Assembly (NCBI GenBank): GCA_024137785.1
Contig: JAHRHZ010000002.1
Span: forward strand, 10,891,263 to 10,955,262
Reading direction: 5' to 3'
Origin: Ginglymostoma cirratum
Taxonomy: Eukaryota
Length of the DNA: 64,000 nt
Below, piece by piece: positions 1 through 64,000 of the stretch. The notes under the pieces were generated by a model. That model saw only the letters and a list, made by a program, of their open reading frames with translations, did no database searches and was not told the origin of the DNA. Each line of letters begins with the position of its first letter. Positions within the stretch are counted from its first letter, which is position 1. A program made the position numbers and the translations under genes.

Positions 1-329
1 GATTTAACTTTTTGTAAAGGTACTAACTGTAACAAAGGACCTAAAACACGTTTAAGTAAACATTAACTTTGTGGGCAAATTATACTGCGAACCATTGAAT
101 TAAATGCTACCTTTTTGTGTTTTGGCACAACTGACAAAACACAATTGTGCATATTTTCCTGATTAATCTATTCACCCCAGTCGTCTGCAATAGGTGGGAT
201 TTGAACCGAAGCCTTTCGGCGGTTTAATGAGGCAACAACACCATCACTGTGCCATAAGAACCCTCATCACATGACGCAGTCCTTCAAGTAGACATTCACT
301 TCTCCCAGAATCAGTCAAAATGATTCTTA

Positions 330-995
330 ATTCCAAAAAGTTTACATCTTTTCTTGATTCTCTGAATGGGATGAGGCAAACTGAAATAAACATTAAGAAT
401 GCATGCAAGATCTTTGGGTTTATAAATACAGGGACAAAGAATAAAACCACTTCTTCCAATCATTGGTCAGATCACATTTGGAGTATTGTGTTCAGGTCTG
501 GTCAGCTTGCATAAGGGAGGATGTTAAAGACCTGGAGAGACTTCAAAGGCTGTTTACTGGAATGATACCAGGAATAAGGGATTTTAGATACAAGGAAAGA
601 TTAGAGAGATTGGACCTAGCATCTTTGGAGCAGCAAAGATTAAGAGGTGACCTTATTGAGGCGATCAAGATTAAGATTAAGATTAAGTTTTGACAGTGTC
701 AAGAAGGATATTCTGCTTCTACCAGTCAGTCAGTAGGTGTTGCAATTTTAAGACTGTCAGCGGGACAGTTAGGAGTGGGTTGAGGAGAAATTTCTTCACT
801 CAGATTTGTTCGGGTTTAGAATGCACTACCTGGGAGAGTGGTGGAGACAGATTCCATGGGAGGTTTCAAAAGATATCTGGATATTTATTTGAAATTGATG
901 ACTTTAGAGGGTTATGTGGATAATGCTGCAGAATGGGGCTAGCTGGGTAGATCTTTTGGGAGCTGGCAAAGACAGGATGGGTTGAATATCCTCCT
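330..995 (+). mobile_element. CR1 LINE 3' fragment
   Basis: VRSHLEYCVQVWS..LERLQRLFTGMIPG..RLRGDLIE. Confidence 0.8.
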
Positions 996-999
996 CTAG

Positions 1000-2240
1000 A
1001 ACATAAGATATAGGATCAGAATTAGGCCATTTGATCCACTGAGTCCACTCCACCATATAATCATAGCTACTATGTTTCTCAACCCTATTCTCCTGTCTTC
1101 TCCCTGTCACCCTCGATCCCCTTCGTAATCAAGAATCTATCTATCTTTGTCTTAAACAAACTCAATGACTTGGCCTCTACAACATTCTGGGGCAATCCAA
1201 TGTGCAGATTTAGCACTCTCTGGCTGAAGAAATTCTTCTTCCTCTCAGTTCGAAAAGGTTGTCCCTTCACTGTGAGCTTGTGCCCTCAGCTACGAGTCTC
1301 TCCTGGGAGTAGAAGCAACTTCTCCATGTCCAATGCATCCAGGCCTCTCAGTATTCTTTAAGTTTCAATCAGATCCTCCCCCTTGTCCTTCTAAGCACTA
1401 TCGCGTATAGAACAAGAGCCCTCAACTTCTCATCAGATGATGGGCCTTTCATCCCCAGGATCATTCTTGTCAACCTCTGGATCCTGTCCAAAACCATCAC
1501 ATCCGTCCTTAGATATTGGGACTAAGACAGCTCACAATATTCCAAGTGCAGTCTGACCAGAGTCTTATACATCTTCAGCAGTACATCCTTACTCTTGTAT
1601 TCTAGTCCTCTAGAAATGAATGCTCACACTGCATTTGCCTTCCTTACTACCAACTGAACCTGCGTGTTATCCTTAAGAGAATTCTGAACTAGTACTCCCA
1701 AGTCTCTTTGTGCCTTACTTTGCCTGGAAAATAGTCTACACCTCTATTCTTACTGCCTCAGTGCATAACCTCACACTCTCATGCTGTATTACATCTGCCA
1801 CTTCTTTGTTCACTCTCCTAACCTGGCCAAGTCTTTTTGCAGCCTTTCCATTTCCTCAATACTGCCTGTACATTCCACTTATCTTTATGTCACCTGCAAA
1901 TTTAGCAACAATGCCCTCAGTTGCTTAATTAAATTTGTTAATGTACAATGTCAACAGTTCTGGTTCCAATATTGACTCCTGTCGAACTCCACTAGCCACC
2001 AGCTGCCATCCTGAAAAAGACCCCTTTCTCCCCATTCTCTACATTCTTCCAGTTGTACAATCCTCTATCCATGCCACTACTTTATCTCTGACATCTTATG
2101 TAGCAGCTTACTGTGTGGTACCTTGTCAAATGCCTCCTGGAAATCCAAATGGATCACATCTGCTGCCTTTCCTTTGGATAACCGGCTCGCTACTTCCTAA
2201 AGAATTCTGTTAAATTTGTTAGGTATGACAACCCCTCATT
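1000..2240 (-). mobile_element. CR1 LINE 3' fragment
   Basis: Reverse complement of RT and C-terminal region (KNFFSQRVLNL) with ttcttatgt-type tail at about 1000. Confidence 0.8.
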
Positions 2241-2319
2241 GAATCGACCATCATCTAAGTCCTCTAGCCCTCCTGGAGAGAAACACGGCATTAGCAACCC
2301 TATGCCCAGAGGAAGAGAG

Positions 2320-2352
2320 GGAGAAGAGAAGAGAAGAGAAGAGAAGAGAAGC
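2320..2352 (+). repeat. (GAGAA)n microsatellite
   Basis: Direct inspection. Confidence 0.9.
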
Positions 2353-2849
2353 AGTGCAAAGTGAAAAGAAGGGACGAGAACAAAGGAATTGTGCAGCCTG
2401 ACCAGTCCAACATTCCAGGTAATGTGTTTTGATCTAAGTGCACTATTGAGTTAATAAAAGGGTGACTGGGTTGGTTTCTTTCAACAGTTTACAATTGTAT
2501 TTGGGAATATTTTGATACATGGATATTTTTGACAATTGTGATATTTCGTATTTTTGGATACTTTGTATTTGAGGCTTTAGAGAATAGAGGAGTGAATCGA
2601 TTAAGTTCGTACTGTGTGTCTTCTTGATTGATTGGATCATTCATTATCACGTGTATTCCATGTAAAAATACAGTGGAAAGTGTGTACCTTCACCGTACAT
2701 ACATGGTGCCATTCACATTAACTTACAAAAAGATAAGGGAAAAAGATAACTTAACCGAGTCCAACTTTCCTTTCCACTGCTGCAGTCTCACTCTGGGATT
2801 TCCAGCCCTTGTCATGCCTGCTCCAGGGGCACACTCACACCATTACTGG

Positions 2850-3230
2850 TTCACCTTCCCCGCTGTCACAATCACTGCCTCACCGGCCCTACTGTCAGGT
2901 CACTGCCTCACCATCCCCGCTCTCACCATCACTGCCACACTGTCCCCACTCTCACTGTCACTGTCTCAAATTCCCCACTCTCACTGTCACTGCCTCACCG
3001 TCCCCGCTCTCACCATTTCTGTCTCACCAGCCCGACTCTCATTGTCACTGCCTCACCATCCCCGCTCTCACTGTCACTGCCTCACTGTCCCCACGCTCAC
3101 CATCACTGTCTCACCATCCCCTTATCACTGTCACTGCCGCACAGGCACTCTCACTGTCACTGTATCACCGTCCCCCTGTCACTGTCTGACTGACACCCTA
3201 TCACTGTCACTGTCTCACCGTCCAGCTCTC
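2850..3230 (+). repeat. Degenerate (TCACTG/TCACCA)-based minisatellite
   Basis: Repeated ctctcactgtcactgcctcaccatcccc units; the source of the spurious 207-aa and 126-aa ORFs. Confidence 0.85.
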
Positions 3231-4039
3231 GCTGACCCACCCTTAACCTGACACACTCGCTCTGGCCCACGATCAATCTGCCACCACTGCAGGACTCAAA
3301 GCATATGTGTTCAGCTCCCACCATCTGGCTCCCAGTCATGACCTGGCTCCTCCCTGACTCCTGGGTAGGTAGCGAAAATGGATGCGTGGGGTATAATTAC
3401 AACAGAAGTAGAGAGAAGAAGTGAGGAACAAAAAGGAAGGACAAAGAAAGAAAGAGAAAGAGAACTGGAAAGCAGAGTCTCACTCCAAATGAGGGAATTA
3501 CCATGCTGCCATATTGGCATCATCTAGAATCACTTTCACTGATGTTAATTCTTGTCTCAGAGACAGTCAACATTTACTCGTAATTAGCACTTTGTAAAGA
3601 TCTTTTGTGCTGCAAAAGTGAGCTTTCCATGAACATGTAACATTTAGGGCGTTCTCATGTCAAAGGGGTGTTACGTTTCGCCAAAATAATAGTCACATGC
3701 AGACATGTTACTGACAACACTGGGAAGAATGTGCAGCAAGTCAGCATCGCAGTGAAGCAGACTGGGGAAAACACAACTGTGTGAGAATAGTTTCAGCGAT
3801 AGCAGATAATAACAAATGACAATGAGCACCTTTCTACCTGCCTGAGGCAGAAAATGACTTCACAGGACATGGTTTGTGACAATGTTCCCTCTGAACTGCA
3901 GTCACTCTGAGATTCTCTCTGTGTGAGGAGGTGAACAAAAATCAAAAAGTATGACAGGAAGGAGCAGTTAATGTGAACAGAAGAGTGCAACAGAAATGAG
4001 AAGCAGAATGAGTAATAAAGCTAAACTATCAAAGCTTAT

Positions 4040-4540
4040 AAAGAGATGTACAGCACAGAAACAGACACATCAGTCCAACTTGTTTATGCTGAACAGATCT
4101 CTTAAATTAATCTAGGCGCATTTGCTGGCATTTGGCCCATTTCCCTCTAAGTCCTTCAGATTCCAGATGTCTTTTAAAAGTTCTAATTGTACCAGCCTCC
4201 ATCACATCCTCTGTCAGCTCATTCCATACACGCAACACCCTCTGTCCCTCAGGCCCCTTCTTTATTTTTTCCTTCTCATCTTAAACATATGCCCTAAAGT
4301 GGTGGACTCCCCTATCCTGGAAAAAAGACTTTGGCTATTCACTCCAGCCATACTCCTCGTGATTTTATAAACCTCTATGCTGCAGACTCCGACGATTCAG
4401 GGAAAACAGCCTCAGCCTATTCAGCCTCTCCCTATAGCTCAAACTCTTCAACCAAGCAACATCCTTGTTGAAATCTTTCCTGCACTTTTTCAAGTTTGAC
4501 AATATCCTTTCTAGAACAGGGAGACCAGAAATGAATGGAG
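4040..4540 (-). mobile_element. HER1/CR1 LINE 3' fragment
   Basis: Shares the acagcacagaaacagac..ccatttgc..catttggcccat 3' end seen in many copies. Confidence 0.7.
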
Positions 4541-4789
4541 TACTCCATCAATGCTGTTTATTTGAACGCACACACAGTATTGGTAATAAGATAGATAAGT
4601 TCACAGCACAAATATACAGGAATGCACGTGATTTGATAACTGTTACACAGATGTGGTTGTAGCATGACCAAGGCAGAGAACTCCATATCTAACGGTTTTC
4701 CTTGTTCTGAAAAATTGATAGAAGGGAAAAGGAGGTGGGGTGGCATTGTTGATAAAGGATTTTTTCAGTGCTCTAGTGAGTAGTATCAT

Positions 4790-5490
4790 CATAGAACCCC
4801 GACAGCGTGGAAACAGGACCTTCGGCCCAACAAGTCCACATTGATCATCAGAGCATCCCACCCAGACACATCCCCTATAAGCAAACCTAATCTGTGCATC
4901 CCTGAAGACTATATGGGCAATTTATCATGGCCAACCCACCGAGCCTGCACATCTTTGGATCGTGGGAGGAAACCCACGTAGCCACGGGGAGAACGTGCGA
5001 ATTACACACAGACTAGGGTGGAATTGAACCCTAGTTCCTGGTGCTGCGAGGCAGCAGTGCTAACCACTGAGTCACTGTGAAAGAGGTGCAATAGACTGTG
5101 ATGTCAAATCAATTTGGGTGAAACAAAGGAGGGAAATTTTTGGTAGGACTTTCCTATAGGCCCTCAAGATTTGCCTGACTGAGGGACAAAGCATCAACTA
5201 GAAAACAATGAAGGTGTGCCTCATCACAGAATCTCTACAGTGTGCAAGCAGGTCATTTGGGCCGCTGACAAGGACCCCAACCAGACCCATCTTGTAACTC
5301 TGCACTTCCCATGGCTAAACCACTTACCCTACACATCCCTGGACACTATGGACAATTTAGCATGGGCCAATCCACCTAGCCTGCTCATGGGACGAAACCC
5401 ACGCAGAAATACGGAGAATGTGCAAACTCCACACAGACAGTCAGCCAAGGGTGGGATTGAACCCAGGTCCCTGGTGCTGTGAGGCAACAG
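4790..5490 (-). mobile_element. Two HE1-type SINEs (4790-5080 and 5225-5490)
   Basis: Reverse complement of the 23467 element (gaggcagcagtgctaaccactgag). Confidence 0.75.
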
Positions 5491-5939
5491 TATTGTGAGG
5501 CCTCCAGTGTTGATAACGTCATTGTAAATCTTTTCTTCACCCTCTCCAATTTATTAGATGTGGGCATCACTAGATAGGCCAGCATTTATTGCCTATCCTG
5601 CGCACTGCTTGAAATACATTTTTTGTATTTAGACACACAACACCAATAAGGAGGGAGTTCCAGTAACACTGAAGGTAAGGTGGCATGACTCCAATTCTGA
5701 GTGATAAGTGGCTTGAAGGGGAACTTACAGGTTGTGATGGTTCCACCTATCATAGAGTGAGTGAATGTTTGTGGATGTGGTGCCATTCAAACTTCTTGAG
5801 TATTGTTGAAGCTGCACTCATCCAGTGGGGAACTTTCCATCACACTGCTGACTTGTGCCTAGTAGATGGTGGACAGGATTGGAAGTTTCAAGAGGTGAGT
5901 TGCTGCAGGATACCTCGCCTCTGACCTGTTGGTGTCTTC

Positions 5940-7260
5940 ACAGTATTTGTGAGCTTGAGTCTGTGAGAATGCACTTTTGAGTGTATATCTTGCGATGTAT
6001 TGGTGAGAGTGAGTCTATGAGAGTGCATTGGGAAGTGAGTAAGTTGTGTATTTGTTGGCATGTGTCCATGAGACTGTGTGCTTGAGAGCCCGAATCCTGT
6101 TCCATATCTTTGAGAGTGTGTTTTTGAGAGTGTGGATCTGTGTTGAGTGTCTGTGGGAGTGCACATGGGAGCATGTGTCTATGTATGTGTGTGTGCATGT
6201 GTGTCTGTGACAATGTCTATCTTGTATTTATATGCGACAGTGCGTATATCTGTGCTGTGTGTCTGTGAATGTATCTATCTGTATGTTTATGTGTTATATG
6301 TCTGTATGTGACTATCTGGGGTGTGTGTTTCTGAAAGTCTGTATCCGTCATGAGTATCTGTGACAGTCTGTACCTGTGTTGTATGTCTGTGACAGTCTGT
6401 ATCTGTAATTTATGTCTGTGACATTCTGTATCTGTATTCTCTGAGTTGTGTCTGTGACAGTGTCTACCTGTGGTGTGTGCGGAGCTGTGTTCTGTGTCTC
6501 TGACAGTGTCAACCAATGGTGTGTGTATGTATCTGTGTTGTGCCTGTGATAGTCTGTATCTGCGGTGTGTATGTATCTGTGTTGTGTGTCTGTAACAGTG
6601 TGTATCTGTGGTTTGTGTGTAACCGTACGTGTCTGTGACAGTCCGTATCTGTGGTGTGTATATGTATGTGTTGTCTGTATGTCTGTACGTGTGTTTCCCT
6701 GTGCACTGTCTCTGTGATTTGGCTGCACCTGACAGTGCATATCTGTGTTATGTATGTGTGAGCATGTTTTGTGAACCGATGTCTGTGAGAATGTGCATAT
6801 GTGCCTTTGAGAGTGTATCTTGTGTTACGTATGTGTGTATCTTTTACAGAAGTTTGTGAGACTGTCCATGAGACTGTCCCTGTGAGTGTATGCACTATAT
6901 TTGTGTGTCTGTGATATTACGTATGTGTCGTGCATCTGTGAGTGTGTCTGAGTATATGTGCTATATCTGCGGTGTTTGCGCGGGCATATCTGTGAGTGTA
7001 TGTGTTGCACGCTTGTTAGTGAGTGTGTGCGTGTTTATGTGCCATGGACAAGTGTGCCAGTGAGTACCTCGATATGAGAGTGTCTCTGTCATTACGCCCC
7101 AGTTACTGACTGTGCTTTTTTTGTCGACAGATTGTACATATTTCTGTAACCTTTTTGCCTGTGTGCGTGTGTGTGTCTGTGAGTGTGTGCGTGTATGCGC
7201 GTGTGTGTGTGTGTGTATGTGAGACAGAGTTTCGGTGTCACATCTTTCTATATGTGAGAG
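5940..7260 (+). repeat. TG-rich low-complexity tract (gtctgtgacagtctgtatctgt-type units)
   Basis: Direct inspection; the His/Thr-rich minus-strand ORFs here are artefacts. Confidence 0.85.
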
Positions 7261-7319
7261 TCTGCCACAACGTCTATGCACTCTTGATAACATCTCCCAG
7301 CCCTTGATCGTTCAGATAC

Positions 7320-7760
7320 AGAACCGGTGGAGTTTATCTTTTACTTTCTGCTAGAGGAAGAAACAGCGGGGGTTATTGCTGAGAAATATTTCTGTGCTCG
7401 TGACCAGCCGGATTAAAATAGAGACGGGGTCCCGCTTGCAGTCTACCTGTCAAACCGCCTTGGAAAGGAAAGAATACCGGCGGGTTTATTTGGGGACAGG
7501 CGGAAAATGAATGCTGATGCGAACGTGAGGAATTTCACACAAGCAGAGCGGCTCTGCGGAAACTGAGGCGGGTGGAGGATTTGTTTTTATCTCTTCTGTT
7601 TTTAAATTGACTCGCCTGCCAACGACCTGGGGCTGTACAGTCACAGGCTCTGCTGTGAACCAGCCCTTTTCGAGGAGACTGCAATTTTCAAATTATTGTG
7701 TGATGCATGCGCCGAAAGTCAGAACGAAAATCACAAACCCCTGACATTTCGGGACAGAAT
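7320..7760 (+). promoter_or_regulatory. Putative promoter region of gene 1
   Basis: Locally CpG-richer unique sequence with several ETS-like GGAA cores (gaggaag, gcggaaaatgaa, gcggaaact), upstream of the donor at 7800. Confidence 0.3.
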
Positions 7761-7799
7761 GAGAATGTGGACGAAATTGGAATCGGATTTTGGAATAAG
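7759..7799 (+). CDS. Candidate first exon of gene 1 (5'UTR, or in-frame N-terminal extension MRMWTKLESDFGIRR)
   Basis: Strong donor AG|GTGAGC at 7800, just downstream of a CpG-richer stretch. The ATG at 7759 splices in frame to the acceptor at 10883 and the ATG at 10887. Confidence 0.4.
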
Positions 7800-10700
7800 G
7801 TGAGCTGCATTGGAACAGGGACTTGACATAAAGAGATTTTTTAAAAAAACTCTGGAGAGCTTTTCTCTTTTTAAATAAAAGCAAGATACCGTGGATGAAG
7901 TGACTCTGTGACAGAGTCTGCTGGGGAGACTCAGCAGATCTCTGTGGACACTGAGAAAGAAACTGAATTCGAGTCTGGAATGATCCTCGTGTGCAATTTC
8001 CACTTTAATTTCTTCATGTGGAGGTGCCGGTGCTGGACTGTGGTGGACAAAGTCAGAAGTCACACGACACCAGGTTACAGTCAAATGTTTTTAATTTGAT
8101 ATCACAAGTTTTCCGAGCGTTGCTATGAGGTAGACTCAAAAGCTTGCTGCCTGTGCAGAAGTTATTGTACGCTCAAGGTAATGGGCTCAAATTTCATTCA
8201 TTAAGTGGGTGAGAAATGTGAATGTATGTAGTGCCAAGTTTTCGGTCCCAGTGTGAAGATTCAGCATTTTTTTGAAAATCCAGCGAAAGTAGCGGACGGA
8301 TGTAAGTTTCGCGTTGCAATATCACCGACGATAATTGTTATTTTGCTTCAAGGAAGAAAATATTGCAGATTTCCTTCATATCCATACGTTTTACTTGAAG
8401 TCAGGTTTTGATTTCTTGGCAAAGTGAACCTCTTTCTTGACCTTTTCCGCTCGTTCCCAAGTGTGATCGACTGTTGGTGGGTGAGAGATGGATTTTGCCT
8501 TGTTCATTCCTCAGAATGTTACACTGGACTCGAAACATTAATTCTCCTCTCTCCACAGATGCTGCCAGATCTGGTGAGTTTCTCCGGCGCTTTATGACTT
8601 TGTTTTTGTTCTTGTTTCAATTTCAGCTTTCCAACATCGACAACATTTTGCTTTCATCTCCAAATTTGGAGATTTTGCTGAGCGAGGGGAGAATTTAGCA
8701 TCCGGAGACCATTGTTAGGGGAGCAGCCGTTTATATTTGGCAGTGTTAAGGTGCAGTTGTGTCCCTGTCACTCCCAATCTCAACCAATCACATTCAGCAC
8801 TGCTACGCAGACTCCCCAGCCGAAAGGAATAGCACCAGCTGTGCAGGAATACAGGAGCAGACCATTCTGCCCCGACAGCATATTCCGTCATTCAATGAGA
8901 TCTAACTGCATTTGACCCATATCCCTCAGCTCATTATGATTTTATCGTTCATCTATTGGCCAGCCTCAACCACGCTGCTGTGGGCCTGGAGTCAGGATAG
9001 GTCACAGGGACATGAGTGAACCAGATGGATTATCCCGACAATTGGCAATGAATTCGCGGTCATCATTAGACTCTTGATTCCAGATTTTTATTGAATTCAA
9101 ATTCCACCATCTGCAGTGGTGAGATTCGAAACCCAGTTCCCAGTTCCCAGAGCTTTATTTGGGTTAGCAGTCCAGTGATAATACCACGAGGCAATCACGT
9201 CCCCAGAACCTACCTCATATCTAAAATTAGCAACTGATCAACATCCAGTTTGTTGAAGGCAGTTCCAAACATCTATCACCCTTTGTGTGTAGGAATGTTT
9301 CCTAACATCTCGACTGAAGTCTGACTTTAATTCATAGACACATAGGAGAACGCTGTCCCAACTGATTCGCATGTGCTCTGTAGTTACATTATTCCACAAT
9401 ATCATTTAGATTCCAATACATTTTGTCTCTCAATTTGCATCCATAATGTCTAGATCCTGCCTGAATATTTTCAATCTGAGCCTACTTGCAGCTGACATTT
9501 GAACCAAGTCTTCTCACTCCAAAATAAGGATAGTACCACTGTGCTGCAAGAGCACCATAACTATGCCACCTATCAAACCTGAGTGAGGAGCCGCCAATTA
9601 ACCTGGTAATTCTGTCCAACTGTTATAAAGTCATCGAGTTACACAGCACAGTAACAGACCCTACGGTCCAACCATTCTACGATGGCCATAATCCCAAACT
9701 AACCTCGTCCCACCTTCCTGTGCTTGGCCCATACCCCTTCAATTTCCTGTTCACGAACCTGTCTAAATGCATTTTAAACATTGTAACTGTAGCCACAACC
9801 ACCACCTCCTCTGGATGTTCATTCCACACACAAACCACTCTCTGTGTAAAAATAAAGTTGCCCCTCATTTCTTTTTTAAATCTTTCTCCTCTCTATTTGC
9901 ACTCAGTCATTTACTCCTTGCCTCATCCCCCCCCACCCTATCTTCTGCATAAAAACTACCTGCTACCATCAGTTCTGAAGGAGGATTACACTTGATTTCT
10001 CTCCACAGATGCTGCCAGACCTGCTCAGTTTTTCCAGCAATTTCTGTTTGTTTTAGAAAACAATAAACTGGCTTTAACCTTTTCTTATTGTATTTTAGGC
10101 TTGTTTCAATCTGAAGGACTAGAGTTCACTGAGAGACTTTGTTGTTTTCATTTATTCCATTGCATTGATTTCTGGTCAAGGATCTTCCACATTGGGAACG
10201 GAAAAGTTCCTGGATTGATGCTTCAAGAAAATAATTCTTAAAAATTAAAAGTCATGGATTGGTGACTCCAGAAGCATTCAGACACAAAGTTGAATTTATT
10301 TGCTTTCGATTCAGGATGTCCCAGGCCCCAAAGGCTTTTGTTGATCTTCAGTTTGAATGCATCCTCATGGGACTGAATGTACACTTGGGGGCAATTTAAC
10401 AATGGCAGAATGGATGCGCAGTTGGGTGAAGTGAGGTTCGTAGCTGCCGTGTAGCACTCAGAGAGGAAGCTCAAGACCCCGATCATCATCCATAATGACC
10501 TTCACCATCTAATGTGGGTTAGCCATGGCTGAGTGATGTTATCACCAGATGGTTAATTCAGAGATCTCAGCTGATTGCTGGGGACTTGGGCTCAAATCTT
10601 GCCATGGCATATTGAATTCTTCTCTTTAAAGGAAATCTTCACTTAAAAATCTAATGATGACCAGGGAAAAGCCCACACAATGTACATTAGGGAAAGAAAC

Positions 10701-10886
10701 TGCCATCCTAAACTAGTCTGGGCTACTTGTGACTCACCCTCTGTGCAATAAATGCTGAATTAGGCAGAGATGCCCTCGTCTTGTGAATGAAGGGAAAACA
10801 AATTACAATGATGAGTCTTCGTCTTTGGTGCCAAGAGTGTTAATTTCACATTCCGTGCAATTTATTTGTTTACCCATTGCAGGAGG

Positions 10887-10929
10887 ATGAACCCAAGCCC
10901 CATCTTTTGGATATTGGCTGTCTTCTCGG
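10887..10929 (+). CDS. Gene 1 leader (signal peptide) exon MNPSPIFWILAVFS(G)
   Basis: Acceptor ttgcag at 10882, ATG at 10887, hydrophobic core, donor G|GTAAGT at 10930 in phase 1. Same 43-nt coding length as the gene 2 leader. Confidence 0.85.
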
Positions 10930-13900
10930 GTAAGTATCAGTACATTATTTATAAACTTTATGCATTGGTGTATGGAGATTGTGCAAATAAAGGCAATAGT
11001 GCATGGTCCAAAAGACAAGCAAATTAGACTGAGTGCAATGAGATTGCTGAACAGTATCGCTTCTGCTGTAAGCTACCACAACTTCACTATGACGTAGCTC
11101 GACTCATCTACTGTTGCAAAATTATCAACCTCTTTGCCTAGCATTTATAAATTATACAGCACGGAAGCAAACGTTTTAGTCTAACTTTTCCACACTGTCC
11201 AGACATCCAGTCTGACCTTATCCCATTTGCCAGCATTTGGCCCGTATCCTTTAGCCCCACATGCCTTTTAAATGTTGTAATTGTACCCGATTCCAATACT
11301 TCCTCCGGCAGCTTATTCCATAAATGCACCACCTTCTTCAAGAACAAAGTTATCTTGTAAGTCCTTTTTCAATCTTTCCCCTTTCATCTTAAAACCATGC
11401 CATCTAGTTTTGGAATCCCCCAATGGAGGAAAACAGAAATTTCCTTTTGTTAATTATTTTTGAAGGCCAAAACCATTCCCTCCAGTTCCCCACAACTAAC
11501 TCTATCTGGTTCCATGTCAAGTGTCTTGAGGATGAAGCAGAGCATAAAATCTTGGTGTACATAGAACTTTGAGTTGAACCTCTTCACTGAGATTCATGTC
11601 TTTGGATCATTTACCACTCATTTCCATCTTCATAAAGCTGCCTGATTCCACCAAATCTCAATTCATCTGATGCTGGAACCATCAGAGATGCTATTGTTAT
11701 CTCTATACTTGACTGCACTATGAGCAATTTGACATTGCTACCTCTGTAAACCTGATCTCATCCAAACCGCTGATCGTCCTGCCATAAATGTCACAATGTG
11801 CTCCCTCCCAGCCCTGCTGGCAGAGTGGACGGTAATATAAGGTCATTGTGCAGGACTAATGCTGTATCAACGCACTTACAAGTCCTACCAGGCAAGTGGT
11901 GGAATTAAGATTCATCATTGTCGAGGTCTGGAGTACATGGCTCGTCTCAATGATGTTGACGCTAACATTTGTTATTGATGGTTCATTAATGTCTTTTATG
12001 TAAGGAAGTCTGCTATCTGTACCTGGCCAGGGCTACATGACCCATAACAATAACATTGACTCTTAAATAGACCACCAAACCATACAGCTCAATGGCAGTT
12101 ACGAATGGGCAACCAGTGTTGACCTTACAAGTGATAATCAGATCCCCTGTAAAGTGTACAGTTATGAAACAGGGAATTTGACCGAACCAGCATTATCTCC
12201 AGTGTTTTACTGCAAATGAGCCTCTTCTCATTTCTTTTCCTCTCCTCCTACCATTTTATTCCATTTTCACTCATGTCTCACTGGCTTTCCCTTAAATACA
12301 TCCGTGTTATTCACCTCAACTATTTCGAACAATTGAAAGTTTCCCTATTATCATTGGGTGAAAATTTTTTTCTTGAACTACTTTTTGAACTTATTCCTGG
12401 CTATTTTGAATTCATGGCCCCTAGCCAATTATGTTTGGTCATTCTTGAGTGTCTTTATATTGTGTAGATTAGAAGAAGGTCAGGAACATGCACGTTAATT
12501 TGTGCGCAGTCTAATCCCCCATTAATTTGATATGAAATTAAACAAACTCCGCTTTAGTTAATAACTGAATGGGCAGTCTGTTTTAAATATTAATTAAATG
12601 TTACAGCTTTCTTGTTGAAAATCTCCAGAATGCCCATTTGTGTAGAATAGAAGCCTTGTGTTTCAGACCTTGATATTTATGTCCAGGATGTTTCCACGAT
12701 CCAGGGTGAACAGAGGGAAGAAAATTGTTGCTGTTTTTTATACCCTGCATGAGTTGTCATCAGGGCTCAGAGTGACATTTCCAATTCAATCTCAGTCTTT
12801 TCCTGGAACTGAGGAGTTGTAGGACATTTCACTCCTTTCAAACTGGCCTTCTTATCATTTACCAATTTCCGACATCCTATCATTGCAGAGTCGAGTGCTT
12901 TGCTGTATTTACAATGCTTGATCTCTCATAGCTTTCTCAGTCACAGAGTCGCAGAGTGATCACAGAGTCATCCTTCCTTTCTCTGTCCTTCCTCATAGAT
13001 CTTGATACTTAACCTCCTTAGGTATTTTGCTGAGAGTTGGAGATTTCAAGAGTAGGGAGCATATGAGGGGTGAGAGATCTAAAATGAACGTGAGGGGCAC
13101 TTTTTTCAGGAAGTAGTTTGTGTGTGGAATGAACTTGTCGGGGAGTGGTGGATGTGGCTACAGTCACAACGTTGAAAAGGTATTTAGATAAGTCCATGAA
13201 TAAAAAATGTTTGGAAGAATATGCACCAACCGCAGGCAGGTGGTACTAGTTTAGTTTGGAATAATGGACTTGTTGGACTGAAGGGTCTGTTTCTGTGCTG
13301 TATGGCTCTATGACTCAGTAATATCAAAATAGCACATTGGGTCTCCTCGACATGGATGATTTCTGTGATAGATCACCACTGCAGCTTTTTCGAATAACGA
13401 GTTACATATACGTCCCTTTCATATCCTGCTTGTTGGAAGCCAAGTGGAAGGATTTGCTGTTTTTGGTGATCTGCCCAAAGAATGATTTAGCACAGTGATG
13501 CCCATTCCGCTCACCATGTCAGTACAAGGTTTCGAAAAGAGCTCTTTTGTAATTGGACCGGTATCCTTTCCCAATGAAGGGTGCAGTCAGCTTCCTTGTT
13601 CAAACTGTAATGGAATCTGATCCCACTGCCCTTTCAGACAGAGGACAGCATCTCACTGAGTGATTAAACGGTTATCTAAACGTTGCTGCACATTTCCTTC
13701 CCCCCAACCCTTCATTGAGCTGGTAATTTTTTTATTCGTTTTAACGTTGCCTCTCAAAGTTCCAACTTCCAATCACTTCCTCCCCTCTAAGTTTCAGGGA
13801 TCAGCGCCGAGAAGTTCCAAGTTGTTCAGAAACTTTCGACAATTCTGGCGGAGGAGGGTCAATCAGTCCTCATCCCGTGCGAGTGGACAGGCAATGCCTC

Positions 13901-16900
13901 CCGGACAATAGGCTCTTTTAAATGGTTGAAGGATGTTGTGGAAGTTTCCAATCAGACTGCGAAGTTCACAGGGCGAGTGCACACACCCCAAGAGGATTTC
14001 ATCCACAGCCGCAATGCCTCCCTCTTTCTGAAGGAGCTGAAAGTGACTGATTCCGGGATGTATAGGTGCAGCGTGAAATTCATGCAGCTGGGTGAGGAAT
14101 ATGGGAATGGAACACAGCTCATGGTGAGAGGTAAGTGTTTCACTTGTCTGCAAATAGCCATGCGTGGCAGGAGAAATAAGTGCCACAGCACGACTGGTAA
14201 CTTTTCCCAGTTTTTTCCGCCGATGGGGTTCTCTTCAGTTCGAGGACGCTCCCGGTAACACAATTATAGAAAAGTACAATCTTGCACAAGTAAGACATGC
14301 CTTCGTGACTTTTTATGTCCAGTTTTAATGAATAATGTACATTTATATTGTTTGTAAACATTTATAAAGTCAATAACGTGTAAACTATACATGGAAAGTT
14401 ACTACTATCGTGCCTTCAGTATTAAATTCGGTGTGGAGTTTGCACATTCTCCCTGTGTCTGCGTGGGTTTCCTCCCACAGCCCAAAGATGTGCATGTTAG
14501 GGTGGATTAACCATGCTAAATCGCCCATAGTGTTCAAGGATGTGCAGGTTAAGTGGGTTAGCCATGAGAAATGCAGAGTTACAAGGATAGGGTCAGGGAA
14601 TGGGTCTGGGTGGGATGCCCTTCCGATGGGCCGAATTACCTGTTTCCACACTGTAGGGATTCCATTCTAATTTAGCTATGGATACATTATCAGCCTTTTT
14701 GCAAACTTTTTTGTCACGTACTCCCACGAGCGTCCAGATTACCCACTGTCCCAGATTATAATAATCAAATAGGAATCGATAATTTACGCAGGAGCCTGAT
14801 TGTCGCTTTGAAAATTAACTGGGACGAGTATATTGAAAATTGTAGAATAACAACTAATTTAATGCGCAAATGGAGGCAATGTAGTCATAGTGTCATACAG
14901 CACGGAAGCAGACCCTTCAGTCTAACCAATCCATGCTGACCATAATCCCAAGCCAAACTCGTCCCACCTGCCTGTGCTTGGGCCATGTCCCTCCACACAT
15001 TGCTTATTCATGTGCTTATTCAAATGTCTTTTAAATGTTGTACCTGTTTCCACATCCACTGCCTCTGGAAGTTCATTCCACACACGAACCACTCTCTGCG
15101 TAAAAAAAAAAATTGCCCCCATGTCTTTTTTAAACCTCGCTGCTCTCACCTGTAGTATATGCCCCCTGGTCTTGAAATTCCCTATCCTACGGAAAGGACA
15201 CCTACCATTTACTCTATCTCTACACCTCATGATTTTATAAACTTCTATCAGATCACTTTTCGACCTCCGACGCTCTCGGGAAAAAAGTCCCAGCCTATCT
15301 ATCCTTTCTTTATAACTCATACCTTTCGTACCTGGCAACATTCTTGTAAATCTCTTTTGAGCCATCTCCAGCTTCATAATATTCTTCCTGTAACAGGGCG
15401 ACCAGAACTGGACACAGCATTCCAGAAGAGGAGCCTGATTTTCATTTTGAAAATTAACTGGGAAGAGTATTTTGATAATTCTGAAGTTGCAGGAATAATA
15501 ATTATTTAAACATGCGAATGGAAGCAATCATAATATTATGGAGTACAAAAGTGGAGAAAATATTCCTCTGTTGCTTGAAATTACACTTGAACCAAATCTG
15601 GAGTAATTTGGAGGCTTTAGATCCAGAAGGATACATTAGCCTTGCAAGGTCACAATCCTGACCTGCTCGTGTATTATTGCAACTTGGTGTTTAAGCTGAT
15701 GCACGGTTTTGGATTTTATAGATAGGGAAAAAATATTTCTTTTAGCGGGAGCATCAAGAACGGTGGAACATGATCTGAAAATTAGAGACCGATAATTAAA
15801 CAGTGAAGGCAGGATACAGATTCAAATACAAAAGAGGGTGAGAATCTGGAACCCTCTTTGGAAAGCCTGAAAGTACTGAAACTTGAAAAGGCAATGTTGA
15901 CGGATATTGCCAGACAGTGTTAATAAAGGCTATGTAAATTGTCTCGGCAGTTTGAGTTCAGGTTCAGATCAACCATGACCTAACTAAATGATTGAATAGA
16001 TGCAAGGGGCTGAATGGCATGTTTCTTTTACCTGCGTTGTGCTCTGATTTGTTCTTTTTGTTTCTTAGAGAAACCAAAAGGTGGCATGACATTCTGGTTA
16101 TTCCTGTTGATCGGTGCTCTGGTACAACTAGCTCTCCTGATAATTGTTGTGCCCTACTGTGTGAAGTTACACAGAATGAAAGGTAAGGACGTGTGTTTTT
16201 TTGCTGTTTGGCAGATGTAAAGGTTGTGAGATATCATGTTGCAAACATTTACTTTTGTATTTTTTAGGTTGGCATATCTGATTGGCACTCTTATTCACTT
16301 TGCCTTTATCTATCTCTTGAATTTCCTTCTCCCCAACTCGAACCATTTGCCATACTGTCTGTACCTCATCGGAGGTATCACCTGTGGGTCAAAATTCTCA
16401 CGCACCTTCTCTCCCCTTTCCAAAGCACACACTACTAAAGACCTTAACCAATTAGAGTGAACGCGTCCAGTTCACCTAGTATGATCCATTTCCCAAAAAC
16501 TTGAGTAAAATCAACCCACAACAGACCTGCATATGCAATCAGAGGACAACACCGATTTAAATCAATGTTGGATCCCCTCTCTTACAACCTATCACAGCTA
16601 ATACACTTTCCTTCATATCTTCCAAATCTCCAATAGACACAGTAACCATTACTAATTAACTGTTCCAATATAGTAACAATCCATAAACGCACCTTTTGTA
16701 CAAGGCAAATTCAGTAAACACATTGTCTCACATGCACCTCCCACAGCAGGCAGAGAATACCCAATTTTTGGCTATATTCAAGAGAAGGAACGAATAACTT
16801 TCACTTCTTCAGGAGCCCAACTGCAACTGCTGAGAGCTGAAACTAAAAATCCTGATTCTTTGAGAGCTTGCCCGTACCCTCTCAGGCTGCTTCCATTGTT

Positions 16901-19900
16901 CCAACTTTTAAGTAAAAGCACCCAAGGCCTCACAAGCTGTTTACTTTACTGGCTTTCCAACTAGCCAGCTCTGCACCTCTGTTTTATCCCTCTCTTTAAA
17001 AAACAAGAAGAAAATAACCTTTTAAGCTACTGTATTATCACAAAATCATTTTAGCAATTTCCCCTCACTGCAGTTACAGAATTCATTGGGGAAGGCGATG
17101 GTTGTGTGGGGGCGCTGAGGGATTCAGTGCCCCTGGAAAGGGAGGTAGGGGTCCCCAATCATCGCCGCGTGCTGCATACTGCTGGGCATCCTTTTCCAGC
17201 TTTCCCCAATCCATTCCAGAATCACTCTGCCCCTCAGGCTGAATTGTCCCAAATACCTACGTAATTCTTTTCTGTATCAACAGCTGAGATTTTAATTTAT
17301 CAATCCGCTGCTAGCATTTTGAACAGTCAGCCACGGAGATTCCTCTTTCTCTGCCTACTTAATACGGAACTTCAACAGCAGCCTGCAAATTGGCACATTT
17401 TCCGTTCAGTTCATTCACAGTCTGTTTGGCAATGTTATGACCCCTGTTTGCACTGGGTACTCCTTAGTAAGCCTTCTCACATTGGATCAGAATGTGGCCC
17501 ACGTACAACACATTTATCTGACTCCTTTGCTCCTGTTCCACCACTTTTCTCAGTAACCTTTCCAAATGCTCACGTAATTTTCCTCATATCGTCTCTCATT
17601 GTCTTCATGCAATATTTTATCCTCTTACTCTCTACTCGTTAACTGCTCCAAACTGACTATTGCTGTAGCCTTACTAAGTAAGCTTGGTAACATGCTTTCC
17701 TTGCTCTCCACATGTTACAACACAACATTTCTGATCAATGGATCCCAGACTCGTTACTAATTTACTGCAATGCTCAACAACGAGGTCTCAGTCTTATTTA
17801 GCTCCTTCCTTAAGATCTCCGACCATGCTTGGCGATCTGCCATTCTTTACTCTTAACTCTTTAGGCATCTTCTAGGTGATAGCTGAAGCGACAAGATTTA
17901 CTTCACAAATTCTGCAGTTAGTTTCTCACACTCAGCAAACACCAGCTTTATTCCCAACTGCTGATCAATTCTCTAAGGCTGGAGAATTCGACTTCCAAAC
18001 AACTTAAAGTCTCAGCAGATCAATGGTCACTCACTGTTGCCCCAAAAGAGTACTCAGACTTTTTTACTCAGATATGTGACAGACAAATGACAGGGAACTT
18101 CATTAAACAAGCTCTTCATTATTTTATCTCCCAGTTATAGGAAGGCTGTTATTAAGCTGGAGAGGGTTCAGAAGAGATTTCCGAAGATGTTGCCGGGGAT
18201 GGAGGGTTTGAGTTTTAAAGGAAGGCGACATAAAAGCTGAGACTTTTGTCATTAGATGTTAAGAGGTGACCTTCCAGTGGTTTATGACATCATGATGGGT
18301 ACGGATAGGGTAAATGGAATGGTGTCTTTTCCCATTCTAGGGATTTCAAGACTCAGGGGCATATCTTTTAAGGTGAGACAAGAAGGATTTCAATGAGGCA
18401 CAAGGGGAAAATCTTTTGCACAGAGAGTGGTTCACATATGGAATGAACTTCCTGAAGAAGTGGTGGATGGAGGCACAGTTACAACATTTAAATGTCACTG
18501 AGATAAGTGCATGAATAGGAGAGGTTGTGGGGTGTGGTGGATATAAGCCTCGAGTCGGCAGATGGGACGAGTTTACCTTGGAATTATGGTCAGCGTGGAT
18601 TGGTTTCACGGAAGGGTCTGCTTTCATGCTGTGTGGCGCTATGACCATGACTCAGTAGAAGGCATACATTAGTTTCAACATTTAATTCTTACTTCATTTC
18701 ACTCAAATTCAACTTTAACTCACTTCATTTAAATTCACCTTATCTTACTTTGCTTAATTCATATTTAACCCCAATTCATACTTTAACTCTATAAGTTTGG
18801 CTTGAATCAAATATGATTTGAGCGAAATGCCCAACATTGCTCTTAGTGCAGATATTGCTTTGTGATTCTTTATTTTCTCTGAAGATCATTTCAGGGCCAG
18901 ATTTCTCAAATTTGGTCTTGAAGGTTTCTACTGCAAAACATTCCTTTGTTCTGTTAAACTATCTCAAAAAGTATGCACCTCCTGCAGAGACTTCTCTGAC
19001 GCTCAACCAATGAATTGACCAAAGCCAGATCACATTGTTCAATCTCAACTAATGGAGTTTATTTGTTAATAGCTCCCAAATGATTACAGCAAATAAACAG
19101 CCACATCCCATGCTCCATGTTAGGCAGTAGTGGTGCCAGCATGTCGAGAAACCATCATGACACTTTCCTTATTTGGTCAACACAGGAAACTGCAGATCAC
19201 AACATGTCCTGGCTCCAACTTTATCTGAGGCCAGAGTTTAAACTAGCTTGACCCCAATTCCCAGCATGCTTCATTGTAGCTCTTAACCAGTCTTGTAAGT
19301 ATTTCTGCTGCTGGCCACCTGACCACAGAACATACTGATTTTCCCATGGCAATCACGCCAAAAGTTAAAATATTAATACTTCTAAATGCATTGCAACAGG
19401 GAATGTGCGCACTCTGTCCAACTGGATCATTCTAGCAGCGGTCTAAGCCCCCTCTCACTATTTCAACACACTCTACACTGCTTTATTTCTTACGTACGGA
19501 GCAGTTTGCCTCAACTGCTGCAACCCACAGCAACATTTCGGCCTTGCTGTTGTTGAATCAGTTTCTCCTTGTTGCATTTATTGTTGCATTTATAACCTCA
19601 CGAACAGAAATGTTTCATCGATTTCTACCAACAAATGCTCTCAGAAATTCTTTTTGGCTGCCCCTTGGTCTATTCTTTCCGCTGATACATTTTGAGAGAA
19701 AAAAATGAATTAAAGTCAATCATATGCGTTTGCATTGTTCTTTATTTTGTCTGTCGTTTGCAGTGAATAACTTTATGCAATTAATATTTTGAAGTGCAAA
19801 CTATGCAGTTCCATGCACAAAACTGGCAGCAATGAATACTGAGACTTAAGTAAAAAGAACTGTCTTTTGTAATCCAATATTTTTCTCGTTTCCCTTTATT

Positions 19901-22900
19901 TTAGGTGCTCAACGTGCTCAAAGGTGAGTTATCATCAGCAGGTACACATTTACTGGTTAAGAAATGCACTCTGTTAGCATTTGAACTGATTGAACGATTT
20001 TTATAATGTTTAGCAGTAAATTTCATTTCACGCAGATTGTCTGCAACCCATTTTCTGCAAGGATACGGGAGCCTGAAACACTCATGAGAGTTGAGACAGA
20101 GCTCCACGTAAATGCACTTAAGATGCCCAAAGTTAAAGGTCAAATTTTGGAAAGTTATAGACAACCAGGAAAATCACCTTATCTCAACAGACATGATGGG
20201 TTGAATAGCCTTCTCTCTGCTTTAAATATATCCACATTTCTGCCGTCAAATGTTATCAGCAAATGTGGTTGAGTTCTTACTTTTCTTTGTTTTGCAGACA
20301 AGTCCAAGTTATTTCAGAAATCATCTGCATAGATGGTACGTAAAGCTGGTTTTGGTTATATTTGAAAATAATATAAACTTCTATGGGATTATTAAAACCC
20401 TCAGGATTACTATGATACTGAGTTTAAAATAGTTGAAAAATTTCCAGTTTGACACCCGAGTTATGATTCAGAAAAAAAAGTCCCCAAACATTACAGTTTT
20501 CTTAACTCATTTAATAGCTTCTTATAAATGTTTCTATTTCCACAAAGTACTTACCTCTCAGTCAATGGCACCTGATTTAATCAAAGGCAGCACTTTGTTT
20601 TCACTCTTCCGTTGAACAGAAATCCCACCTTTAGAGATAATTACAATTTTCTGCCTCTTAACAGATTGTCTTCGTCATGGTGTGCACTTACGCAAGTTAG
20701 AGGAAAGCAAAGTTCTGTGGGAGAAACAAGTATACAATTCCAGGAATGTGGATACGAATATTAGTGAAAAAACATACACTTTGTCACACTTGTCTTGTAC
20801 CCATTAGGACAATTGAATAATCTAAATACTAAAGTAAAGGGAAAACATATTGTATATCATAGTATTGTATGAGTGAAAATGCGAATTGGTTGGCAAATTA
20901 CCTCTGACGACGGAGGCATTGAGATGTAGGATGAACTAGTTCTGGATGACTGACAGTTAACTGCCAAATTTTCATTAAATATTCAACTCGGCAGCTTGAC
21001 CCTGATTGGTCAGGGCATTGCCCAACTGATAATCCTAAATTGGTTATCAGTGTAACTCTTCACGAATCAGGATTATATAGCATTTATTTTCCTATCACAG
21101 AATCACCGTAGTGTTGGACGCTGCATTGTGAGGTTTGGAAGTGCAGACAAGTTGAATACCTTTCTTGTTTCACTGAGTTGGAGGGATATTCAGTGTCATA
21201 AAATTCTAGAGTGCTACAGAGATCGGGCTGGAGAGTCGGACTAGCTGGGTAGCTTTTGGGGGGGCTAGTACAGGCACGATAACTTGAATGGCTTCCTTCT
21301 ATGTGGTAAGTTTCCATGATTCTATGTTTCTAAGTTCTGCAATTCATAGGGACAAATGGCTGGCTTTCCTAGCGTCGGCACAACAATGAAATTCGCATGC
21401 CACATTAATTGCAGTGTGATAGGCAGAATGCCTTTTCAGCTTGGCCGGAAAAATGAAACAGATGTGTTTGCTGTGACTGAAATTAATGATGTGGTATGTG
21501 CCTATCAATACCTGTTTGATGCTCGACAGGTAAGCCATATGTTTGTTTGACAATTAGCAAATATCATATAAAATGACATATCCTTTCAGATGTTTGCCGT
21601 AACCAGAGGCTGAGTATTTGCAACCAGCCTATTTCGGCAAAAAGCAGACCAAACATTAGATGTGATCCTGTGATTAAACAACATTTTCAAAATACTCTTT
21701 GGGGGCATGCAAAACATAAACTTTCAATGATTCTCTTCAGCTATAATTACATGAAGTATGACCAAACCATTATTTGTCAATGGATATAAACATTAACAAA
21801 ATTTAAGGACTGTAGTGAGAGAGTGGGGAAAGTGTGTGAAAGTGAGAGTAACAGACTTGTGAAAGGGACAAGACAGACTCCATGGTCTGACACACATTCT
21901 ATTGAGCTGTGTCAGCCTATTCTATGGTTCTATTCTAATTGTGTGAATACCTGAGATGCTCAACTGTTGGATACATTGGGGTTGAATTTGGATGTGAATG
22001 GGGCTACAGGACACGCTGGAAATTGTATTTTACTGACTGTTTTCCCAGCTAATGAACGTACGCTCCTATCAAAGATGAGATTGAACATTAACCAGGAAAA
22101 TATCCTGCGGAATTGGGGGAAAGATAGTTTTACCTCTCAGACGATATCACTGTCTGTTGATTTTATTGAGGGGCAAGATTGTTTAGGGTATAGAGCCAAT
22201 ATTCTGAATATTCTTGCTGTTTTTCACAATTGGCAGTTTAAGGTAAAAATGCAGCTGTTTCAATGAAATTTCTCAAAATGCATAATTTGAGTCATAGTGT
22301 CGTACAGCAGAGAAACAGACCCTTCAGTCCAACCAGTCCATGCTGACCATAAGCCCAAACTAAACTAGTCACTAAGCCCATATCGCTCCAAACATTTCCT
22401 ATTCATTGTCAGAAATTCTTCATTCAATTAAACAGAAACCATTTCACAGCCAGTAAAATTCCCTGGCATCTTTCAAAGAAGAGTCTTTTAACTTTTGTAA
22501 CTTTACCCACATGCACCGCTTCCTCTGGAAGTTCATTGCCCACACGAAACACTCTCTGTGCAAAACATAAATGCCCTTCATATCTTTTTAAAATATTTCT
22601 CCTCTCACCCTAAAAATATGTCCGCTTGTCTTTATATACCGCACCCGAGGGAAAACAACCTGCCAGTCACCTTATCTGTACTTCATGACTTTATGAACCT
22701 CTTTAAGGTCACTCCTCAACCTCCAGCGAAAAAAATGTCCGAGACTATCCAGCCTCTCCTTAGAACTCAAACCCTCCATTCCTGCAACTTCCTGGTAAAT
22801 CTCTTCTGAATTCTCTCTAGCTTAATACTATCCTTCCTATCATAGGCCGACCAGAACCGAACACAGTACTCCGGAAGATTACTCACCAGCACTCTGTAAA

Positions 22901-25900
22901 ACCTCAAATGGATGTTGGTTCTTTTAAAAGACAGTCAGTTGAATAAGCAAACATTATAAACTTAAGGCATTTCATACAATTTCTGAGCTGCAATGAGTCT
23001 TATGCTTTTATTTTAACATCAGGAAGCAACTGTATCAAAGTTGCAAAACTATTACTGGCCCTCGGGACCTAACTGATGAGTTAAGTAACAATCAATTTAT
23101 ATATTACAGTGCCCTACAGACAGCAACTCTAAGTGTTACTATCAACATTGGTTCATGTTGGAATTACTTATGGGAATATTGTTGAACAGTAGTCGACAAG
23201 GGTACCCTACTCTTCTTTGAAAGACGCCAGGAAATTTTACTGACTGTGAAATGATTTCTGTTTAATTGAATGAAGAATGTCTGACAATGCTACACTCCCT
23301 CAGTTCCAGACAGAAATAAAAAGACATTTTTCTGTTCTCCGATTGTGGATTATCGCTTGAATCCAGATCTTTCACTATTTAGTGTTGCAAACTAAGCACA
23401 AGTGGAAGTTTTAAGAAGTCTTATGGACATACTTATGAGATAGTATCTTATATAGATTCATCTAGACGGTGGCTCAGTGTTTAGCACTGCTGCCTCACTG
23501 TGCCAGGGACCTGGGTTCCATTCCACACTCTGGCGACTGTCTGTGTGGAGATTGTGCGTTCTCCCCGTGTCTGCATGGGTTTCCGCCAGGTGCTCCGGTT
23601 TCCTCTCTCAGCCCAAAGATGTGCAGGCAAGGAGAATTGGCCATACCAAATTGCCTGCAGTGCTCAGAGGTGTGTGGATTAGGTGGGTTATGGGGGATTG
23701 GTCTGGGTGGGATTCTCTGAGTGTTGGTGTGTAATTGTTGGGCCAAACGGCCTGTTTCCACATTATAGGGATTCCATGACCACAAGAAACTCTTTCCATA
23801 AAAGTGCTGATAATGCAACATTTCTGACAATTCCAGCAGATACCTTCCGTTACAGAGGCCTAGGATCATACAGCACAGAAACAGACCCTTCGGTACAACC
23901 TGTCCATGCCGAACATAATCCCAAACTAAACTAGTCTAATCTGCCTGCTGCAGGCCCATATATCCCCAAACCTTTCCTATTCATGTCGGTTCCATATTTG
24001 CATTCTCATGCTTTTGTCTTTTAGATATTCTAACATTACCTGTCCTGGATGAAGTGCAGAATCTGGTAAGTAACCTGAAATGAAGACAATCACAACACTT
24101 GAAATCTGCATTTGCAGATTAGGATTGAAACAAAATATACCCAAGCCCCCATATACAAAATCAAATACAAGATTGCCGAAATGCCTAGATTGTTCCTGAA
24201 AATGATTGTCATTAAAGACCAGAAATAGATTTTGTTAAAAATAACTGGGAGGCTGACACTGCTCACTATTATACTCAAGGTCTGCTGCCTCAATTCAAAG
24301 TGTAGTTAATAATTTGCTGTCAGACCTCCCACACTTCTCCATTGGCTCTGATATTGTTGTCTCATCACCGGGAACAATGCACCAACTTGAACTTGGGATA
24401 ATTGATGACTAGCTTTCCAGTATAATGATGACAGATAACAATTAAAGCCAGCGCATTGAGAAGTAAATGACCTGAGCAACAATAAACGCTGACAGAAAAC
24501 TGTATTGCTTCTGAAGAAGTTCACAAGTATTAAGTGTCATTTCCGAAATAGGTAATGAGTTTGGAAATATCATTGTGTATGTACTGAGAGAGTGTGTATA
24601 CGTTTTAATCCTAACTGTATTTCACAATCTTATTTCACTTTCTGTTCTTGATTTAAATCCAGTTCATACACTTTGCTTTATCTATGACGGTTTGCATTCT
24701 GGGATTACAAGTGGCAGCATAAGTTGCTGGTAGCCAACAGATAATATTCCGTTCCATTGCTATCAACAGGATTAAACATCAAGGATAGTGATTAATCAGA
24801 AGTCAATTCCATACCATCTGCTTTGCTGCCATTTGTTAGAATATCTTTTATCCCTATGCGAGTCAGCGTGGATTGTTCAATTGGATAGTTCCTGGTCTTG
24901 CTGGATATGTTAGACTACCTGTAGATAGCACTCAGCTTAAAATTAATTTAAAACTTCTCTGAAGACTAAAATCTGTAAAACAAAGTTGTATACAACCGTA
25001 GCTGAGACAATGAATGATCGCCATTGATCAACTGTGAAACTCAGACATTACATTCTGCATTGATAAAGCTGATACCAAATAACCATAAGGAATATGACCA
25101 TCTTTCACTTCTAATTGTTCACAGACAAAACATATTATTTCAATGTTTTACCAAAAGGAAGTCATAACACACATCCATTGGCAAACCATAGGAAGAGTAT
25201 GGTTGAGTCTCATTTGGAGACAGTGCCAAAGGTTCTTAGAGTCTCCAATAACAAGTGAGAGATTGTTTAATCTGTGGTGAGGATTACCTTAAAAACCTGC
25301 ATTTCACTGATGCCTACTAGTTAAATTGTACATTTTAAGATCAACATCCTTAATATTCTGACTCCTTCCAGTCATATGAAGACATTTACTTCGTGCAGGA
25401 GAATATTTGTCTCTGTGGACTCAACATGACATGAAATTTCTGCATGTTTATTAACAACAATATCAAAAAAGTGAGCTGTTCTGGCATGTTGGTGACATGG
25501 GAAGCATGCCAGAGAGAATCTTTGGGTCCAAGCTTCCTGATGATGTCGTTAGCATGGGAGCTAAAGGGATTTTCTTACTCTGTTCTCACAATGTGTTAAA
25601 CAGAGTTGGGATATTTCTTTTTTACCAGTGATAACTTAAAACACAGTGAGAGGAGTTTCATGTCCAATTTTTAATGCATTTATTTTAGGGTGGCTACATT
25701 TGAAGCATTCATAGTGCAACACCATTTCTATACAGTTATGTTTAAGCTGCAGTAAAGCACAATGTTAATTGGAGCACACACGCGTGTAGGTGGCATGGGG
25801 ACTCAATCGTTAGCACTGCTGCTTCACGTCCAGGCAGGGAACTGGTTTAATTTGGGCAACAGGCTTTTTGGAAATTGTGCATTCTGCCTGTGTCTGTGTG

Positions 25901-28900
25901 GGTTTCCTTCCACAGTCCAAAGATGCGCAGGTGAGGTGGATTGGCCACGGTAAATTGCCCGTAGTGTCCATGGATGTGTTGATTAGGTGAATTAGCCACA
26001 GAAAATGCAGAGTTATAGGGTAGGGGGTTGAGTCTGTGTGGGATGGGATGCTGTTTGGAGGGCCAGTTCAGATTTGATAGGCGGAATGGCCTGCTTTCGC
26101 ACTGTGGGGAGTCTATTTATAACTTTAACTCTAACAGGAGAGAATTATGATTTTTTTTCTGTGACGGTTCATAGATGTATGACTATGTAAATGTATTAAA
26201 ATGTCTTGGTCTATAAAAATGTCCATTTTAATGCGTAATGTTTTATTTTATGACAGGATCAAGACGAGAGTGTACTGGAATCTGATGCACTGTGCATGGT
26301 ATGGAAGTATTCCACTTTGTTCAATTATGTTCCCCTTCATTGAAAACAGAGTAATCATGAACAGAGTTTAATTTGTGTTCCGTAGGTTGAAAACTATGAA
26401 GACACATCGATTTACACACCTATGGAAAGGTGAATCCTAATTCTTCCTTTGCAACAGTTGGAGATACAGACCGCAGCTATTCGTCTTCCAGTAGCACGTG
26501 TGGAATGCATAGTAGTCAGCTGAGGCATGATATAAAGCTATCTTAGTGTGGTTATGTATGGCATTGAGGTCAACGATGTAGAAATGTATGGGCTTTCCTG
26601 CGTTGCCCCCGACAACCGAACTTTAGGTCTACTAGAGAAGAGCAGGATTCCCTGTTACTTTTCATGGGTAGTCTATTGGATGCGCTGGAAACTGATAAAA
26701 AAAAAACACAACCTTGCACTGTTACAACAAAGTAAGCCTGGCGATTATCAGAAGACACTTGGTTGTGCTTTCCGAATTCAAATGTGGTCAACGATATTAA
26801 AACATCAAGCAACCATAAGGAAAATGATCATCTTTCACTTGTCATGTTTTCACAGAGAAACTGTAATATTTCAATTTTTCACCAGTGGAATGTCATAACA
26901 CTTTCCAATGGTGAAAAGTGGGAAGTGTGTGGTTTAATCATGCTGCAAGGATTCCCAGAATTCTCCAGCAACAAACAGTATTTTCAGCCCCTTCCATGTG
27001 CATTAGCAGCTGGTGGACCCGACAGTGGAGCAGGGTCTGCTCAGACACTTATTTCAAAGACGTGGTCCCAAGTGTTACTAAGTGGAAGGTGAAATCATCA
27101 CTGCACATCAATTTGGCCTCTTTAGGACACTTGTGCATACATTTTAAGCTCGCACACCAGAAAGGAGAAGATCAGCAGTTCATTCTGCATTCCATCAGCT
27201 TTTCTTCCCTGTCAGTTCAATGCTGTTCTGGAATCGCTCCTCTGATGATTCCCAGCAAGTTGACTTTCACCCCAACTGTTTTACGCCACACAATTTATTT
27301 CATTTTCTGCCATATCCCTCTCTGTATTTGATTGCTTCTTGTTGGGTTTCAAACGAAGTTATGTTCACGTAGAAGTGTTATTGACAGAGCAGGAGCAAAT
27401 TTTAACCATGGGCGAGATGAGCAGAAGAGCTGGTGAAATCCCAGTTTTACATTGTCAGCTGCATCACCCAACACGAGGGAGTTAAATCAGGTGCAATACG
27501 AAACGAATGGAGCAAGTGACCTACCATTTGGAACGTTGAGGGGATGGGTGCAGGTAGAGATTGAAGGAGAAGCAAATTTTACTCCTCATGACATTAGCTG
27601 AAGATTAATATTGAGTTGGATACAAAACTGGTTTTCCCTCTGAGCCTCTGGTCTTCTGTTGGTGGGGAGGGTGACGATTTCTCCCAGAGTCTCTGAAGTC
27701 ATCTTGCTGTCATAGAGTCGTACAGCATGGAAACAAACCCTTTGGTCCAACTATATTCGTCGCTGACCATATTCCAAAATTAAACCAGTCCCATTTGTCT
27801 GCGTTTAGCCCATATCCCTCCAAACTTTTCTCCAAACATTGTTGTAACTGTACATTCATCTACTACTTCATCTGGCAGTTTATTCTACACTGGAGTGACA
27901 CTGTGCTTAAAAAAAAAGTTGCCCCTGTCATTAGTATGAATGTGTGCTGTTCTTTAGGATTTCAATCTTTTGTCAGTGTTCACCATACAGGACAGTTTTG
28001 TAGATCAAGGATAAATAAGCTAACTTGCTTGTGCAGATATGTCCTCTAGATTGGCCACTATTGATAGAGTGGATGGGTTTGTTCTCGTTAGGAGCTGTCC
28101 AGAATTCTTCAGAAGTCGTCTACTACCATCAAGATGGGGATGGGGGAGTTACAGAGGGAGAAGTACCCTCGAGGGGATTAGGCCTCAGCTGTGGGGGTCC
28201 AGATTAATTTGTCCATTTACTCAGTTTGTCCACTTCAATAAGAAGCTAGCTGTGCAAATATTCAAGTCTCAGCTGCTCCAGAGGAGTGTCACAACATGTC
28301 TCTTAACATTATCTGCTTTTTTTTTTGTTTCTGACAGCCTAAAGACCTTTAGCAACTCAACAGCGACTGAGATGGGCAAGTAACGTTAAATGTTTCGAAG
28401 AGCTGGTGAGAAATTAGAAGTACTTCTTTGTGGACTAACAAAGCCCACTGAATCCTTGCTTTTATCTTTCTTACCATATATTGGGAGACCTTCTGGAAAT
28501 AGATACCCTTCCTGGCTTTTCAAGTGATAGTGATAGGGTAAGGTTTTGCTCTGGTGTCATGACAGTGCATTAATCTAGCACCTTTCAAGCTCAGAAGCGA
28601 TTTACAGCCAATGAGGGACTTTTGAAGTGTAGTCATTGATGCAGTGTTAAAAACACAGATTTGTATAAGGCAGTGTCCCATAGGAAGCAATTGATAATGA
28701 TAAAGTCTAATGTCACTTGTTCAGGAAAGCACGTCAGTCAAACCACTAGAGTGAACTCTCCTGCGGTTCTTCAAAATTATGTCATGGGATTTTTTGAATT
28801 TGATTTATTATTGTCACGTGTGCTGAGATACAATGGCCTCCTTTCCATCGGGGAACTAAGCAGAGGCTTGGAGACTGCTTTGTGGAACACCGACGCTCTG

Positions 28901-31900
28901 TTTCCAATAAATAACAACACCTCCCAGTCACAAACCATTTCAACTCCCCCTTCCCACTGCCTGGATGACATGTGCATCCTTGGCCTCCTCCAGTGTCACA
29001 ATGATGTCACCCGAAAAATGGGGGAACAACACTTCATATTCCGTCTTGGAAGACGACAGCTCAATGGTCTCCAAGTGGAATTTAAAAGCTTCAAAATTCC
29101 CCCACACCCCGACCTCATCCTAAGACCAGCCTCCCCTCTGATCCCCGCCTCAATTACCTGTCCATCTTCTCTCCCACCTATCCGCTCCTCCCACCTCACT
29201 GACCAATCCCCACCACTACCTACCTGCTATCACCGTCACCCCACTGTCTATTTATTTCAGAGTCGCCTTCCCCTCTCCCTTTTGTGAAGAAGGGTCCCGA
29301 ACCGAAATGTCAGCTTTCCTGCTCCTCTGAAGCTGCCTGGCCTGCTGTGCTCATCCAGCTCCACACCTTGTCATCGCGAACACTAATCGTGTTTGTTTCA
29401 CAGTTCTCTCCTCGCGGTTTTAAGTAATTGGCATTCATAATGTTAGCCAACTATTGCTTTTTAAAAAAAAAATTGTCAGTTAGAAATTATATAAATGTAG
29501 GTCTGTTCATTGGTATTCGTCTCTTTTCCATCAGTTTGGCTCAATTACTGACGTTCTTGCTTCTGAAGCAAGGTATTGCAGAACTAAGTTCTCCTTCAAA
29601 AATTCCATCGATAATTGTGATTTACTGCAATTGTGTGGGAATGAGGGTATGCTAAGATGCAAGATATTCCACCTCTCAAGATATCCACTCTTCAGGGTAA
29701 ACGTTGTCGGCATTTTGACAAAGCTCATTCATTCCAGCATGTGGCTTTCAGAAAATATACTGAGGCATCCAAGTGCATATCAATGAGATGAACTGGTCAT
29801 TTATGTTACTTTACTGCTGTATCTGGAACTGTTATTTTTAAAATAAACATTCATAACGATAATGAATTCACACAATGCAATCACCATTAATTTTTATTCT
29901 GTCATGAGATGTGCATTGGAACTGGAAATTTTTTTTCCTTATTCCTAACTGCCCTTGGAAAGAGGGCAGTTGAGAGCCACCCACATTGCTGTGGGTCTGG
30001 AGCAAGATGTAGGTCAGACCAGATGATGAATGCAGATTTCATTCCTTCAAGCGAAATACAACAAGTAGGAATTTTGCAAAACAATGAGATTGCTTCTTTT
30101 AATTTCAGATTCATTGTTTGAGCCACCACTGATAGGACTTGAACTCATGCCCAACAGAAGGAACATCAGTCTTGGAATGCTAGCTCACTGGTACAGTTAC
30201 TGCATCTTAGCTAATGTGGTGAAGTGGTGGGCAGGTGGGATAGAGATCAGACAACAATTTAGCACTCTGATAGCATTGCATTTGAGTTCCAGTCTGGATT
30301 TGAGAGTTGGGTGGAGCTTGACATCATAAACTTTTGATTCGATTTGATTTGATTTATTGTTGTCGTATGTACCGAGATGCAGTGAAAAGTGTTGTTTTGC
30401 GTACTATACAGGCAGACTGTACAATACGAAGTGCATCAGGATAGCCGAATAGAGTGCTGAATACAGTGTGACAGGTGTAGAGAAGTTTCAGAGAGAGAGA
30501 GAGATCAGAATTAACATTTGAGAGGTCCATTCAAAAGTTTGATAATAGCAGGGGAAAAGCTGTTCATGAACCCGAGCATATGTGTGGACAAAGTTTTATG
30601 TCTTCTACCCAACGTGGGGAGGGGGGGAGTTGGGACGTGGGTGTAACCAGGGTGGGAGGGGTCTTTAATTATGTTGATTAGCTTCTCGATGCAGCAGGAA
30701 GTTTCGATCGAGTCAAAGGAAGGAAGGCTGGTTTGTGTGATGGATTGGGCTGTGTTCACGACTCTCTGTAGTTTCTTGTCGTATTGTGAAGAGCAATTGT
30801 CACAACACACTGTGATGCATCCAGATAGGATGCTTTCGATGGTGCATCTATAAAAATTAGTCAGTGTCTTTGATTCACAGGCAACAGGATATACCTCATT
30901 GAGCAGCAATCAGCATTACACTCGAGGGGGTTAGGTAAGGATATCTACAGCAATTATCTCTATGAGCAGGGCTATGGCAATCCAGGAATGAATAGACTTT
31001 ATAAAAATGTCAGGACAGGCTATTCTCGGCTATTCTATCGTACAATTAGAAGGTGGCTCAACTGATTTTAGAAGAAATCTGCTATTTCTTCAATCTCTCT
31101 TCCGAACTGTCACGAACAAAGCATCAATCTACCAGACTTTACTTTGCCTTACAGTGTTGAACTACATTGACTTTTTCTTACCCATTATATTTTGTTCTTG
31201 CAGATTGCCAAACTCCTCCGCCCAAACCATGGGTAAGCAATAATCTAAAGTGCATAGTTCATCAACAAATCATACAAAAGTGTAATCTTTAGTTGCAATC
31301 ATTTCACAGGCGCATCTGTCACCATTGTTAAATGTGTTATTTGATTCATGCTGTTCCTGATCGAACTGCCTTTCAAAATTGTAACCTGTAGGAACCCAAA
31401 GAGTTGCATTTTCCCCCAAATTTCAGATGAGATTTTCTACACATGTAAATTAGTGTGCAAATTGGCTGGCTTTCATAAATCAACATACTGAACAATTACA
31501 GAACATGACTGAAACAACATGAAAATAAAGCATTCAGCACACTTAGTTGAAAGATTATGAGATGAGACAAAATTAGAGTAGAACCACTCCAGTGCGGAAG
31601 CAGACCATTCAAACATTCAAAACTACACTGACCCACTAAAGAGCATCCCACCCAGATTCATCCCCTTGTCCGATCTCTAATTTTACATTTCCCATGGCTA
31701 ACCTACACATCCCTGGACTGGCTGACTTAGCATGGAAAATACATCTAACGTGCACATCTTTGGACTGTGAGAAGAAACCGGATCACCCAAAGAAAACACA
31801 CACAGAAGTAAGGAGACTGTGCAGACTGCACACAGACAGTTGCCTGACGGTAGGATTTAACTCAGGTCCCTGGTGCCGTGAGGCAGCGATGCTAGCCACT

Positions 31901-34900
31901 GAAGCAATCCTTCAATGGGCACTTTTTCTTTTCTTTATTCATTCACGGGATGAGGGCATCACTGGCAAGGCCAGAATTTATTGCCCATCAATAATTGCGC
32001 AGAGGGCAGCAAAGAGTCAACGACATTACTGTGGTTTGGAGTCACATGTAGGCCAGGCCAGGTAAGGACGGCAGTTTCTTTCCTGAAGGACATGAGTGAA
32101 CCAGATGTTTTTTTTAACAACAATCAAGAATGGATTCATGATCATCCTTAGATTCTTAATTCTCGCTATTTTATTGGATTCAAATACCACGATCGGCTGT
32201 CGCAGGATTCGAACCAGAGTCCACAAAACGTTACCTAGGCATCTGGATTAATAGCCGAGTGACAACAGCACTAGGCCATCGACTCCCCTTCAATACTTCG
32301 ACGCATTTATGGCCATTAGTTTCTCAAAATTGCTTGCATTTGGCAACATTCCTTGCTTAATCTCGATTGAAAAGGCTGGTCACTTGCGCAAATGGTATGT
32401 CACACAAGCGCGCGAGTGTGGTTAATTTAGCCTAACCGAACATTTTGTTTAATTAGGCAATGTCATCATTTGGTGTACAATACGCAACATTAGTGTTAGA
32501 CAAGACATGCGGATCATCTTCTCTGAACGTGATTGTGGAAGGCGATGATTTAGAGTGAGTCAAAAATTTCTCTCTTTGAAATGACTCAAATGTCATATTT
32601 GCCTTATTCACTTGAAACTGTTATGACTGGAGGGTTGCTTGAAAAGAAAAACTTTTATTCACCGTTTCCACAGTGCTCCAACAATCACAGTTGGGGAGTC
32701 AACATTGTCACTCAATATACCATTGAAAAAAACACTGTTCGAGATGCGCACTTCCTTTCCAAAACCATTCTTTCTTTGATTAGCCTCAGCCTGTTAGTCA
32801 ATATGACATGCTGGAATCAGTTTATTTCTTGTTGACTTCTGTCAATGAGTTCAATTCTTCCCAAATTCTGGCAGAGCACGTCAGTTAGTCCACTGCTGAG
32901 CAATGCTCGGAAGCTGCTGGATGGATTTCCTGAATCCTGCCTCAGATCTGGTAATTTGACTAGTCGAATTACATCTGGACTGCAACACCTCACGTTCACC
33001 TTTAAATTAAGGCAAAGTTAGGGTCGAGACTATCTTCTTCATGTACTTTGAGGGGGTTTGGTCTGGTCCATACCCAGAACTAAAAATAAGGCTTTATTGA
33101 AATAAAATAGGGCACAGTGGGTGGTTGGGGAGGCTGAAGATATTTGTTCTAGACCACATGCCCTGAGTTTCTGAGGCATTCTTGTTTAATTCTGACTTTT
33201 TCGATGTTTACTATCATCTCAGTAGTTTTTAATTCCTTGATGCGTATTTTATTCTCATTTTTGCAATCTCTTCCTCTCCTTTTGCAGGCATGATTATGGA
33301 TATGACGAGCTTAATGTAACAGGTGACTAACAAGGAAGTATATGTTTTGGGGAAGCTGGATGGTTTATTATATCTTGCAACTTTTGTTTTGTAACCTCAA
33401 GAATTTGAGGCAAGTAGTGACTAATTCAATATGGCTTTGCTCCCCCTGTTAACCGTAAGTACCCCCGGTTTAGTGGTGCAGGATATTGTTGTGAGTGAAG
33501 CAGACAGTTTCCCAGAGTCAACGGAGTGAAATGCTGGCTGATTCGGAAGTTCTGATAACTTCCTACAAAACGAGTTTCGATCCCATCTTTCCAGCTCAGA
33601 AAATGACCTGTCAGTTGATACATTTTGACCTTCCTTCCCTGTCTTACTCAGAGGGGCGTAAAGCAACAGGACGTTGAAGTGAAAGTGATGATGATGGACA
33701 GATTTGTCTAAAGGTCCCTTTGCATCAACTGATGCAGGTTATTGTTAGCACATAAAACACTACCTCCTATTTAGCTCTCTTTGAAATACCTGCCCAGATG
33801 TAGCGATTTCTGTGGTACACGTTGCATATTTTCCCGTTTACATTGAATATGGTGCTAAATGAAAGTGATCTATAACCCTGCAGCAGTGGTGATGTAGGCA
33901 AGCAACTTCATCAACTATTCCATTTGAGGAATTCTCACAGTCAGCAATGTTGGAATTTAAATTGAGAATGTCTTCATTTTTGATTTTAAAATTTGATGAA
34001 ATACGGATACAGTTTTAAAATATCATTTGAAAATACATATTTTTTTCCTCACTGTGGAGAAATCTGAGACTCTTCATCAAAAGAATCTTTGCAGCGCCAG
34101 CAAGTAAGTCATTTCCAAATGAAAGCTCATACGGGTCTCTTTAAAGAATGTGTATTTTAGGCATTTGTTTTACTCTGACTGATAGTGTCGGACTGGGAAA
34201 TTCAGTAATATTCCATTGCTTGGGGTATTTCAGGAATACATTCTCTCGAGCAAGGCAGAATCACTCGAGCAGCAGCTCTGGGGTCCTACACATTATTAAG
34301 TACATGGACAGTCTCCAGAAGATAATGCCAGTTTCAGTGCAATTATGACAATGGTAGTGAAGGCGAGCAGTGCCGCTGTCATTAACACTTCAAAACTAAC
34401 GGAATTTATGTAATATCTTTTTGTGGAATTAAATTCATTTTTTAATGCATTCAAGGTGAACATGACCACCTTTTTACTCGCCATCCCTCGTAATTCTGTA
34501 ACGCTAATTGTGGTATCAGTTCTGGTGCTGGAAGTACTTCCAACATTTTACTCAGTTGGTAATGTCAGGATTTTGATACATTGCCCATAAAAACTCGGAT
34601 ATATGCCCATGAATGTAACCTGTCGCTTGGCATTCATGCTGTCAGGATCTTGCAGCTGCCAGAGAATGAAACAGCACAGAAGGAGGCTATTCAGGGCAGT
34701 GCACCAGTCTTAATACTTTCAAATAGCGACCCAACTATTCAAATTTATCTGCAAATCTGCAGGAAAAACTTTGAACAATTTAACTGTAAACGTTTAGAAT
34801 AAAATTCCTGGCATGATCTTTAAAATTGGTATGCGATCAATGCAAGATTAAGGGACTAAGGATTGACACAATTCTTCTGAGACTGTTTCCTTACGGGAAT

Positions 34901-37900
34901 GAAACATAAAACTATTTAATTGTACTTCTCTCTCATTTAATCCTCAGCAAAACGATATCTTACACCTGAAAGTATATCAAAGGACGAGGTAAGATAAAAG
35001 TGACAGTGCCCTTCACTTGTGTAAGCCAAGTTGGCATTTAATTCAACAAATATGAGCCAGTTCCAATTAAAGATTGGCAGCTAATTGCAATCCGTGGAAG
35101 GTGATAATTAATGGTGGGAAAGTAAGATGACATTCATTTTCGGAGGGTTTTTGTTGTGGTGGAGGAAGCTGAAAAGATGGATAAGGTCAACTGGAGTTCT
35201 TTATCCATTGCCCATTAACCTTGAAGCATTTATACAATCCCTTCAAAGTGTGTTTTGATTATTGTGCTTAACAGAATTATTCATGTTTCATATCATCTTC
35301 TCAAATTGGACATGGGTCAACAAAGCAAACATGGAATATTCTGAACCATTGTAAAATAAAACTGAGGGAAACAGAAAGTCATTAGGATTGCGATTCTCAC
35401 CTCTTTTATACTAAAGAGCAAATTGTATCAGACTTATTGTTTGCATTTGCAATTAAAGCAACCTATATGCACCCCGTGTTAACATGAAAACCTATAGGAT
35501 GGGGCAGTCGTGGAGTTTGCTTTAACTGGTGTTCAACTGTATTGCTTAACCATGGTTCCTCTTCATAATTTGTGCAGGAAAATGGAGAAAATCCTCAGGA
35601 GTGCACTGAAACGGTGAATGAATAGGACGATGGAGAAATTGTACCTTATCTTCTGTTTTCAGTGCAGAGGCTCATGAACGTATGCGGTGTGATATCAGCC
35701 CTTGTTTAATTCTTATTTCATACACAGGATTAGAAACGATACACAACAGAAAAGGTCAATCCAATACAAGCATTTCAGACCTGTGGTTAGACTCCACACG
35801 AACCTGTCCCCATCTTTCTTTTCTAAACCTATCATCTGAACCGTTTATGCTCATTTCCCTTATTTGCCTATCTAGTTTCCCATTTAGTGCATCAATACTT
35901 TGTGCTTTAACCACACCAGGTAGTAAGATATTCCACATTCTGACCGAGCTTGAGACAAGGAAGTGTCTAATAACAAGTGGAATTTATTTATCTTATATTG
36001 AAGACTCACAGTTATTTTCTTCCCCACAAAAGAAAACATTCTCTCTTCATCTATTTTGTTAAAACTGTTCATAATTTCAAAGACTTGCACGCAGACTCTC
36101 CGCGACTTTCATTGTTGTTTTCATTTCTCGTTCTTGAGAAAAAAGGAAAGAGTTACTTTTTCCAGTGCCTGTTCTGCTTCCACGACATCTCAAAGCGCTT
36201 TACTGCCAATGAAGGCATCTGATAGCAAATGTCCTTCTCTGTATTTTAAAATTTATTTGTCTTATCCAATAAGCATTGTAAATCAGTGTATGAATCATAA
36301 AGTATAAATGTTTTGATGTGTTTCATACATTCTTGTCCTGTAGTGTTGTGTCAGGATATTATTTGGTTCTCTAATTCAGAATCTTTTTTGTTTTCATTGT
36401 TTCATGGTTGGCACTGAGGTCTGGGTCAAGAAACAGGACTGGTGTCTGGACTCATTAGCAAAAGTGTAAGCACTGTGCTTCTCCTGTGGTACAAATTGAT
36501 GTTTCCTTTGGAAATTGGAATTCTTGCATCTGTCCTGAACTATTTAAATGAAGTGTTTTGACAAATAGGTTTGGCCTCGTGCATTAAATGTTGGACAGAC
36601 ATAAATAATTGCATGATGTCTATTTGACTTTGACTGTCCTGCAGAATATTTTGCTACATATGCCCATGTTTTCCTCCTGAAACTGACAGACATAGTTAAA
36701 CTATATGTCTTAACCTACTGGACCCGCAGGAAGCCCACAGGCTATGTGGAAGGTTCATTTTATATATCAGCCAATATCACTCTTCAATGATTTTAGTGAT
36801 CAGTATAATTGGGCTGGTGTCATGCACCCGCACTTCTCATCTGAGCTGTGATTAAGAGGATGAGAGACTCCATGTTGGAAGCCAGATTTGGAGTGATCTT
36901 TGGCCTCCTCCACATTTGTGGGAGAAGAGCTCTGAATAAAGGTCACTTATACTGCTGCCCAGACCACCACATTAATTTTAAGTTTAGAGCTTGGCCGCAA
37001 GGCTAATTGGGAAACGGCAATGCTTAAAATTGAACTTTTCATGAGTGAAAACACAATTCTGAATGAAGGAATGAGGACTAGTAATATAGTTAAGAAAGCA
37101 TGTTTCTAAGCATGGGAGAGAAGGTTCAGTAATGCATACGCTATTTCTCTAATATTGAATATTCTTTGTAAACCATGTTGCACCTGACACAAAATGAATG
37201 TGACTCATGTGTGTCAATGACTAACAACATAATCAAAACTGAATCAAAACTGTTGTAGCGGCCCAAGGCTAAAGTTGATGAGATGGCCAAAAACGGTTGA
37301 CAGCTGCATGCAGCAAAAGCCAGACTTGTGGTCTCCATTTGGAGATAATGACAATGATAAGATTCTCCATAGCAAGAAACACTAGAGAAGTTAATCAGAC
37401 TTCTGTAAACAGACAATTCTAAATAATAAGCATTTTAATAAGGGGCAATTTTGAAAGGCCTAGTTTAGCCACAGTCCCAATTTTGATATTAATTAATTAA
37501 TTAATTAATTAGAAGGAAATGTTTGATTCTACAGAATTCTGAATTTTTTAGGCAACTGTAGAATTGGAAAAGCAAACAACACATTAATGTGAAAGGTTAA
37601 TTGCATTCCTTGAGGTAATGTTTGTCGGCAGTAAGAATTTCCATTGCGTTATTAGGGAAGATAATGTAACAGATGGTGTAAACACAATCTCTAAAAGACC
37701 ATTGGCACAGGAGGAGGGCAGTGGAAGGTGGTAAAAAGAGGTCATGACTCGGGAGAGATACAAAATTGAAGCTGAAGTGCAGATGTAGATAATTTGAACA
37801 AATTCTTAAGGACAAAAAAGATTAAAAATTACAGAATCAAAATATGGTCATGAACCCTCGTTACTTGTGGAATCTAAACAAGTTTCTTTTAAAGACTTGG

Positions 37901-40900
37901 TAAGATTGTAACATGATTAAATTTCACAATTGTCAATGGAATTCGAATGGATGCTTTTTATTGAGAAATGAAAATTAGTAATGAAAAGTGCTTAGACTAG
38001 AAACAGAACAGATTTAATTACAAATCAAAATTTTGTTTAAAGTTCACTTACAGCATGCAAACAGAAGGGGTTGTAAACTGCAGTTGAAAGTCATGAGGAC
38101 TGTTGTTTGAAATGAGAGAAGGGTTGTTCTCAATTTGTCAGCTGTGTCGCAGGATTGCAGTCACTTTATATTCAAGTTGATTATAAAGACTTTATAACAA
38201 TTGGTAGAAATCAATACCCTTCCTAACCTGTCATACTAAAGTTGGTGCAGAATTTGGAAGAGTTCTTATTGATAAGTAAGTGTCCAATTTATTGACATTT
38301 AATGAGATGCAGGTGTCAAATGTCTGGGAAGGAGTACAACAGTCAGAGGTATATCCCAAAGACAGATGACGGCGGTATCTGGGAGACATCATGAAATTAT
38401 GGGGAGGACCTAGGGCTCCCCATAGAGTTGTCCCTCATTGATTGTGTGTTTACAGGATTGGATGTATAGATTGCGGAGATGTGGTTAACAATGACATCAA
38501 TGTTGCATGTAATTATTATAACAGAGAAGGTGGTTCTCAGCTGGGCACCTCAGAGTGTCATTGAATTCTCTTCCGAACTGAGCTGTGTTTGAGAGGACAA
38601 CTGGATCCCACATGAAAGCCAGATGCAGAGTGGTCTCTGCTCTCTCCTTCATGTGGTAGAAGCATTCTGAATAAAGGTCACGTGTGCTGCTGAACACTGA
38701 CACGTAGACTCCTTTTTGACATTTCTCCCTTAATCCATAACAATTACCTTGTAATTAATATGAATATGAAGATCCAGGTGGATGATTGGAGATCATGTGA
38801 AGTTGTCCTGCAGGAGCATCTTGAAGTTGTAGGGTATCATCCACATTCTCCAGATCATAGTCTGAATGTTGAATCCAGTAAGTGAGTCAAATAATTTGTC
38901 TTGTCGAGTTATTTCAAAGCTCTGACTGCCTCTGGAATGTGAGCCAACACCCGGAAAAACCAAGAAAATCAGAAGGGAATACCAAACCCATGAGGTTTAT
39001 CTGTATTTCCATGTAGGAGCTTTTGAATTATTTTCACACGAATGAACAGAGGTCAAATTAATAGTGAATAAAATCCTGAATGGTGAAATTGTGATGGAAA
39101 AGAACAAGAAATAAAAGTGATTGTCTTGGAAAAGTTGGTTTGAGCTGGTTCCTCAAAAATGTTATTCCATTTCCAGTACTCCCCTATTGTCCCTGATGCT
39201 GCTGACCTCAATCAGAGCATGTTACACCAGAGATCATCCACCATCTCCGACCAGGATTCATTGAATGCCACTTTATGTGGTAAATCTTCAGCTATCCATC
39301 TCAACCACACTCCCACCCACATCTAACAGGTATCACTGAGTAGTGAATAGTTACAACAACTGCAGTTGCTTCTGCCTGCATTATACAAAGAGGCTCTGGG
39401 GTTCACATGTAAGGTACATTCATGTAGTATCCATGGTGTCATTGTGTGAGTCATTTTTGACTTTGTAAGCTGTGATAAGTTTTGGCTGTGGTTCAATGCT
39501 AAGGGAGACCATAGAAGGCCAGTGTGAATCTTACCAGCGAGTTGAACATGCTTCCGATCATGCTAAAGTCAGGGTGAAAGTCAGGAACAGGAAAGACGTG
39601 GAGGACAATATACACATCACTCCCTGCCATGCCATCTTCCCAAAACAAGACGCAAATTACATAGAAACTAACAGCAAAGCCTTTTAAAGCTTGACCAGAG
39701 CAGAATTTAGAAATTTAAACATAAAGGATGGTCCAAATGGCAAAATCTAACTGAAGAACCAAAATGAATTCTTCTACAAACAAACAAATCAGGAGCAGAT
39801 GTGAACCATTCAGTGCCGGAAAACTACTCTACCATTCAATAAAATCACGACTGTTTTGCTTGTGGCCTCAGCTCAGCCACTCTCTCAACAATCTTCAACT
39901 TCCTTGTTAGCTAAAAACTATTCAACTCTGCCTTGAATGTATTGAATTAGCCCCGCCCTTACCAATCTTTGGGAGAAGACAGTTTCACAGTGCCATGACC
40001 TACTCTGGAAAAAGTTCCAGCTCACTCCATCTTCAATGGGAGACTCCTTACTTTTAAACTGTGCCCTCTAGTTCCAAGGAAAATGCAAACAAAGAACTGC
40101 AGATCCTGGAAACCTGAAACAAGATCAGAAATTGTGGGCAAAACTCAGCAGGCCTGGAGAGACAAAACAGATTTAATGCTTCGAGTCCATTTGCCCCCTG
40201 TGTTAATGTTGTATTTCTATGTCCATCCCGCACTGTATGAGTCACAGAGTCATGCAGATGTACAGCAAGGAAACAAACTTTTCATTCCAACTCTTCCATG
40301 CCTACTAAATATCCTAAATTAATCCAGTCACATTTGCCAGCATTTGGCCCATATCCTTCTGAACCCTTCCTGTTCACATACCCATCCAGATGCCGTTTAA
40401 ATGTCGTAATTGTACCAGCCTGCACCACTCCCTCCGGCAGCTCATTCCATACACACACCACCCTCTGAGAGAAAAAAAATACCCCTTAAGTCCCTTTTAT
40501 ATCTTTTTCCTCTCATCTTAAACCTATGCAGTCCGGTTTTGGACTCTCCTACACTGAGGAAAAGACTGTGACTATTCAAACTCTTCACCCTATCCATGCG
40601 TCTGTCCATCTATGATTCTATGATTCTCAATGCTACCAGAACTGTTGATTTTCTCCAGCACTATCTGTTTTTGTCCCCTATTTAACGTCTCTGCCATAAC
40701 GGCGTACATTTTCTCAGCATCGCCCTCCATCTTCCCTCAGGACGTTGTATGCTTCATTAAGTTTACCTCTCAGTCTTCAAAACTCCAAAGAATACAGAGA
40801 CGAGCTGTCAAATATTTCCTCGTAAAATAACCTCCCATTCAAGGTATCAGCAAAGTGAAACATTTTTCAAATAACTGCCAGCACATTGATATCCTTTACC

Positions 40901-41207
40901 GATTAGGACATCAAGCTTTTACACAGTCTTTCAGAGGGAGTCGCCCTAATATCCCATACAACAATAGCAAATCATCGCTACATGTATGTTCCATTCATTC
41001 ACCTAATATCATGCTCGTTTAACGACCCTGTACAACATTAATATTTGCCTCCATAATACAAATGCTAGTTACCTAACAGAAAGATAAATATATGGGCATT
41101 TTATCCTCATCCAGTCAGTTTTATTAATTTGTTTACAGGGATCAAAGGCTTTTGAAAGAGGATCTTCAGAAACGTATGCATTAGATTTCAAGAACCATCG
41201 ATGGTGA
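10887..41207 (+). CDS. NCR3: Gene 1 (spliced): NKp30/NCR3-like single V-domain type I membrane receptor with long micro-exon-encoded cytoplasmic tail
   Basis: Leader 10887-10929, V exon 13798-14130 and TM exon 16069-16182 join in frame through phase-1 GT-AG introns: MNPSPIFWILAVFSGISAEKFQVVQK...YGNGTQLMVREKPKGGMTFWLFLLIGALVQLALLIIVVPYCVKLHRMK. Frame-compatible micro-exons follow. The 3' exon chain after about 31 kb and the exact stop are uncertain. The symbol means NCR3-like, not proven orthology. Confidence 0.75.
13798..14130 (+). CDS. NCR3: Gene 1 V(J)-type Ig domain exon, NKp30-like
   Basis: ISAEKFQVVQKLSTILAEEGQSVLIPCEWTGNASRTIGSFKWLKDVVEVSNQTAKFTGRVHTPQEDFIHSRNASLFLKELKVTDSGMYRCSVKFMQLGEEYGNGTQLMVR has B-strand C, C-strand W, DSGxYxC and GxGTxLxV. 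It closely parallels human NKp30 as recalled (IGSVTW, EVRNGTPEFRGRL, FLHDHQAEL, LGVGTGNGTRLVV). Acceptor tttcag, donor gtaagt, phase 1/1. Confidence 0.93.
14430..14670 (+). mobile_element. 5'-truncated HE1-type SINE
   Basis: gtgtggagtttgcacattctccctgtgtctgcgtgggtttcc core. Confidence 0.75.
14882..15429 (-). mobile_element. HER1/CR1 LINE 3' fragment
   Basis: LECCVQFWSPCYRKNIMKLEMAQKRFTRMLPG..FFTQRVVRVWNELP. Related fragments at 9630-9890, 11150-11420, 12990-13315, 23860-23985, 27710-27930, 40245-40600 and 59090-59345. Confidence 0.85.
16069..16182 (+). CDS. Gene 1 stalk/transmembrane exon
   Basis: (E)KPKGGMTFWLFLLIGALVQLALLIIVVPYCVKLHRMK: about 24 hydrophobic residues followed by a basic stop-transfer. 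Polypyrimidine plus ttag acceptor, gtaagg donor, phase 1/1. Confidence 0.9.
18130..18652 (+). mobile_element. HER1/CR1 LINE 3' fragment
   Basis: ctggagagggttcagaagagattt...tggaatgaacttcctgaagaagtggtggatg...ctatgac tail. Confidence 0.8.
19905..19923 (+). CDS. Gene 1 cytoplasmic micro-exon (G)AQRAQ(R), 19 nt
   Basis: Long polypyrimidine tract plus ttag, donor AG|GTGAGT, phase 1->2, in frame with the TM exon. Confidence 0.7.
20298..20335 (+). CDS. Gene 1 cytoplasmic micro-exon QVQVISEIICID, 38 nt
   Basis: tttgcag acceptor, gtacgt donor, phase 2->1, open frame. Confidence 0.6.
22290..22910 (-). mobile_element. HER1/CR1 LINE 3' fragment with internal foreign insert
   Basis: Same family as 14882-15429; interrupted at 22406-22484. 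Confidence 0.75.
23467..23780 (+). mobile_element. HE1-type tRNA-derived SINE
   Basis: ggtggctcagtg.ttagcactgctgcctcac box A/B head, V-like core, and a HER1-shared tail. Further copies are listed separately and at 25790-26115 and 62815-63065. Confidence 0.8.
24025..24065 (+). CDS. Gene 1 cytoplasmic micro-exon (D)ILTLPVLDEVQNL, 41 nt
   Basis: ttttag acceptor, gtaagt donor, phase 1->0. Confidence 0.7.
26257..26298 (+). CDS. Gene 1 cytoplasmic micro-exon DQDESVLESDALCM, 42 nt
   Basis: tgacag acceptor, gtatgg donor, phase 0->0. Confidence 0.7.
26386..26429 (+). CDS. Gene 1 cytoplasmic micro-exon VENYEDTSIYTPME with two Tyr motifs, 44 nt
   Basis: cgtag acceptor, AG|GTGAAT donor, phase 0->2, after an 87-nt intron. 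Encodes ENYEDT and SIYTPM. Confidence 0.75.
28338..28375 (+). CDS. Gene 1 cytoplasmic micro-exon (S)LKTFSNSTATEM with putative GC donor
   Basis: Strong poly-T acceptor ctgacag; phase-2 entry matches the previous exon; donor G|GCAAGT. Confidence 0.55.
28488..28537 (+). CDS. Candidate micro-exon (D)LLEIDTLPGFSSDSDR
   Basis: First AG after a pyrimidine tract (a GAG acceptor), donor gtaagg, phase 1->0, open frame. Confidence 0.45.
28840..29375 (+). mobile_element. Penelope-like retroelement 3' fragment (GIY-YIG endonuclease remnant plus terminal repeat)
   Basis: Frameshifted IGE(T)KQRLGDCFVEHRRSV..HFNSPSH..ILGLLQC..EQHFIFRLG..NGLQVEF, followed by the tgaagaagggtcccgaaccgaaatgtc terminus. Confidence 0.8.
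29535..29572 (+). CDS. Candidate micro-exon FGSITDVLASEA(R)
   Basis: ttttccatcag acceptor, AG|GTATTG donor, phase 0->2. Confidence 0.45.
30340..30870 (-). mobile_element. Rex1/Babar-type LINE 3' fragment
   Basis: LTNFYRCTIESILSGCITV..KKLQRVVNTAQSI..IIKDPSHPG motif; 3' AATAAA with (aatca)n tail. Confidence 0.75.
31204..31232 (+). CDS. Micro-exon, frame ambiguous (LPNSSAQTM / IAKLLRPNH / DCQTPPPKPW)
   Basis: Strong ttgcag acceptor and gtaagc donor; all three frames are open. Confidence 0.55.
31580..32290 (-). mobile_element. HE1-type SINE (31580-31900) adjacent to a second SINE family (31930-32290; SacSINE1/DeuSINE-like, name tentative)
   Basis: The second family recurs at 8960-9200, 10520-10800, 11830-12150, 29940-30150, 58630-58990 and 63280-63425. 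Confidence 0.65.
33288..33322 (+). CDS. Candidate micro-exon HDYGYDELNVT (Tyr motif YDEL)
   Basis: Very strong polypyrimidine plus tttgcag, donor AG|GTGACT. Only the phase 2->1 reading is stop-free. Confidence 0.5.
34948..34988 (+). CDS. Candidate micro-exon (A)KRYLTPESISKDE
   Basis: tcctcag acceptor, GAG|GTAAGA donor, phase 1->0. Confidence 0.55.
35578..35613 (+). CDS. Candidate micro-exon ENGENPQECTET
   Basis: tgtgcag acceptor, gtgaat donor, phase 0->0; acidic like the other tail exons. Confidence 0.5.
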
Positions 41208-41369
41208 AACTTCAAGTGAAGTGTTCTGCTTTTGCTTGACTAGGTCCAGGAGAAATTTGTCTGGGACTCCTCTGCAGTTAAAACGTTTGAACTGAAATCC
41301 ACACTGACTGCAAGAGCATTTGTCAGCAATGGACAATAAAATATATTTATGCAATAAATGATCAATAAA
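41139..41369 (+). CDS. Candidate terminal exon and 3'UTR of gene 1
   Basis: gtttacag acceptor. Phase 0 gives GSKAFERGSSETYALDFKNHRW* (stop 41205-41207); phase 2 gives DQRLLKEDLQKRMH*. Followed by three AATAAA. Confidence 0.45.
41335..41369 (+). terminator. Cluster of three polyadenylation signals
   Basis: AATAAA at 41335, 41353 and 41364. Confidence 0.5.
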
Positions 41370-41819
41370 AACAAATTTAGCGCTTGCAGAAAAACAATCT
41401 TTTATAACGCATATAATGACGATATAATTTTAATAGTTTCCAGACATGGTTAATTCTGCAAAAGTACGATGCTAATCCAGTAGTTGGGCCTCTGTCTCTG
41501 TTTGAAGACGATTTTGAATCTTTATGCTCAGAAATAGGAATGGCATAACTGAGCCACCATGTTGTTTCATCAGTCATATGTACCAGAGATCAATGCAATA
41601 AGTTGGAGATGTGCCTATTTTGAGAGAGAGCTCTAAATAACCAACTTGAATTTATTTACCAACATATCTTTTCGCTAATTAGTTTGTGTTTGGGAGTTGG
41701 GTTATTATATATTCGTTGTCTAAACATAAAAGATATAATTGGAGATTAACTTCATTTAACGCCGTTCCAAACATAATGAATGAGACACTTTTGTGTAAAA
41801 TCTAACTCTGTGCCTTCAG

Positions 41820-42790
41820 AATTAAGGAAACTTGAGGCTACTACGAGATCAAATCAAAGTTTGAACCTAAAGACGAACTGACGATTGCGATAATAGCAGA
41901 GTAAAGGCATTCTGAAACCAACTGAAGAGTCAATATGTACAATATTTCCCTTCTCGTGCTGTCGCCCTTTCTCTCATTAAGCCGATGCAGGTTCCCATTG
42001 AATGAGAGAAAAATACTTTCAATATATTGCAACGCCACTGCTAATATTCCTGCAACTTTAGTCTTGTCCTTCCTGTCTGTCAGATGTAATGAGCAATTCA
42101 GCATCATACAGGTTATACCAGTCATGGCGTTGACTACCAGATCGTCCATCACGCCACCCCATTAGAAATGTTATTTGAATAGAGAGAAAGTCCATGCAAA
42201 TGGGGACATTCACAATTCAAAGACACTACCCTAAAACTGTTTGTCCAAAGTTACAGTATCCGAAGTTTGTACTTAAGACTGGAAAGAGTAATGGGGCCTT
42301 TGGTGATGTAGGCATTTGTGAGGGGTGAGTGGATGGTGGCGTGGGTAAAGTGCAGTTGGCTTTGGGAGATGACAGTTGCTGAAACGGAGTGCCAGACATT
42401 CTTAATCGGAGTAAAATCTACCAGACAGACTCCTGTCTGCTCGACGAACTTACATTCTGTTTCTATCCAAAATGGGCAACTGAAACATTGAGTGGCTTCC
42501 AGCTGTGTGCGCGGGTACGGTGACCCTATCGACCATCCGAACATAAGTAGCTTAAGCACGACCATGATGGTTTCCAGCGCTCTTCGACACAGTGGCTAGA
42601 TTTCCAAGCAGTATTTTTCACAACCATAAAATCTCCTCTGGTATGTATTATGCTAAGACCCGTCCTTAATTATTCACGCTGCATGATATGCCAGTGCTGC
42701 CTTTGACTGACGACCGGGCATCAAAATCTGGACGTGCACAAACTCATCGTAACACGCTAAGATTGCCCTCCACCCGCCAACAGGATCTGC
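41820..42790 (-). pseudogene. Second, more decayed partial tandem copy of the EXOC3-like pseudogene
   Basis: Aligns with 43090-43130, 44003-44510 and 46060-46410. Acceptor AG->AA at 42171, in-frame TAA at 42164-42162, a frameshift near 42470 and an internal deletion. Confidence 0.65.
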
Positions 42791-44511
42791 TTAACTTCCA
42801 ACTTTCACTTTCTTACTTCAAAAATACACTTTATTCATGAAAAAATATCTTTGTACATATGCATTGTCATAAATGCAGTTCTGTTCCGGATAGTTGCACA
42901 TCAAGTGAACAAACATTTGAGTTTGACTCTATCCCAATAAAGAAACAAACAAAATAATCTCTTACACTTACAAAACAAATGTATATGCACTGATGCTATA
43001 GGAGGGTCCGACAACAGAACGGACCCCCATTTAACTTCGGCAGAAACACCTCAGACATTGGTCTTGCTCCATTGCGCCCTGGCAGCGTTAATAGCAGAGT
43101 AAAGGCATTCTGAAGCCAATTGAAGAGTCTCGAGCCTATAAAGAGTGATTTTCAATCACTGAGAGAATCGTCTTGATTAAATCTGTGAGTGTCAATGTCT
43201 GGAACAACTTTAAAACGAACTGTTTGTAACAGCTTTCGCACTTGAATCCGATGGTAAGCCGACTCGAATAAGGTATGTCGTTATTCGCAAACTTGTTAAT
43301 ATTTACACAGATGGGGATAGCGAGGAAAGACAAATGAGACTTAGAATAGATTGATTCTCCTGTCCAGATGAAATTCTCCCAATGCTTTGTAAAAGCAACT
43401 GAAACAGGAATATGGACGAACCCTATGCCTGTAATTTTCGTTTGGAACTGTTCCCTAAATCATCGAGGATGCAAGTTATATGTCCAAACGTTTAATACGA
43501 TAACGCGGAGCAGAGTGACTAAACTCATTTTATCTTGTGCTTTCGGTAATATACCAGATGACTGCAGATATTCTCACAGCTTGCTTGTGGCGTTCTGACG
43601 TTATGCGAACCAGCTTTGATTTGATTGTGCCAGAGCATTGAGTGGTGAAAAAGTTTGGCTCGCATCTATAATACAGAAGGGCTAATGACGGGCACTGCAG
43701 TGAGTACACGGCATGTGGTTGAGTGGGTGGGCCTGTCAGGTTTAATGGCTAGTATGGCAGCAGAAATGGCTCAGCTGGCCGCCCACTACTTTACATCCAA
43801 AGCGTGGAAATCAAGATGATGGCACCGTTGAAAAATCTCTCCACTTCCACGCTACATCAAGAGCGCGCCATCGGTCAAGAAATGCATTGTCTTACCGATA
43901 GCATTTAATTCTTTTTTATGAACTCTTGCTCTCTGCTGTTTCAACATTGAGACAACTCTAATTATTTTACCTGTTTCGGGGTGCAAATTAATATGAGTTT
44001 TTGTACAATATTTCCCTCTTAGTGCTGTCGCACTTTCACTCATTAAACCTACGAATGTTCCTCCTGAACGAGAGAACAAGGCTTTCAATGTATTGTAACG
44101 CTGCTGCTAATATTCCTACAACTTTAGTCTTGTCCTTCCTGTCTGTCAGATGTATTGAGCAATCCAGCATCATACACGTTATACCGGTAATAGCGTTGAC
44201 TACCAGATCGTCCATCACGCCACCCCGTTTGAAATGCTATTTGAAAAGAATGAAAGTCCATGCAAACGGGGAGATTCACAGTTCAGATAAAAGACTAGCC
44301 TAAAACTGTGTCGATCCCACGTTACAGTATCCAAAGTTTGGACTTAAGACTGTAAAGGGTATTGGGGCCTTTTGTGATGTAGGCCTTTGTGAGCGGTGGG
44401 TGTATGGTGACGTGGGTAAAGTGCAATTGGCTTTGGGAGCTGACATTTGCTGAAACGGAGTGCCAGACATTCTTAATCGGAGTAAAATCTATCAGCCTCA
44501 CTCCTGTCTGT

Positions 44512-46057
44512 CTAATAGAGGTACTAAAAGAGGTTATGGGGGAAATAGCAAATGCACTAGTAATTATGTACCAAAATTCACTGGACACTGAGGTGGTTCC
44601 CGCAGATTGGAAAACAGCCAACGTGACGCCACTGTTTAAAAAAGGAAGTAGACAAAAAGCAGGTAACTATAGGCCAGAGTAGTGGGGGAAATGCTTGAAT
44701 TTGCAATTAAGGAAGAATAGTAAGACATCTGGATACAAATTCTCCAATTGGGAGCACCCACCATGGGTTCATGAAGGGGAGGTCATGTTTAACTACTTTG
44801 GTGGAATTCTTTGAGGACACTACTTGCATGGTGGATAATGGGGAACCTGTGGATGTAGTGCGTCTGGATTTCCAGAAGGCATTTGACAAGGTGACACACC
44901 AAAGGCTGCTACATAAGATAAACTTGCTCGGTATTACAAGTAATGTATTGGCATGGATAGAGGATTCAATGATTAGTAGAAAGCAAAGAGTAGGGGTCAA
45001 TGGGTGTTTTTTTCTGGTTGGCGGTCAGTGGCTAGTGGTGTGCCTCTGGGATCAGTTTTGTGACTGCAATTATTTACAATTTATGTAGATGATTTGGAGT
45101 TGAGGACGAAGTGTGTTGTATCAAAATTTGCAGATGGCACGAAGATGAGTGGTCGAGCAAAGTGCGCAGAAGACACTGAAAGTCTGGAGAGGGATATCAA
45201 TAGTCCAAGTGAGTGGGCAAAGGTCTGGAAGATAGAGTACAATGTTGACAAGTGTGAGGTCATCCATTTTGGTAGGAATAACAGCAAAATGGACTATGTT
45301 TTAAATGTGAAAAAATTGCAGCACGCTGCTGCGCAGAGGGACTTGGGTGTCCTTGTGCATGAGTCGCTACAAGAAGGATTGCAGGTGCAGCAGGTAATTA
45401 AAAAGGCAAATGGAATTTTGTATGTCATTGCTAGAGGGATGGAGTTCAAAAACAGGGAGGCTACGCTGCAGCCGTTTTGGGCCCTGGTGAGGCCACACCT
45501 GGAGTACTGTGTGCAGTTTTGGTCTCCTTACTTGCGAAGGGATATACTAGCACTGGAGGGGGTGCAGAGGAGATTCACACGTTTGATTCCAGAGTTGAGA
45601 GGGTTGGATTATGAGGAGAGACTGAGTAGACTGGGATTATATTCATTGGAATTCAGAAGAATGAGGGGAGATCTTATAGAAACATATAAGGTTATGATGC
45701 GAATAGATAAGGTGGAGGCAGGTGTGGTTGTTTCCACTAGCAGGTGAAACTAGATCTAGGGGGCATAGCCTCACAGTAAAGGGAAGCTGATGTAGGACTG
45801 AGGTCAGGAGGAACTTCTTCACGCAAAGGGTTGTGAATCTGTGGAATTACCTACCTAGTGAAGCGGTTGAAGCTACCTCGCTGAATGTGTTTAAGGCAAG
45901 GATAGATAAATACTTGAACAGTAAAAGAATTAAGGGTCATGGTGTGCTTGCGGGTAAGTGGAGCTGAATCTCAAAGATCAGCCATGATCTTATTGAATGG
46001 CAGCGCAGGCTCGAGGGGCCAAATGGCCGTCTCCTGCTCCTAGTTCTTATGTTCTTA
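44512..46057 (+). mobile_element. 5'-truncated CR1-clade LINE (RT and C-terminus)
   Basis: ORFs DWKTANVTPLFKKG, LDFQKAFDKV, SKFADGTK and RPHLEYCVQFWSP; (TTCTTATG)n tail; TGTCTGT target-site duplication at 44505 and 46058; absent from the duplicate copy at 42435. Confidence 0.92.
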
Positions 46058-46449
46058 TGTCTGTTCGACGAACTTACATTCTTTTTCATTCCAAATACGC
46101 AACTGAAACATTGAGTGGCTTCCAGGTATGTGCGAACGTACGTTAACTCTATTGACCATCCGAACGTAATTAGATTATGCATGACCATGATGGTTTCCAG
46201 CGCTCTTCGACACAGTGGCTAGATTTCCAAGCAGTATTTTTCACAAACATAAAATCTCCTCTTTTATGTATTGTGTTAAGACCCATCTTTAATTATTCGC
46301 ACTGCGTGATTCGCCAGTCCTGCCTCTGACTGACTCCGGGGCATAAAAACCTGGACGCGCAGAAACTCACTGCAACACACTAAGATTGCACCCCCCACCC
46401 CCACCCGCAAGCAGGGTGTTTTTGGTTTCCCACTTCCTTTTTCTGATTT

Positions 46450-46800
46450 CAGAAATATACTTTATTCTTTAAAAATGCCTTTGTTTATATGCGTTGTCAC
46501 AAATGCAGTTCGGTTCCGTCCAGTTGCATGTCAAGTGAGCAAACAAGCATTTGAGTTTGACTCTATTCCAACAAACAAAAAACATCTCTTTCACATACAA
46601 GACCAAATTTGCATGCACTAAAGGTCTAGGAGGGTCCGATAACAGAACGGGCACCCATTTACCTTCAGCAGAACGACCACGGACAGCAGTCTTTCCCCAC
46701 CGCCCTTTGGCAGCAGCTGCCCCAAGCTTTAGTGCGTCCCTCAGCAGGTAGTCCTGGACCTTGGAATGTTCCAGTCTGCAACACTTGACCGGGGTCAACT
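46450..46800 (-). mobile_element. Tx1/L1-clade LINE 3' end
   Basis: CCRLEHSKVQDYLLRDALKLGAAAAKGRWGKT C-terminal motif, then 3'UTR and AATAAA. Shorter copies at 42810-43087 and about 49745-49805. Confidence 0.65.
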
Positions 46801-47755
46801 AAAATTTTCAATGCCACTGCCCAAATTTTACTGAAGGAAGCTGTTCTGCCACATACACTGTTCAGAGAACGGGGCCACGACGCTCGGGACAGGGGTTCCG
46901 AACCTATCAATTTTCAATTATTGACGTTCGGCGAAAACTTACCACCCACCTGCTCCGTGCTTCTCTCCTACTCATAACAGCAGTAAATGCATCCCAGAAA
47001 TGTCCAGCCTCGCACCTGTTATTATTAGGGCAATGATAAAGAAGCCTTTTTCTCTGGTTTAAAAAATTGCCCCTCATCCCACCCCCAAACCTGTTTTCGA
47101 CCATCCCGTGAGTAAATTCAGTTACCACTGGAGATTGGGACATTGAGAGGCCGGATGACGTCAAGAGATGTAACCATCCAATACAAAGAGCTGGCTTTTT
47201 TTTTTGTTTTGTCAACGCACGCAATGTTTTTTAGTTTCATAGACACGTATGTAGGTAACAGACCAAAACAGGTTTGTTTTCCACCTTCAGCTATTTTTAA
47301 CACAGAGCTCCCAGCCTTATGTAAGAATTGAATTGAGTGAAGTGGAAGAACAGCACCTGGCGTCACAATTGTTCTCTCGTTACAGCGACATTTCGCTCCC
47401 GCTGATCACAATCCCGCCGCCGAATATTGGACTTGTCCAAGAAGGTTATAAAAGCGAATACACATGCTTTTTGATTTCATCTTTGTCCTGCCATACTCTT
47501 CCCCCACAACCCCCGCCCCCACCCACACACACACACACATACGTACACACCCATAGAATCTCTTACCTCGGAGCAAGAAACAATTCAGTTGGTCACATTA
47601 GCCCGCGTCTCTCCAGTGGTCTTTCACAATGGGCCTCTTCAAGTTGCCATGCAGTTTCTTTTTCTACAACGACTACCGGGAGCGCCGGTCCCAAGGTCCA
47701 GTAACGAGCAAGTTCGTTTGTTGACGACTTCTCCACCGGAAGGTGGCGCTGTGAT

Positions 47756-47982
47756 TGAGCTGGATGAACCCAGCCGGCCCAGCAGCATCAGAGGAGCAGG
47801 AAGGCTGATGTTTCGGGTCGGGACCCTTCTTCAGAAATTCGTCAGAATTCTTCATTTCTGAAGAAGGGTTCCGACCTGAATCGTCAGCTTTCCTGATCCC
47901 CTAATGCTGCCTGGCCTGCAGTGCTCCTCCAGCTCTACACTGTGTTATTTCAGACTCCAGCATCAGCAGTTCTTACTATGTC
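47756..47982. mobile_element. Palindromic Penelope-terminus insertion with 12-bp TSD
   Basis: Two inverted copies of the ctgaagaagggtcc...gatgctgcctggcctgc terminus, flanked by TGGCGCTGTGAT at 47744-47755 and 47983-47994. Confidence 0.75.
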
Positions 47983-50900
47983 TGGCGCTGTGATGGATTT
48001 TGTCATGGATTTTGAGACCCACTGGGTTCAGGACTTAGGCTCTGGAATCATGGGTCAACTCTTCCCACGGCAGCCGGTGGAATATACACGCAGTTGGTAA
48101 ATAAGCAACGTTCATGTGTTTGCCTCGGCGCTGTGGATCATGCAACGATCATGTCAGTAGTTGTTCTAATACAATTAGTGACCCTGTGGGGAAGGAAGTT
48201 TGTTATTCCCATCCAGTGTACCATACATATGTGGCAAAACCACAGCAATGTGTAAATGCCTGCTGAAATGGCTCGAGGGCACATTGGTATGCGCAGGCAA
48301 CATCCCATGTAAGAACAAACAGAAACAACTCGTAGCCGACAGTGATGTATCCTTATAGTTGCTAATAAGACCGTTATTTTGGGAGATGTGACAAGTGGAG
48401 AAAGGGGCAATGCATTTTAGGACATCTCCAGCTCTCCCCCCAACCCCCCACCCCCACCCCCGATTTCTGACACGATATCACAGAGAGTTCCAGACGTTTA
48501 GCTCTCACAGTGAGCTGTGTTCCATATCCTAGGCATGATTTTCACGGTGCACTAATACACCCGTCATCGCTCACGTTCAACTCATTCATTAGAATCGAAG
48601 CACCATGTAAAAGAGGTACTTTAGGAACCTGTGGTCATGGACTCCACTGATGTTCCTGCAATCATTACGCCATCTACAGGACCTTATCAAAAGACATTAA
48701 GAAAGACGAACAGGGACAGTCATTTCGGTCCCGCAAGCCTGCTCTGCCACTCAATAGAATTATGGTCGATCATACGTTCCTCATATCCAATTTTCTGTGT
48801 TTTCCCCGTTGCCTTTGTTTCTCCTGCCTAGATCAAAATCTATCTATCCCAGCCTTAAAGGTACGCTAGAACTTTGATACCATAGATGTCTGTGTTAAGG
48901 AGTTACAAAGCCCTCAGAGCCCTCTGAGAGAAGAAATTCCCCCTTATCCCAGTATTGAATTCATGCCCCTTTATTCTGAGGCTACACCCTCTGGTCCTCC
49001 GGAGAGCTGTCTGCAGCCCACTGAGTGGCTGAGCACTAACTGTACTTCCGTCTCCGGAATCCTGCAAAATCCATTCCTTTGGAGGCTCCCAGTCCAATTC
49101 CTGAAAGCCAGATATGAAAAAGGAAGTAGGACATTTGAGAGTCAGTTGGCCAGAATAAACAGCAGCAAAAATATGCAACAAGCACAACGGCAAAAAGCAA
49201 ATTAGTACCAATGCCGAGATCGAAAATTCAAACAGAAGCTGCTGTAAATTTTCCACAGGTCTAGCAGCATCTGTGAAGTGAGAAATAGTGTTAAAGCTCC
49301 TGGTCCAATTAGACTGTTATCCAGAATGGAGGAGAATGGGATGGAAAAAGTTCTTCAAATTCCCTGTAAACGTTCTGCCCTTCACCTTAACCTGATGACC
49401 TCTCATTATTGATTCTTCAAATAAGAACAGTTGCTTCCTATCCATCTTGTCGTTGCCCCTCATAATCTCATGCATTTATGTCAGATCCTCCCTCAGCCTT
49501 CACACATACACAATCACACAAACGCGCACTTTCTCTCATACTCGCACGCACACACAAACACACACATACAATCAGACGCACACAAATACATAAATCTGTG
49601 AGGTGCATGGACAGATATATTCTGTTTTGTTCAGAAAGCACACAATTTGTAGGCAGTCAATGTGGAATTTTATAAATCTGTACTTTCGAAATAAAACAAA
49701 TCTGATTCATTTAACTTTTTATTTATTTATTTAACATAGTTAACTTCATCAGAAAGACCTCAGACGGTGCTCTTTCCCCACTGCATCTTGGCAGCAGCTG
49801 CCCTTCACAATAAAATGATGCCCTCTCATCGTTGATTCGTTAAATGAGAGCAGTAGTTTTCTATCCCTCTTGTCGATGACAGTCAAAATCTCACCATTTC
49901 AGCCAAGTTCCCCGTAAGCCCTCTCCACTCCAAAAAAGAAGGGATGACACAACCAACATCAATTGACTCGATGGCTGTGAAAGTGACCACTGGATGATGG
50001 AATAATTGCAAAGCAAACGGATGTGTATGTTAAGTCCATCATGAATCATCATGAGTCCTGCACCGTTCTTATGTTCCTGCTCGTTCATGTAGCAGCTAAA
50101 TATTGAAGTTAAGTTTTCTAAAACTGAAACACAGCTGGTTCATGGAAGCACACAGGGAGAAATTTCACCATTAATACTCCGACTGTAGTCTTGTTGAGGG
50201 AAGGTAATTTCAACTTTCTGTGTTAAATAGGTCGTATCGAACTAGCAACATATTATTGACCTCACCTGCTTCTCCCAGGCACTGGACACGGTGCTGTACA
50301 AGTCACACATTGTGAATGACCTGGACCCATTTTGATTACCACCATTTATCACCATGGGAAAAAAAATGAAGTGGAATTTATGTGCTCACCCCAATATTCA
50401 GTCAACACTAAATTTTAATGCATTCTCAGTTCCAATAAGTGACTGATGAATTTCGTGCTCATTGTCATCAGACGGCACGAATATCAGGACGATGGTAAGG
50501 CAGGCGCCGAGTTCTCAGGGCGATTATTTTGCAGGTGGCAAGTTAAAAGCTCGTCCCATTAACTTGTCGATGCATGAATCATTGCAGTTTATTGAAAGTG
50601 TTGACTTTTCATCTCATTGAAATATTGTAGAGGCGAGAGATATAAGATAGAAAGAAACACGAAGTGCCGGAGAAACGCAACAGGTTTTACAGCATCTGTG
50701 CAGAGAGAAACACAGTCAACCTTCACGTGAGGTGTGACTGTACTTCAGAAATGAAAACCACTGGAAGGTACTGAACGAATGATTTATTTTGTGTCACTTG
50801 CATTTTACAGTGAGTAATATAGCAAAATACAGTGAAAACCTTCAACCGTCGCCACATCCCGGCACCATTTTGAATAATTTCAGCAGAAACAGAATAGAAG

Positions 50901-53900
50901 ATATAACTGAAAGAAAATAGAGCAATATTACAAAAGATAAGGTGATATGTTTTCTGCTGGGGTAAAAAAAATAAAAATATAAAACGTGCCTACAGAACAG
51001 TGTCAGGGTAGATGATTGAATGGAATATAAACGAAATCACAAAATGACCCAAATCAAATAAGAGGGACACCGTAGAATACAAGACAAAGCTAACCAATAC
51101 TATAGAATGTGGAAAGCCTGCGTAAGGGTCACTGGACCCAAAACAGTAATTGATTTCACACTACGAATGCGGCCAGACAGGATGAGTTTTCCCAGAAGTT
51201 TCTGTTTCTGTTTCTGATTCCCAGCTTGAGTAGTTCTTTCGGGTTTTTGTTGTTGAATGTGAATTCAGATTTCAACCGACTCTGTAAATATTTAAAGAAA
51301 CAACGAGTTAACAAAATGAGCACAGTACCTATAGTAAATGAGAGCACAGCATTGACAATCGAAAGTAAGGAAATGGCAAATTAATTGAACTTGGAAGGAT
51401 GAACTCAGAAAAATCACAGTAATGTTGAAATTCTTGGAATGCATTTTGATACAAGCTCGGGTCCTGAAGAACTTCGTTCTAGTCATCGAACATATATGTC
51501 AAATGAAACCGTGGTGCATTGTTTTTAATTTTCCAAAAGTCACTCGATTCCAGAATTGTCCGTTCAGATTGGATGGTAGTGAATATAACTTCTTTATGAC
51601 TGGGAGGGTGTGGGTGGGGGCCAGTGGTGGAGGGGTCAGTAGGAAACTAAAGTCCAATCAGATTATCATCTGTCATCGAGGAAATGTTTGAAGTTCTTTT
51701 GAAAGAATCTACAGTAGAGAAGGTTAATAGAATGGTAGTTTTCTTTTCCAAATGGAATGGTGTTTAATGATAGTGAGGTTTTGAAAGAACTACACAGGTC
51801 ATTAGTCAGATCACATCTCGAATACTGTGAATAGTTTTGGTCCCCTTATCTCGGAAAAGATATCCTGGTGTTGGAGGCAGTACAGCAAAGATTAACTAGA
51901 TTGATCACGAGTATGGGATGACTGTCTTCTCAGATGAAGATTGAGTCTATTTGGTATGTACTCATGATGTTTTAGAACAATGAACGGCCACCTTTATGAA
52001 AACATCCAAGATTCATTGAGGTCTTGATAGCGTAGAATCATTAAGATTCCTTCCTTTTGTGATAGTGTACAGGCCCTCAACGCAGAGTTATTGCAGAGTT
52101 ATTGAGTAAAGGTATGGAATTGGAGTTGAGGATGATCAGGTCACCCGTGATCTCATTGATTTGATGGACCAAATGACGATTTCTTCTCTTATGTCTTGTG
52201 GTCTTATGTCACGTGATATAAAATTAAGAGTGACTATTTATAAGGGATTAAGTCTTTGCTCAGAGGCTGTGGAATGGGTAGATATTTGTACATATAACTT
52301 CAATGCTTGGTTATCGTGGTTTACTTATCCCGAGAAATCTTTCAAATATCGTAGACTTTGCAATGTCAACTGTTCATCGCCGGGGATTTTCAGCAGATAA
52401 TTTAAAAAAAGACATAACGTTGAATGAATTCCTGTCAGGATACTTTAAGCCAACCGCCTAGAATCAGTGATGGTTGAAAGTTCTGCTAATTGATCTCAAA
52501 ACTTGCTGATACAGTTGGGATCTGGTTTGTTCTCTGGTATCTATCTGGAGATGCAATGAATTGCATTCACATTTTTCTCACAAGGGAGAGATGAACTCAA
52601 AATAATTCTCTACTCCTCACATATATTAAAACAACCAATCTCCTTGTAAACGCCTTCAGTTAATTATTGAAAGGAAAGATAGTTCAGTTAACTCAACCTG
52701 TCTCAAAACATTCGACATGACCAGTAACATGCGGTTTGTCTTTTTAACCTCTGAAGTTTTTTTTTTGCACATTATGTTAAGTATCATACGTTGTGGAGAT
52801 CGATAACTGCATCTGTTTCACCGAAGCACAGCATTTTGCACTTTTAAAACAACCATCGTTTGCAGTTGAGTTCGGTTTTTGCTGTTGGGATACACAATTG
52901 ACAACTCTCAAGCGTATCCTGTCTGGTTGAAAGTGAGATATAAATAATACAAACATAAACTCTTGTCTGATGCTGACGTGCACATCTCTGCGGTCCTACA
53001 CGACTTTTCGCATTAAAAATACTGCACTAAACTGATGAAATATCATCTGACTAAATATCACCATCTGTGGCTAATTGTCATACTTTATTTTGTCAAGAAT
53101 TTGAGCACTTAATTTACAATAAAAGTGCATTATAAATTTAAATAGTTGCTCACAACTAAAATGACAAGAACCTATTATTCCATTTTTTCGAAAGTCTTTC
53201 CAAATTGCTGAAGTAAATCTTAAGATATATGAAACAACTCAAGTTAAACAAATTTTAAAACATTCTTGCGCAAAAGGCGTTCGGAAGGGCCACTTCCTGC
53301 TGTTTCTCACATCTGAACTATTTGTATCGATTCCTTAAAGAGAGAACCATGCATTGATGAGCTTGCAAAACTCAAAAAGGCACCTTGTTTCCCACATTAC
53401 TTTTCCTATTTCGGTTTTCTCCCTTTAATCGATATTAAACCTAACCCTACCTAACCTCATTTGGGAAAACATACTTTAAGACATAGAGTCAGAGAGATCT
53501 AGAGCACAGAAGGCCCTTCAGCCCATTGAGTCTGCACATGATCAAAAACAACGACATAAGTATTCTAATCCTATTTTCCAGATTTTGGTACACAGCCTTG
53601 CATGTCTTTGCATTGTAAATCTATATCTAAATACTTCTAACTTTAACGAAGGCTATCGCCTCTGCCATTCTTACAGGAAGTGAACTCCACTTTCGCACCA
53701 CCTTCTAGGTGAAACTAAATATTGTAACATTACCTTTGAATCCCCTACCCCTACATTATGCATGCATGCATATATAATACATATATATGTGTGTGTAGAT
53801 AAGTATCAGTAAATACACATATTAGTAATGCAACCTCTGCTAAATCGCCCAGTCACCCCGAACGTAAGGAAACCAACCACATTTTGCCTAATCTTTCTCG

Positions 53901-54618
53901 GTAATTCAAATTCTCCCAACCCAGGCAATATCCTGGTAAATCTATTCTCTACTCAATCCAGAGGCCGAGACCACTGGCATGCAGTTTACTGGTTTACCTT
54001 GTTGGATAGAGGATGTAACATAATGATTGAAGTCGAATGACAGTAGGTTTGTGATTCTGGAGCAAAACAGGCGGGCGTTCCATGTTCCATGTCAGAAGAT
54101 TTCCTGGCACCGGTGATTAAGATCAGAGGCAAGTCTCCTCGATTTTCTATTCTTTGTTCCGAATTGGCAGTAATAGCAAGTTCTCCTGATCTTTTGGATA
54201 GAGCTCTGGATGCAATTTCCTTACGCATACCTGTCAGGAAGATGAATTTCCATTCTCATGATCTGGGTGCTCTTTGATAAGTCATTATTTCAGATTGGTT
54301 CTTCATAAGAAGCAAATGCGTTGCAAACACTCGGAGATCTGAGGTCCCACAAGTGCACATTATTGCATGATTGTCATCATTGAGTTTCTTTAAACCAATA
54401 CTTCAGGAACTGTCAAAGACGAGTATATGAAAACCTCAAACCATTGGAAACAGCGACCAAGCTGAACAATATCCGCACCAGGAGGCGAAACAAAGAAGTT
54501 TTGAGTAATATTTTCCATTTGTCACATGCTGTCGTTGTCATCTTAACAGTTGTAATGCTCTCTCACCAGTACCGTGGACAATCTGCATTTAACACCATTC
54601 CATTCCACAGCTGCAAGA

Positions 54619-54661
54619 ATGGCTTCCGGTGCTGTGTTCTGCATTCTTAGTCTTAGCTTTG
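54619..54661 (+). CDS. Gene 2 leader exon MASGAVFCILSLSF(A)
   Basis: ccacag acceptor at 54610, ATG at 54619, donor G|GTAAGA in phase 1; 43 nt. Confidence 0.85.
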
Positions 54662-57600
54662 GTAAGAAGTCTAATTAATGCGCTTGTTCGTATTAACTGG
54701 AACGCCAGGCAAACGTTGACATGTGTGAGGCTTGTATTTGCTGTGGCAGGGAACATTTCATATTAGCAACTTATCACTGGGTATGCTTTTGCTTAGTTTG
54801 TTATGTTATTTCATTAAAGGTGGTCGGGTGAGTGACTGTCCAAGCGTTCATTGAATTACGGACGTGCATTCACTAAAGCTCGACTCTCGAGCATCCCCAA
54901 GCTGGGAATCATGGGAAATAACAAAAATAATTATTTTGCTTCTTTATTTCCCTTTCTGAAACAATAGTTCCCAATGGTCACAGCATGCATATAAGAAAAA
55001 GCACCTCAGCAAAGATGTTTATGTTTGCATCTATGGCACAGAATGGGGCTTCAAGTCAAGCCAAAAGACTTTCTGCTTTAAATATTGAACTAAACAGCAT
55101 GTCATGGGATATGTCAAAAAGAAAACACAGCAAGGTTTATCACAGATTATTCAAAATGCCATAAAATGTTTGCTAGGTTATTGGGATGTGAGGGTGGGGG
55201 GAACCACAATATCTTGATACATTTGTCAGCAAAACCATTTACAAGGGTATTAAACCAGGTGAGATATAATCTTTCTGATGAAGGGTCTAGGCCCGAAACG
55301 TCAAGTTTTCCTGCTCCTATGATGCTGCTTGGCCTGCTGTGTTCATCCAGCCCCACGCCTTGTTATCTCGGATTCTCCAGCATCTGCTGTACCTTTTATC
55401 TCTGAGATATAGTCTTGCTAGTTTTAAATCAGTTCTTTGCAATCGGGATTTAACACTACAACGTATCTTGAAAGTTGACATTTGGCTTAATTTCTGTCAA
55501 TTGCGTGAAGTTGACGTTGGGATCAAGAGCAGTGATTAATGTTTTAATATCGTTGTAACTGGTGTGCTTTGAAAAAATATATTACTGTAACATCAGTGAT
55601 ATCGCGTAGTGAAAAATGTGCTGTTGTTTTGGTTTTGCAATGGAAGGACAGCACAGTATACCACGTACTTATGAAATTCATAATTCAATGTTCAATAAAA
55701 CTGCATGACCTCAAAGCTCAATATCTCCGAAAGTGAATTAACTCAATGGAGAGATTATCCTCCATCATCTTCATCAAATTAATTTCATCTTATTTATAAA
55801 TCTATCACAAAATGATAAAGTCGTTGAATCAAATTTCCTTTCGTGGGAGAGCTAATCACTTCATTTTGGTGTGTGAATGGCTGCACAATCTCTGGACAAA
55901 TATACGCCACTGTTCCGCCGTTTGAATTCCAATAATTGATTGTAGCAAGAATATTACACGCAGACCCCTCAACGTTGCACAAGTGTCTGACTTCAGTGTG
56001 AAACGTTGTTTGTTCTTTTACAGCAGTGACTGCTGAGAACATCAAAGTTCTTCAAAGCCCGGTATTTGTTAATGTAACCGAGGGAGCGGCGGCCGCTATG
56101 CACTGCGCTTACGAAGGATCTGATGGACCGAGTGTCTTCAAGTGGCTCAGGAACAATACAGGCGGAGCCGAACTTTGTAACAGCACAGCACAATACAGAG
56201 GCCGGGTCATTGGGCCAAACAGGGAGAAAATCGAAGGAAGGACGGGCGCCTGGATTCAACTAACTAATGTGACACTGAGCGATGAGGCGACCTATTATTG
56301 CAAAGTGGAGTTTGTGTCAAGCAGTGAACATTGTGGGCAAGGAACAAGACTTATTGTGACAGGTGAGCCTGCAACACGCTGCTAACATGAACAATGAAGT
56401 AGCAAAACTATAGAATTGATTAATCTTTTAGTTCACACCTCCTGTCAGCTGTCAATCTTACACTAGTAAAGGTCGGACTGACACAACATCGCTAATTAAG
56501 GCATTAGAAAACCAGATATTACAAACACTGAGATACACTTCGTTTATTTATCCCACCATATTTCTTGAACGATGTTCAATATTCCGACGGCTAGAATAAT
56601 TATTTTGATTCTATCTTCGGCATAGAGAATCCAAGGAAAATAGCACAAACAGCTGTAGATTAGGAAGTTAGAAAGAGAGAGACGCGTTTGAAGTTACAAT
56701 CACCAGGGAAGCGGGCTGACACGTCCCCAGATCCTGATCGCACTCTCAAACCGTCTTAAAAGGAATGGCTACTTCGGCTGTAGATGAATTGGTGCTAACT
56801 TTCCAAAGTTCGCTGGGTTCTGGGAAGCTTTCTCGAGGACAGATTGTGACAAACCAATTCAAGAGATAGGGGAGCAGCAATCCCAAAGTTATAAGCCAGT
56901 GCACTGGTCACATGTCGCTAGTAATCGATCAGCAAGCTGAGTTTTAGTACAGAATTTAGGAAGTCTCAAATTCGTTGGGAAATGTCAGTGCGGTGTTTTG
57001 GAAAGGTAATCATGTTTAACATTTTACGCGAGTTCTATGGATGGACTGCACTGGGATTTCCAGAAGGCATTTTACAAGGTACCAAGTCCTTGCAGAAAAT
57101 ATAAGTCAGGAGTACAATGTTAGTACGGATAGGCATTGGCTTGCTATCTGGTAGAAAACGGAGAGAATGTCTGACTGATTCCGTTTTGTTTGGTAAGCTG
57201 TGACGACTGGCATCCTACAGATGTCTGTTTTGGGGCCTTTTTTTTTTGCAAATTGTATCAATAACATGAATGAGCCGACCAAAAGCAGGCGACTGTGTTG
57301 ACAGATTGCTCAGAAATCTGGTAGATGGAGTTCAATGAAGGAAAAACTGAATATAACATTCTTCACCTTAGCTAAATGGCAAACAAATGTAGGATTTACA
57401 AGTGGAATTAAATCTAGTGCAAGAATCACATGAGATCGCGATCAGTACAGAAAACAACGAAAACAGAAATTGTTGAAGAAACTCGGCAGGTCTGGCAGCA
57501 TCTGCGACAGAGAAACAGAGTTAATATTTCGAATCCATTTACCCTTCTTCAGAAATTATTTCAGTTGACTAAAGCAATGCCATCTCTTATGGTCTTATCT

Positions 57601-60600
57601 TGATTATCAAGGGGATCAAGTGCTACACGGAGAATGCAGGAGAATGGGTTTCACGAACTCCTCAGTCATTATTGAATGCCGGAGCAGACTCGTTGGGCCG
57701 AATGGCCTAATTTCTCCTCCTATGTCTTATGGATTTCTGGTCTTATGGTCTTTTAATGCAATAAGATCGATAATAAAAGTAGGTACGTTATGCATCCGAG
57801 ATAGTAGGAACTGCCAATGCTGAAGAATGGAGGTCCAGACTCGAAACGTCTGCTTTCCCGATGCTGCCTGGTCTGCTGCGTTCATCCAGCTCGACACGTT
57901 ATGCATCACTGATATTGGTGAGACCATATCTTCAATGCTGTGTAAACTCTCCTCCCAATTGCAATTCACAATATCTCAAAACGCCGCAAATACAACACAT
58001 ATCTAATATGCCAACGGCATGCGAGGGAATAGAACTGTAAGCCATCTGGCCTTTCGGTTTTATCTGAGGTCAGAGAATAAATCGACTTGAAACGATCTTA
58101 TTCGATTCTTCCATGATACCAATCCTGTCACCTTCATGATTTTAGCATTTGATTGCAAGTTGAATTGATCCAATACCCAAGCTGTCTGACCATTCTAGCC
58201 AAGCCCTTCCTTGAGGCGTGCGCTCTGCAGGAATAAATGGTCGCCGGTGTCTTTCTCAAACAGATTTCACTGCACGGAATGTGCGCCGATCAAATATTCA
58301 CTTGGCCAGTCCTTTGAAAATTGATAGCTTCACCATTCGGAGCCAAGACCGGCTCCTATGAAGTCCATGGAAGAAATGGAGAGTCATCATAGTTCGTTTG
58401 TTCCTGGCCAGTTCTATGTCAATTCACTGAACAACGAGAGCGTGACATCGGTATGAATCCAACCTCGTCCGAAATATTTCTGATCTGCATTAGCGGTTCT
58501 GGTTGATAGAAATCCAATCGTTTTAAGGACAGTGTTGAGAGTGAAAAGTTGGATAAAGGGAACACGTTTCTTGAAGCAGAATGGAATCTGATTAAATTAC
58601 CAATTTAACTCAACTTGCCAGGCGAGAAACAGAGGGGAGTCAGTGGTCTCATGGTAGTATCGCTGGACTTTAATTCACAGAGTCAGCTAACGTTCTGGGG
58701 ACCAGGTTTCAAATCCTGCAATGGCAGCTAGTGTAAGTTGAGTTCAATGTAGAATTAAGGGTCGAAGGTTTTGTTATCGACGATGACCATGAAACCATTG
58801 TTGATTGTTCGGAAAACCACTCTGATTCATTCATACCCTTTAGGGAAGGAAACTTCCATCTTTACCTGGTTTGGCCTGCATGTGACTCCAGACTCACAGC
58901 ACGTGCTGGACTCTTAACTGTCCTTCGGGCAATTAAGGATGCGCAATAAGTGCTGGTCGAGCCAGAGGCGCACAGCCTGTGAGTGAATGAAAAAAAATGC
59001 ATTGTTTTCGCCGGAATGCTGCCCAGTAATCCACCCGTAGGAATTACCAATGCAGTCAGTTTAGGGGAGTTCAACGCTAAAGGGTCTCGCTTTCAGCTGA
59101 GAGCAGAAAAAAGAGACCTGAGGGGCAACGTTTTCATACAGTTCGTATGTGGAATGTGCTGCCAGAGAAGGTGGTATATCCAGGTACAGTTACAAGATTT
59201 AAAAGATGTTTGAACAGGTACGCGAATAAGAAAGGTTTCGAGGGATATGGGTCAAACACAGGCAAGTCGATTTCGTTTGGTATGGGAAACTGGGTCGCTT
59301 GGACGAGTTGCATTAAAGGGCGTGTTTCTGTGCTCTCTGACTCTATGAAAGCAGGCTAGGATAACAATATCAATGACATTTGTTGCCTTCCGGCAGCGAG
59401 GAGCAGAAATCACGCATCGATCAGTTCCAAGGGTGGACGGACAGTCCTGGTTGTGACAACCACGGGATTTCTACTGACCGTATTCACAGTGATGATTGCT
59501 GTGATCTGCCGAAACAAAATGAAAGGTGCACATCGCTTCATTATATAATCTTAATCCTTCTGCACTGCTGGTCACATCGCTTACATTTTCATGTATCGGT
59601 GCTCGGATTATATGTTAAACTATATGGTTGGAATGCCCAGCTCTCCGAGTTTGGAAATTCCAAAATTACAGGTGACGAAAGAGGGTTTCCTCGGGTGGGT
59701 TTTATTTTAGTTTGAATTCTGAATGGCAAAGTTTAAAACCTGTAACGCCCTCAGTGTTTCAGAAAGGGAAGTGAAATGGGGGGAAAAGCAGAAACGTAGC
59801 AAATGTGAGTAGGAGTGGGCCACTCATCATCACGCTGCAGCGTTCAAAACGATCCTGGTTGATCCTCTGTCTCAGCATCACACTCACGCTTTTTGCCCAC
59901 AGAGTAAGTGAAGATTATTGTTCCCCTCATCTCAGTCTTTAAACTGAGACTGCGAAATCTTGTTCCAGGTACCACTGTTGTTTGATTTTTGAAAAAAAAA
60001 CCTGTTCTTTTTCTCACATTATTGGGGATCCATTTCGAATTCTCAACTCCAATTAACAACGAAAACTAGTTTTAAGTACTCGCCTTAATTCAGCTGCATG
60101 TTTCCGTCCCTGCTGACTTAATTGTACCTGTACCCTGCGTCTCACGGCAACTTCCTAGCTCAATGTTCAAATCACATCACTTCTCCTTCCCAACATGGCA
60201 AACGTTTTACGATTAATCTATTACTACAAGAATAAAACTGAAGCATGTATGGATAAAATCCATTGTTTTACAACACTAATTACGTTTTACTGAACTGAAT
60301 GCAAAAGTCGGCCAAAGGTTTCCTTTGCTTCCCCTGCCCGCCATGAAAAAATACAACTACCTCTGAATTATATCTGTATTGCAGTCGTATTTTATATTGT
60401 GTGATAACACAAGTATTTAATAGAACAGTTACAGTGAATTATAGACAAGATGAGTTAAAATCTCGAATTGAACGTAAGGGAATTATATGGTGGAGGCGAG
60501 TTTAGAAATGTTGAGCTGCGATTTCAAGCCATTTACATTTCTGATGTTTTGCTTTTTATTCCCGACACATTGTGCAGAGAAATTCCACAGAAGGCCATTG

Positions 60601-60618
60601 TGCAGAATTGAAGATCAG
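54619..60618 (+). CDS. NCR3: Gene 2 (spliced, 3' end unresolved): second NKp30/NCR3-like V-domain receptor
   Basis: Leader 54619-54661, V 56024-56362, TM 59397-59525 and cytoplasmic 60578-60618 all join in frame, with the same exon architecture as gene 1. The symbol means NCR3-like. Confidence 0.8.
55271..55305 (+). ncRNA. Minimal type I hammerhead ribozyme motif in a Penelope-derived terminus
   Basis: ctt-t-CTGATGA-agggtctaggccc-GAAA-CGTC-aag gives an intact core, a stem II hairpin, a GUC cleavage triplet and a short stem I. The element is flanked by TGAGATATA at 55260 and 55403. Confidence 0.55.
56024..56362 (+). CDS. Gene 2 V(J)-type Ig domain exon
   Basis: VTAENIKVLQSPVFVNVTEGAAAAMHC...FKWLRN...ELCNSTAQYRGRV...DEATYYCKVEFVSSSEHCGQGTRLIVT, with canonical C, W, YYC and GxGTxLxV. 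CAGCAG acceptor, gtgagc donor. Confidence 0.93.
58630..58990 (+). mobile_element. tRNA-derived SINE, second family
   Basis: gtggtctcatggtagtatcgctggact..ggtttcaaatcc head; tgtgactccagactcacagca core. Confidence 0.6.
59397..59525 (+). CDS. Gene 2 stalk/transmembrane exon
   Basis: (A)RSRNHASISSKGGRTVLVVTTTGFLLTVFTVMIAVICRNKMK, phase 1/1. Shares KGGxT and the terminal MK|G junction with the gene 1 TM exon. Confidence 0.85.
60578..60618 (+). CDS. Gene 2 cytoplasmic micro-exon (E)KFHRRPLCRIEDQ
   Basis: Polypyrimidine plus tgtgcag, donor CAG|GTATAT, phase 1->0. Confidence 0.65.
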
Positions 60619-60999
60619 GTATATAACATTCCGGAATAACTGAGCTTTGTTGTATCTCTACAGCACTGTGATACCTGTTGGCTTTGTTGATGTCTATAAC
60701 CTGCGAAACCAAAATGATTTTTCAAATATTGGCTCGAGTGTTCATAGATTTGTTAAGCAGGGAGCAGGCGTAAAACACTACAGTGAGTACATAATAACTA
60801 CAGTCACAGTCGGCGATTGAAATGCAACACAGTTCTGAACTGCATACTTCATTTTAACAACCTTTCAAATCATATTTCTCGTGAATCATTCATTGGAAGG
60901 TCTAGGCCAGTATGTATTGCTCACCCGTAGTTGCCCTTGAGGAGTTGGTGGTGAGCTGCATTCTGGAACGGCTGCAATTATCGGGGTGGAATCAAACCG

Positions 61000-62290
61000 T
61001 ACAGTACGGGGGAGCTGTTTGGACCCAACAAGACTGCGCTGACAGAAACTACTCTAAATCCACACAAGTCCCACTTTCCAGAACTTGGCTCATAAATGTT
61101 ATGAAATTTCAATTGCTTATCCAAATACTTTCTAAAGATTGTAAGGTTTCCTGCCTCAACTACCCTCCCAGGCATTTCATTCCAGATGTGTAAAACCCTC
61201 TGGGAGAAATTTTGGTTTCCTTAAATCACCTCCAAATACCTTTATTCTTAAAACTATAGCCCTTTATTGCTAACCCTTCAAATAAAGAGAACAGTTGCTT
61301 TCATTTTACCCTGTCTATGTGCCTGATAATTTTTTACACATCAGTATTGTCCTCTCTTAGCTTTCACGGCTGGAATGAAAACAACCCAAGCTTATCCAGC
61401 CTCATTCCTTGCAAACCACTCCACCTGAGGTAACATCTTAGTGCTTCGCCTTTGCATCCCCTCCAGTACAATGACAAACTTCCTTTGGTGATGCAGAACT
61501 GAAACGGGTATAACATATCCTAACTGTTTTCACAATCTATGCCTCGAGTGATAAAAACAAGGGTCCCCCATGCTTTTTCAACGACTAATATCCTGTCACC
61601 TTCAGAGTGCTGTGGACAAGCACCCTGAGATCTCTTTCTTCATCGGATCTTCTCAGTGTCCTACCATTCATTGCATACCCCTTGACATTTTATTTCTCTG
61701 AACTGCATCAGCTCACATTTATCAAGATTAAATTCCATCTGACATCAATCTACCCATATGACCGATCTTTTCATATCTTCCTGTAAACTAGGATGTTCTT
61801 CCTCACTGTCAACCACACAGTCAATCTTTGCGCCATCCAAAATTTTATTTATCAGACTTCCCCACCCTCGCACTCTTTCTTCTATGTGTAAATCATTTTT
61901 AAGTATCACAAGCAATAAAGGACTCAGACATGACCTCTTGGCACGTGACCGGACACAGGCCTCCAATCAAACAAGCAAATTTCCACCACCACCTTCTATC
62001 TCCTCGCATGAAGCCAACTTTGGATCCAACTTGCCAAGTTACCCTGGATCCTATGTGGCTGTACTTTTTTTGTTTTAAATCAGTCTTCCTTGTGGAACCT
62101 TTGCTGAAATCCATACAATCGAATCATCTATAAAAATCCTCATGTACACGCCTGGTTACTTCCTCGAAAATTGTTAGGCATGACTGCACTCTGATCAAGC
62201 CATGACGACTATCCCTAATCAAACCTTTCCCTTTCAAATGAAAATTAAATTTCTCCTTCAGAATTCTATTCAATAGATTTCTTACCACTT
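61000..62290 (-). mobile_element. Degenerate CR1 LINE fragment
   Basis: PGRVVEAGNLTIFRKYLD and an RT-like LSPLLLVILKND..DGAKI segment. Confidence 0.7.
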
Positions 62291-62519
62291 GTATGACAGT
62301 CAGGTGTGGGTGTTTGAGAGGCTGTTACGGAGTGAGTTCCCTGATTTTGACCCAACATCATATATAATTTATATTATTCCCTCACTTCGATTGGTTTCAT
62401 TCTGTGCCAATATTCAACTTTATCAAAGAGTGTCCATACCCTGAACACCTTCAATTAATAAAATAGTTTCCTTCCGAACCATGACTTTACCTGTGGGATA
62501 GCTCGTATAGTTCATTAAA

Positions 62520-62730
62520 AACCGAAAGAACTGAGGATATTGTAAATCAGAAACAAAAACAGAAGTTTTGGAAAATCTCAGCAGGTCTGGCAGCATCTGT
62601 GAAGAAAATATTCAAGTTAACATTTCGGGTACCGTTCTCAGGAAGGTCACTGAATCCGAAATGTTAACTCTGATTTTTTTCTTCACAGATGCTGCCAGAC
62701 CTGCTGAGCTTTTCCAGCAACTTCTGTTTT
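62520..62730. mobile_element. Palindromic Penelope-derived short element
   Basis: Inverted repeat cagcaggtctggcagcatctgtgaagaaaa ... ttttcttcacagatgctgccagacctgctg. Single arms at about 8510-8660, 9970-10050 and 57460-57555. Confidence 0.55.
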
Positions 62731-63231
62731 TCTCGCACATTTCGTCATCTTTTGAATAATTTCAATCTTGTTGCAAATCATTGTCTTTTTATCACATGAA
62801 ATAAGTCAGATGGCCTGGTGGCTCAGTGGTTAATACTGCTGCCTCAAAGAACACGTGTCTGCGTGGATTTACTCCCACAGTCGAAAGATGTGCAGCTTAG
62901 GGCGATTGGCTATGCTAAATTGTCCTTAGTTTCCAGAGATGTGCAGGCTAGGTAGATTAACATGGAAAATGCAGGGTTCTGGGGTGCATTGGGATGCTCT
63001 TCAAGAAGTCAGTGTGCGCTCATTGAGCCAAACGGCCTGCTTCGACGCTGCAGAGATTCGATGGATTAATTGCGCCTTTTGTTTTTATTTCGTTCGTTTG
63101 AAAAACAAGCAATTACTACATGTTCTACAAACAGGATTTAAAATCTAATATTTACCTCGACAGCTTTTTCTACTTCAAGCTATTTTATGGTCTTGAAACG
63201 ATATAATAATTTACACCTTTTTAAAATTTAG

Positions 63232-63265
63232 GAAACAACATACAATAACACTGTTTGCAGTAACA
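63232..63265 (+). CDS. Candidate gene 2 cytoplasmic micro-exon ETTYNNTVCSN
   Basis: tttag acceptor, phase 0 compatible with 60618, contains a Tyr. The donor is weak or ambiguous (gtaaca at 63260 or gtaatt at 63266). Confidence 0.35.
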
Positions 63266-64000
63266 GTAATTACAGTTTAGGAAAGGAAAATGTCATCCTT
63301 ACTTGGTCTGGCCAACATTTGACTCCAGACGCACAGCAATGGGGTTGACTCTCAACTGTCCTCTGGACAATTAGGGATTAGCAATAATGCCTAGCCAGCG
63401 ATGCCCTCATCCCGTGAATGAATAAGGAAAAAATGCTTCCTCGTACTCAGACAGTTAGCGCCCAGCTTCTGAATCTGAATCAAAGCAAATCCCTTCCTTG
63501 GTCTTGTTTTTATTGGCATCTCACAGCTAATAAAGTGTTCTGTTCTGCCGTCATTTATTATGTCTTGAAGCAACCCTTGTAACAGCTGCATGTGTTTAGA
63601 CGTAAAATGTTTTCAAAGACAAAACAAAATCTATTAGAAATCAGCTTGGGGTATTCAAATGAAACATTTCACTGTTCTTGTCATTTAATCACTCTATAAA
63701 CTTATTCTAAAAGGCTATCACCTACGACGATGTCCAGTCAATAAATTAATATATTTCTCATCTTCAAGATAATAATTGAGTTAGTTATTAGGTCGTTTTC
63801 ATGCTCTTCAACAATTCCTCAACTTTAGGGTGTCAATTCTTGATTGAAAACGCTGACTAAGAACAATTTGCAGTGGAAACAGAAAAGAAGATGAACCCAC
63901 TAAGTGACTATATCGACGGCATGCATATATACTTATGTATTCTTCGATTTATTTGTATCCACTTTGTTAACCATTTTTGTCCACTTGGTATATTTTGTAA

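What the first reader, a model, noticed from the sequence alone, without database searches (positions are those of the whole stretch)
10887..41369. NKp30-like shark receptor that appears to signal on its own: no TM Arg, long Tyr-motif tail built from 10 or more micro-exons
Seen in sequence: an NKp30-type V-J exon, a very short stalk, a TM with no Arg/Lys/Asp (only a Gln), and then a frame-consistent chain of 19-50 nt exons over about 25 kb. The chain reads ...HRMKGAQRAQRQVQVISEIICIDDILTLPVLDEVQNLDQDESVLESDALCMVENYEDTSIYTPMESLKTFSNSTATEM..., with further candidates carrying YDEL, YLTP, YSPI and TYAL. Established: mammalian NKp30 has a short tail and pairs with CD3zeta/FcRgamma through a TM Arg; YxxM binds PI3K p85, as in CD28/CTLA4. 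Inference: this is an adaptor-independent receptor joining an NKp30 (B7-family-binding) ectodomain to a CD28-like or transmembrane-adaptor-like docking tail. That would be a candidate ancestral or lineage-specific costimulatory/inhibitory system. Shark NCR3 families are known in general, so the novelty of this tail architecture needs checking.
Basis: partly seen in the sequence, partly recalled or inferred. Interest (0 to 1): 0.85.

Follow-up and report, generated by a model that had tools for sequence, protein, structure and literature searches.

The report
Shark NKp30-like receptor, ITIM micro-exon tail

Summary
On the + strand there is a 14-exon, 320-aa open reading frame. It has a leader (10887-10929), an NKp30-type V-J exon (13798-14130), a short stalk plus uncharged TM (16069-16182), and 11 cytoplasmic exons (19905-35625). 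Ten of these are 19-48 nt and one is 98 nt.

I added exons at 31204, 32457, 33288, 34948 and 35578. The stop is at 35623-35625, not near 41369. The YSPI and TYAL candidates have no support.

RNA contigs from three studies, plus raw polyA reads, show every predicted junction in 31.1-37.1 kb. However, their exonic parts differ from the window by about 4-5%, so an allele or close paralogue may be the source.

The same tail occurs in six other elasmobranchs. Three Tyr motifs are conserved: IYxPM, a canonical ITIM (VQYATL, the best conserved) and Y[D/E]ELN. I read the gene as an adaptor-independent, probably inhibitory member of the shark NCR3 family, not as CD28-like.

It is a new member of a known kind. 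This scan holds first-reader notes on other NKp30-like receptors elsewhere in this genome.

The parts
10887..10929 (+). Exon 1: start codon and signal peptide (MNPSPIFWILAVFS, then G split by a phase-1 intron)
   Evidence: Matches the leaders of P0001, P0004 and P0005. Donor is CGG|GTAAGT.
13798..14130 (+). Exon 2: NKp30-type germline-joined V-J domain, 333 nt, phase 1-1
   Evidence: Pfam V-set, E 2.4e-12. Human NKp30 is the top solved structure at E 1.1e-12. 86% identical to the Stegostoma NCR3-like protein P0001. The nearest single-V relatives outside elasmobranchs whose names I looked up are all annotated NCR3 (lungfish, turtles, lizards).
16069..16182 (+). Exon 3: 6-residue stalk, uncharged TM (single Gln) and juxtamembrane CVKLHRMK, 114 nt, phase 1-1
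   Evidence: 68% identical to the Stegostoma P0155 TM exon at E 1e-10. The Gln position is E, Q or H across the family.
19905..19923 (+). Exon 4, 19 nt (G-AQRAQ-R)
   Evidence: Acceptor ttattttag, donor AAG|GTGAGT. Colinear with P0155 GAQPAQR and P0151 GAQWAQR.
20298..20335 (+). Exon 5, 38 nt (QVQVISEIICID)
   Evidence: Splice sites. Homologues have QVQVVSEIFCVD and QDTVSPEIVCVD.
24025..24065 (+). Exon 6, 41 nt (DILTLPVLDEVQNL)
   Evidence: tblastn with P0155 gives E 1.8e-4 and 83% identity. Donor is CTG|GTAAGT.
26257..26298 (+). Exon 7, 42 nt, phase 0-0 cassette (DQDESVLESDALCM)
   Evidence: Absent from Heterodontus isoform P0020 but present in P0152.
26386..26429 (+). Exon 8, 44 nt (VENYEDTSIYTPME): conserved IYxPM motif, Tyr220
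   Evidence: The intervening 26299-26385 contains stop codons in this window. It is read as coding in the Chiloscyllium models.
28338..28375 (+). Exon 9, 38 nt (SLKTFSNSTATEM, then the G of an Asp codon); GC donor
   Evidence: The split Asp codon (G|AY) is conserved in all homologues that retain this block, apart from Gly in Carcharodon. This fits the phase-1 GC donor TGG|GCAAGT.
31204..31232 (+). Exon 10, 29 nt (D-CQTPPPKPW), found here
   Evidence: Splice-site and phase scan. Matches P0155 DCQIPPPKLW. The doner at 31232 is used in RNA contigs of X1 and X4 and in one raw read of X11.
32457..32554 (+). Exon 11, 98 nt (AMSSFGVQYATLVLDKTCGSSSLNVIVEGDDLE): canonical ITIM V-x-Y-x-x-L, Tyr256
   Evidence: tblastn with P0155 gives E 5.9e-13 and 94% identity. 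The joint 32554^33288 is seen in X1, X2, X4 and X11. [IV]xYxx[IL] is present in all seven full-tail homologues.
33288..33322 (+). Exon 12, 35 nt (HDYGYDELNVT): conserved Y[D/E]ELN, Tyr285
   Evidence: Identical peptide in Stegostoma and Chiloscyllium and a near-identical one (NIT for NVT) in Scyliorhinus and Carcharodon. RNA joints lie on both sides.
34948..34988 (+). Exon 13, 41 nt (AKRYLTPESISKDE); skipped in some transcripts
   Evidence: Joints 33322^34948 and 34988^35578 appear in X1. The skip 33322^35578 appears in X4 and X11. X2 carries a diverged copy of this exon. Skipping shifts the frame to ...NVTGKWRKSSGVH*.
35578..35625 (+). Exon 14, coding part (ENGENPQECTETVNE, TAG at 35623-35625); 3' UTR continues at least to 35861
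   Evidence: The Stegostoma and Chiloscyllium proteins end at the same residue. RNA contigs run unspliced across the stop: 35576-35683 and 35654-35861, the latter with 0 mismatches.

Best explanation
This is an intact member of the elasmobranch NCR3 (NKp30-like) family, and it or a near-identical copy is transcribed. It signals through its own tail rather than through an ITAM adaptor.

Shown here:
- One germline-joined V-J domain of NKp30 type.
- A 6-residue stalk and a TM helix with no basic residue.
- A 156-residue, strongly acidic (net -24) cytoplasmic tail encoded by 11 exons.
- Three tyrosine motifs conserved across sharks and a ray: IYxPM (Tyr220), a canonical ITIM VQYATL (Tyr256) and YDELN (Tyr285).

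Inferred:
- On ligand engagement (probably a B7H6-like ligand), Src-family kinases phosphorylate the tail.
- The ITIM and the distal YxxL, 29 residues apart, recruit SHP-1 or SHP-2 through their tandem SH2 domains and dampen activation.
- The YxPM site may add PI3K or another SH2 input.
- The micro-exon layout lets splicing edit the tail. Exon 13 skipping is seen in RNA here. Exon 7 (42 nt) and the ITIM block of exons 9-11 (165 nt) are in-frame cassettes, and both are absent from annotated Heterodontus isoforms.
For: - Gene model: 963-nt ORF, 14 exons, all phases consistent.
- The tail is 135/156 identical and ungapped to Stegostoma LOC132206215, as conserved as the V domain at 86%.
- The same exon order and motifs occur in Chiloscyllium, Scyliorhinus, Carcharodon, Heterodontus and Mobula.
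- The V domain's best solved relative is human NKp30, E 1.1e-12 against 6.8e-06 for the next protein. No CD28, CTLA-4 or PD-1 chain reaches E <= 0.01.
- All seven named single-V relatives outside elasmobranchs that I looked up are annotated NCR3.
- Spliced RNA covers exons 10 to 14 in three studies' contigs and in raw polyA reads.
- The Heterodontus isoforms are.
- Mammalian NKp30 needs a TM Arg to pair with CD3zeta or FcRgamma (PMC6514059). That residue is absent here.
Against: - No binding or signalling data exist, so the inhibitory role rests on motif logic.
- The second motif (Y-G-Y-D-E-L) lacks the canonical -2 residue of an ITIM.
- YxxM and the acidic tail could support positive signalling.
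- The spliced RNA contigs differ from the window by about 4-5% in exons 11 and 14, and by more in X2's exon 13. They may therefore come from an allele or a roughly 94-95% identical paralogue. Intron and 3' UTR pieces with 0 mismatches show that the same species, and probably this locus, is transcribed.
- Junctions from exon 3 to exon 9 were not seen in RNA here, because they lie outside the one 6-kb stretch allowed.
- Exon 9 uses a rare GC donor.
- The family-wide polar TM residue (E, Q or H) could mean a partner chain after all.
Confidence: 0.65

Rival explanations
1. The receptor is costimulatory or activating. The YxPM site recruits PI3K p85 as in CD28, ICOS or DAP10, and the acidic Tyr-rich tail acts as a LAT/PAG-like docking platform. 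The ITIM-like sequence would be secondary or would serve another SH2 protein.
For: IYxPM is conserved in all but one full-length homologue. The Heterodontus isoform P0153 keeps YxPM-region sequence and YEELN while dropping the ITIM block. Micro-exon tails are typical of transmembrane adaptors (my recollection).
Against: The ITIM is the best conserved Tyr motif: [IV]xYxx[IL] is present in every full-tail homologue. In P0002 and P0153 the YxPM Tyr is replaced (IDTPM). The +1 residue (T, L or I) is not the Met or Val preferred by p85 (my recollection). The V domain and stalk show no CD28-family feature.
Confidence: 0.15
2. This particular copy is silent or decaying. The spliced RNA seen belongs to a close paralogue, and the window's ORF is merely not yet broken.
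For: Exonic RNA contigs carry 4 differences in 92 nt (exon 11) and 4 in 108 nt (exon 14). They also replace 32457-32462. X4 holds about 94%-identical unspliced contigs covering intron sequence, which implies a paralogous locus. Exon 9 has a GC donor.
Against: The 320-aa ORF is complete, with 13 usable donors and 13 AG acceptors. Its tail is as conserved to Stegostoma as its V domain. Contigs with 0 mismatches cover intron 9 plus exon 10 up to the donor (31100-31233), introns 12 and 13, and the 3' UTR (35654-35861, depth 16). The variant exon-14 contig overlaps that exact-match UTR contig by 30 nt, as consecutive unitigs of one transcript would.
Confidence: 0.12
3. The tail exons belong to a separate downstream gene (a transmembrane-adaptor-like gene). 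They would be joined to the V-TM exons only in gene-prediction artefacts.
Against: Models with V, TM and tail in one product come from five species (Stegostoma, Chiloscyllium, Carcharodon, Heterodontus and Mobula); the Scyliorhinus model joins V domains directly to the tail without a TM exon. Exon 3 ends in a strong phase-1 donor that matches exon 4's phase. No alternative leader or TM exon lies between 16183 and 19904 in the homologue searches. The 380-nt X1 contig extends 158 nt upstream of exon 10, as expected for exons 6-9.
Confidence: 0.03

Closest known systems
Mammalian NKp30 (NCR3)
   Same: A single V-J-type Ig domain encoded by one exon, ending in the G-x-G-T-x-L-x-V motif. It is the best sequence match among solved structures. 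It is a type I membrane protein with a short stalk.
   Different: Human NKp30 has a TM Arg that pairs with CD3zeta or FcRgamma, and a short tail without signalling motifs (PMC6514059). It has about 4 exons (my recollection). The shark gene has no basic TM residue, a 156-aa tail with an ITIM, and 14 coding exons.
Shark NCR3 family (Kinlein et al. 2021, Immunogenetics 73:333; eight nurse-shark subtypes) and Xenopus MHC-linked NKp30-like genes
   Same: Same V-J family in the same animal group. The papers report multiple, highly divergent paralogues (from my memory of the abstract).
   Different: I could not read these papers because they are not held. I therefore cannot say whether this long-tailed, ITIM-bearing subtype or its exon structure is already described. 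RefSeq calls the orthologues 'uncharacterized protein', 'turtle-like' or 'SIRP beta-2-like'.
ITIM-bearing inhibitory IgSF receptors (PD-1, KIR-L, LAIR-1, SIRPalpha, PECAM-1)
   Same: Uncharged TM. A canonical ITIM followed about 25-30 residues later by a second YxxL/I motif. PECAM-1 also encodes its tail in many small, alternatively spliced exons (my recollection).
   Different: There is no sequence homology to any of their tails. The ectodomain is NKp30-type. An extra conserved YxPM and a strongly acidic tail are present. The second motif is not a canonical ITIM or ITSM.
CD28/CTLA-4 family
   Same: A single V domain and a YxxM in the tail. The NKp30 fold is considered related to CTLA-4 and PD-1 (PMC6514059).
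   Different: No CD28-family chain matches the V domain at E <= 0.01. There is no stalk cysteine for dimerisation. The tail is much longer, carries an ITIM and is built from 11 exons.

Membership tests
NCR3 / NKp30 family | Single non-rearranging V-J Ig domain in one exon with a J-like GxGTxLxV motif, closest to NKp30 among IgSF V domains | tested here: met
   Exon 13798-14130 contains YGNGTQLMV. Pfam V-set, E 2.4e-12. Human NKp30 scores E 1.1e-12 and the next unrelated protein 6.8e-06. Named single-V relatives outside elasmobranchs are all NCR3.
NCR3 / NKp30 family | Basic TM residue (Arg) for pairing with CD3zeta or FcRgamma (mammalian definition) | tested here: not met
   TM is MTFWLFLLIGALVQLALLIIVVPYCV, with no Arg or Lys. 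Homologues have E, Q or H at the Gln position.
NCR3 / NKp30 family | Short cytoplasmic tail without intrinsic signalling motifs (mammalian definition) | tested here: not met
   156-aa tail carrying an ITIM, YxPM and YDEL.
NCR3 / NKp30 family | Binds B7H6; linked to the MHC | not testable with these tools
   No binding assay is available. The 64-kb window holds no MHC marker that I identified.
ITIM-type inhibitory immunoreceptors | Cytoplasmic (I/V/L/S)xYxx(I/V/L) motif with an uncharged TM | tested here: met
   VQYATL in exon 11. [IV]xYxx[IL] is conserved in seven homologues. The exon is present in spliced RNA.
ITIM-type inhibitory immunoreceptors | Phospho-ITIM recruits SHP-1, SHP-2 or SHIP and suppresses activation | not testable with these tools
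   Needs pull-downs and cell assays.
CD28/CTLA-4 family | CD28-type V domain, membrane-proximal Cys for a disulfide dimer, short tail with YxxM | tested here: not met
   No CD28, CTLA-4, PD-1 or ICOS chain matches at E <= 0.01. The stalk EKPKGG has no Cys. Only the YxxM element is present.
Transmembrane adaptor proteins (LAT/PAG/NTAL type) | Minimal ectodomain, juxtamembrane palmitoylated CxxC, multi-Tyr tail | tested here: not met
   A full V-J ectodomain is present. There is only one juxtamembrane Cys (PYCVKL). A multi-Tyr acidic tail is present.

The most novel reading that the evidence does not exclude
The micro-exon tail may be a splice-programmable signalling module. Under this reading, in-frame removal of the ITIM block (exons 9-11, 165 nt) or of exon 7, together with frame-shifting loss of exon 13, would give one NKp30-like gene both inhibitory and non-inhibitory (YxPM/YDEL-only) outputs. 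This would be an ancient counterpart of the functionally opposed human NKp30 splice isoforms. In addition, the family-wide polar TM residue (E, Q or H) might mediate assembly with Arg-bearing short-tailed NKp30-like paralogues, making the long-tailed chain a built-in signalling partner.
Probability: 0.15. Interest if true: 0.7.

Novelty: new member of a known kind. Interest (0 to 1): 0.45.

Why it matters
NKp30 is often cited as the one NK receptor conserved from sharks to humans, and it is known as an adaptor-dependent activator. This gene and its relatives in other sharks and a ray show something different. An old, well conserved branch of the family carries its own ITIM-containing tail, and that tail is as conserved as the ligand-binding domain.

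That gives a concrete candidate for the inhibitory half of an ancient NKp30/B7H6-type recognition system. It also supplies three defined tyrosines to mutate and a clear set of cassette exons to follow in RNA. In addition, it corrects database names ('turtle-like', 'SIRP beta-2-like', 'uncharacterized') for this gene family.

Tried and rejected
I therefore had no orthologous DNA for exon-by-exon DNA comparison or dN/dS.
- The key shark and frog NKp30 papers are not held: Kinlein 2021, Flajnik 2012, and Ohta & Flajnik 2015. Prior description of this subtype could not be checked.
- Tail-only protein searches with P0151 and P0157 found only elasmobranch proteins. These searches are word-limited, so absence elsewhere is not shown.
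- Pfam finds nothing in the tail. Rfam finds nothing in 10-42 kb.
They have no homologue match. The orthologues stop at 35625, and RNA runs unspliced through the stop.
- The coding read-through of 26299-26385 seen in the Chiloscyllium models was rejected for this window, because it contains stop codons here.
The solved-structure ranking was used instead.
- The joined 320-aa model was assembled only inside scripts, to check frame and to align locally with fetched homologues. It was not sent to any search, fold or complex tool. Database searches used single exons by reference or database proteins.
- No structure or complex prediction was run.
Full report
**What is in the sequence**

Three-frame translation and splice-site inspection locate a leader exon, a V-J exon and a stalk/TM exon.
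- The leader exon is at 10887-10929.
- The V-J exon is at 13798-14130 (333 nt, phase 1-1) and ends in YGNGTQLMV.
- The stalk/TM exon is at 16069-16182 (114 nt, phase 1-1). It encodes EKPKGG, then MTFWLFLLIGALVQLALLIIVVPYCV, then KLHRMK.

Each follows a pyrimidine-rich AG acceptor. Each has a GT donor close to consensus, except exon 9, which has a GC donor (TGG|GCAAGT).

**Is the chain more than chance?**

Yes. An exhaustive profile-free search of the V exon against 1.84 billion representative proteins, followed by cluster look-ups, returned elasmobranch RefSeq proteins with the same tail in the same order.
- Chiloscyllium punctatum XP_072406317.1 (P0151)
- Scyliorhinus canicula XP_038671255.1 (P0004)
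- Mobula hypostoma XP_062903900.1 (P0008)
- Heterodontus francisci isoforms (P0020, P0152, P0002, P0153)

A tail-only search added two more.
- Stegostoma tigrinum LOC132206215 (P0155)
- Carcharodon carcharias LOC121291130 (P0157, P0158)

It also revealed later exons at 32457-32554, 33288-33322, 34948-34988 and 35578-35625. A phase-aware scan of 28376-32456 found the one missing piece, 31204-31232 (DCQTPPPKPW), against DCQIPPPKLW in Stegostoma.

The 14 exons give a 963-nt ORF of 320 residues with consistent phases. The 156-residue tail is 135/156 identical to the Stegostoma protein without a gap, the same level as the V domain at 86%. Both the Stegostoma and Chiloscyllium proteins end at the residue before this window's TAG (35623-35625).

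The finding's true 3' coding limit is therefore 35625, not 41369.

**RNA**

Only one 6-kb stretch could be laid. I chose 31100-37099 because it holds five exons, the ITIM exon and the 3' end.

Every predicted junction in the stretch was seen.
- 31232^32457: X1, X4 and one raw read of the polyA library X11. The six bases 32457-32462 read ACAACT instead of GCAATG.
- 32554^33288: X1, X2, X4 and two X11 reads.
- 33322^34948 and 34988^35578: X1.

Other observations from the same call:
- X4 and X11 also show 33322^35578, which is exon 13 skipping.
- X2 carries a diverged exon 13 between the same two sites.
- One 380-nt X1 contig runs through exons 10-14 and extends 158 nt further 5'. That is the length expected for exons 9, 8, 7 and most of exon 6.
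- Contigs run unspliced across the stop into the 3' UTR. The piece 35654-35861 has 0 mismatches and depth 16.

Caveat: the exonic contigs differ from the window by about 4-5%. X4 also holds about 94%-identical unspliced contigs. A close paralogue or a divergent allele therefore contributes to the RNA signal. Zero-mismatch pieces over intron 9 plus exon 10, over introns 12 and 13, and over the UTR show that the same species, and probably this locus, is transcribed.

**What the domains are**

The V exon matches Pfam V-set. Among all solved structures its best relatives are the four human NKp30 entries (E about 1e-12). The next hit is an unrelated Ig protein at 6.8e-06, and no CD28, CTLA-4, PD-1, ICOS or BTLA chain reaches E <= 0.01.

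I looked up names for ten hits. The seven named single-V relatives outside elasmobranchs are all annotated NCR3 or NCR3-like (lungfish, turtles, lizards). The other three were an unnamed entry and two elasmobranch proteins. So the ectodomain is NKp30-type.

The tail has no Pfam match. It is strongly acidic, with 32 D/E against 8 K/R.

An alignment of eight tails shows three conserved tyrosine motifs.
- I-Y-x-P-M followed by S[LV]K[TE]F.
- [IV]-x-Y-x-x-[IL], a canonical ITIM (VQYATL here).
- [YFD]-[GE]-Y-[DE]-E-L-N.

Tyr214 and Tyr295 are not conserved. The ITIM and the YDEL tyrosines are 29 residues apart.

The TM Gln position is always polar: E in Stegostoma, Carcharodon and Heterodontus, H in Chiloscyllium, and Q in Mobula and here.

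**How it most likely works**

Shown: an NKp30-type V domain, an uncharged TM and an ITIM-bearing tail lie in one gene, and this layout is conserved between sharks and a ray.

Established: mammalian NKp30 signals through a TM Arg paired with CD3zeta or FcRgamma (PMC6514059). That route is not available here.

Inferred: the receptor signals autonomously. Because the ITIM is the best conserved tyrosine motif and sits at the classic distance from a second YxxL, it most likely recruits SHP-1 or SHP-2 and inhibits. The YxPM site may add a PI3K or other SH2 input.

**Splicing logic**

Exon 7 (42 nt) and the block of exons 9-11 (38+29+98 = 165 nt) can be skipped in frame.
- Heterodontus isoform P0020 lacks the exon 7 equivalent.
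- Heterodontus isoform P0153 joins ...TPME directly to RQDYEYEELN, which removes the ITIM block.
- Exon 13 skipping, seen in RNA here, shifts the frame and replaces the last 29 residues by 10.
- The Scyliorhinus model lacks the TM exon, which is also an in-frame unit.

Whether these isoforms matter functionally is unknown.

**Comparison and novelty**

The gene is a member of the shark NCR3 family by its V domain. It fails the mammalian NKp30 criteria of a TM Arg and a short tail. It meets the sequence definition of an ITIM receptor. It is not a CD28-family member or a transmembrane adaptor.

Models with the same tail already sit in RefSeq under uninformative or wrong names. Eight divergent nurse-shark NCR3 subtypes have been published (Kinlein et al. 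2021). I could not read that paper, so I cannot exclude that this subtype is described there.

I therefore class it as a new member of a known kind. Its conserved three-motif tail and its 11-exon tail layout would be of moderate interest to comparative immunologists.

This scan's notes list other NKp30-like genes in the same genome, including one read as inhibitory about 27 kb upstream of the window. I did not test those notes.

**Limits**

- There was one reads call of 6 kb.
- Protein searches are word-limited.
- The joined model was used only inside scripts and was never sent to a search or fold tool.

Noticed in passing
window 56020-56361 and about 59397-59525 (+): A second, diverged NKp30-like gene lies downstream. 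Its V-J exon is 31% identical to gene 1 (via P0001) and 75% identical to P0045. A candidate stalk/TM exon ends ...VMIAVICRNKMKG|gt. It is uncharged and has the same phase-1 'MKG' donor as gene 1, so it may also have a long tail running beyond the window. Its nearest database relative, P0045, instead has a TM Arg and a short tail.
   Followed up: partly
window about 31600-32300 (intron 10): An interspersed repeat with RNA word depth up to about 29,000 and dozens of different flanking sequences in all four runs. It has no Rfam match.
   Followed up: no
window 5006-5077, 5418-5495 (+) and 23470-23553 (-): Repeat-borne ORF fragments (..PGPWCCEAAVLTTE..) match the odd 46-residue N-terminal extension of the Chiloscyllium punctatum model XP_072406317.1. 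That extension is therefore probably an annotation artefact.
   Followed up: partly
window 35649-35696 (+, 3' UTR, other frame): SSVFSAEAHERMRCDI resembles the longer C-terminus of the Carcharodon protein (SSILNSEAEEKIQCDV, E 0.011). It looks like a remnant of a longer ancestral last exon that is now behind the stop codon.
   Followed up: partly
window 26299-26385 (intron 7): This 87-nt intron is read as coding (NYAALQQKQSNQEQSLICVPKV) in the Chiloscyllium models. In this window it contains two stop codons. It is either a lineage difference or intron retention in those models.
   Followed up: partly
window 48503-48625 (-): A weak V-domain-like fragment with an internal stop, ending ..GYGTQLTVR (E 0.06 to P0001). 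It may be a decayed V exon. It lies beside the stretch that another note calls an EXOC3/TNFAIP2-like pseudogene.
   Followed up: no
TM exon 16069-16182, Gln147: The single polar TM position is E, Q or H in all seven family members whose models include a TM exon (the Scyliorhinus model lacks that exon). This suggests a conserved intramembrane contact, either self-association or a partner.
   Followed up: partly
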